NCBI GenBank assembly: GCA_965218975.1
Contig: OZ244717.1
Location: 928,001 to 992,000, forward strand
Reading direction: 5' to 3'
Length of the DNA: 64,000 nucleotides
Origin: Candidatus Oxydemutatoraceae bacterium
GTDB lineage: Bacteria; Pseudomonadota; Gammaproteobacteria; Poriferisulfidales; Oxydemutatoraceae
Below are positions 1 through 64,000 of the stretch, one piece after another. The notes under the pieces are model-generated. The model saw only the letters and a program-made list of their open reading frames with translations, was not told the origin of the DNA and did no database searches. Both the position numbers and the translations under genes were made by a program. How positions within the stretch are numbered: position 1 is the stretch's first letter; each line of letters opens with the position of its first letter.

Positions 1-189
1 ATGGCGGTCGGCAACTTGGATGGTAATCGGACGGTTAATATTGCCGATGTAACAGCGCTACGAGAAAGATTAACTCTCGGAGTAGGCCCGTATGATGCTG
101 CCAACCTTGATTTTAATCGTGCGGTGAACCTAGGCGATGATACGTTAGGGCAGGCAAGTATAGGTTTTTCAACACAGATATTTTATTGA
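1..189 (+). CDS. C-terminal end of a protein with a dockerin-like duplicated Ca-binding (EF-hand-like) motif; probably truncated by the window edge
   Basis: Two 12-residue loops, NLDGNRTVNIAD (nt 13-48) and NLDFNRAVNLGD (nt 103-138), have N/D at positions 1, 3, 5, 9 and 12 and sit at the extreme C-terminus. The ATG at nt 1 may be internal. Confidence 0.65.
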   Translation: MAVGNLDGNRTVNIADVTALRERLTLGVGPYDAANLDFNRAVNLGDDTLGQASIGFSTQIFY

Positions 190-234
190 TCAATTTATGA
201 ATGGCTGTGATTTCTTTAACTTGCAACAAGACAA

Positions 235-318
235 ATGCGGATGTTCGGTAACATTAGCAGTGTAGTCAAAGTTTTTAGCGTGGCGGCATTCATCGCTATA
301 GCGCCTGCTTTGGAAGCG
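235..318 (+). other. Sec signal peptide of the giant protein
   Basis: MRMFGNISSVVKVFSVAAFIAIAPALEA|QF has basic residues, a hydrophobic core and an ALEA cleavage region. No lipobox Cys or twin-Arg motif. Confidence 0.75.
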
Positions 319-3300
319 CAATTTACTCCTCAAGATTCTCCCGGTGATACGGACCCGACATTTTTATCGCAGATGGTAGGGACGCGAGACAATCAAGATT
401 GCTCAGCGGAGGAAGGGATACAATGTCGTTACGGGATGGATGTACGCTTTGGCAATGTCCGGGTGGAAGCAGGGCTTTTTCGGTTTGAGATTCAGCTCAG
501 AGCGCAGAGGGCAGCAGACGGCGAGCCTAATGGCACGCTTCCTGTCAGTGCGACAGCGCTAGGCAATGTTCTAAATTCCTCACAAATGTATATCCGCTAT
601 AAGTTGATCCATAGCAGCGAGGCATCTGTTTGGGGAGAGAACGCCGCCGCTGTCAGCCCTACCAACAACCCTACAGGCGCATGCCGCGCAGCGCTCGGTG
701 CGGACCTAGGCGCCACCCTAACGAACGATAATTCTCAGTTCCTGACAGCGTTTTATAGCTTCCGGGTTTATGGTAATGAGGAGTTTGAGGAGAACTTGAT
801 GACGCTTGGAAACGCGTCCATATATTCAAGCTTGGGTCCGAATTCCCCCTTAGTGTCAGGGCTAGCGGGGTATTTTATATTGGATGACGAAGCCTATAAA
901 ACAGTCATGAATGTCGGTTGTGCGATTTCACCCGAGGTGGTGGCAGCGGGTCGTCGGGCAGAGATGACGTTTCATTCCTTTGGCTTCAACGTTGCGTCTC
1001 AACTATGGGATATGAACAGATTCTCTAGGTATGCAGTGCGTGCAGTCAATAATCTGGAGTATGTTCCGCTCGATGGGGTTTCCGCTTATATTGAACATGC
1101 CCGCTTGGCGGATACCAACCGGCACGCGTTGATTCGATTTAACACCGATTTACCGGACGAAGATGTCGTCACAACGACTGCGTCTTATACGGTAGCACGT
1201 TTCTTTGACGGTTCCGCACCGGCGGTTTCATTTGCCGCTGAAAATGTTCTCAAACTGGACGCGAGGACCGTATGGGTAACATTTCCGGAGACGTTCGCAA
1301 CAGCTGTCAGCGACTCGTTTTTGGAAAATGTGTTGCTGCGGGCGACCTTCACCGGACAGGACAGCTACATCGCCGCGGTTTACGGGAATGAAGCGCTGTA
1401 CCGTGTCGGAGTTTTGTATGGAAACGAAGCCTCCGGCTCTCAATTTACTCCGCCAAGAATTGCTCAAGCGACTATTAGTGAGGATAACCGGACGGTTGAG
1501 CTTGTTTTTTCGGTGCCCGTGTCGAGCAATGCGCAAGGGGATGAGATACTGGTGCCGGAAGACTTTGAGGTTGTTTTTTACCCGGGCATTTCTGCGAGGT
1601 CAAGCAGCATTGTCGAAGTAACTCAAGTGGAGGAGGTTGATCCGAGCAGGTATAGATTGACACTAGATATCGAGGGTGCGGATCTTGGCGAAATCACCGG
1701 AGACGAATACTTGCTGATTAAAGGCGCTGAAAGGAGTGAAACAGAATTTTACATCAGCACTGCGACAATTTTTAATCGGGAGCGTGTGCACAGAGACTTA
1801 ACTGAAGTACAGGTGGATGTGGCTGCTCTAGGTGTGGGAATGGCGACAGGCGATTATGGTGTCGGCATGCGCGACTTGCCAGGCAATGCGCTGCTACAAA
1901 TGCGCCGGTCGAGTGTTGACATCAACGTGGCACCGGTATTCAGCGATGCGGAAAGTTTTGAGGTCAACGAAGGGCAGACGGTAGTGGGCACGGTGACGGC
2001 TGAGGATGCGAACATAGAAGACGAGGCAATGTATTTGATTACCGACGGTGCGGATCAAGCTCAGTTCACAATTGACCCGTCTTCGGGCGAGTTGAGATTC
2101 ACAACCGCACCGGACTTTGAGAATCCGGCGGATGAGGGTGCGAATAACGTTTATATGCTCATCGTGACGGCGACCGGCGGCACGGACGCTCGGGCATTGA
2201 CAACAACGCAAGCGATTACGGTGACGGTGCTGGATGTGTCGACGACGGTCACGATTACGGCGGCGGAGCCGACGGTAACGGAAGGCGAGCCGGCGGTATT
2301 CGTGTTTGAGCGGACCGACGCGACGGATGCATCGACATTGACGGTGAACATTACGGTAGACGATTCCGGCGGAGTGCTTGCGGATGCGGAGCCTGATACG
2401 ATTACTTTTGACGCCGATTCTGCAACAGCGGCGCTTAACCTTGCCACCATTGATGATGCGTTTGACGAAGACGACAGCACGGTGACGGTTACCGTTGTCG
2501 CCGGTATAGTTTATGCGGTCGGCACTGAGAATAGCGCCGAGGTGCGAGTGGTCGACAACGATGATGCACCGGAGTTGGTTTTGTCTCAGACCACCGTTGA
2601 AGAAGGGGCTGAGATTACTATCTCTATAGATAACAGGAGGAACCAGTCGGTATTAGCGGTCACGTTCGAGTTTGACGGCACGGCGATGCCTGAGAACGAC
2701 TATATAGTAACGACGCTCGGAGGTTCACCGCTGTTGTCACCGTATAATGTGACTATTGAGATTTCTGCGCGGAACCGAGTTGCTGTACTAAGAATAAGGA
2801 CGGTAGACGACCAAGTGGACGAGGCAGATGAGACGATTGAGATAACCGCGCGGCATGAGGGCGGCATAATCGGCGAGGAAACGATTATGGTCATCGACAA
2901 CGATGCGCCGCCGGAGTTGGATTTGTCGGTGAGCGCGGTAATGATTGATGAAGGCGAATCGGTCGATATTACGCTAGAGATCACGAATGAATCGGTATAT
3001 GCCGAGAATCAAACGATCGCGTTAGAGTTTACCGGCAATGCGACGACTACTGCCGACTATACGGTTGACGGCTTGCTGCTACAGCTGCCGTCGTATGAGT
3101 TGACTTTACCGGCGGGAGAATCTGCGGCAAGCGCAACGATCATGGCGCTGATAGACGCCATGACGGCTGAGGGAGATGAGACTATTATGATTACCGCTCG
3201 GCATGAAGGCGAAATGATCGGCGACAAGGCAACAATCATGATCATTGATAACACGGCGCCGGTATTCAGTGATCCGGTAAGTTTTGCGGTCAACGAAGGG

Positions 3301-6300
3301 CAGACGACAGTGGGCATGGTGACGGCTGCGGATGCGAACACGGAAGACGAGGTGACGTATTCGGTTACCGGCGGTGCGGATGAGACCTTGTTCGCCATTG
3401 ACGACCCGTCTTTGGGCGAGTTGAGTTTCGTCACTGCACCGGACTTTGAGAATCCGGTGGATGCGGGTGAAGACAACAACTACATGCTCATCGTGACGGC
3501 GACTGGCGGCACGGACGCTCGGGAATTGACGACGACAGAAGCGATTACAGTGATGGTGCTTGATGTGGATGAGTCGACGGTAACGATCACAGCGGACAAG
3601 GCGTCGGTGACGGAAGGCGAGCAGGCGATGTTCACGCTTGAGCGGACTGCGCCGACGGATGTGGAATTATTGGTGAGAATCACGGTAGGGGACCCCGGCG
3701 GAGTGCTTGCAGCAGCGGCGCCTGAAATGGTTACTTTTGACGCCGGTTCTACAACAGCGGCGCTCAGTCTTGCCACCATTGATGATATGATTGACGAAGC
3801 CGACAGCACACTGACGGTTACCGTTGTCGCCGGTATAGTTCATGAGGTCGGTATTGAGAATAGCGCTGAGGTGCGGGTGATTGACGTCAACGTGGCACCG
3901 GTATTCAGTGATGCGGTAAGTTTTGAGGTCAACGAAGAGCAGACGATAGTGGGCACGGTGACGGCTGCGGATGCGAACACGGAAGACGAGGTGACGTATT
4001 CGGTTACCGGCGGTGCGGATGAGACCTTGTTCGCCATTGACGACCCGTCTTCGGGCGAGTTGAGATTCACAACCGCACCGGACTATGAGAATCCGATGGA
4101 TGCGGATACGGATAACGTTTATACGCTCACCGTGACGGCGACCGGCGGCACGGACGCTCGGGCATTGACAACAACGCAAGCGATTACGGTGACGGTGCTG
4201 GATGTGCCGACTACAATTACAATTACAGCGGACGAGGCAGAGGTCACAGAAGGCGAACCGGCGATGTTTACACTCAGCCGGACAGACGCGACGGATGCGC
4301 CGGCATTGACAGTGAACATTACGGCAGTTGAGATCGGCGAAGTGCTTGCGGATGCGGCGCCTAGTACGGTGACTTTTGACGCCGGTTCTGCGACAGCGGA
4401 GCTCAGTCTTGCTACCGTCATTGATGAGATGATTGGCGACAGAACGGTGACGGTTACCGTGAACGCCGGTGTGGGTTATGCGGTCGGTAGTGAGAATAGC
4501 GCCGAGGTGCGGGTGATCGACATCAACGTGGCGCCGGTATTCAGCAGTTCGGAAAGTTTTGCGGTCAACGAAGGGCAGACGATAGTGGGCACGGTGACGG
4601 CTGCGGATGCAAACACGGAAGACGAGGTGACGTCGTATTCGGTTACCGGCGGTGCGGATGGTGCCTTGTTTACCTTCGCCGACCCATCTTTGGGCGAGTT
4701 GAGTTTCGTCACTGCACCGGACTATGAGAATCCGACGGATGCAGATACGGATAACGTTTATACGCTCACCGTGACGGCAATCGGCGGCACGGACGCTCGG
4801 GCGTTGACGGCGACGCAAGCGATTACGGTGACGGTGCTTGATGTGCCTATGACGATCACGATTACGGCAGACGATACAGAGGTCACGGAAGGCGAACCGG
4901 CGATGTTTACACTCAGCCGGACCGACGCGACGGATGCACCGGTATTGGCGGTAAACATTACGGCAGTTGAGGTCGGCGAAGTGCTTGCGACTGCAGCGCC
5001 TAGTACGGTTACTTTTGCTGCCGATTCTGCGACAACGATGCTCAGCCTTGCCACCGTCATTGATGATACGTTCGGCGTCAGAACGGTGACGGTTACCGTG
5101 AACGCCGGTGTGGGTTATGAGGTCGGTATTGAGAATAGTGCTGAGGTGCGAGTGGTTGACGTCAACGTGGCGCCGGTATTCAGCAGTTCGGAAAGTTTTG
5201 CGGTCAACGAGGGGCAGACGGTAGTCGGCACGGTGACGGCTGCGGATGCGAATCCGGGAGACGAGGTAACGTATTCGATTACCGGCGGTGCGGATGAGAC
5301 CTTGTTCGCCATTGACGACCCGTCTTCGGGCGAGTTGAGATTCACAACCGCACCGGACTTTGAGAGTCCGGCGGATGCGGATACGAACAACAACTACATG
5401 CTCATCGTGACGGCAATCGGCGGCACGGACGCTCGGGCGTTGACAACAACGCAAGAGATTGAGGTGACGGTGCTGGATGTGCCGACTACAATTACGATTA
5501 CGGCGGACGAGGCAGAGGTCACAGAAGGCGAACCGGCGATGTTTACACTCAGTCGGACCGACGCGACGGATGCGCCGGCATTGACAGTGAACATTACGGT
5601 AGATGCGACCGTCGGAGTGCTTGCGACTGCGGCGCCTAGTACGGTGACTTTCGACGCCGGTTCTGCGACAACGGAGTTTAGTCTTGCCACTGTCATTGAT
5701 GAAATGATTGGCGACAGAACGGTGACGGTTACCGTGAACGCCGGTGTGGGTTATGCGGTCGGGATTGAGAATAGCGCTGAGGTGCGGGTGATTGACATCA
5801 ATGTGGCGCCGGTATTCAGTGATGCGGTAAGTTTTGCGGTCAACGAAGGGCAGACGATAGTGGGCACGGTGACGGCTGCGGATGCAAACACGGAAGACGA
5901 GGTGACGTCGTATTCGGTTACCGGCGGTGCGGATGGTGCCTTGTTTACCTTCGCCGACCCATCTTTGGGCGAGTTGAGTTTCGTCACTGCACCGGACTAT
6001 GAGAATCCGACGGATGCAGATACGGATAACGTTTATACGCTCACCGTGACGGCAATCGGCGGCACGGACGCTCGGGCGTTGACGGCGACGCAAGCGATTA
6101 CGGTGACGGTGCTTGATGTGCCTATGACGGTCACGATTACGGCAGACGATACAGAGGTCACGGAAGGCGAGCTGGCGGTGTTCACGTTCAGCCGGACCGA
6201 CGCGACGGATGCACCGGTATTGGCGGTAAACATTACGGCAGTTGAGGTCGGTGAAGTGCTTGCGACTGCAGCGCCTAGTACGGTTACTTTTGCTGCCGAT

Positions 6301-9300
6301 TCTGCGACAACGATGCTCAGCCTTGCCACCGTCATTGATGATACGTTCGGCGTCAGAACGATGACGGTTACCGTGAACGCCGGTGTGGGTTATGAGGTCG
6401 GTATTGAGAATAGCGCCGAGGTGCGAGTGGTTGACGTCAACGTGGCGCCGGTATTCAGCAGTTCGGAAAGTTTTGCGGTCAACGAAGAGCAGACGATAGT
6501 AGGCACGGTGACGGCTGCGGATGCAAACACGGAAGACGAGGTGACGTCGTATTCGGTTACCGGCGGTGCGGATGGTGCCTTGTTTACCTTCGCCGACCCA
6601 TCTTCGGGCGAGTTGAGTTTTGCCACTGCACCGGACTTTGAGAATCCGGCGGATGCGGATACGAACAACAACTACATGCTCATCGTGACGGCGACCGGCG
6701 GCACGGACGCTCGGGCGTTGACAACAACGCAAGAGATTGAGGTGACGGTGCTGGATGTGCCGACTACAATTACGATTACGGCGGACGAGGCAGAGGTCAC
6801 AGAAGGCGAACCGGCGATGTTTACACTCAGCCGGACAGACGCGACGGATGCGCCGGCATTGGCGGTAAACATTACGGTAGATGTGACCGTCGGAGTGCTT
6901 GCGGATGCGGCGCCTAGTACAGTGACTTTCGACACCGGTTCTGCGACAACGATGCTCAGCCTTGCCACCGTCATTGATGATACGTTCGGCGTCAGAACGG
7001 TGACGGTTACCGTGAACGTCGGTGTGGGTTATGAGGTCGGTATTGAGAATAGCGCCGAGGTGCGGGTTGTCGACGATGATCTGCTGCCGGACTTGGTTTT
7101 GTCGGTGAGCGCGACCACCATTGATGAAGGGGCATCAGCCGATATTACAATAGAGATCAAGAACGATTCGGTATTTACCGAAGATCAAACGATCACGTTA
7201 GAGTTTGACGGCGATGCGACGCCTGAGGAGGACTATGCGGTATTGGTTGAGAATTTACCGCTGTCGCCACCGTATGAGTTGATTTTGCCGGCGGGGGCAT
7301 CTGCGACAGTCGCAACGATAATGGCGAAGGCAGCCGACATGACGGATGAGGGGGATGAGACAATTATGATTACCGCCCGGCATGGTGGCGACACGATCGG
7401 CGAAGAGACGATCACGATCATTGATAACGTGGCGCCGGTATTCATCAGTGCGGCAAGTTTCGAGGTCAACGAGGGGCAGACGCTAGTCGGCACGGTAGTG
7501 GCTGAGGATGCCAATAGCCTAGACGATGTTCTGTACGTGGTTCAATCTAATGACTCTAATGACTCGTCGCCGGATAGCGCTCTGTTTTCAATCCTCTCGC
7601 TCACAGGCGTACTGAGATTCGAGACGGCGCCGGATTTTGAGGCTCCGGCAGATGCGGATATGAACAACGAATACATAATTACTATTTTGGCGTCCGATTT
7701 CAATGGGAGCCTAAGCAATCAAGGGTTAACGGCACGCCAAAGAGTTACCGTTATGGTGCGTAATGTGGTTGAGTCGACGGTAACGGTTACAGCGAACCAG
7801 GCGTCGGTGACGGAAGGCGAGTCGGCGATGTTCACGTTGGCTCGGACCGTGCCGACGGATACGGAATTAATGGTGAAGATTACGGTAGATGATCCCGGCG
7901 GAGCGCTTGCAACTGTAGCGCCTGAAATGGTTACTTTTGATGCCGGTTCTACGACAGCGGCACTCAGTCTTGTTACTATTGATGATGCGTTTGACGAAGC
8001 CGACAGCACACTGACGGTTACCGTTGTCGCCGGTATAGTTCATGAGGTCGGTATTGAGAATAGCGCTGAGGTGCGGGTAGTTGACGATGATCTGCTGCCG
8101 GAGTTGGTTTTGTTGGTGAGCGCGACCACCATTGATGAAGGGGCATCAGCCGATATTACAATAGAGATCAAGAACGATTCGGTATTTACCGAAGATCAAA
8201 CGATCACGTTAGAGTTTGACGGCGATGCGACGCCTGAGGAGGACTATGCGGTATTGGTTGAGAATTTACCGCTGTCGCCACCGTATGAGTTGATTTTGCC
8301 GGCGGGGGCATCTGCGACAGTCGCAACGATAATGGCGAAGGCAGCCGACATGACGGATGAGGGGGATGAGACAATTATGATTACCGCCCGGCATGGTGGC
8401 GACACGATCGGCGAAGAGACGATCACGATCATTGATAACGTGGCGCCGGTATTCATCAGTGCGGCAAGTTTCGAGGTCAACGAGGGGCAGACGCTAGTCG
8501 GCACGGTAGTGGCTGAGGATGCCAATAGCATAGACGATGATATCGCGTATGGAATTTTTGTTAATCCCTCGTATCTGGATAGCATTCTGTTTCCAATTTT
8601 AATCCACCAGTTCACAGGCGTACTGAGATTCGAGACGGCGCCGGACTTTGAGGCTCCGGCAGGTGCGGATATGAACAATGAGTACGTGTATGCTATTACG
8701 GCGAACAGTAGCAGAGGCACCGGTCGAGCGTTAACGACATTCCAAACGATTACCGTTATGGTGCGTAATGTGGTTGAGTCGACGGTAACGGTTACAGCGA
8801 ACCAGGCGTCGGTGACGGAAGGCGAGCCGGCGATGTTCACGTTGGCTCGGACCGTGCCGACGGATACGGAATTAATGGTGAAGATTACGGTAGATGATCC
8901 CGGCGGAGCGCTTGCAACTGTAGCGCCTGAAATGGTTACTTTTGATGCCGGTTCTACGACAGCGGCACTCAGTCTTGTTACTATTGATGATGCGTTTGAC
9001 GAAGCCGACAGCACGCTGACGGTTACCGTTGTCGCCGGTATAGTTCATGAGGTCGGTATTGAGAATAGCGCCGAGGTGCGGGTTGTCGACGATGATCTGC
9101 TGCCGGACTTGGTTTTGTCGGTGAGCGCGACCACCATTGATGAAGGGGCATCAGCCGATATTACAATAGAGATCAAGAACGATTCGGTATTTACCGAAGA
9201 TCAAACGATCACGTTAGAGTTTGACGGCGATGCGACGCCTGAGGAGGACTATGCGGTATTGGTTGAGAATTTACCGCTGTCGCCACCGTATGAGTTGATT

Positions 9301-12300
9301 TTGCCGGCGGGGGCATCTGCGACAGTCGCAACGATAATGGCGAAGGCAGCCGACATGACGGATGAGGGGGATGAGACAATTATGATTACCGCCCGGCATG
9401 GTGGCGACACGATCGGCGAAGAGACGATCACGATCATTGATAACGTGGCGCCGGTATTCATCAGTGCGGCAAGTTTCGAGGTCAACGAGGGGCAGACGCT
9501 AGTCGGCACGGTAGTGGCTGAGGATGCCAATAGCCTAGACGATGTTCTGTACGTGGTTCAATCTAATGACTCTAATGACTCGTCGCCGGATAGCGCTCTG
9601 TTTTCAATCCTCTCGCTCACAGGCGTACTGAGATTCGAGACGGCGCCGGATTTTGAGGCTCCGGCAGATGCGGATATGAACAACGAATACATAATTACTA
9701 TTTTGGCGTCCGATTTCAATGGGAGCCTAAGCAATCAAGGGTTAACGGCACGCCAAAGAGTTACCGTTATGGTGCTTGATGTGCCTACGACGATTACGAT
9801 TACGGCGGACAAAGCAGAGGTTACGGAAGGCGAGCCGGCGGTGTTTACATTCAGTCGGACCGACGCGACGGATGCGCCGGCATTGACAGTGAACATTACG
9901 ATAGATGCGACCGACGAAGTGCTTGCGGATGCGGCGCCTGGTATGGTGACTTTTGACGCCGGTTCTGCGAGAACGGTGCTTAGCCTTGCCACCGTCATTG
10001 ATGAGGCGTTTGGTGTCAGAACGGTGATGGTTACCGTGAACGACGGTGTGGGTTATGAGGTCGGTATTGAGAATAGCGCCGAGGTGCGGGTGATTGACGT
10101 CAACGTGGCACCGGTATTCAGCAGTGCGGAAAGTTTTGAGGTCAACGAAGGGGAGACGGTAGTCGGCACGGTGACGGCTGAGGATGCGAACATAGAAGAC
10201 GAAGTGACGTATTCGATTACCAACGGCGCGGATCAAGATCAGTTTACTATTAACTCGTCTTCGGGCGAGTTGAGTTTCGTCACCGCACCGGACTTTGAGA
10301 ATGCAGCGGATGCGGACGGAGACAATGCATACATGCTCACGGTGGCGGCAATCGGCGGCACGGACGCTCGGGCGTTGACGACGACGCAAGCGATTATGGT
10401 GACGGTGCTTGATGTGCCGACGACGATTACGATTACGGCAGACGAGCCGATGGTAACGGAAGGCGAGTCGGCGATGTTCACATTCAGCCGGACCGACGCG
10501 ACGGATGCGCCTGCATTGACGGTGAACATTACGGTAGATGATCCCGAGGGGGTGCTTGCGGCAGCGGCACCTGAAATGGTGACTTTTGCTGCCGATTCTG
10601 CGACAACGGCGCTCAACCTTGCCACCATTGATGATACGCTTGAAGAAGACGACAGCACGGTGACGGTTACCGTGAACGACGGTGTGGATTATGCGGTCGG
10701 TATTGAGAATAGTGCCGAGGTGCGGGTGAACGACAACGACGGGCCGTTCACGATCTCGTTCGTCCAGAGCGAATATACGTTCAATGAAAGGGACTCGGTA
10801 GTTGTCATGATCAGACTGAGCGGCGAAAGACCGCTGCGCGGCGCTGTAAGCGCTACTATCTCGACAATGGAAGGCAGCGCGCTCCATCCTGAGGATTATA
10901 CCCTGGTTAATTCTAGGTTTTCATTCGGCCCTAGCGATTCTATCCCTGCGCTGCGTTCTGAATCTCTTTCTCGTATCAATGACGCGATTTTCGAGACCGA
11001 AGAATTCTTTTCGGTGAGAATTAGATCTGTAATGGCATCGGATCCCGCCGATGAGGTGGTGATCGGTCAGGGCGAAGCGACGATTACCATCATTGATAAC
11101 GATTCGCCTCCTATCTGGAGTTTAGACATGTTGCCGAGTAGTGTCAGTGAAAGTAGGGACACCGCGGTGCCGATTGTGATGAAGCGGATGCGTGATTTAC
11201 TTGACAGAGGATATCCGCTGACGCTTGAGTTGGGGGGGACGGCGACGTTCGGCGAAGACTACGTTATCACGGATATGGATGACAATCCGTTCGCGTTACC
11301 GCTTACATTCCCTGCGCCGTATATTGCCGATGATGTGTTTGATCTTCGGACAGATAAAACAGTCGAATTCGGCTTAGTGATAACAGACGACGCGGTGTTT
11401 GAGGGAGCCGAGACGATTGAGCTGCGATTAACTACGACGGACCCTGACGTTACGATAGGCAGCGATACGACTCAGACGATCACGATCATTGACGACGATA
11501 CGACGCCGGTGTTGTCTCTGTCGGTGAGTGCGACCACCATTGAAGAGGGAGCATCGGTCGATATTACAGTGATGACGAACGAGTCGGTATATGCCGAAGA
11601 TCAAACGATCACGTTAGAGTTTGCCGGCGATGCGATGCCTGAGGACGACTATACGGTAATGGTCGACAGCTTGCCGCTGTCGTCGCCGTATGAGTTAACT
11701 TTGCCGGCGGGGTTGTCTTCGGTAACCGCAACGATCATGGCGACAGACGACCGAGCGGACGAAGCGAATGAGACGATCACACTAACCGCCCGGCATGAAG
11801 GCGACACAATCGGCGAGGAAACGATCACGATCATTGACGATGATGCGGCGCCGGAGTTGGATTTGTCGGTGAGCGAGACCACCATCGACGAAGGGGCATC
11901 GGGCGATATCGAAGTGGGAATCACGAACGAATCGGTATTTGCCGAAGATCAAACGATTACGTTAGAGTTTGCCGGCGAGGCGACGCCTGAGGACGACTAT
12001 ACGGTAATGGTCGGAGGTTCGTTGCTGTCGTCGCCGTATCAAGTGATTTTACCGGCGGGGTCGTCTTCGGTAAGCGCAATGATCATGGCGCTAATAGACG
12101 ACATGACGGCTGAGGGGAATGAGACGATTATGATTACCGCCCGGCATGAAGGTGAAATGATCGGCGAGGTAACGATCACGATCATTGATAACACGGCGCC
12201 GGTCTTCAGCGATGCGGTAAGTTTTGAGGTCGACGAAGGACAGACGACGGTCGGCGTTGTGACGGCTGAGGATGCGAACCCGCAAGACGAGGCAATGTAT

Positions 12301-15300
12301 TCGGTTACCGGCGGTGCGGATGATGCCCTGTTTGATATCGACTCGTCTTCGGGTGAATTGAGTTTCGTCACCGCGCCGGACTTTGAGAATGCGGTGGATG
12401 CGGATACGGATAACGTTTATATGCTCATCGTGACGGCGATCGGCGGCACGGACGCTCGAGCGTTGACGACGACGCAAGAGATTACGGTGACGGTGCTTGA
12501 TGTGCCGACGACGGTCACGATTACGGCGGCGGAGCCGACGGTAACGGAAGGTGAGCCGGTAATGTTCACGTTTGAGCGGACCGACGCGACGGATGCGCCG
12601 GCATTGACGGTGAACATTACGATAGATGCGACCGACGAAGTGCTTGCGGATGTGGCGCCTGGTATGGTGACTTTCGACGCCGGTTCTGCGAGAACGGTGC
12701 TTAGCCTTGCCACCGTCATTGATGAGGCGTTTGGCGTCAGAACGGTGATGGTTACCGTGAACGACGGTGTGGGTTATGAGGTCGGTATTGAGAATAGCGC
12801 CGAGGTGCGGGTGATTGACGTCAACGTGGCACCGGTATTCAGCAGTGCGGAAAGTTTTGAGGTCAACGAAGGGGAGACGGTAGTCGGCACGGTGACGGCT
12901 GAGGATGCGAACATAGAAGACGAAGTGACGTATTCGATTACCAACGGCGCGGATCAAGATCAGTTTACTATTGACTCGTCTTCGGGCGAGTTGAGTTTCG
13001 CCACCGCACCGGACTTTGAGAATGCAGCGGATGCGGACGGAGACAATGCATACATGCTCACGGTGGCGGTAATCGGCGGCACGGACGCTCGGGCGTTGAC
13101 GACGACGCAAGCGATTATGGTGACGGTGCTTGATGTGCCGACGACGATTACGATTACGGCAGACGAGCCGATGGTAACGGAAGGCGAGCCGGCGGTGTTC
13201 ACGTTCAGCCGGACCGACGCGACGGATGCGCCTGCATTGACGGTGAACATTACGGTAGACGATTCCGGCGGAGTGCTTGCGGATGCGGCGCCTGATACGA
13301 TTACTTTTGACGCCGATTCTGCGACAACGGTGCTCAACCTTGCCACCATTGATGATACGCTTGAAGAAGACGACAGCACGGTGACGGTTACCGTGAACGA
13401 CGGTGTGGATTATGCGGTCGGTATTGAGAATAGTGCCGAGGTGCGGGTGAACGACAACGACGGGCCGTTAACGATCTCGTTCGTCACGACCGAGTATATG
13501 GTCAATGAAAGCGATAGAGAGGTAAGGTTCGAACTCAGACTGAGCGACGAAAGACCGCTGCGCGGCAATATAAACGTTGGCTTAACGGCACGCGACGGCA
13601 GCGCGGTCCTTACTGAGGATTATTCCCCGAGAGGTAGTGTTACTATCTATACTCCTATATCAGTTCTGATGAGAACTGTGCAGTATTTCATTATCGATGA
13701 CGATGTCTTCGAAACCGAAGAATTCTTTTCGTTGAGGATTTCCGGTGTAACGACGTTTCATAGCGACGATGAGGTGGTGATCGGTCAGGGGCGCGTAGCG
13801 ACGGTTACCATCATTGATGACGATTTGCCTCCTATCTGGAGTTTGGACATGTTGCCGAGTAGTGTCAGTGAAAGTAGGGACACCGCGGTGCCGATTGTGA
13901 TGAGGCGGATGCGTGATTTACTTGACAGAGGATATCCGCTGACGCTTGAGTTGGGGGGGACGGCGACGTTCGGCGAAGACTACGTTATCACGGATATGGA
14001 TGACAATTCGTTCGCGTTACCGCTTACATTCCCTGCGCCGTATATTGCCGATGATGTGTTTGATCTTCGGACAGATAAAACAGTCGAATTCCGCTTAGTG
14101 ATAACAGACGACGCGGTGTTTGAGGGAGCCGAGACGATTGAGCTGCGATTAACTACGACGGACCCTGACGTTACGATAGGCAGCGATACGACTCAGACGA
14201 TTACGATCATCGACAACGATGCGGTGCCGGTGTTGTCTCTGACGGTCGGTGCAACCGCAATCAATGAAGGCGCATTGACCGATATCGAAGTGGGAATCAC
14301 GAACGAGTCGGTATATGCCGAAGATCAAACGATCACGTTAGAGTTTGCCGGCGATGCGATGCCTGAGGACGACTATACGGTAATGGTCGGAGATTCGCCG
14401 TTGTCATCGCCGTATGTGTTGACTTTGCCGGCGGGGTTGTCTTCGGTAAGCGCAACGATCATGGCGACAGACGACATGACGGCTGAGGGGAATGAGACGA
14501 TCACACTAACCGCCCGGCATGAAGGCGACACGATCGGCGAGGCAATGATTACGATCATTGACGATGATGCGGCGCCGGAGTTGGATTTGTCGGTGAGCGA
14601 GACCACCATTGACGAAGGAGTATCAGCCGATATTACGCTAGAAATCACGAACGAATCGGTATTTGCCGAGAATCAAACGATTACGTTAGAGTTTGACGGC
14701 ACGGCAACGGAGGATGACTATACGCTATCGGCTGAGAATTTACCGCTGTTGCCGCCGCATGAGTTGATTTTACCGGCGGGGTCGTCTTCGGTAAGCGCAA
14801 TGATCATGGCGCTAATAGACGACATGACGGCTGAGGGGAATGAGACGATTATGATTACCGCCCGGCATGAAGGCGAAATGATCGGCGAGGTAACGATCAC
14901 GATCATTGATAACACGGCGCCGGTCTTCAGCGATGCGGTAAGTTTTGAGGTCGACGAAGGACAGACGACGGTCGGCGTTGTGACGGCTGAGGATGCGAAC
15001 CCGCAAGACGAGGCAATGTATTCGATTACCGGTGGGGCGGATGATGCCCTGTTTGATATTGACTCGTCTTCGGGTGAGTTGAGTTTCGCCACCGCACCGG
15101 ACTTTGAGAATGCGGCGGATGCGGATACGGATAACGTTTATGTGCTCACGGTGACGGCAATCGGCGGCACGGACGCTCGAGCGTTGACGACGACGCAAGA
15201 GATTACGGTAACGGTGCTTGATGTGCCTACGACGGTCACGATTACGGCGGCGGAGCCGACGATAACGGAAGGCGAGTCGGCGGTGTTTACATTCAGTCGG

Positions 15301-18300
15301 ACCGACGCGACGGATGCGCCGGCATTGACGGTGAACATTACGATAGATGCGACCGACGAAGTACTTGCGGATGCGGCGCCTGAAATGGTGACTTTCGACG
15401 CCGGTTCTGCGAGAACGGTGCTTAGCCTTGCCACCGTCATTGATGAGGCGTTTGGCGTCAGGACGGTGATGGTTACCGTGAACGACGGTATGGGTTATGA
15501 GGTCGGTATTGAGAATAGCGCCGAGGTGCGGGTGATTGACGTCAACGTGGCACCGGTATTCAGCAGTTCGGAAAGTTTTGAGGTCAACGAAGGGCAGACG
15601 GTAGTCGGCACGGTGACGGCTGAGGATGCGAACATAGAGGACGAGGTGATGTATTCGATTACCAACGGCGCGGATCAAGATCAGTTTACTATTGACCCGT
15701 TTTCGGGCGAGTTGAGTTTCGCCACCACACCGGACTTTGAGAATCCGGCGGATGCGGATACGGATAACGTTTATATGCTCATCGTGACGGCAGTCAGCGG
15801 CACGGACGCTCGGGCATTGACGACGACGCAAGAGATTGCGGTGACGGTGCTTGATGTGCCGACGACGATCACGATTACGGCAGAAGACCCGACGGTCACG
15901 GAAGGCGAGCCGGCGGTGTTCACGTTCAGCCGGACCGAGGCGACGGATGCGCCTGCATTGACGGTGAACATTACGGTAGACGATTCCGGCGGAGTGCTTG
16001 CGGATGCGGCGCCTGATACGATTACTTTTGCTGCCGATTCTGCGACAACGGCGCTCAGTCTTGCCACCGACGACGATACGCTTGAAGAAGACGGCAGCAC
16101 GGTGACGGTTACCGTCATAGGCGGTATGGATTATGCGGTCGGTATTGAGAACAGTGCTTCGGTGCGGGTTGTCGACAACGACGTTAACGTGGCGCCGGCA
16201 TTCATCAGTGCAGCAAGTTTTGATGTCAACGAAGGGGAGACGGTAGTCGGTACGGTGACGGCTGCGGATGCGAACATAGAAGACGAGGTGATGTATTCGA
16301 TTACCGGCGATGCGGATGATGTTTTGTTTGCAATTGACCCGTCTTCGGGCGAGTTGAGTTTCGCCACCGCACCGGACTATGAGAATCCGGCGGATGCGGA
16401 TACGGATAACGTTTATATGCTCATCGTGACGGCAACCGGCGGCACGGACGCTCGGGCGTTGACGACGACGCAAGCGATTACGGTGACGGTGCTTGATGTG
16501 CCTACGACGATTACGATTACGGCGGCAGAGCCGATGGTAACGGAAGGCGAGCCGGCGGTGTTCGTGTTTGAGCGGACCGACTCGACGAATGTGTCGGAAT
16601 TGAATGTGTTCTTTACGGTAGATGATCCCGGCGGAGTGCTTGTGCTTCCAAAGCCTTTTGCTCTTTCTTTTGGAGCTGCTGGAGCTGCTTCCGAGACAGC
16701 GATGCTCAGCCTTGCCACCATTGATGACGCGCTTGAAGAAGACGACAGCACGGTGACGGTTACCGTTGGTGCCCATATGAATTATGAGGTCGGCATTGAG
16801 AATAGTGCCGAGGTGCGGGTTGTCGACAACGACGTCAACGTGGCGCCGGCATTCATCAGTGCAGCAAGTTTTGAGGTCAACGAAGGGGAGACGGTAGTCG
16901 GCACGGTGACGGCTGCGGATGCGAATATAGAAGACGAGGTGACGTATTCGGTTATCGGCGGTGCGGATGATGCCTTGTTTGATATCGACTCGTCTTCGGG
17001 CGAACTGAGCTTCACAACCGCACCGGACTATGAGAATCCGGTGGATGCGGATGAAGACAATAACTACATGCTCACGGTGGTGGCAATCGGCGGCACGGAC
17101 GTTCGGACGTTGACGACGACGCAAGCGATTACGGTGACGGTGCTTGATGTGCCTACGACGATCACGATTACGGCGGCAGAGCCGATGGTAACGGAAGGCG
17201 AGCCGGCGGTGTTTACATTCAGTCGGACCGACGCGACGGATGCGCCGGTATTGGCGGTGAACATTACGGTAGATGATTCCGACGGGGTGCTTGCGGCAGC
17301 GGCACCTGAAATGGTGACTTTTGACGCCGGTTCTGCGATAACGGTGCTCAACCTTGCCACTATTGATGATACGCTTGAAGAAGACGACAGCACGGTGACG
17401 GTTACCGTTGTTGCCACTACGGATTATGAAGTCGGTATTGAGAACAGTGCTTCGGTGCGGGTTGTCGACAACGACGTCAACGTAGCGCCGGTATTCACCA
17501 GTGCAGCAAGTTTTGAGGTCAACGAAGGGCAGACAGTAGTCGGCACAGTGACGGCTGCGGATGTGAACATAGAGGACGAGGTGATGTATTCGATTACCGG
17601 CAGCGCGGATCAAGATCAGTTTACTATTGACCCGTCTTCGGGTGAGTTGAGTTTCGCCGCTGCACCGGACTTTGAGAATCCGACGGATGCGGACGGAGAC
17701 AATGCATACATGCTCACAGTGGCGGCAATCGGCGGCACGGACGTTCGGGCGTTGACGACGACGCAAGCGATTACCGTCAGAGTGCTTGATTTGCCGGTAA
17801 TAACGATTGCGGCAGTCGAGCCGATGGTAACGGAAGGCGAGCCGGCGGTGTTCGTGTTTGAGCGGACCGACGCGACGGATGTGTTGGATTTGTTTGTGTT
17901 CTTTACGGTAGTTGAGTCCGGCGAGGTGCTTGTGGTTCCAACGCCTGCTGGTATTTCTTTTAGACCTGCTTCCGAGACAGTGATGCTCAGCGTTGCCACC
18001 ATTGATGATACGCTTGAAGAAGACGACAGCACGGTGACGGTTACCATTGGTGTCGACGATACGGGTTTTTATGAAGTCGGTATTGAGAACAGTGCCGAGG
18101 TGCGGGTTGTCGACAACGACGTCAACGTAGCGCCGGTATTTACGAGTGCGGAAAGTTTTGAGGTCAACGAAGGGCAGACGTTAGTCGGCACGGTGACGGC
18201 TGAGGATGCGAACATGGGGGATGAGGTGACCTATTCGGTTACTGGCGGTGCGGATGGCACCCTGTTCACCATTGACCCGTCTTCGGGCGAGTTGAGTCTC

Positions 18301-21300
18301 GCCACTGCACCGGACTATGAGAATCCGGCGGATGCGGATACGGATAACGTTTATATGCTCACGGTGGCGGCAATCGGCGGCACGGACGCTCGAGCGTTGA
18401 CGACGACACAAGGGATTACGGTGACGGTGCTTGATGTGCCTACGACGATCACGATTACGGCGGACAAAGCAGAGGTTACGGAAGGCGAGCCGGTAATGTT
18501 TACATTCAGTCGGACCGACGCGACGGATGCGCTTGCATTGGCGGTGAACATTACGGTAGATGATCTCGACGGGGTGCTTGCGGCAGCGGCACCTGAAATG
18601 GTGACTTTTGCTGCCGGTTCTGCGACAGCGGAGCTCAGTCTTGCCACCGACGACGATACGCTTGAAGAAGACGACAGCGTAGTGACGGTTACCATCATAG
18701 ACAGTGCGGACTATAGGATCGGTATTGAGAACAGTGCTTCGGTGCGTGTTGTCGACGACGACGTCAACGTGGCGCCGGCATTCATCAGTGCAGCAAGTTT
18801 TGAGGTCAACGAAGGGCAGCCAGTAGTCGGTACGGTGACGGCTGCGGATGCGAACATAGAAGACGAGGTGATGTATTCGATTACCGGCGATGCGGATGAT
18901 GCCCTGTTTGATATCGACTCGTCTTCGGGCGAGTTGGGTTTCGCCACTGCACCGGACTTTGAGAATGCAGCGGATGCGGATACGGATAACGTTTATATGC
19001 TCATCGTGACGGCAACCGGCGGCACGGACGCTCGGGCGTTGACGACGACGCAAGCGATTACGGTGACGGTGCTTGATGTGCCTACGACGATTACGATTAC
19101 GGCGGCAGAGCCGATGGTAACGGAAGGCGAGCCGGCAGTGTTCGTGTTTGAGCGGACCGACTCGACGAATGTGTCGGAATTGAATGTGTTCTTTACGGTA
19201 GATGATCCCGGCGGAGTGCTTGTGCTTCCAAAGCCTTTTGCTCTTTCTTTTGGAGCTGCTGGAGCTGCTTCCGAGACAGCGATGCTCAGCCTTGCCACCA
19301 TTGATGATGCGCTTGAAGAAGACGACAGCACGGTAACGGTTACCGTTGGTGCCCATATGAATTATGAGGTCGGCATTGAGAATAGTGCCGAGGTGCGGGT
19401 TGTCGACAACGACGTCAACGTGGCACCGGTATTCAGCGATCCGGTAAGTTTTGAGGTCAACGAAGGGGAGACGGTAGTCGGCACGGTGACGGCTGAGGAT
19501 GCGAACCCGCAAGACGAGGTGAGGTATTCGGTTACCGGCGGTGCGGATGATGCCCTGTTTGATATCGACTCGTCTTCGGGCGAACTGAGCTTCACAACCG
19601 CACCGGACTATGAGAATCCGGCGGATGCGGATACGGATAACGTTTATATGCTCATCGTGACGGCGGCCGGCGGCACGGGTGCTCGGGCGTTGACGACGAC
19701 GCAAGAGATTACGGTGACGGTGCTTGATGTGCCGACTACAATTACGATTTTTGCTGACGAACCGACGGTAACGGAAGGCGAGCTGGCGGTGTTCACGTTG
19801 AATCGGACCGCGCCGACGGATACGGGATTATTGGTGGAGATTGAGGTAGTTGATTCCCCCGACGGAACGGTAGTCGGTAACCCCGGTGGAGCGCTTATGG
19901 TTTTGATACCTGATATGATTACTTTTAGGGCCGGTTCTACGACAGCGGTGCTCAGTCTTGCCACCATTGATGATATGATTGATGAAGCCGACAGCACGCT
20001 GACGGTTACCGTTGTTGAAGGGATGAGTTATGAGGTTGGTATCGAGAATAGCGCCGAGGTGCGGGTTGTCGACAACGATGACGTACCGGGTGCGCCGGCG
20101 GAATTAGCAGCCGCAGCGGGCGACACGCACGCAGTCCTAAGTTGGGAAGCGCCTGCCGACCCCGGCACTTCGCCGATTGAGCGTTACGAATATCGCGCGA
20201 GCAGTGACGCCGGAACGATTGGGGATCAGGAATGGAATGCCGCCGGCGATGCGACGGGCGAAGTCAGAACTCAAATCGTATCGAGCTTAAGCAACGACAC
20301 GGAATACACATTTGAAGTACGCGCGGTCAGCGCGGCGGGCAACGGTGCAGCCGCGCAAATCACGGCGACACCGAGTTCCGAGACGGCGGTATTCACTCTG
20401 ACGTTTGACCCGAGCGAATATACGCTCACTGAAAGTGACCAGAGGGTAACTCTCACGCTCAGACTGATCGGCGAAGAGCGTGCGCTGCAAGATGATGTAA
20501 CCGTTACTGTCTCGACACACGACGGCAGCGCGGTCACTCCTCAGGATTATGTGGCTATTGAGAATGCGACGGTTGTCTTTGAACCCGAAGAGGGCGTGAC
20601 CGAGTTAACGCAAACGGTGACGGTTCAGATTGTCAATGACATCGTTTTTGAGTTAGATGACGAGATCTTTTCGGTGATTATTAACGATGTAACGGCGGCG
20701 ACTTCCAGCGACACGGTCGTGATTGATCAAGGCGAAGCGACGGTTACCATCGTCGATGACGGCGGCCCACCGATTTGGGTATTGGACCGGTTGCCGAGTT
20801 CTGTCGGTGAAAGCACGGGCACCGTGTCGATTGAGATGAGGCGCGTGTCGATTGTTAATTCTGATACTAACCGCGGGTATTCGCTGACGCTTGAGCTGGG
20901 AGGGACGGCGACGTTCGGCGACGACTACGTCATCACGGATATAGACGGCAATCCGTTGGCGTCGCCGCCTACATTCGATATAGCGCAAAACCAAACAATG
21001 CTTGAAGCCCGCCTGATAATAACGGACGATAGGGTGTTTGAGGGCGAGGAGACGATTGAGATACGCTTGAGCACGACCGAGCCGAAGATCCTGATAGACG
21101 ACGCTACGACGCAGACGATCACGCTCATCGACAACGATGCAGCGCCGGAGTTAGATTTGTCGGTGAGTGCGGTAGCGATTGACGAAGGGGCATCGGTTGA
21201 TATTACGCTAGAGATCACGAACGAATCGGTATTTGCTGAGGATCAAACGATTACATTAGAGTTTACCGGCGATGCGATGCCTGAGGACGACTATACGGTA

Positions 21301-24300
21301 TCGGTCGACGGTTCGCCGCTGTTACCGCCGTATGAGTTGACTTTAACGGCGGGAGAATCTGCGCTAAACGCAACGATCATGGCGCTAATAGACGACATGA
21401 CGGCTGAGGGAGATGAGACGATTACACTAACCGCGCGGCATGGTGACGACACAATCGGCGAGGAAACGATCACAATCATTGATAACGAGGCGCCGGTATT
21501 CAGCAGTATGCCAAGTTTTGAGGTCAACGAAGGGGAGACGATAGTCGGCACGGTGACGGCTGAGGATGCGAACATAGAGGACGAGGTGATGTATTCGGTT
21601 ACCGGTGACGGTGCGGATGATGTCTTGTTTGATGTCGACTCGTCTTCGGGCGAACTGAGCTTCATAACCGCACCGGACTATGAGAATCCGGCGGATGCGG
21701 ATACGGATAACGTTTATATGCTCATCGTGACGGCGGCTGGCGGCACGGACGTTCGGGCGTTGACGACGACACAAGCGATTACGGTGACGGTGCTTGATGT
21801 GGCTACGACGATTACGATTACGGCAGACGAGCCGATGGTCACGGAAGGCGAGCCGGCGATGTTCACGTTCAGCCGGACCGACGCGACGGATGCGCTTGCA
21901 TTGACGGTGAACATTACGGTAGATGATTCCGGCGGAGTGCTTGCGGATGCGGCGCCTGATACGATTACTTTTGCTGCCGATTCTGCGACAACGGCGCTCA
22001 ACCTTGCCACCATTGATGATACGCTTGAAGAAGACGACAGCACGGTGACGGTTACCGTCATAGGCGGTATGGATTATGCGGTCGGTATTGAGAATAGTGC
22101 CGAGGTGCGGGTGAACGACAACGACGTTAACGTGGCGCCGGCATTCATCAGTGCAGCAAGTTTTGATGTCAACGAAGGAGAGACGGTAGTCGGCACGGTG
22201 ACGGCTGGGGATGCGAACCCGCAAGACGAGGTAACGTATTCGGTTACCGGCGGTGCGGATGATGCCCTGTTTGATATCGACTCGTCTTCGGGCGAACTGA
22301 GCTTCACAACTGCACCGGACTATGAGAATCCGGCAGATGCGGATACGGATAACGTTTATATGCTCATCGTGACGGCGGCCGGCGGCACGGACGCTCGGGC
22401 GTTGACGACGACGCAAGCGATTACGGTGACGGTGCTTGATGTGCCTACGACGATTACGATTACGGCGGCAGAGCCGATGGTAACGGAAGGCGAGCCGGCG
22501 GTGTTCGTGTTTGAGCGGACCGACGCGACGGATGCGCCGACATTGACAGTGAACATTACGATAGATGCGACCGACGAAGTGCTTGCGGATGCGGCGCCTG
22601 GTATGGTGACTTTTGACGCCGGTTCTACGACAACGGTACTTAGCCTTGCCACTGTCATTGATGAAATGTTTGGTGTCAGAACGGTGACGGTTACCGTGAA
22701 CGACGATGTGGATTATGCGGTCGGTATTGAGAATAGCGCCGAGGTGCGGGTGATTGACGTCAACGTGGCGCCGGTATTCAGTGAGCCGGTGAGTTTTGAC
22801 ATTGATGAGAGTCTGACAGTAGTCGGCACGGTGACGGCTGAGGATGCGAACATAGAAGACGAGGTGATGTATTCGGTTACCGGTGACGGTGCGGATGATG
22901 CTCTGTTTGATATCGACTCGTCTTCGGGCGAACTGAGCTTCACAACCGCACCGGACTATGAGAATCCGGCGGATGCGGATACGGATAACGTTTATATGCT
23001 CATCGTGACGGCGGTCGGCGGCACGGACGCTCGAGCGTTGACGACGACACAAGGGATTACGGTGACGGTGCTTGATGTGCCGACGACGGTCACGATTACG
23101 GTGGCAGAGCCGATGGTAACGGAAGGCGAGTCGGCGGTGTTTACATTCAGTCGGACCGACGTGACGGATGCGCCGGCATTGACAGTGAACATTACGATAG
23201 ATGCGACCGACGAAGTGCTTGCGGATGCGGCGCCTGGTATGGTGACTTTTGACGCCGGTTCTGCGAGAACGGTGCTTAGCCTTGCCACCGTCATTGATGA
23301 GGCGTTTGGCGTCAGGACGGTGATGGTTACCGTGAACGACGGTGTGGGTTATGAGGTCGGTATTGAGAATAGCGCCGAGGTGCGGGTGATTGACGTCAAC
23401 GTGGCACCGGTATTCAGCAGTGCGGAAAGTTTTGAGGTCGACGAAGGGGAGACGGTAGTCGGCACGGTGACGGCTGAGGATGCGAACATAGAAGACGAAG
23501 TGACGTATTCGATTACCAACGGCGCGGATCAAGATCAGTTTACTATTGACCCGTCTTCGGGCGAGTTGAGTTTCGTCACCGCACCGGACTTTGAGAATGC
23601 AGCGGATGCGGACGGAGACAATGCATACATGCTCACGGTGGCGGCAATCGGCGGCACGGACGCTCGGGCGTTGACGACGACGCAAGCGATTATGGTGACG
23701 GTGCTTGATGTGCCGACGACGATTACGATTACGGCAGACGAGCCGATGGTAACGGAAGGCGAGCCGGCGGTGTTCACGTTCAGCCGGACCGAGGCGACGG
23801 ATGCGCTGGCATTGACGGTGAACATTACGGTAGACGATTCCGGCGGAGTGCTTGCGGATGCGGCGCCTGATACGATTACTTTTGCTGCCGATTCTGCGAC
23901 AACGGCGCTCAGTCTTGCCACCGACGATGATACGCTTGAAGAAGACGACAGCACGGTGACGGTTACCGTGAACGACGGTGTGGATTATGCGGTCGGTATT
24001 GAGAACAGTGCCGAGGTGCGGGTGAACGACAACGACGGGCCGTTCACGATCTCGTTCGTCCAGAGCGAATATACGTTCAATGAAAGGGACTCGGCAGTTG
24101 TCATGATCAGACTGAGCGGCGAAAGACCGCGGCGCGGCAATGTAACGGTTACGGTTGATGCACACGACGGCAGCGCGGTTTTTATTGAGGATTATGGGTT
24201 GCGTAGTAGCGGTCTTATCTTTTTTCCTACCGTAATGCTGAGATCTGAGAGGTTTATTACTATTGATAACGCGGTTGTCGAGACCGAAGAATTCTTTTCG

Positions 24301-27300
24301 GTGAGAATTAGATCTGTAATGGCATCGGATCCCGCCGATGAGGTGGTGATCGGTCAGGGCGAAGCGACGATTACCATCATTGATAACGATTCGCCTCCTA
24401 TCTGGAGTTTAGACATGTTGCCGAGTAGTGTCAGTGAAAGTAGAGACACCGCGGTGCCGATTGTGATGAAGCGGATGCGTGATTTACTTGACAGAGGATA
24501 TCCGCTGACGCTTGAGTTGGGGGGGACGGCGACGTTCGGCGAAGACTACGTTATCACGGATATGGATGACAATCCGTTCGCGTTACCGCTTACATTCCCT
24601 GCGCCGTATATTGCCGATGATGTGTTTGATCTTCGGACAGATAAAACAGTCGAATTCCGCTTAGTGATAACAGACGACGCGGTGTTTGAGGGAGCCGAGA
24701 CGATTGAGCTGCGATTAACTACGACGGACCCTGACGTTACGATAGGCAGCGATACGACTCAGACGATCACGATCATCGACAACGATGCGGTGCCGGTATT
24801 GTCTCTAACGGTCGGTGCGACCACCATTGAAGAGGGAGCATCGGTCGATATTACAGTGATGACGAACGAGTCGGTATATGCCGAAGATCAAACGATCACG
24901 TTAGAGTTTGCCGGCGATGCGATGCCTGAGGACGACTATACGGTAATGGTCGACAGCTTGCCGCTGTCGTCGCCGTATGAGTTGACTTTGCCGGCGGGGT
25001 TGTCTTCGATAACCGCAACGATCATGGCGACAGACGACCGAGCGGACGAAGCGAATGAGACGATCACACTAACCGCCCGGCATGAAGGCGACACAATCGG
25101 CGAGGAAACGATCACGATCATTGACGATGATGCGGCGCCGGAGTTGGATTTGTCGGTGAGCGAGACCACCATCGACGAAGGGGCATCGGGCGATATCGAA
25201 GTGGGAATCACGAACGAATCGGTATTTGCCGAAGATCAAACGATTACGTTAGAGTTTGCCGGCGAGGCGACGCCTGAGGGCGACTATACGGTAATGGTCG
25301 GAGGTTCGTTGCTGTCGTCGCCGTATCAAGTGATTTTACCGGCGGGGTCGTCTTCGGTAAGCGCAATGATCATGGCGCTAATAGACGACATGACGGCTGA
25401 GGGGAATGAGACGATTATGATTACCGCCCGGCATGAAGGCGACATGATCGGCGAGGAAACGATCACGATCATTGATAACGTAGCGCCGGCATTCAGCGAT
25501 GCGGTAAGTTTTGCGGTCAACGAAGGACAGACGACGGTCGGCGTTGTGACGGCTGAGGATGCGAACCCGCAAGACGAGGCAATGTATTCGATTACCGGTG
25601 GGGCGGATGATGCCCTGTTTGATATTGACTCGTCTTCGGGTGAGTTGAGTTTCGCCACTGCACCGGACTATGAGAATCCGGCGGATGCGGATACGGATAA
25701 CGTTTATGTGCTCACGGTGACGGCAATCGGCGGCACGGACGCTCGAGCGTTGACGACGACGCAAGAGATTACGGTAACGGTGCTTGATGTGCCTACGACG
25801 GTCACGATTACGGCAGACAAGGCAGAGGTCACGGAAGGCGAGTCGGCGGTGTTTACATTCAGTCGGACCGACGCGACGGATGCGCCGGCATTGACGGTGA
25901 ACATTACGGTAGATGATCCTGCCGGAGCGCTTGCGACTGCGCTGCCTGGTATGGTGACTTTTGACGCCGGTTCTGCGAGAACGGTGCTTAGCCTTGCCAC
26001 CGTCATTGATGAGGCGTTTGGCGTCAGGACGGTGATGGTTACCGTGAACGATGGTATGGGTTATGAGGTCGGTATTGAGAATAGCGCCGAGGTGCGGGTG
26101 ATTGACGTCAACGTGGCACCGGTATTCAGCGATGCGGAAAGTTTTGAGGTCAACGAAGGGCAGACGGCAATCGGCACGGTGACGGCTGCGGATGCGAACA
26201 TAGAAGACGAGGTGATGTATTCGGTTACCGGCGGGGCGGATGATGCTCTGTTTGCAATTGACTCGTCTTCGGGCGAATTGAGTTTCGCCACCGCACCGGA
26301 CTATGAGAATCCGGCGGATGCGGATGAAGACAATAACTACATGCTCATCGTGACGGCGGCCGGCGGCACGGACGCTCGGGCGTTGACGACGACGCAAGCG
26401 ATTACGGTGACGGTGCTTGATGTGCCGACGACGATCACGATTACGGCAGAAGACCCGACGGTCACGGAAGGCGAGCCAGCGGTGTTCACGTTCAGCCGGA
26501 CCGACGCGACGGATGCGCTTGCATTGACGGTGAACATTACGGTAGACGATTCCGGCGGAGTGCTTGCGGATGCGGCGCCTGATACGATTACTTTTGCTGC
26601 CGATTCTGCGACAACGGCGCTCAGTCTTGCCACCGACGACGATACGCTTGAAGAAGACGACAGCACGGTGACGGTTACCGTCATAGGCGGTATGGATTAT
26701 GCGGTCGGTATTGAGAATAGTGCCGAGGTGCGGGTGAACGACAACGACGTTAACGTGGCGCCGGCATTCATCAGTGCAGCAAGTTTTGAGGTCAACGAAG
26801 GGGAGACGGTAGTCGGCACGGTGACGGCTGAGGATGCGAACCGGCAAGACGAGGTAACGTATTCGGTTACCGGCGGTGCGGATGATGCCTTGTTTGATAT
26901 CGACTCGTCTTCGGGCGAACTGATCTTCACAACTGCACCGGACTATGAGAATCCGGCAGATGTGGATACGGATAACGTTTATATGCTCATCGTGACGGCG
27001 GCCGGCGGCACAGACGCTCGGGCATTGACGACGACGCAAGAGATTACGGTGACGGTGCTTGATGTGCCTACGACAATTACGATTACGGCGGACAAAGCAG
27101 AGGTTACGGAAGGCGAGTCGGTGGTGTTTACATTCAGTCGGACCGACGCGACGGATGTGCCAAATTTGTTTGTGAACATTACGGTAGTTGCAACCGACGA
27201 AGTGCTTGCGGATGCGGCGCCTGGTATGGTGACTTTTGACGCCGGTTCTACGACAACGGTACTTAGCCTTGCCACTGTCATTGATGAAATGATTGGCGAC

Positions 27301-30300
27301 AGAACGGTGACGGTTACCGTGAACGACGGTGTGGATTATGCGGTCGGTATTGAGAATAGTGCTGAGGTGCGGGTGGTTGACGTCAACGTGGCGCCGGTAT
27401 TCAGCAGTATGCCAAGTTTTGAGGTCAACGAAGGGGAGACGGTAGTCGGCACGGTGACGGCTGAGGATGCGAACCCGCAAGACGAGGCAATGTATTCGAT
27501 TACCGGTGGGGCGGATGAGACCTTGTTCACCATTGACGACCCGTCTTCGGGTGAATTGAGTTTCGTCACCGCGCCGGACTTTGAGAATGCGGCGGATGCG
27601 GATGCGGATAACGTTTATATGCTCATCGTGACGGCAATCGGCGGCACGGACGCTCGAGCGTTGACGACGACGCAAGAGATTACGGTGACGGTGCTTGATG
27701 TGGCTACGACGATCACGATTACGGCGGACAAAGCAGAGGTTACGGAAGGCGAGCTGGCGGTGTTTACATTCAGTCGGACCGACGCGACGGATGCGCTGGC
27801 ATTGACGGTGAACATTACGGTAGATGATCCTGCCGGAGCGCTTGCGACTGCGCTGCCTGGTATGGTGACTTTTGACGCCGGTTCTGCGCGAACGGTGCTT
27901 AGCCTTGCCACCGTCATTGATGAGGCGTTTGGCGTCAGGACGGTGATGGTTACCGTGAACGACGGTATGGGTTATGAGGTCGGTATTGAGAATAGCGCCG
28001 AGGTGCGGGTGATTGACGTCAACGTGGCACCGGTATTCAGCAGTGCGGAAAGTTTTGAGGTCGACGAAGGGGAGACGGTAGTCGGCACGGTGACGGCTGC
28101 GGATGCGAACATAGAAGACGAGGTGATGTATTCGGTTACCAACGGCGCGGATCAAGATCAGTTTACTATTGACCCGTCTTCGGGCGAATTGAGTTTCGCC
28201 ACCGCACCGGACTTTGAGAATGCGGCGGATGCAGATACGGATAACGTTTATATGCTCATCGTGACGGCGGCCGGCGGCACGGACGCTCGGGCGTTGACGA
28301 CGACGCAAGAGATTGCGGTGACGGTGCTTGATGTGGCTACGACGATTACGATTACGGCAGAAGACCCGACGGTCACGGAAGGCGAGCCGGCGGTGTTCAC
28401 GTTCACCCGGACCGACGCGACGGATGCGCTGGCATTGACGGTGAACATTACGGTAGACGATTCCGGCGGAGTGCTTGCGGATGCGGCGCCTGATACGATT
28501 ACTTTTGACGCCGATTCTGCGACAACGGTGCTCAACCTTGCCACCATTGATGATACGCTTGAAGAAGACGACAGCACGGTGACGGTTACCGTGAACGACG
28601 GTGTGGATTATGCGGTCGGTATTGAGAATAGTGCCGAGGTGCGGGTGAACGACAACGACGGGCCGTTAACGATCTCGTTCGTCACGACCGAGTATATGGT
28701 CAATGAAAGCGATAGAGAGGTAAGGTTCGAACTCAGACTGAGCGACGAAAGACCGCTGCGCGGCAATATAAACGTTGACTTAACGGCAAGCGACGGCAGC
28801 GCGGTCCTTCATGAGGATTATTCCCCGAGAGTTAGTGTTACTATCTATACTCCTATATCAGTTCTGATGAGAACTGTGCAGTATTTCATTATCGATGACG
28901 ATGTCTTCGAAACCGAAGAATTCTTTTCGTTGAGGATTTCCGGTGTAACGACGTTTCATAGCGACGATGAGGTGGTGATCGGTCAGGGGCGCGTAGCGAC
29001 GGTTACCATCATTGATGACGATTTGCCTCCTATCTGGAGTTTGGACATGTTGCCGAGTAGTGTCAGTGAAAGTAGGGACACCGCGGTGCCGATTGTGATG
29101 AGGCGGATGCGTGATTTACTTGACAGAGGATATCCGCTGACGCTTGAGTTGGGGGGGACGGCGACGTTCGGCGAAGACTACGTTATCACGGATATGGATG
29201 ACAATTCGTTCGCGTTACCGCTTACATTCCCTGCGCCGTATATTGCCGATGATGTGTTTGATCTTCGGACAGATAAAACAGTCGAATTCCGCTTAGTGAT
29301 AACAGACGACGCGGTGTTTGAGGGAGCCGAGACGATTGAGCTGCGATTAACTACGACGGACCCTGACGTTACGATAGGCAGCGATACGACTCAGACGATT
29401 ACGATCATCGACAACGATGCGGTGCCGGTGTTGTCTCTGACGGTCGGTGCAACCGCAATCAATGAAGGCGCATTGACCGATATCGAAGTGGGAATCACGA
29501 ACGAGTCGGTATATGCCGAAGATCAAACGATCACGTTAGAGTTTGCCGGCGATGCGATGCCTGAGGACGACTATACGGTAATGGTCGGAGATTCGCCGTT
29601 GTCATCGCCGTATGTGTTGACTTTGCCGGCGGGGTTGTCTTCGGTAACCGCAACGATCATGGCGACAGACGACATGACGGCTGAGGGGAATGAGACGATC
29701 ACACTAACCGCCCGGCATGAAGGCGACACAATCGGCGAGGAAACGATTACGATCATTGACGATGATGCGGCGCCGGAGTTGGATTTGTCGGTGAGCGAGA
29801 CCACCATTGACGAAGGCGCATTGACCGATATTGAAGTGGGAATCACGAACGAGTCGGTATATGCCGAAGATCAAACGATCACATTAGAGTTTGCCGGTGA
29901 GGCGACGCCTGAGGACGACTATACAGTAATGGTCGGAGGTTCGTTGCTGTCGTCGCCGTATCAAGTGATTTTACCGGCGGGGTCGTCTTCGGTAAGCGCA
30001 ATGATCATGGCGCTAATAGACGACATGATGGCTGAGGGGAATGAGACGATTATGATTACCGCCCGGCATGAAGGCGAAATGATCGGCGAGGTAACGATCA
30101 CGATCATTGATAACACGGCGCCGGTCTTCAGCGATGCGGTAAGTTTTGAGGTCGACGAAGGACAGACGACGGTCGGCGTTGTGACGGCTGAGGATGCGAA
30201 CCCGCAAGACGAGGCAATGTATTTGATTACCGGTGGGGCGGATGAGGCCTTGTTCACCATTGACGACCCGTCTTCGGGTGAATTGAGTTTCGTCACCGCG

Positions 30301-33300
30301 CCGGACTTTGAGAATGCGGCGGATGCGGATACGGATAACGTTTATATGCTCATCGTGACGGCAATCGGCGGCACGGACGCTCGAGCGTTGACGACGACGC
30401 AAGAGATTACGGTGACGGTGCTTGATGTGCCTACGACGGTCACGATTACGGCGGCGGAGCCGACGGTAACGGAAGGTGAGCCGGTAATGTTCACGTTTGA
30501 GCGGACCGACGCGACGGATGCGCTGGCATTGACGGTGAACATTACGATAGATGCGACCGACGAAGTGCTTGCGGATGCGGCGCCTGAAATGGTGACTTTC
30601 GACGCCGGTTCTGCGAGAACGGTGCTTAGCCTTGCCACCGTCATTGATGAGGCGTTTGGCGTCAAGACGGTGATGGTTACCGTGAACGACGGTATGGGTT
30701 ATGAGGTCGGTATTGAGAATAGCGCCGAGGTGCGGGTGATTGACGTCAACGTGGCACCGGTATTCAGCAGTGCGGAAAGTTTTGAGGTCAACGAAGGCCA
30801 GACGGCAATCGGCACGGTGACGGCTGCGGATGCGAACATAGAAGACGAGGTGATGTATTCGGTTACCGGCGGGGCGGATGATGCTCTGTTTGTAATTGAC
30901 TCGTCTTCGGGCGAATTGAGTTTCGCCACCGCACCGGACTATGAGAATCCGGCGGATGCGGATGAAGACAATAACTATATGCTCATCGTGACAGCGGCCG
31001 GCGGCACGGACGCTCGGGCGTTAACGACGACGCAAGCGATTACGGTGACGGTGCTTGATGTGCCGACGACGATCACGATTACGGCAGAAGACCCGACGGT
31101 CACGGAAGGCGAGCCGGCGGTGTTCACGTTCAGCCGGACCGACGCGACGGATGCGCTTGCATTGACGGTGAACATTACGGTAGACGATTCCGGCGGAGTG
31201 CTTGCGGATGCGGCGCCTGATACGATTACTTTTGCTGCCGATTCTGCGACAACGGCGCTCAGTCTTGCCACCGACGACGATACGCTTGAAGAAGACGACA
31301 GCACGGTGACGGTTACCGTCATAGGCGGTATGGATTATGCGGTCGGTATTGAGAATAGTGCCGAGGTGCGGGTGAACGACAACGACGTTAACGTGGCGCC
31401 GGCATTCATCAGTGCAGCAAGTTTTGAGGTCAACGAAGGGGAGACGGTAGTCGGCACGGTGACGGCTGAGGATGCGAACCGGCAAGACGAGGTAACGTAT
31501 TCGGTTACCGGCGGTGCGGATGATGCCTTGTTTGATATCGACTCGTCTTCGGGCGAACTGATCTTCACAACTGCACCGGACTATGAGAATCCGGCAGATG
31601 TGGATACGGATAACGTTTATATGCTCATCGTGACGGCGGCCGGCGGCACAGACGCTCGGGCATTGACGACGACGCAAGAGATTACGGTGACGGTGCTTGA
31701 TGTGCCTACGACGATTACGATTACGGCGGACAAAGCAGAGGTTACGGAAGGCGAGTCGGTGGTGTTTACATTCAGTCGGACCGACGCGACGGATGTGCCA
31801 AATTTGTTTGTGAACATTACGGTAGTTGCAACCGACGAAGTGCTTGCGGATGCGGCGCCTGGTATGGTGACTTTTGACGCCGGTTCTACGACAACGGTAC
31901 TTAGCCTTGCCACTGTCATTGATGAAATGATTGGCGACAGAACGGTGATGGTTACCGTGAACGACGGTGTGGATTATGCGGTCGGTATTGAGAATAGTGC
32001 TGAGGTGCGGGTGGTTGACGTCAACGTGGCGCCGGTATTCAGCAGTATGCCAAGTTTTGAGGTCAACGAAGGGGAGACGGTAGTCGGCACGGTGACGGCT
32101 GAGGATGCGAACCCGCAAGACGAGGCAATGTATTCGATTACCGGTGGGGCGGATGAGACCTTGTTCACCATTGACGACCCGTCTTCGGGTGAATTGAGTT
32201 TCGTCACCGCGCCGGACTATGAGAATCCGGCGGATGCGGATACGGATAACGTTTATATGCTCATCGTGACGGCGGCCGGCGGCACGGACGCTCGAGCGTT
32301 GACGACGACACAAGGGATTACGGTGACGGTGCTTGATGTGCCGACGACGGTCACGATTACGGTGGCAGAGCCGATGGTAACGGAAGGCGAGCCGGCGGTG
32401 TTTACATTCAGTCGGACCGACGCGACAGATGCGCCGGCATTGACAGTGAACATTACGATAGATGCGACCGACGAAGTGCTTGCGGATGCGGCGCCTGGTA
32501 TGGTGACTTTTGACGCCGGTTCTGCGAGAACGGTGCTTAGCCTTGCCACCGTTATTGATGAGGCGTTTGGCGTCAGGACGGTGATGGTTACCGTGAACGA
32601 CGGTATGGGTTATGAGGTCGGTATTGAGAATAGCGCCGAGGTACGGGTGATTGACGTCAACGTGGCACCGGTATTCAGCAGTGCGGAAAGTTTTGAGGTC
32701 AACGAAGGGGAGACGGTAGTCGGCACGGTGACGGCTGCGGATGCGAACATAGAAGACGAGGTGATGTATTCGGTTACCAACGGCGCGGATCAAGATCAGT
32801 TTACTATTGACCCGTCTTCGGGCGAATTGAGTTTCGCCACCGCACCGGACTTTGAGAATCCGGCGGATGCGGATACGGATAACGTTTATATGCTCATCGT
32901 GACGGCAGCCGGCGGCACGGACGCTCGGGCGTTGACGACGACGCAAGCGATTATGGTGACGGTGCTTGATGTGGCTACGACGATTACGATTACGGCAGAA
33001 GACCCGACGGTCACGGAAGGCGAGCCGGCGGTGTTCACGTTCACCCGGACCGACGCGACGGATGCGCTGGCATTGACGGTGAACATTACGGTAGACGATT
33101 CCGGCGGAGTGCTTGCGGATGCGGCGCCTGATACGATTACTTTTGCTGCCGATTCTGCGACAACGGCGCTCAACCTTGCCACCATTGATGATACGCTTGA
33201 AGAAGACGACAGCACGGTGACGGTTACCGTGAACGACGGTGTGGATTATGCGGTCGGTATTGAGAATAGTGCCGAGGTGCGGGTGAACGACAACGACGGG

Positions 33301-36300
33301 CCGTTCACGATCTCGTTCGACCCGACCGAGTATACGGTCAATGAAGGCCGCACGGCAGTTGTCATGATCAGACTGAGCGGCGAAAGACCGCGGCGCGGCA
33401 ATATAAACGTTGACGTAACGGCAAGCGACGGCAGCGCGGTTTTTATTGAGGATTATGGGTTGCGTAGTAGCGGTCTTATCTTTTTTCCTACCGTAATGCT
33501 GAGATCTGAGAGGTTTACTACTATTGATAACGCGGTTGTCGAGACCGAAGAAATCTTTTCGGTGAGACTTAGGGATGTAATGGCATCGGATCCCGCCGAT
33601 GAGGTGGTGATCGGTCAGGGCGAAGCGACGGTTACCATCATTGATGACGATTTGCCTCCTATCTGGAGTTTGGACATGTTGCCGAGTAGTGTCAGTGAAA
33701 GTAGGGACACCGCGGTGCCGATTGTGATGAGGCGGATGCGTGATTTACTTGACAGAGGATATCCGCTGACGCTTGAGTTGGGGGGGACGGCGACGTTCGG
33801 CGAAGACTACGTTATCACGGATATGGATGACAATCCGTTCGCGTTACCGCTTACATTCCCTGCGCCGTATATTGCCGATGATGTGTTTGATCTTCGGACA
33901 GATAAAACAGTCGAATTCGGCTTAGTGATAACAGACGACGCGGTGTTTGAGGGAGCCGAGACGATTGAGCTGCGATTAACTACGACGGACCCTGACGTTA
34001 CGATAGGCAGCGATACGACTCAGACGATTACGATCATCGACAACGATGCGGTGCCGGTGTTGTCTCTGACGGTCGGTGCAACCGCAATCAATGAAGGCGC
34101 ATTGACCGATATCGAAGTGGGAATCACGAACGAGTCGGTATATGCCGAAGATCAAACGATCACGTTAGAGTTTGCCGGCGATGCGATGCCTGAGGACGAC
34201 TATACGGTAATGGTCGGAGATTCGCCGTTGTCGTCGCCGTATGAGTTGACTTTGCCGGCGGGGTTGTCTTCGGTAACCGCAACGATCATGGCGACAGACG
34301 ACATGACGGCTGAGGGGAATGAGACGATCACACTAACCGCCCGGCATGAAGGCGACACAATCGGCGAGGAAACGATTACGATCATTGACGATGATGCGGC
34401 GCCGGAGTTGGATTTGTCGGTGAGCGAGACCACCATTGACGAAGGCGCATTGACCGATATTGAAGTGGGAATCACGAACGAGTCGGTATATGCCGAAGAT
34501 CAAACGATCACATTAGAGTTTGCCGGTGAGGCGACGCCTGAGGACGACTATACAGTAATGGTCGGAGGTTCGTTGCTGTCGTCGCCGTATCAAGTGATTT
34601 TACCGGCGGGGTCGTCTTCGGTAAGCGCAATGATCATGGCGCTAATAGACGACATGACGGCTGAGGGGAATGAGACGATTATGATTACCGCCCGGCATGA
34701 AGGCGAAATGATCGGCGAGGTAACGATCACGATCATTGATAACACGGCGCCGGTCTTCAGCGATGCGGTAAGTTTTGCGGTCGACGAAGGACAGACGACG
34801 GTCGGCGTTGTGACGGCTGAGGATGCGAACCCGCAAGACGAGGCAATGTATTTGATTACCGGTGGGGCGGATGAGGCCTTGTTCACCATTGACGACCCGT
34901 CTTCGGGTGAATTGAGTTTCGTCACCGCGCCGGACTTTGAGAATGCGGCGGATGCGGATACGGATAACGTTTATATGCTCATCGTGACGGCAATCGGCGG
35001 CACGGACGCTCGAGCGTTGACGACGACGCAAGAGATTACGGTAACGGTGCTTGATGTGCCTACGACGGTCACGATTACGGCGGCGGAGCCGACGGTAACG
35101 GAAGGTGAGCCGGTAATGTTCACGTTTGAGCGGACCGACGCGACGGATGCGCCGGCATTGACGGTGAACATTACGATAGATGCGACCGACGAAGTGCTTG
35201 CGGATGTGGCGCCTGGTATGGTGACTTTCGACGCCGGTTCTGCGAGAACGGTGCTTAGCCTTGCCACCGTCATTGATGAGGCGTTTGGTGTCAGAACGGT
35301 GATGGTTACCGTGAACGACGGTGTGGGTTATGAGGTCGGTATTGAGAATAGCGCCGAGGTGCGGGTGATTGACGTCAACGTGGCACCGGTATTCAGCAGT
35401 GCGGAAAGTTTTGAGGTCAACGAAGGACAGACGGCAATCGGCACGGTGACGGCTGCGGATGCGAACATAGAAGACGAAGTGACGTATTCGGTTACCGGCG
35501 GGGCGGATGATGCTCTGTTTGCAATTGACTCGTCTTCGGGCGAATTGAGTTTCGTCACCGCACCGGACTATGAGAATCCGGCGGATGCGGATGAAGACAA
35601 TAACTACATGCTCATCGTGACGGCGGCTGGCGGCACGGACGCTCGGGCGTTGACGACGACGCAAGCGATTACGGTGACGGTGCTTGATGTGCCGACGACG
35701 ATCACGATTACGGCAGAAGACCCGACGGTCACGGAAGGCGAGCCGGCGGTGTTCACGTTCAGCCGGACCGACGCGACGGATGCGCTTGCATTGACGGTGA
35801 ACATTACGGTAGACGATTCCGGCGGAGTGCTTGCGGATGCGGCGCCTGATACGATTACTTTTGCTGCCGATTCTGCGACAACGGCGCTCAGTCTTGCCAC
35901 CGACGACGATACGCTTGAAGAAGACGACAGCACGGTGACGGTTACCGTCATAGGCGGTATGGATTATGCGGTCGGTATTGAGAATAGTGCCGAGGTGCGG
36001 GTGAACGACAACGACGTTAACGTGGCGCCGGCATTCATCAGTGCAGCAAGTTTTGAGGTCAACGAAGGGGAGACGGTAGTCGGCACGGTGACGGCTGAGG
36101 ATGCGAACCGGCAAGACGAGGTAACGTATTCGGTTACCGGCGGTGCGGATGATGCCTTGTTTGATATCGACTCGTCTTCGGGCGAACTGATCTTCACAAC
36201 TGCACCGGACTATGAGAATCCGGCAGATGTGGATACGGATAACGTTTATATGCTCATCGTGACGGCGGCCGGCGGCACAGACGCTCGGGCATTGACGACG

Positions 36301-39300
36301 ACGCAAGCGATTACGGTGGCGGTGCTTGATGTGCCTACGACGATTACGATTACGGCGGCAGAGCCGATGGTCACGGAAGGCGAGCCGGCGGTGTTCGTGT
36401 TTGAGCGGACCGACGCGACGGATGTGCCAAATTTGTTTGTGAACATTACGGTAGTTGCAACCGACGAAGTGCTTGCGGATGCGGCGCCTGGTATGGTGAC
36501 TTTTGACGCCGGTTCTACGACAACGGTACTTAGCCTTGCCACTGTCATTGATGAAATGATTGGCGACAGAACGGTGACGGTTACCGTGAACGACGGTGTG
36601 GATTATGCGGTCGGTATTGAGAATAGTGCTGAGGTGCGGGTGGTTGACGTCAACGTGGCGCCGGTATTCAGCAGTATGCCAAGTTTTGAGGTCAACGAAG
36701 GGGAGACGGTAGTCGGCACGGTGACGGCTGAGGATGCGAACCCGCAAGACGAGGCAATGTATTCGATTACCGGTGGGGCGGATGAGACCTTGTTCACCAT
36801 TGACGACCCGTCTTCGGGTGAATTGAGTTTCGTCACCGCGCCGGACTTTGAGAATGCGGCGGATGCGGATGCGGATAACGTTTATATGCTCATCGTGACG
36901 GCAATCGGCGGCACGGACGCTCGAGCGTTGACGACGACGCAAGAGATTACGGTGACGGTGCTTGATGTGGCTACGACGATCACGATTACGGCGGACAAAG
37001 CAGAGGTTACGGAAGGCGAGCTGGCGGTGTTTACATTCAGTCGGACCGACGCGACGGATGCGCTGGCATTGACGGTGAACATTACGGTAGATGATCCTGC
37101 CGGAGCGCTTGCGACTGCGCTGCCTGGTATGGTGACTTTTGACGCCGGTTCTGCGCGAACGGTGCTTAGCCTTGCCACCGTCATTGATGAGGCGTTTGGC
37201 GTCAGGACGGTGATGGTTACCGTGAACGACGGTATGGGTTATGAGGTCGGTATTGAGAATAGCGCCGAGGTGCGGGTGATTGACGTCAACGTGGCACCGG
37301 TATTCAGCAGTGCGGAAAGTTTTGAGGTCGACGAAGGGGAGACGGTAGTCGGCACGGTGACGGCTGCGGATGCGAACATAGAAGACGAGGTGATGTATTC
37401 GGTTACCAACGGCGCGGATCAAGATCAGTTTACTATTGACCCGTCTTCGGGCGAATTGAGTTTCGCCACCGCACCGGACTTTGAGAATGCGGCGGATGCA
37501 GATACGGATAACGTTTATATGCTCATCGTGACGGCGGCCGGCGGCACGGACGCTCGGGCGTTGACGACGACGCAAGAGATTGCGGTGACGGTGCTTGATG
37601 TGGCTACGACGATTACGATTACGGCAGAAGACCCGACGGTCACGGAAGGCGAGCCGGCGGTGTTCACGTTCACCCGGACCGACGCGACGGATGCGCTGGC
37701 ATTGACGGTGAACATTACGGTAGACGATTCCGGCGGAGTGCTTGCGGATGCGGCGCCTGATACGATTACTTTTGACGCCGATTCTGCGACAACGGTGCTC
37801 AACCTTGCCACCATTGATGATACGCTTGAAGAAGACGACAGCACGGTGACGGTTACCGTGAACGACGGTGTGGATTATGCGGTCGGTATTGAGAATAGTG
37901 CCGAGGTGCGGGTGAACGACAACGACGGGCCGTTAACGATCTCGTTCGTCACGACCGAGTATATGGTCAATGAAAGCGATAGAGAGGTAAGGTTCGAACT
38001 CAGACTGAGCGACGAAAGACCGCTGCGCGGCAATATAAACGTTGGCTTAACGGCACGCGACGGCAGCGCGGTCCTTACTGAGGATTATTCCCCGAGAGGT
38101 AGTATTACTATCTATACTCCTGGATCAGTTCTGCTGAGATCTGCGCAGTATTTCATTATCGATGACGATGTCTTCGAAACCGAAGAATTCTTTTCGTTGA
38201 GGATTTCCGGTGTAACGACGTTTCATAGCGACGATGAGGTGGTGATCGGTCAGGGGCGCGTAGCGACGGTTACCATCATTGATGACGATTTGCCTCCTAT
38301 CTGGAGTTTGGACATGTTGCCGAGTAGTGTCAGTGAAAGTAGGGACACCGCGGTGCCGATTGTGATGAGGCGGATGCGTGATTTACTTGACAGAGGATAT
38401 CCGCTGACGCTTGAGTTGGGGGGGACGGCGACGTTCGGCGAAGACTACGTTATCACGGATATGGATGACAATTCGTTCGCGTTACCGCTTACATTCCCTG
38501 CGCCGTATATTGCCGATGATGTGTTTGATCTTCGGACAGATAAAACAGTCGAATTCCGCTTAGTGATAACAGACGACGCGGTGTTTGAGGGAGCCGAGAC
38601 GATTGAGCTGCGATTAACTACGACGGACCCTGACGTTACGATAGGCAGCGATACGACTCAGACGATTACGATCATCGACAACGATGCGGTGCCGGTGTTG
38701 TCTCTGACGGTCGGTGCAACCGCAATCAATGAAGGCGCATTGACCGATATCGAAGTGGGAATCACGAACGAGTCGGTATATGCCGAAGATCAAACGATCA
38801 CGTTAGAGTTTGCCGGCGATGCGATGCCTGAGGACGACTATACGGTAATGGTCGGAGATTCGCCGTTGTCATCGCCGTATGTGTTGACTTTGCCGGCGGG
38901 GTTGTCTTCGGTAACCGCAACGATCATGGCGACAGACGACATGACGGCTGAGGGGAATGAGACGATCACACTAACCGCCCGGCATGAAGGCGACACAATC
39001 GGCGAGGAAACGATTACGATCATTGACGATGATGCGGCGCCGGAGTTGGATTTGTCGGTGAGCGAGACCACCATTGACGAAGGCGCATTGACCGATATTG
39101 AAGTGGGAATCACGAACGAGTCGGTATATGCCGAAGATCAAACGATCACATTAGAGTTTGCCGGTGAGGCGACGCCTGAGGACGACTATACAGTAATGGT
39201 CGGAGGTTCGTTGCTGTCGTCGCCGTATCAAGTGATTTTACCGGCGGGGTCGTCTTCGGTAAGCGCAATGATCATGGCGCTAATAGACGACATGATGGCT

Positions 39301-42300
39301 GAGGGGAATGAGACGATTATGATTACCGCCCGGCATGAAGGCGAAATGATCGGCGAGGTAACGATCACGATCATTGATAACACGGCGCCGGTCTTCAGCG
39401 ATGCGGTAAGTTTTGAGGTCGACGAAGGACAGACGACGGTCGGCGTTGTGACGGCTGAGGATGCGAACCCGCAAGACGAGGCAATGTATTTGATTACCGG
39501 TGGGGCGGATGAGGCCTTGTTCACCATTGACGACCCGTCTTCGGGTGAATTGAGTTTCGTCACCGCGCCGGACTTTGAGAATGCGGCGGATGCGGATACG
39601 GATAACGTTTATATGCTCATCGTGACGGCAATCGGCGGCACGGACGCTCGAGCGTTGACGACGACGCAAGAGATTACGGTGACGGTGCTTGATGTGCCTA
39701 CGACGGTCACGATTACGGCGGCGGAGCCGACGGTAACGGAAGGTGAGCCGGTAATGTTCACGTTTGAGCGGACCGACGCGACGGATGCGCCGGCATTGAC
39801 GGTGAACATTACGATAGATGCGACCGACGAAGTGCTTGCGGATGTGGCGCCTGGTATGGTGACTTTCGACGCCGGTTCTGCGAGAACGGTGCTTAGCCTT
39901 GCCACCGTCATTGATGAGGCGTTTGGCGTCAGAACGGTGATGGTTACCGTGAACGACGGTGTGGGTTATGAGGTCGGTATTGAGAATAGCGCCGAGGTGC
40001 GGGTGATTGACGTCAACGTGGCACCGGTATTCAGCGATGCGGAAAGTTTTGAGGTCAACGAAGGGCAGACGGCAATCGGCACGGTGACGGCTGCGGATGC
40101 GAACATAGAAGACGAGGTGATGTATTCGGTTACCGGCGGGGCGGATGATGCTCTGTTTGCAATTGACTCGTCTTCGGGCGAATTGAGTTTCGCCACCGCA
40201 CCGGACTATGAGAATCCGGCGGATGCGGATGAAGACAATAACTACATGCTCATCGTGACGGCGGCCGGCGGCACGGACGCTCGGGCGTTGACGACGACGC
40301 AAGCGATTACGGTGACGGTGCTTGATGTGCCGACGACGATCACGATTACGGCAGAAGACCCGACGGTCACGGAAGGCGAGCCAGCGGTGTTCACGTTCAG
40401 CCGGACCGACGCGACGGATGCGCTTGCATTGACGGTGAACATTACGGTAGACGATTCCGGCGGAGTGCTTGCGGATGCGGCGCCTGATACGATTACTTTT
40501 GCTGCCGATTCTGCGACAACGGCGCTCAGTCTTGCCACCGACGACGATACGCTTGAAGAAGACGACAGCACGGTGACGGTTACCGTCATAGGCGGTATGG
40601 ATTATGCGGTCGGTATTGAGAATAGTGCCGAGGTGCGGGTGAACGACAACGACGTTAACGTGGCGCCGGCATTCATCAGTGCAGCAAGTTTTGAGGTCAA
40701 CGAAGGGGAGACGGTAGTCGGCACGGTGACGGCTGAGGATGCGAACCGGCAAGACGAGGTAACGTATTCGGTTACCGGCGGTGCGGATGATGCCTTGTTT
40801 GATATCGACTCGTCTTCGGGCGAACTGATCTTCACAACTGCACCGGACTATGAGAATCCGGCAGATGTGGATACGGATAACGTTTATATGCTCATCGTGA
40901 CGGCGGCCGGCGGCACAGACGCTCGGGCATTGACGACGACGCAAGCGATTACGGTGACGGTGCTTGATGTGGCTACGACGATCACGATTACGGCAGACGA
41001 GCCGATGGTAACGGAAGGCGAGCTGGCAGTGTTTACATTCAGTCGGACCGACGCGACGGATGCGCCGGTATTGGCGGTGAACATTACGGTAGATGATCCC
41101 GACGGGGTGCTTGCGGCAGCGGCACCTGAAATGGTGACTTTTGCTGCCGGTTCTGCGACAGCGGAGCTCAGTCTTGCCACCGACGACGATATGCTTGAAG
41201 AAGACGACAGCGTAGTGACGGTTACCATCATAGACGGTGCGGACTATAGGATCGGTATTGGGAACAGTGCTTCGGTGCGTGTTGTCGACGACGACGTCAA
41301 CGTGGCGCCGGTATTCAGCAGTATGCCAAGTTTTGAGGTCAACGAAGGGGAGACGGTAGTCGGCACGGTGACGGCTGCGGATGCGAACCCGCAAGACGAG
41401 GTAACGTATTCGGTTACCGGCGGTGCGGATGATGCCCTGTTTGATATCGACTCGTCTTCGGGCGAACTGAGTTTCGTCACCGCGCCGGACTTTGAGAATG
41501 CGGCGGATGCGGATACGGATAACGTTTATATGCTCATCGTGACGGCAATCGGCGGCACGGACGCTCGAGCGTTGACGACGACGCAAGAGATTACGGTAAC
41601 GGTGCTTGATGTGCCTACGACGATCACGATTACGGCGGCAGAGCCGATGGTCACGGAAGGCGAGTCGGCGGTGTTTACATTCAGTCGGACCGACGCGACG
41701 GATGCGTCGGATTTGTTTGTGTTCTTTACGGTAGTTGAGTCCGGCGAGGTGCTTGCGGCTCCAACGCCTCCTGCTCTTTCTTTTGGAGCTGCTTCCGAGA
41801 CAGTGATGCTCAGCGTTGCCACCATTGATGATGCGCTTGAAGAAGACGACAGCACGGTGACGGTTACCGTTGGTGTCGACGATACGGGTTTTTATGAAGT
41901 CGGTATTGAGAACAGTGCTTCGGTGCGGGTTGTCGACAACGATGACGTACCCGGGGTGCCGATGAACTTGACGGCTGGGGCAGGCAATACTCAGGTGGCG
42001 CTAAGTTGGGAAGCGCCTGCGGATTCCGGCACTTCGCCGATTGAGCGTTACGAATATCGCGCGAGCAGTGACGCCGGAACGATTGGGGATCAGGAATGGA
42101 ATGCCGCCGGCGATGCGACGGGCGAAGTCAGAACTCAAATCGTATCGAGCTTAAGCAACGACACGGAATACACATTTGAAGTACGCGCGGTCAGCGCGGC
42201 GGGCAACGGTGCAGCCGCGCAAATCATGGCGACACCGAGTTCCGAGACGGCGGTATTCACTCTGACGTTTGACCCGAGCGAATATACGCTCACTGAAAGT

Positions 42301-45300
42301 GACCAGAGGGTAACTCTCACGCTCAGACTGATCGGCGAAGAGCGTGCGCTGCAAGATGATGTAACCGTTACTGTCTCGACACGCGACGGCAGCGCGGTCA
42401 CTCCTCAGGATTATGTGGCTATTGAGAATGCGACGGTTGTCTTTGAACGCGAAGAGGGCGTGACCGAGTTAACGCAAACGGTGACGGTTCAGATTGTCAA
42501 TGACATCGTTTTTGAGTTAGATGACGAGATCTTTTCGGTGGTTATTAACGATGTAACGGCGGCGGCTTCCAGCGACACGGTCGTGATTGATCAAGGCGAA
42601 GCGACGGTTACCATCGTCGATGACGGCGACACACCGATTTGGGTATTGGACCGGTTGCCGAGTTCTGTCGGTGAAAGCACGGGCACCGTGTCGATTGAGA
42701 TGGAGAACATGAATGTTCATCCTGTTAGTCGCGGGTATTCGCTGACGCTTGAGCTGGGAGGGACGGCGACGTTCGGCGACGACTACGTCATCACGGATAT
42801 AGACGGCAATCCGTTGGCGTCGCCGCCTACATTTGATGTAGCGCAAGATCAAACAATGCTTGAAGCCCGCCTGATAATAACGGACGATCGGGTGTTTGAG
42901 GGTGAGGAGACGATTGAGATACGCTTGAGCACGACCGAGCCGAAGGTCGGAATAGGCGACGCTACGACGCAGACGATCATACTCATCGACAACGATGCGG
43001 TGCCGGAGTTAGATTTGTCGGTGAGCGCGGTAACGATTGACGAAGGCGAATCAATTGATATTACGCTAGAGATCACGAACGAATCGGTATTTGCTGAGGA
43101 TCAAACGATCACGTTGGAATTTTTCGGCACGGCAACGCCTGGAGACGACTATACGGTGTCAGTCGCCGGCGCACCACTGTCGTCGCCGTACGAGTTGACT
43201 TTAACGGCGGGAGAATCTGCGCTAAACGCAACGATCATGGCGCTAATAGACGACATGACGGCTGAGGGAGATGAGACGATTACACTAACCGCGCGGCATG
43301 ATGACGACACAATCGGCGCGGAAACGATCACAATCATTGATAACGAGGCGCCGGTATTCATCAGTGCAGCAAGTTTTGAGGTTGAAGAGGGCCTGATAGT
43401 AGTCGGCATGGTGACGGCTGTGGATGCGAACCCGCAAGACGAGGTGATGTATTCGATTACCGGCAGCGCGGATGATACCCTGTTTGACATTGAGCCGTCT
43501 TCGGGCGAACTGAGCTTCACAACCGCACCGGACTTTGAGAATGCAGCGGATGCGGACGGAGACAATGCATACATGCTCACGGTGGCGGCAATCGGCGGCA
43601 CGGGTGATCGGGCATTGACGACGATGCAAGTGATTACCGTCGAAGTACTTGATGCGGATGACAGTTTGCCGGTAATAACGATTGCGGCAGTCGAGCCGAT
43701 GGTAACGGAAGGCGAGGTTGCGGTGTTCGTGTTGAATCGGACAACGCCGACGGATGCGGAATTAGTGGACGTTAGGGTTATGATAACGGACGATGCTGAC
43801 GGATCGAGTATGGTGACTTTTAATGCCGGTTCTACGACAGCGGTGTTTAGTCTTTCCACCGATGACGATTTGCTTGATGAAGCCGACGGCGTAGTGACGG
43901 TTACCATCATAGACGGTGTGGGCTATAGGATCGGTATTGAGAACAGTGCTTCGGTGCGTGTTGTCGACAACGATGCCGTACCCGGTGCGCCGGCGGAGTT
44001 AGCAGCCGCGGCGGGCGACACGCACGCGGTCCTAAGTTGGGATGCGCCTGCCGACCCCGGTACTGCGCCGATCAACCATTACGAATATCGCGCGAGCAGC
44101 GACGTCGGAACGATTGAGGCTCAGGAATGGAATGTCGCCGGCGATGCGACGAGTGAGGTCAGGACTCAAATCGTAACCGATTTGACCAACGACACGGAAT
44201 ACACATTTGAAGTGCGTACGGTCAGTGCAGCGGGCAACGGCGCAGCCGCACAAGTCACGGCGACACCGAGCTCCGCGACGGCGGTATTCATTCTGACGTT
44301 TGACTCGAGTGAATATACGGTCAATGAAAGCGACCGGGAAGTCACTCTCACGCTCAAACTGAGCAGCGCCGGGCGTGCGCCACAGGATAAAGTGACCGTT
44401 TTTGTTTCGACACGCGACGGCAGCGCGATCGCATCCGCTAGTGAGGATTATGTAGCCCTTAACAATGAGGAAGTCGTCTTTTCATCCGAAGCAGGCGTGA
44501 CCGAGTTGTTGCAAACGGTGACGATTCGGATTGTCGATGACATCATTTTTGAACCCGATGACGAGGTCTTTTCGGTGGTTATTTCCGATGATGTAACGGC
44601 GGCGCATTCCGGCGATACGGTGGTGATTGATCGGAGTCGCAGCGAAACGACGGTGACTATTGTCGATGACGGTGTAGGTCCTAGGTGGGATTATTTGCAG
44701 GAATTGCCTAGTACCGTTAATGAAAGCACGGCCATGAATACGGTTTCAATCCGGTTGGGTCAGAGAGAAGGGCTTTTCGATGGGATTTATACAATTATGC
44801 TTGAGGTGGGGGGAACGGCGACGTTCGGGGAGGATTATATAATAGAGTTTGTCAGCGGGACGAATATAGGATCGAGAACGCTGCCGTTCACGGAAGGCGA
44901 TCGTTTGATGCGACCGATTGAGTTCATGGATGGGCGTGATGATGAGGGTAGTATACATATACGAGAGTTAATGTTGCGCTTAGTGGTGACGGATGACACG
45001 GTGTATGAAGCGGATGAGACGATTGAGTTACGTCTCAGCGTGACGGGCCACCCGGCCGCTACGGTAAGCGACGATACGACGCAGACAATCACGCTCATCG
45101 ATAACGATGCCGTGCCCGGTGCGCCGGCGGAGTTAGCAGCCGCGGCGGGCGATACGCACGCGGTCCTAAGTTGGAATGCGCCTGCCGACCCCGGCACTTC
45201 GCCGATTGACCATTACGAATATCGCACGAGTAGCGACGCCGGAACGATTGAGGCTCAGGAATGGAATGCCGCCGGCGATGCGACGAGTGAGGTCAGGACT

Positions 45301-48300
45301 CAAATCGTAACCGATTTGACCAACGACACGGAATACACATTTGAAGTGCGTGCAGTCAGTGCAGCGGGCAACGGCGCAGCCGCACAAGTCACGGCGACAC
45401 CGAGCTCCGCGACGGCGGTATTCATTCTGACGTTTGACCCGACCGAATATCCGGTCAAGGAAAGCGACCGGGAAGTCACTCTCACGCTCAGACTGAGCAG
45501 CGTCGGGCGTGCGCCGCAGGACGCTGTGACCATGACTTTCTCGGTACATGACGGCAGCGCAGTCACTCCTGAGGATTACACCTCCGCCCTTGACAATATG
45601 GAAGTCGTCTTTTCACCCGAAGCAGGCGTGACCGAGTTGTTGCAAACGGTGACGATTCGGATTGTCAATGACATCTTTTTTGAACCCGATGACGAGGTCT
45701 TTTCGGTGGTTATTGACGATGTAACGGCGGCGCATTCCGACGATACGGTGGTGATTGATCGGGGTCGCAGCGAAGCGACGGTGACCATTCTTGATGACGG
45801 TTTAGCCCCTATTTGGAATTTGCAAGAATTGCCGAGCATTGTTAATGAAAGTACGGCCATGGATACGGTTTCAATCGTGTTGGAAAACGAAGGAAGGGGT
45901 CTCGTAGAGTTTTATACGATTATGCTTGAGGTGGGGGGAACGGCGACGTTCGGGGAGGATTATATAATAGAGTTTGTTAATGCGTTCATACTAACGGGAA
46001 GTGCAGCAATGCCGTTCACGGAAGGCGAACTTTTGATGCGACCGATTGAGATTCGAGATGGGCCTGCTATAAATCTAAGGGCTTTAAGTTTCCGCTTAGT
46101 GGTAACGGATGACACGGTGTATGAAGCGGATGAGACGATTGAGTTACGTCTCAGCGTGACGGGCCACCCGGCCGCTACGGTAAGCGACGATACGACGCAG
46201 ACAATCACGCTCATCGATAACGATACGACGCCGGTATTGTCTCTGTCGGTGAGCGCGACTGTTATCGACGAAGGCGAATCGGTCGATATTACAGTGATGA
46301 CGACCGCGACCGGGTCGGTATATGCCGAAGATCAAACGATTGCGTTAGAGTTTACCGGCGATGCGATGCCTGAAGACGACTATACGGTATCAGTTGACGG
46401 TTCGTCGTTGTCGTCGCCGTATGAGTTGACTTTGCCGGCGGGGGCCTCTTCAGTAACCGCGACGATAACGGTAACAGACGACACGGAAATTGAGGCGGAT
46501 GAAACGATTATACTAACCGCGCGGCATGAAGGCGACACAATCGGCGAAGAAACAATTATGATCACCGACAATGATGCCGACGTGGTGACGTTCACGGCCT
46601 CGTTCGATCCGACCGAGTATACGGTCAATGAAAGTGACGGGCAGGTTGAACTCACATTCACACTGATCGGCGAAGGGCGCGGTCCGCGCGGCAATGTTGA
46701 CGTGACTGTCGTGACAAGCGACGACAGCGCAGTTGCCTCTGAGGATTATATCCGTCGTAGTTTTACGATTACCTTTGGGACTGGTGGCTCATCCCAGGTA
46801 GCTAATACGATGATTCGGATTGTCGATGACATGGCTGTCGAAACCGAAGAAAGCTTTTCGGTGATTATTATCGGTGTAACCGCGATACATGAAGACGATA
46901 TGGCGATGATCGGTCAGGGCGAAGCGACGGTGACCATCGTTGACAACGATGATGCGCCGGAGTTAGTTTTGTCGGTGAGTACGACTACCATTGACGAAGG
47001 GGCATCGGTTGATATTACGATAGAGATCACGAGCGAAGAGCTCACGACCGAATCGGTATTTGCTGAGGATCAAACGATTACGTTAGAGTTTACCGGCGAT
47101 GCGATGCCTGAGGACGACTATACGGTATCGGTCGACGGTTCGCCGCTGTTACCGCCGTATGAGTTGACTTTGGCGGCAGGAGAATTTGCGGTAAGTGCAA
47201 CGATCATGGCGCTAATAGACGACATGACGGCTGAGGGGGATGAGACAATTATGATTACCGCGCGGCATGGTGACGACACAATCGGCGAGGAAACGATCAC
47301 GATCATTGATAACGTGGCGCCGGTATTCACCAGTTTGGAAAGTTTTGAGGTCAACGAAGGGCAGACAGCAGTGGGCACGATGACGGCTGAGGATGCGAAC
47401 CCGCAAGACGAGGTGAGGTATTCGGTTACCGGCAGCGCGGATGATGCCCTGTTCACCATAGATTCGTCTTCGGGCGAGTTGAGCTTCACAACCGCACCGG
47501 ACTTTGAGAATCCGGTAGATACGGATAACGTTTACATGCTTACGGTGACGGCAATCGGCGGCACGGACGCTCGAGCGTTGACGACGACGCAAGCGATTAC
47601 GGTGACGGTGCTTGATGTGGTGACTACGATCACGATTACGGCAGACGAGGCAGAGGTCACGGAAGGCGAGTCGGCGGTATTTGTATTTGAGCGGACCGAC
47701 GCGACGGATGCGCCGGTATTGGCGGTGAACATTACGGTAGATGATCCCGACGGGGTGCTTGCGGCAGCGGCACCTGAAATGGTGACTTTTGACGCCGGTT
47801 CTGCGACAGCGGAGCTCAGTCTTGCCACCGACGACGATACGCTTGAAGAAGACGACGGCGTAGTGACGGTTACCATCATAGACGGTGCGGATTATAGGAT
47901 CGGTATTGAGAACAGTGCTTCGGTGCGTGTTGTCGACGACGACGTCAACATGGCACCGGTATTCAGCAGTTCGGAAAATTTTGAGGTCAACGAAGGGCAG
48001 ACAGTAGTCGGCACAGTGACGGCTGAGGATGCGAACATAGAGGACGAAGTGACGTATTCGATTACCGGCGACGGTGCGGATGATGCCTTGTTTGATATCG
48101 ACTCGTCTTCGGGCGAACTGATCTTCACAACCGCACCGGACTATGAGAATCCGGTGGATGCGGATGAAGACAATAACTACATGCTCACGGTGACGGCGAG
48201 CGGCGGCACGGACGCTCGGGCGTTGACGACGACGCAAGCGATTACGGTGACGGTGCTTGATGTGGCTACGACGATTACGATTACGGCGGCAGAGCCGACG

Positions 48301-51300
48301 GTCACGGAAGGCGAGCCGGCAGTGTTCACGTTCAGTCGGACCGACGCGACGGATGCGCCGACATTGACAGTGAACATTACGATAGATGCGACCGACGAAG
48401 TGCTTGCGGATGTGGCGCCTGGCATGGTGACTTTTGACGCCGGTTCTACGACAACGGTACTTAGCCTTGCCACCGTCATTGATGAGGCGTTTGGTGTCAG
48501 AACGGTGACGGTTACCGTGAACGACGGTGTGGATTATGAGGTCGGTATTGAGAATAGCGCCGAGGTGCGGGTGATTGACGTCAACGTGGCGCCGGTATTC
48601 AGTGAGCCGGTGAGTTTTGACATTGATGAGAGTCTGACAGTAGTCGGCACGGTGACGGCTGAGGATGCGAACATAGAGGACGAGGTGATGTATTCGGTTA
48701 CCGGCGGTGCGGATGATGCCCTGTTTGATGTCGACTCGTCTTCGGGCGAACTGAGCTTCACAACTGCACCGGACTATGAGAATCCGGCGGATGCGGATAC
48801 GGATAACGTTTATATGCTCATCGTGACGGCGGCCGGCGGCACGGACGCTCGAGCGTTGACGACGACACAAGGGATTACGGTGACGGTGCTTGATGTGCCG
48901 ACGACGGTCACGATTACGGCAGACAAGGCAGAGGTCACGGAAGGCGAGCCGGCGGTGTTTACATTCAGTCGGACCGACGCGACAGATGCGCCGGCATTGA
49001 CAGTGAACATTACGATAGATGCGACCGACGAAGTGCTTGCGGATGCGGCGCCTGGTATGGTGACTTTTGACGCCGGTTCTGCGAGAACGGTGCTTAGCCT
49101 TGCCACCGTCATTGATGAGGCGTTTGGCGTCAGGACGGTGATGGTTACCGTGAACGACGGTATGGGTTATGAGGTCGGTATTGAGAATAGCGCCGAGGTG
49201 CGGGTGATTGACGTCAACGTGGCACCGGTATTCAGCAGTGCGGAAAGTTTTGCGGTCAACGAAGGGGAGACGGTAGTCGGCACGGTGACGGCTGCGGATG
49301 CGAACATAGAAGACGAGGTGACGTATTCGGTTACCAACGGCGCGGATCAAGATCAGTTTACTATTGACCCGTCTTCGGGCGAATTGAGTTTCACCACCGC
49401 ACCGGACTTTGAGAATGCGGCGGATGCAGATACGGATAACGTTTATATGCTCATCGTGACGGCGGCCGGCGGCACGGACGCTCGGGCGTTGACGACGACG
49501 CAAGAGATTGCGGTGACGGTGCTTGATGTGGCTACGACGATTACGATTACGGCAGAAGACCCGACGGTCACGGAAGGCGAGCCGGCGGTGTTCACGTTTA
49601 GCCGGACCGACGCGACGGATGCGCTGGCATTGACGGTGAACATTACGGTAGACGATTCCGGCGGAGTGCTTGCGGATGCGGCGCCTGATACGATTACTTT
49701 TGACGCCGATTCTGCGACAACGGTGCTCAACCTTGCCACCATTGATGATACGCTTGAAGAAGACGACAGCACGGTGACGGTTACCGTGAACGACGGTGTG
49801 GGTTATATAGGCGGTATGGATGCGGTCGGTATTGAGAATAGTGCCGAGGTGCGGGTGAACGACAACGACGGGCCGTTAACGATCTCGTTCGTCACGACCG
49901 AGTATATGGTCAATGAAAGCGATAGAGAGGTAAGGTTCGAACTCAGACTGAGCGACGAAAGACCGCTGCGCGGCAATATAAACGTTGGCTTAACGGCACG
50001 CGACGGCAGCGCGGTCCTTACTGAGGATTATTCCCCGAGAGGTAGTATTACTATCTATACTCCTGGATCAGTTCTGCTGAGATCTGCGCAGTATTTCATT
50101 ATCGATGACGATGTCTTCGAAACCGAAGAATTCTTTTCGTTGAGGATTTCCGGTGTAACGACGTTTCATAGCGACGATGAGGTGGTGATCGGTCAGGGGC
50201 GCGTAGCGACGGTTACCATCATTGATGACGATTTGCCTCCTATCTGGAGTTTGGACATGTTGCCGAGTAGTGTCAGTGAAAGTAGGGACACCGCGGTGCC
50301 GATTGTGATGAGGCGGATGCGTGATTTACTTGACAGAGGATATCCGCTGACGCTTGAGTTGGGGGGGACGGCGACGTTCGGCGAAGACTACGTTATCACG
50401 GATATGGATGACAATTCGTTCGCGTTACCGCTTACATTCCCTGCGCCGTATATTGCCGATGATGTGTTTGATCTTCGGACAGATAAAACAGTCGAATTCC
50501 GCTTAGTGATAACAGACGACGCGGTGTTTGAGGGAGCCGAGACGATTGAGCTGCGATTAACTACGACGGACCCTGACGTTACGATAGGCAGCGATACGAC
50601 TCAGACGATTACGATCATCGACAACGATGCGGTGCCGGTGTTGTCTCTGACGGTCGGTGCAACCGCAATCAATGAAGGCGCATTGACCGATATCGAAGTG
50701 GGAATCACGAACGAGTCGGTATATGCCGAAGATCAAACGATCACGTTAGAGTTTGCCGGCGATGCGATGCCTGAGGACGACTATACGGTAATGGTCGGAG
50801 ATTCGCCGTTGTCGTCGCCGTATGAGTTGACTTTGCCGGCAGGGTTGTCTTCGGTAACCGCAACGATCATGGCGACAGACGACATGACGGCTGAGGGGAA
50901 TGAGACGATCACACTAACCGCGCGGCATGGTGACGATACGATCGGCGAGGAAATGATTACGATCATTGACGATGATGCGGCGCCGGAGTTGGATTTGTCG
51001 GTGAGCGAGACCACCATCGACGAAGGAGCATCGGGCGATATTACGCTAGCAATCACGAACGAATCGGTATTTGCCGAGAATCAAACGATTACGTTAGAGT
51101 TTGACGGCGAGGCGACGCCTGAGGACGACTATACGGTAATGGTCGGAGGTTCGTTGCTGTCGTCGCCGTATCAAGTGATTTTGCCGGCGGGGTCGTCTTC
51201 GGTAAGCGCAATGATCATGGCGCTAATAGACGACATGACGGCTGAGGGGAATGAGACGATTAGGATAACCGCCCGGCATGAAGGCGACACAATCGGCGAG

Positions 51301-54300
51301 GAAACGATCACGATCATTGATAACGTAGCGCCGGTATTCAGTGATGCGGTAAGTTTTGAGGTCGACGAAGGACAGACGACGGTCGGCGTTGTGACGGCTG
51401 AGGATGCGAACCCGCAAGACGAGGCAATGTATTCGATTACCGGTGGGGCGGATGATGCCCTGTTTGATATTGACTCGTCTTCGGGTGAGTTGAGTTTCGC
51501 CACCGCACCGGACTTTGAGAATGCGGCGGATGCGGATACGGATAACGTTTATGTGCTCACGGTGACGGCAATCGGCGGCACGGACGCTCGAGCGTTGACG
51601 ACGACGCAAGAGATTACGGTAACGGTGCTTGATGTGCCTACGACGATTACGATTACGGCGGCGGAGCCGACGATAACGGAAGGCGAGTCGGCGGTGTTTA
51701 CATTCAGTCGGACCGACGCGACGGATGCGCCGGCATTGACGGTGAACATTACGATAGATGATCCTGCCGGAGCGCTTGCGACTGCGCTGCCTGGTATGGT
51801 GACTTTTGACGCCGGTTCTGCGCGAACGGTGCTTAGCCTTGCCACCGTCATTGATGAGGCGTTTGGTGTCAGGACGGTGATGGTTACCGTGAACGACGGT
51901 ATGGGTTATGAGGTCGGTATTGAGAATAGCGCCGAGGTGCGGGTGATTGACGTCAACGTGGCACCGGTATTCAGCAGTGCGGAAAGTTTTGAGGTCAACG
52001 AAGGGGAGACGGTAGTCGGCACGGTGACGGCTGAGGATGCGAACATAGAAGACGAAGTGACGTATTCGATTACCAACGGCGCGGATCAAGATCAGTTTAC
52101 TATTGACTCGTCTTCGGGCGAGTTGAGTTTCGCCACCACACCGGACTTTGAGAATCCGGCGGATGCGGACGGAGACAATGCATACATGCTCACGGTGGCG
52201 GCAATCGGCGGCACGGACGCTCGGGCGTTGACGACGACGCAAGCGATTATGGTGACGGTGCTTGATGTGCCGACGACGATTACGATTACGGCAGAAGACC
52301 CGACGGTCACGGAAGGCGAGCCGGCGGTGTTCACATTCAGCCGGACCGAGGCGACGGATGCGCCTGCATTGACGGTGAACATTACGGTAGACGATTCCGG
52401 CGGAGTGCTTGCGGATGCGGCGCCTGATACGATTACTTTTGCTGCCGATTCTGCGACAACGGCGCTCAGTCTTGCCACCGGCGACGATACGCTTGAAGAA
52501 GACGACAGCACGGTGACGGTTACCGTGAACGACGGTGTGGATTATGCGGTCGGTATTGAGAATAGTGCCGAGGTGCGGGTGAACGACAACGACGGGCCGT
52601 TCACGATCTCGTTCGTCCAGAGCGAATATACGTTCAATGAAAGGAACTCGGTAGTTGTCATGATCAGACTGAGCGGCGAAAGACCGCTGCGCGGCGCTGT
52701 AAGCGCTACTATCTCGACAATGGAAGGCAGCGCGCTCCATCCTGAGGATTATACCCTGGTTAATTCTAGGTTTTCATTCGGCCCTAGCGATTCTATCCCT
52801 GCGCTGCGTTCTGAATCTCTTTCTCGTGTCAATGACGCGATTTTCGAGACCGAAGAATTCTTTTCGGTGAGAATTAGATCTGTAATGGCATCGGATCCCG
52901 CCGATGAGGTGGTGATCGGTCAGGGCGAAGCGACGATTACCATCATTGATAACGATTCGCCTCCTATCTGGAGTTTAGACATGTTGCCGAGTAGTGTCAG
53001 TGAAAGTAGAGACACCGCGGTGCCGATTGTGATGAAGCGGATGCGTGATTTACTTGACAGAGGATATCCGCTGACGCTTGAGTTGGAGGGGACGGCGACG
53101 TTCGGCGAAGACTACGTTATCACGGATATGGATGACAATTCGTTCGCGTTACCGCTTACATTCCCTGCGCCGTATATTGCCGATGATGTGTTTGATCTTC
53201 GGACAGATAAAACAGTCGAATTCCGCTTAGTGATAACAGACGACGCGGTATTTGAGGGAGCCGAGACGATTGAGTTGCGATTAACTACGACGGACCCTGA
53301 CGTTACGATAGGCAGCGATACGACTCAGACGATTACGATCATCGACAACGATGCGGTGCCGGTGTTGGATTTGTCGGTGAGTGCGACCACCATTGAAGAG
53401 GGAGCATCGGTCGATATTACAGTGATGACGAACGAGTCGGTATATGCCGAAGATCAAACGATCACGTTAGAGTTTGCCGGCGATGCGATGCCTGAGGACG
53501 ACTATACGGTAATGGTCGGAGATTCGCCGTTGTCGTCGCCGTATGAGTTGACTTTGCCGGCGGGGTTGTCTTCGGTAACCGCAACGATCATGGCGACAGA
53601 CGACCGAGCGGACGAAGCGAATGAGACGATCACACTAACCGCGCGGCATGAAGGCGACACAATCGGCGAGGAAACGATCACGATCATTGACGATGATGCG
53701 GCGCCGGAGTTGGATTTGTCGGTGAGCGAGACCACCATTGACGAAGGGGCATCGGGCGATATCGAAGTGGGAATCACGAACGAATCGGTATTTGCCGAGA
53801 ATCAAACGATCACATTAGAGTTTGCCGGCGAGGCGACGCCTGAGGACGACTATACGGTAATGGTCGTAGGTTCGTTGCTGTCGTCGCCGTATCAAGTGAT
53901 TTTACCGGCGGGGTCGTCTTCGGTAACCGCGACGATTATGGCGCTAATAGACGACATGACGGCTGAGGGGGATGAGACGATTAGGATAACCGCCCGGCAT
54001 GAAGGCGACACAATCGGCGAGGAAACGATCACGATCATTGATAACGTGGCGCCGGCATTCACCAGTGCAGCAAGTTTTGAGGTCAACGAAGGGCAGACAG
54101 TAGTCGGCACGGTGACGGCTGAGGATGCGAACATAGAGGACGAGGTGACGTATTCGATTACCGGCGACGGTGCGGATGATGCTCTGTTTGTAATTGACTC
54201 GTCTTCGGGTGAATTGAGTTTCGCCACCGCACCGGACTTTGAGAATGCGGCGGATGCGGATACGGATAACGTTTATGTGCTCACGGTGACGGCAATCGGC

Positions 54301-57300
54301 GGCACGGACGCTCGAGCGTTGACGATGACGCAAGCGATTACCGTCAGAGTGCTTGATTTGCCGGTAATAACGATTGCGGCAGTCGAGCCGATGGTAACGG
54401 AAGGCGAGCCGGCGGTGTTCGTGTTTGAGGGGACCGACGAGTCGGATTTGTTTGTGTTCTTTACGGTAGTTGAGTCCGGCGAGGTGCTTGCGGCTCCAAC
54501 GCCTTTTGGTATTTCTTTTGGACCTGCTTCCGAGACAGTGATGCTCAGCGTTGCCACCATTGATGATACGCTTGAAGAAGACGACAGCACGGTGACGGTT
54601 ACCATTGGTGTCGACGATATGGGTTTTTATGAAGTCGGTATTGAGAACAGTGCTTCGGTGCGTGTTATCGACAACGACGCCAACGTGGCGCCGGCATTCA
54701 CCAGTGCAGCAAGTTTTGAGGTCAACGAAGGGGAGACGGTAGTCGGCACGGTGACGGCTGCGGATGCGAACATAGAAGACGAAGTGACGTATTCGATTAC
54801 CAACGGTGCGGATGATGCCCTGTTTGACATTAACCCGTCTTCGGGCGAGTTGAGCTTCACAACCGCACCGGACTATGAGAATCCGACGGATGCGGATACG
54901 AATAACGTTTATATGCTCATTGTGACGGCGACCGGCGGCACGGACGCTCGGGCATTGACAACAACGCAAGAGATTGAGGTGACGGTGCTGGATGTGCCGA
55001 CTACAATTACGATTACGGCGGACGAGGCAGAGGTCATAGAAGGCGAACCGGCGATGTTTACACTCAGCCGGACAGACGCGACGGATGCGTCGGCATTGAC
55101 AGTGAACATTACGGTAGATGATCCTGCCGGAGCGCTTGTGGATGCGGCGCCTAGTACAGTGACTTTCGACGCCGGTTCTGCGACAACGATGCTCAGCCTT
55201 GCCACCGTCATTGATGATACGTTCGGTGTCAGGATGGTGACGGTTACCGTTGACGCCGGTGTGGATTATGAAGTCGGTATTGAAAATAGTGCCGAGGTGC
55301 GAGTGGTTGACGTCAACGTGGCGCCGGTATTCAGCAGTTCGGAAAGTTTTGCGGTCAACGAAGGGGAGACGGTAGTCGGCACGGTGACGGCTGCGGATGC
55401 GAACATAGAAGACGAAGTGACGTATTCGATTACCAACGGTGCGGATGATGCCCTGTTTGACATTAACCCGTCTTCGGGCGAGTTGAGCTTCACAACCGCA
55501 CCGGACTATGAGAATCCGACGGATGCGGATACGAATAACGTTTATATGCTCATTGTGACGGCGACCGGCGGCACGGACGCTCGGGCATTGACAACAACGC
55601 AAGAGATTGAGGTGACGGTGCTGGATGTGCCGACTACAATTACGATTACGGCGGACGAGGCAGAGGTCATAGAAGGCGAACCGGCGATGTTTACACTCAG
55701 CCGGACAGACGCGACGGATGCGTCGGCATTGACAGTGAACATTACGGTAGATGATCCTGCCGGAGCGCTTGTGGATGCGGCGCCTAGTACAGTGACTTTC
55801 GACGCCGGTTCTGCGACAACGATGCTCAGCCTTGCCACCGTCATTGATGATACGTTCGGTGTCAGGATGGTGACGGTTACCGTTGACGCCGGTGTGGATT
55901 ATGAAGTCGGTATTGAAAATAGTGCCGAGGTGCGAGTGGTTGACGTCAACGTGGCGCCGGTATTCAGCAGTTCGGAAAGTTTTGCGGTCAACGAAGGACA
56001 AACAGTAGTCGGCATGGTGACGGCTGAGGATGCGAACATAGAGGACGAAGTGACGTATTCGGTTACCGGCGGTGCGGATGAGACCTTGTTCGCCATTGAC
56101 GACCCGTCTTCGGGCGAGTTGAGATTCACAACCGCACCGAACTATGAGAATCCGACGGATGCGGATACGAATAACGTTTATATGCTCATTGTGACGGCGA
56201 CCGGCGGCACGGACGCTCGGGCATTGACAACAACGCAAGAGATTGAGGTGACGGTGCTGGATGTGCCGACTACAATTACGATTACGGCGGACGAGGCAGA
56301 GGTCACAGAAGGCGAACCGGCGATGTTTACACTCAGCCGGACCGACGCGACGGATGCGCCGACATTGACAGTGAACATTACGGTAGATGCGACCGTCGGA
56401 GTGCTTGCGACTGCGGCGCCTAGTACGGTGACTTTCGACGCCGGTTCTGCGACAGCGGTGCTCAGCCTTGCCACCGTCATTGATGATACGTTCGGTGTCA
56501 GAACGGTGACGGTTACCGTGAACGACGGTGTGGATTATGAGGTCGGTATTGAGAATAGCGCCGAGGTGCGGGTGGTTGACAAGGATGTCGTGCCCGGTGC
56601 GCCGGCGAATTTGGCAGCCGAGGCGGGCGACACACAGGCGGTCCTAAGTTGGGACGTACCTGCCGATTCCGGCACTGCGCCGATCGACCGCTACGAATAT
56701 CGCGTGAGTGCCGACGGCGGGAATATTTGGGATCCGGACTGGACGGCCGCCGGTGATGCGACGAGCGAAGTCGGAACTCAAATCGTATCGAACTTAGTCA
56801 ACGGCACGGAATACACATTTGAAGTGCGTGCGGTCAGTGCGGCGGGCAACAGCGCAGCCGCACGCATCACGGCAACACCGATAGTTGATGATACAGGGGC
56901 TAGCCTAACTTTACGCCGCATAGGCGACAAAAATGGCTATGATTTGATTGCCGATGTGCTCGCAAACGCCGAGGTGTCGGCAGACGGCAGTTTTGAAGTG
57001 GCGGTAGGTTCCGACATCGTATCGTGCACCGGTTGTGATAGCTTGGAAGCGTTTACAGCCTGCGAGGATACAAGCGAATTATGCGAGCTTGACTTCGATG
57101 ATGAAAATCGGCGGCTATTTTTGCAGCAATTGGGCTTTACCGCAGTGATTTGGCGTGCGAAAGATGCAAACGGTAATATTTTCACCGGCGATGCTGAAAT
57201 TACAGATTATGACATTGACGGCAGTTTGGAAGGTGTCGCATTTGCTCAACTATTTTATGTCGCACCGATTGTAGGTCTTGCGAATCGGAGTCAATATATC

Positions 57301-58878: not shown

Positions 58879-58886
58879 CGAGTTTT

Positions 58887-58919
58887 CTTAGAAAAATATA
58901 AAGCGAGGTTTTTTCTAAG
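58887..58919. promoter_or_regulatory. 10-bp inverted repeat between the giant gene and kdkA (weak terminator or operator)
   Basis: CTTAGAAAAA (58887-58896), a 13-nt spacer, then TTTTTCTAAG (58910-58919). The stem is AT-rich and lacks a classical U-tail. Confidence 0.3.
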
Positions 58920-58930
58920 CGCTATATACA

Positions 58931-59650
58931 ATGCCCGGCAAGATTATTCGGAAAAACCATACGCATGTTTTATATGCCCCTGATGTTCTTAAACACATTG
59001 ATGTTATAGATTGGTTTGAATCGGCGGCGGCAACCGAAGCTTCTATTGATCTTCCGGATATCGCAAGCGGTCGCGTAGCGGTGCGTTTTTTCCATTTATA
59101 CGGAATAGAGCTTGTGTTAAAACAATATATCCGCGGCGGTTTCATTACACATTTTTCGCATAATCATTACTTATATCTCGGCGAATGGGCGGTACGTTCG
59201 TTTTCGGAATGGTATTTGCTTGATAGTTTATTTCGCCGGAAATTACCGGTACCGCGTCCGGTAGCGGCGCGCTATCGGCGCGAGGGGCGGGTTTACACTG
59301 CGGAACTCATTACCGTCAGTTGTCGTCCCGCAAAGCCTCTTTCTAGATTACTGACTCAACGAAGTTTAGCGGTAGAAGAATGGTTGCTAATCGGTAGCAC
59401 AATTAAGTCTTTCCATCGGGCGGGAGTTTATCACGCCGATTTGAATGCGCATAATATCCTTCTTAATACGAACAAGCAGTGCTTCCTGATTGATTTTGAC
59501 CGTGGCGCTCGACGTAGGATGGCGCATTATTGGCACATCCAAATGTTGAATCGTCTGCATCAGTCTCTACGAAAACTAAACCGGACAGTTAAAGGTTTTC
59601 ACTTCGGCACAAAAGATTGGAAAAACTTAATGCGGGGGTATATCCAATGA
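58931..59650 (+). CDS. kdkA: 3-deoxy-D-manno-octulosonic acid (Kdo) kinase
   Basis: Motifs VLKQYIRGG, LPVPRPVAARY, YHADLNAHNILL and LIDFDRG; 239 aa; adjacent to waaA. Confidence 0.9.
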   Translation: MPGKIIRKNHTHVLYAPDVLKHIDVIDWFESAAATEASIDLPDIASGRVAVRFFHLYGIELVLKQYIRGGFITHFSHNHYLYLGEWAVRSFSEWYLLDSLFRRKLPVPRPVAARYRREGRVYTAELITVSCRPAKPLSRLLTQRSLAVEEWLLIGSTIKSFHRAGVYHADLNAHNILLNTNKQCFLIDFDRGARRRMAHYWHIQMLNRLHQSLRKLNRTVKGFHFGTKDWKNLMRGYIQ

Positions 59651-59654
59651 AACG

Positions 59655-60899
59655 TTATCGTATACGATCCGAGAGTACGGCAAGGTATCTCTTCAATATA
59701 TCACGGCGCTCCCGCAAATGCCGTATGGCATTGTCTGCCATAGTCCGATAGCGTTGAGGACCTGAGCAATAATTTTTCAGAGCTTGGGTGAGCGCGATTT
59801 GATCGGCAACGATTTCAATGCCGTCGTTTTCTTTGAGTGCCTGAACTTCCGCAGAAAAATTTTGCGTGAACTGTCCGGTGATTTGCGGGACCCCTAAAGT
59901 TGCTGGTTCCAAAACGTTGTGTCCGCCAACTTTAACTAAGGACCCTCCGGTAAAGACGAGTTTTGCGTATGCGATCCATTGCGGTAATTCACCGATAGTA
60001 TTGACGATATAGATTTTAGTATCTTTATGCAGGTTTACCGGTCCGCTGCGCAGCTGTAGTCCGATATGCTTGGCTTTGCGTAATCGGCGCAAAATCATTT
60101 TGCCGCGTTCAGGATGGCGCGGCACGATAACAAGCAGTTGCGGCATACGCGCTTTCCGCCAAGCTTCCGCGATTTGCAGTTCTTCATCTCCGTGGGTTGA
60201 AGCGGCAAGGATATAATCACATGTCAGCAAAGGTTTCTGTCGTTGCGGGTACTTTGCCGCATACTTAAGATTGCCGATGATACTGATTTTCTTCGGATCG
60301 GCGCCTAACGCACGGTAAGCGCCCGCATCGGTCTGCGTGCGAGTATAAATATGTGCAACTCCGGAAAGACTTTTTCGATAATAGCTTGTCAGCCAATGCC
60401 GATGTGTCAGAGTCTTTTCGGAAAGCCGCGCATTCAGTAAAAAAATCGGTATTTCCATCTTTCGGCATTCGTTAAATAAATTAAACCATAGTTCTGTTTC
60501 CATAATTAACGCGCAGCGTGGGCGCAGCGCTGTGAGGAAGCGGCGGCAGCCGCTCGGATAATCAAGCGGCAGATAGCAATGGCGGATATTATCGACCGCT
60601 TGTTTCTTTATCAAGCGGCTCGCAGTCGGTGTGTTGCTGGTAATGATGATAGAGTCGTTCGGATGATGTTCGAGCCACGCGTGAATAAGCGGTAGTGCGG
60701 TATTAGTTTCACCCACCGAGGCGCAATGAAACCATAGCGGGCGGCTTGCGCTCCTTCTTGAGCGATGAAAATAAGCAAAGCGTTGCAGAAAATAACGTAC
60801 GCAACGATAACGCCATGCCACAGTGGCCGTATAGACTGTGATAACCGGAAATATCACCCACAACAATAATCGGTAAGCGCCGATAGAAGGGCGGAACAT
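59655..60899 (-). CDS. waaA: Kdo transferase (glycosyltransferase family GT30)
   Basis: Motifs LWFHCASVGE, YLPLD, METELWFN, NARLS, GNLKY, AASTHGDEE, IVPRHPER and GGSLVKVGGHNVLEPA. Confidence 0.96.
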   Translation of the reverse strand: MFRPSIGAYRLLLWVIFPVITVYTATVAWRYRCVRYFLQRFAYFHRSRRSASRPLWFHCASVGETNTALPLIHAWLEHHPNDSIIITSNTPTASRLIKKQAVDNIRHCYLPLDYPSGCRRFLTALRPRCALIMETELWFNLFNECRKMEIPIFLLNARLSEKTLTHRHWLTSYYRKSLSGVAHIYTRTQTDAGAYRALGADPKKISIIGNLKYAAKYPQRQKPLLTCDYILAASTHGDEELQIAEAWRKARMPQLLVIVPRHPERGKMILRRLRKAKHIGLQLRSGPVNLHKDTKIYIVNTIGELPQWIAYAKLVFTGGSLVKVGGHNVLEPATLGVPQITGQFTQNFSAEVQALKENDGIEIVADQIALTQALKNYCSGPQRYRTMADNAIRHLRERRDILKRYLAVLSDRIR

Positions 60900-62314
60900 C
60901 AGGGATTTTTTGTCAGCCAGCTATTGATTCGGTTTACGTCTGCCGCGGCGAGTGCACCGACAATCCTCTTTAAGCGCAGCATATTCAAAATGTAGGTATG
61001 TCTTGATTCGGCGTAGTCATATTCGGCTCTGAACAAGTCACTGAGAGCGAGTAGTACGTCAGTTGAGGTACGCGTACCGACGTCAAATCCGGCTTGGGTA
61101 GCGGCGACGGCGGTTTGGGCGGATCGAATGGCTTGCGCCAGCGCTTGGGTACGATTAATTGCGGTAACTATGTTCAAATAGGCTTCGCGTGCAGAAGTAG
61201 TTATTTCGCGTTTCATTTTTTGCAGTTCATGCACTTCTTGTTGATGCCTTCTTGTCGCTTGTTTAGTCTGGTAGTAGGTTCTTCCGCCGCTAAGCAGAGG
61301 AATACTCAACTCAAACCCGACTTGCTCGTCTTCATAATCGCGTGGTGCCGGTCCGCCCAATGTATCCTCCGTATTATGTGATGCCACCAGATTTACTATC
61401 GGCAGATGTCCCGAACGTTGCCGGCGAATTTCCTGACGTGCGATATTTACGCGGATATTCTTTGCCAGTAAATCAAGGTTTCCCATCAGCGCTTTTTCAA
61501 CCCATTGGTCTATGTCCTCAGGTATCGGAGGATAAATTGTCAGATTGTCGCCAACCTGCATGAGCTTATATACATCGACATTAACGATGGTCGTTATCGC
61601 ATACAGCGCATTGCGTAAATTGTTTACGGCGGCGATTTCGTTAGCAACGGCAATGTCGTAGGCTGCTTGTGTTTCTCTCACATCGGCGATGGGCACTAGC
61701 CCGACATTGAACCGTTCTTTTGATTGTTTGTGTTGACGGGCGTAAGCTTCTTTTTCCGAGCGTGCGAATTTTAGCGAGCTTTCCGATGAAAGCGCCTTGA
61801 AATAGGCTTCGGAAAGCCGCAGAATTAAGCCTTGTTGCGCACTTTGATATTCTAGTTGCGCCGCTTCCGTTTCCGATTCGGATTGTGAAAAAGCAATGAA
61901 CCGATCCATATTGAATAATGTCTGACTTAAATCCAGACGCAAATCGTGAGTGTTATAGTTGTCAAATTTCCCGGAACTATTTTCGTCACTTCTGCCACCG
62001 TTCACGGAAGGCATTCCTTGAAAAAAATCTCCGCGGATTCTTTGCCTGATGATTCGGTTGCGTGAAATTCTTAAGTTGATCTGAGGCAGTAGATCGGAAC
62101 GTGCGACCGAACGTCCGATCCGCACTGCGTTAAATGCTTCCTTTGCGGCTTGTAGTTGTTGATCGCTATCTAGCGCGATGTTATAAAGACTAGATAGATT
62201 ATGTGCCGGTCCGCTTTGGGCCTGCACCGAATGACATAATGCAATGCCAAAGATAAATAATGCGACGGCAAGCCGGTCCTTCACATGGGCGGTTAGACGT
62301 AAGGGGAGATTCAT
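60899..62314 (-). CDS. tolC: TolC-family outer-membrane channel
   Basis: Signal peptide, ARSDLLPQINL, RFNVGL, RSGHLP, FELSIPLLSGG and GFDVGTRTSTDVL. The stop codon overlaps the waaA start (TGATG). Confidence 0.93.
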   Translation of the reverse strand: MNLPLRLTAHVKDRLAVALFIFGIALCHSVQAQSGPAHNLSSLYNIALDSDQQLQAAKEAFNAVRIGRSVARSDLLPQINLRISRNRIIRQRIRGDFFQGMPSVNGGRSDENSSGKFDNYNTHDLRLDLSQTLFNMDRFIAFSQSESETEAAQLEYQSAQQGLILRLSEAYFKALSSESSLKFARSEKEAYARQHKQSKERFNVGLVPIADVRETQAAYDIAVANEIAAVNNLRNALYAITTIVNVDVYKLMQVGDNLTIYPPIPEDIDQWVEKALMGNLDLLAKNIRVNIARQEIRRQRSGHLPIVNLVASHNTEDTLGGPAPRDYEDEQVGFELSIPLLSGGRTYYQTKQATRRHQQEVHELQKMKREITTSAREAYLNIVTAINRTQALAQAIRSAQTAVAATQAGFDVGTRTSTDVLLALSDLFRAEYDYAESRHTYILNMLRLKRIVGALAAADVNRINSWLTKNP

Positions 62315-62630
62315 TGCCGAACATTGTAGCGGATTATGTCGAGTATGACACTATACATATACATATACCGTATGGAGCCGGCACATATATACACTTTATG
62401 TCGGCGCAACATATAAGCTATTATCTTACATGGAAGGAAACATTATGACCGCAGCAAACTTTGCCATGAGCCCGGTAATGGTGTAAACGGATCATTTGAA
62501 AATAAGCACTTCGGTAAACCATGCGTTTTGAAGTGCCGGATGAGGAAATCCTCTTTGAAAACGGGAGCGGGAATATGTATTGAGAAGTTGAAATTTATAA
62601 AATCGCACTGAGTCGATTGTTTCTTTAAGT

Positions 62631-62957
62631 TTAGAGTGAAAGCGTTCCTATGGTTTTATTCCATGCATTGATTCCACCGTGCAAGTTGATTACGTTGCCA
62701 AACCCCGCTTGTTCCAGAAATGTGCCGGCGATACGGCTACGTATTCCGTGCAAGCAAATCAACACCGTTGGTCTGCTCGGGTCAAGCTCTTGATAGCGGC
62801 TCGATATTTGCGCAACGGGAATTAACGTTGATCCCGATAAATGCCCGGAATCAAATTCCCATTGCTCCCGAACATCAACTAATTGTGGGTTTTCATCACA
62901 GGTTTCTAGGTAGTGTCTCAATTCGGACGGAGAGAGTTCATTCATGTTTATAAGCAT
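62631..62957 (-). CDS. Single-domain rhodanese / sulfurtransferase
   Basis: LVDVREQWEF..GHL, active-site ICLHGIRS and NLHGGINAW. The true start may be the Met at 62945. Confidence 0.9.
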   Translation of the reverse strand: MLINMNELSPSELRHYLETCDENPQLVDVREQWEFDSGHLSGSTLIPVAQISSRYQELDPSRPTVLICLHGIRSRIAGTFLEQAGFGNVINLHGGINAWNKTIGTLSL

Positions 62958-62966
62958 GTATAATAA

Positions 62967-64000
<1,034 letters not shown>

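Follow-up and report, generated by a model that had tools for sequence, protein, structure and literature searches.

Protein-changing differences between near-identical Calx-beta cassettes of a giant repeat protein in an Oxydemutatoraceae bacterium

Segmental gene conversion is a familiar source of variation in surface proteins, as in the pilE/pilS and VlsE systems and in MgPa/MgPar of Mycoplasma genitalium. In Apilactobacillus kunkeei, according to the excerpted account in PMC12863079, the genes of the giant extracellular proteins Giant1-5 take up 6% of a 1.5 Mb genome and diversify mostly by short intragenic recombination events. The Ca2+-dependent repeat adhesins named in the excerpts of PMC12153261 include BapP of Pseudoalteromonas tunicata, SiiE, LapA and CabC/CabD of Saccharophagus, and the GlyGly-CTERM signal is defined in the portion of PMC6219818 used here as a three-part C-terminal tail (Gly/Ser-rich, hydrophobic and basic). 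The locus described in this work shares features with several of these systems: within one giant repeat protein, near-identical copies of a Calx-beta cassette differ in a short patch where every codon change alters the protein.

The window (the whole stretch of 64,000 nt that was analysed) belongs to a single-contig genome of 2.08 Mb, 99.44% complete, whose giant open frames measure 19,552, 9,164, 7,845, 5,903 and 5,254 aa, and about 9% of whose DNA consists of open frames of at least 1,500 aa. The giant ORF of the window (Table 1) is made of super-repeats of about 4.6 kb, nearly identical in DNA, each carrying one cassette of type A, B or C; the dominant 40-mer offsets are 9267, 4638 and 4629, and self-BLAST segments support the same super-repeats. 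Pfam Cadherin and Calx-beta are found above cut-offs in all five ORF pieces (Calx-beta, PF03160, scoring 42.8-174 bits where the cut-off is 27), and fn3 in four of the five. A TolC-like OEP gene lies 2 kb downstream of the giant ORF.

Table 1. Features of the giant ORF; coordinates are positions within the 64,000-nt window, + strand.
Feature	Position	Strand	Basis or remark
Giant ORF, 19,547 aa	235..58878	+	ORF call, translation and Pfam scan
Type-A cassette A1	10735..11082	+	
Type-B Calx-beta cassette B1, aa 4408-4522	13456..13800	+	patch GRTG + VIMTV
Block 1 in B1, 4 variable codons (G/D, R/S, T/H, G/V)	13579..13635	+	codon comparison
Block 2 in B1, 5 variable codons (V/I, I/G, M/L, T/S, V/A)	13639..13680	+	codon comparison
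Type-C cassette C1	24031..24369	+	mosaic: s1 92% and s4 97% identity to type A
Near-identical repeat pair, ~5.4 kb	26134..31600 vs 35401-40867	+	offset 9267; 3 difference clusters, 1 of them the patch
Type-B cassette B2, aa 9474-9588	28654..28998	+	patch 28777-28878, DSHV + VIMTV
Type-C cassette C2	33292..33630	+	mosaic: 57-base s2 95% to B2/X, 79% to C1/Y
Type-B cassette B3, aa 12563-12677	37921..38265	+	patch 38044-38145, GRTG + IGLSA
Type-B cassette B4, aa 16544-16658	49864..50208	+	patch 49987-50088, same as B3; absent from the preliminary description
Type-A cassette A2	52588..52935	+	vs A1 domain: 2 codons differ, both non-synonymous
C-terminal tail, GlyGly-CTERM-like: RRRGGGGG, then hydrophobic stretch, then RR	58747..58875	+	translation

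The translated protein begins with a Sec-type, signal-peptide-like N-terminus and ends in RRRGGGGGAVGLWFILLMLASVAASRR, where the Gly-rich, hydrophobic and basic parts of a GlyGly-CTERM signal are all present. At least eight large ORFs of the genome end in tails of this kind, and the genome also contains a rhombosortase gene (TIGR03902, 141.8 bits against a cut-off of 84; G000:C1:43033-43494). The NCBIfam GlyGly-CTERM models gave no match in the tail at E<=0.01, a search whose filters easily drop such short signal models, and when the final 100 and the final 1000 residues were scanned at that threshold, choice_anch_U alone came up, at 26.5-27.4 bits (cut-off 32). Over the last 3,547 residues Pfam found only Cadherin, Calx-beta, Cadherin_CELSR2_9th and fn3, with neither RTX repeats nor a type 1 secretion signal at the C-terminus. 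We read the giant repeat protein as secreted and probably anchored through rhombosortase.

The flanks of the cassettes are 92-100% identical, and their core is 50-76% identical between types. Thirteen cassette paralogs share 19 invariant columns, Calx-beta motif residues included, and their profile matches CBD1 of the exchanger NCX1 with an E value of 3.8e-13 (3us9). The AlphaFold2 model of the cassette is all-beta (pLDDT 75.9, pTM 0.68), with 2dpk, 3gin and 3e9t as its top Foldseek matches (TM 0.63-0.67, probability 1.00; 2dpk best, at 0.67). Profile and model point to a CBD1-like seven-strand beta-sandwich, in which the segment IIDDDVFETEE aligns with IIDDDIFEEDE of CBD1 and is predicted to bind Ca2+. 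The patch region exists in five copies of at least 96.7% identity in the genome, the next best match falling to 74.6%. The three copies listed in the preliminary description are thus joined by two more, B4 and a copy (X) in the second giant gene, a 9,164-aa frame 850 kb away, which carries the B2 patch.

The patch comprises 34 codons in strands C to E of the Calx-beta domain (13579-13680 in B1, and the corresponding stretches of its partners). B1 and B2 differ there by GGC>GAC (G>D, 13579), CGC>AGC (R>S, 13591), ACT>CAT (T>H, 13612) and GGT>GTT (G>V, 13633), and B1 and B3 by GTT>ATT (V>I, 13639), ATA>GGA (I>G, 13657), ATG>CTG (M>L, 13669), ACT>TCT (T>S, 13675) and GTG>GCG (V>A, 13678). These nine changes, exactly those first reported, are all non-synonymous in-frame substitutions with no indels among them, and their 11 altered bases fall six at first and five at second codon positions, none at third, which would happen by chance with a probability of (2/3)^11 = 0.012. 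Across the five type-B copies they form two fully linked blocks of four and five codons, each with two states, in three of the four possible combinations, B1 being block 1 of B3 joined to block 2 of B2; at the least, two events may account for blocks linked in this way. The claim that all differences among type-B variable domains are non-synonymous extends to the five copies (10 of 10 variable codons), and both codons that vary between the two type-A domains behave likewise.

The several hundred bases that follow the patch had been described as looking identical, and a count in bins of 100 bases, spanning -200 to +900, does give 100% identity, with AGC>ACC (S>T) at 14449 as the sole exception. 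Synonymous changes comparable to the others had been named as what might undo the pattern: the patch has none, and over about 4.4 kb B2 and B3 differ by 16 non-synonymous and five synonymous codons, the silent ones lying away from the patch. Another difference cluster, at 27040-27136, holds 10 non-synonymous and four synonymous changes; it may be a swapped segment, a similar peptide presumably lying near the N-terminus.

Our reading, held with moderate confidence, is that the patch is standing variation among the paralogs of a single hypervariable Calx-beta cassette in a giant secreted repeat protein. The blocks would have arisen from a few events, through mutations of one or several bases and gene conversion over short tracts, and gene conversion or duplication would have spread them to other copies, erasing all other differences. 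Protein-changing variants would persist, and would probably be favoured, on a putative ligand-contact or otherwise diversity-tolerant surface made of strand C, the C-D loop beside the acidic Ca2+-site motif, strand D, the D-E turn and strand E. By the CBD1 numbering of Ca2+ ligands, block 1 presumably lies near the Ca2+ site. If this face tolerates diversity, the modules of one filament, and different strains, would differ slightly in surface.

Exchange of the kind proposed has left its trace on the cassettes, since core segments have been exchanged between them, both within the giant ORF and with other giant genes: the mosaics in Table 1 are instances of it, and C2 matches Y at 100% in both s1 and s4. 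Four of the nine variant codons (GAC, AGC, CTG and TCT) are also present in type-C copies, in the matching column, which suggests short-tract gene conversion as their source, and for the other five this genome holds no donor. A contiguous C2 tract would also have changed TTA to GTA, a change that B2 does not carry. Compared in 150-base bins, X and B2 have 98% identity in the bin that begins at offset -150 and 98-100% in the four that begin at 0 to +450, the first three of these reaching 100%. B1 is not necessarily a recombinant and could instead be the ancestor of both other haplotypes.

How far selection is needed to explain the patch is a matter of weighing it against neutral or relaxed evolution, in which the core is weakly constrained (omega about 1) and the missing silent changes are a sampling accident, noticed because such patterns were being sought. 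Zero silent changes out of 11 has a probability of 0.018-0.065 under omega=1, and of 0.003-0.02 under omega=0.65. Pairwise Nei-Gojobori omega between cassette types is 0.66-1.51 in the core and 0.47-0.65 in the rest of the repeat unit; by maximum likelihood it is 1.50 in the core and 0.60 in the rest, the former differing from 0.6 with p=1.6e-5 and from 1 with p=0.056 (likelihood ratio), the latter test assuming a single tree for a mosaic alignment. The patch, which was chosen after the fact, is not significantly different (Fisher p=0.074) from the other two clusters of differences in its repeat pair, omega is high over the whole gene, at about 0.5-0.65, and conservative replacements predominate in block 2 (V/I, M/L, T/S, V/A), so that near-neutral drift fits them as well as adaptation does. 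On the other hand, a core with 19 invariant columns over 13 paralogs is not unconstrained, and when its omega nonetheless averages 1.5, some of its sites should be well above 1. All 12 codons variable within types A and B are non-synonymous, and the lack of third-position changes also goes against chance. We consider the neutral account unlikely, though it is a contender to be taken seriously. The excess of amino-acid-changing differences in the patch is real, and with it that part of the earlier proposal of diversifying selection stands; selection itself is plausible but unproven, its statistical support, like the case for omega above 1, being borderline.

A bolder version of the exchange scenario, which we regard as doubtful, gives the invariant flanks a role as recombination handles: core segments would be shuffled between cassettes and selection would favour new residues at the Ca2+ tip, producing combinatorial surfaces per filament. 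Ten close cassette copies of types A, B and C, in three giant GlyGly-CTERM genes of a 2.08 Mb genome, would be the material for such shuffling, strains would differ in the cassette set that they carry, and diversification would proceed without silent cassettes, reverse transcriptase or invertase.

Standing variation between paralogs also has to be set against nine independent adaptive point mutations, whereby an antagonist (phage, predator or host) would have driven each copy apart. That every change alters the protein, that core omega reaches 1.50 and that haplotype sets differ between read sets of different studies would all suit it. The complete linkage of two blocks with two states in five copies, however, means that the changes were not independent per copy, the haplotypes common to B2 and X, and to B3 and B4, speak for copying and not for parallel mutation, and four of the nine states are common to type-C cassettes. 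Taken literally, then, nine separate mutations are improbable.

The variants could also have been produced in assembly or polishing, by mis-mapped paralog reads or consensus error in a hard repeat. Repeats of 4.6 to 9.3 kb with nearly 100% identity are indeed hard to assemble, and the contigs of X1 and X2, the runs that best hold this sequence, lack the alternative block-2 state even though the site is covered. Those same Logan contigs, however, contain both block-1 states at about equal depth (k-mer depths of 473 and 444 in X1), and a 309-base contig of X5, a run of another study, carries GRTG + IGLSA, the alternative block-2 state. With all three versions of the patch present in public read sets, the consensus errors once feared are ruled out as their origin. 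The contigs establish that the haplotypes exist, and which copy carries which is given here as in this assembly. In-frame substitutions without indels or third-position changes are likewise not what artefacts would give, and the B2 haplotype recurs in the unique context of a second gene. An artefactual source is thus highly improbable, and as far as the existence of the variants goes it is largely refuted. As for targeted mutagenesis by a diversity-generating retroelement or similar dedicated machine, its chances are next to nil and its canonical form is excluded, since, although substitutions clustered in a stretch of about 100 bases of a surface-protein gene in otherwise identical DNA would suit it, the 99.44%-complete genome has no match to the reverse transcriptase family PF00078 (control genomes gave hits), there is no template-like extra copy beyond the five coding ones, at three of the 11 variable positions neither coding-strand state is an A, and no Rfam family is found in the window.

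If selection does maintain the diversity of the patch, the patch would point to the probable ligand-contact face of a 19,547-aa protein that is otherwise unreadable, and would indicate how a small genome with so much giant-frame DNA tunes the binding of these proteins. The locus is also a clear natural case of concerted evolution that has removed every difference but the protein-changing ones. In principle, the phenomena behind it have precedents: giant repeat adhesins, recombination within genes and hypervariable patches.

Compared with its structural relative, the cassette has the fold of NCX1 CBD1 (2dpk), with the motifs DG..DY and DDDxFExxE in both, at about 22-25% identity; CBD1, however, senses Ca2+ in the cytosol as part of a eukaryotic exchanger, and the cassette is a bacterial, extracellular module. 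With Giant1-5 the genome shares the large portion of a small genome filled by several giant extracellular genes, yet A. kunkeei is Gram-positive, and its proteins, as excerpted in PMC12863079, have beta-solenoid heads in place of Calx-beta or cadherin arrays; their variation is among strains and positional homologs, while here it is among near-identical tandem modules within a single polypeptide. The Ca2+-dependent adhesins have, in the excerpts of PMC12153261, the same kind of tandem beta-sandwich modules, cadherin-like and Calx-beta, and the acidic DDDxFExxE of their Calx-beta is kept in the cassette, whose role in adhesion is presumed; cassette types within invariant flanks are not described for them in those excerpts. 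Unlike RTX/type 1 adhesins such as LapA and SiiE, the present protein combines a Sec-type signal-like start with a GlyGly-CTERM-like tail over its 19,547 aa. That tail, in a genome with a rhombosortase gene, recalls VesB of Vibrio cholerae, a GlyGly-CTERM/rhombosortase substrate, though the substrates named in the portions of PMC6219818 and PMC3237569 used here are enzymes of ordinary size, and processing in our case is predicted. Finally, MgPa/MgPar offers, in the excerpted account of PMC2169797, a parallel of segment exchange between paralogs that makes mosaic variable regions between conserved stretches. Unlike that system and pilE/pilS, the present one has neither silent donor cassettes nor a single expression site: among the 64 own-genome matches there are no promoterless partial donor copies outside expressed genes, and all 64 lie inside open frames of 872 to 19,552 aa with no internal stops. 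With every copy inside a long open frame, the variants would be displayed together instead of being switched.

The patch, a stretch of 34 codons within the type-B Calx-beta cassette of the giant open reading frame (ORF), is best read as a polymorphism among paralogs of a hypervariable Calx-beta cassette, where selection probably favors or tolerates change at the protein level only. The preliminary description compared three type-B copies and held that none of their nine codon changes is silent. Our codon-by-codon comparison reproduces every change listed: nine codons and 11 base changes, all non-synonymous and none at a third position. Positions 13462, 28660 and 37927, separated by offsets of 15198 and 24465, are starts of Calx-beta domains (B1, B2 and B3 in the table), and the DNA flanking the patch is 100% identical between copies in 100-base bins, with one extra change at 14449, itself non-synonymous. 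Across the five type-B domains (aa 4405-4525; B1 to B4 plus X, a copy in the 9,164-aa frame) all ten variable codons are non-synonymous, the tenth being I>T in X, and so are both of those that vary between the two type-A domains. Silent differences are confined to the outside of the domain (e.g., aa 4314, 4324, 4724, 4733 and 4760). The nine sites fall into two blocks, each completely linked, and therefore the nine changes are not nine independent observations. Block 1 reads GRTG or DSHV and block 2 VIMTV or IGLSA. The haplotype is DSHV with VIMTV in B2 and X, GRTG with IGLSA in B3 and B4, and GRTG with VIMTV in B1; B1 may have arisen by recombination or may be ancestral to the other two haplotypes. 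Only three of the four possible block combinations are present, so the four-gamete test does not establish recombination inside the patch.

Coordinates of the features discussed (window positions, or positions on the genome's single contig where prefixed G000:C1)
Feature	Position	Strand	Remark
Giant ORF	235-58878	+	19,547 aa
Calx-beta domain B1	13456-13800
Calx-beta domain B2	28654-28998
Calx-beta domain B3	37921-38265
Calx-beta domain B4	49864-50208
Patch (in B1)	13579-13680
Block 1 (in B1)	13579-13635
Block 2 (in B1)	13639-13680
Insertion upstream of B4	49807-49821		computed from aa position
Difference cluster, tight	27040-27136 vs 36307-36403		10 non-synonymous, 4 synonymous codons
Difference cluster, looser	30523-31114 vs 39790-40381		7 non-synonymous, 5 synonymous codons
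Antisense ORFs	3667-56238	-	n=15; 253 to 1,021 aa
Downstream genes	58931-63998		Kdo/WaaP-family kinase (+), Kdo transferase WaaA (-), TolC-like outer membrane efflux protein (-), ThiC (+, cut by window end)
Rhombosortase gene	G000:C1:43033-43494		TIGR03902, 141.8 bits vs cut-off 84
Giant frame	G000:C1:1811648-1839139		9,164 aa
Giant frame	G000:C1:714850-738384		7,845 aa
Giant frame	G000:C1:1364458-1382166		5,903 aa
Giant frame	G000:C1:842305-858066		5,254 aa

Diversifying selection on the patch, proposed in the preliminary description, is plausible and partly supported: the excess of protein-changing differences stands, whilst an omega above 1 is borderline and not demonstrated. By the Nei-Gojobori count the patch holds 26.7 synonymous and 75.3 non-synonymous sites, with 0 and 11 changes respectively. 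The probability of seeing no silent change there is 0.018-0.065 under omega=1 (kappa 1 to 4; 9 or 11 events) and 0.003-0.02 if the gene-wide value of 0.65 is assumed, and comparison of the patch with the two other difference clusters gives a Fisher p of 0.074. In ten cassette pairs omega is 0.66-1.51 in the 106-codon core, as opposed to 0.47-0.65 in the remainder of the unit (1,300 codons in all), and the codon model GY+F3X4, fitted to ten sequences in iqtree2, places it at 1.50 in the core (102 codons) and 0.60 in the rest (1,105 codons). With the tree fixed, omega=0.6 is rejected for the core (p=1.6e-5) and omega=1 is not (p=0.056); the tests assume a single tree for mosaic data, and the region was picked post hoc. 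Because the average omega is near 1.5 despite 19 columns of the core being invariant across 13 paralogs, the estimate suggests that some core sites have an omega well above 1.

An AlphaFold2 model (pLDDT 75.9) and a profile alignment to NCX1 CBD1 were used to place the patch sites in the Calx-beta fold. G/D is predicted to lie in strand C, R/S to adjoin the DG of the C-D loop, and T/H to stand immediately ahead of the EDY motif; G/V and V/I would belong to strand D and I/G to the D-E turn, at a place occupied by PG in CBD1, and M/L, T/S and V/A to strand E, directly upstream of the acidic DDDVFETEE motif. In CBD1, the C-D loop aspartate and the acidic motif bind Ca2+.

The cassettes are embedded in super-repeats of about 4.6 kb, detected by self-BLAST, and exact 40-mers of the giant gene recur chiefly at offsets 9267, 4638 and 4629. 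By profile search the giant ORF contains 13 domains of the cassette subfamily, eight of which are close paralogs of three types: A (A1 and A2), B (B1 to B4) and C (C1 and C2). Two more close copies, X of type B and Y of type C, occur in other giant genes. In the upstream flank of B4, DSTVTVTVNDGVDYAVG, invariant otherwise, the five residues IGGMD are inserted and one residue is altered (D>G).

Concerted evolution together with short-tract conversion probably shapes the cassette polymorphism, and gene conversion between cassettes is visible elsewhere in the same Calx-beta domain. In C2, the 57-base segment s2 matches B2 and X at 95% identity, as opposed to 79% for C1 and Y, and both s1 and s4 match Y at 100%; in C1, s1 and s4 match type A at 92% and 97%, respectively. 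Within the giant gene, and with Y included, the cassette flanks of all three types share 92-100% identity (96-100% when B is compared with C); the downstream flank of X shares less, 89-94%, and between types the core segment s3 shares just 50-67%. X, located 850 kb off, matches B2 at 98-100% in four 150-base bins (starts 0 to +450) and at 98% in the -150 bin. Four of the nine variant codons (GAC, AGC, CTG and TCT) are the type-C codons at the same column. No extant copy can be the donor of an entire block; a C2 tract would have converted TTA to GTA too. The tight difference cluster, in a near-identical 5.4 kb pair at offset 9267, looks like a short segment swapped in from another module, and the looser one lies in the same repeat pair. 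In the former, the peptide TITITADKAEVTEGESVVFTFSRTD of one copy is TITITAAEPMVTEGEPAVFVFERTD in the other.

That the differences might be consensus errors is contradicted by Logan contigs from four public read runs (X1, X2, X5 and X6, unrelated to copy X), placed on window 13300-14100. In X1 and X2, which come from one study, each block-1 state appears on 115-base contigs extending into block 2, where both are joined to VIMTV, with k-mer depths for the two states of 473 and 444 in X1 and of 59 and 50 in X2. X5, from another study, has one 309-base contig with GRTG and IGLSA, its six differences being exactly the six block-2 bases. Therefore all three haplotypes exist outside this assembly, though the contigs attest the haplotypes and not which type-B copy carries which. 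The alternative block-2 state is unseen in the X1 and X2 contigs covering that place, which we do not read as absence since contigs can drop variants. X6 shows no variant, with 19 of 30 bins covered, and X5 covers 17 of 30, the holes being uninformative. This distribution suggests that haplotype content varies from sample to sample and points to strain-level differences in the patch. A diversity-generating retroelement as the source is ruled out, as the genome is without a reverse transcriptase, has no additional copy resembling a template (after the five at 96.7% identity or above, the next best reaches 74.6%), and three of the 11 variable bases are without A in either state.

The protein bearing this paralog polymorphism is rich in repeats: Pfam detects those of Cadherin and Calx-beta in each of its five pieces and those of fn3 in four. 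It starts with a Sec-signal-like N-terminus (MRMFGNISSVVKVFSVAAFIAIAPALEAQ) and finishes with RRRGGGGG followed by a hydrophobic stretch and then RR, a tail that fits the GlyGly-CTERM signal, defined as three-part in the passages of PMC6219818 that concern it. Among curated models the tail matches choice_anch_U only, below its cut-off, and no sorting-signal model. The genome (one contig, 2,081,000 bases, 47.7% G+C) encodes a rhombosortase, which would process such tails. Four further giant frames share the same Calx-beta subfamily and a tail of GGGG, a hydrophobic stretch and KRR, smaller ORFs likewise have a GlyGly-CTERM-like tail, and the 13 open frames of at least 1,500 aa make up 9.1% of the genome. 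Over window 1-58000 the G+C content of the giant gene is 53-57% and its GC skew stays constant at +0.14 to +0.21; 3' of the gene G+C is 47-48% and the skew is lower. Spacing of the antisense ORFs, all located inside the giant gene, mirrors the repeats, and they are most likely by-products of sense-strand codon composition and strong GC skew, not genes. No Rfam family was found in the window.

Searches of 40 related genomes, JGI metagenomes and proteins of 147-2000 aa turned up no close relative of the cassette subfamily. In JGI metagenome contigs an exact 21-base anchor had 0 matches, and a protein-based scan gave 186 pattern matches, none a relative. Among 1,271 candidates in the protein collection no homolog near query length reached E<=1e-20, and longer proteins (470-2000 aa) gave 36 matches at 24-45% identity, those above 34% covering at most 32% of the query. 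The cassette matched in 13 of the 40 genomes, at best with 39-41% identity over fewer than 100 residues, and the N-terminal 560 aa of the giant ORF found no relative in a collection of genome contigs. ThiC, scanned to place the organism, reached only 56-65% identity, for the most part with Gamma- and Betaproteobacteria. In six related genomes (1.8-2.4 Mb) Calx-beta matches lie inside frames of 6,470 to 17,496 aa, none closely homologous to this cassette; the lineage as a whole thus seems to be characterized by giant proteins with Calx-beta domains.

The existence of giant genes is in itself already documented (bioRxiv 10.1101/2023.11.21.568195). Like BapP, SiiE, LapA and CabC/D, to the extent that the text drawn from PMC12153261 describes them, the giant ORF is adhesin-like with Ca2+-type repeats, but it ends in a GlyGly-CTERM-like anchor and not in RTX. 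Its closest parallel is the Giant1-5 group of proteins in Apilactobacillus kunkeei, which, according to the sections of PMC12863079 dealing with them, account for 6% of the genome (1.5 Mb) and owe most of their diversification to short intragenic recombination.
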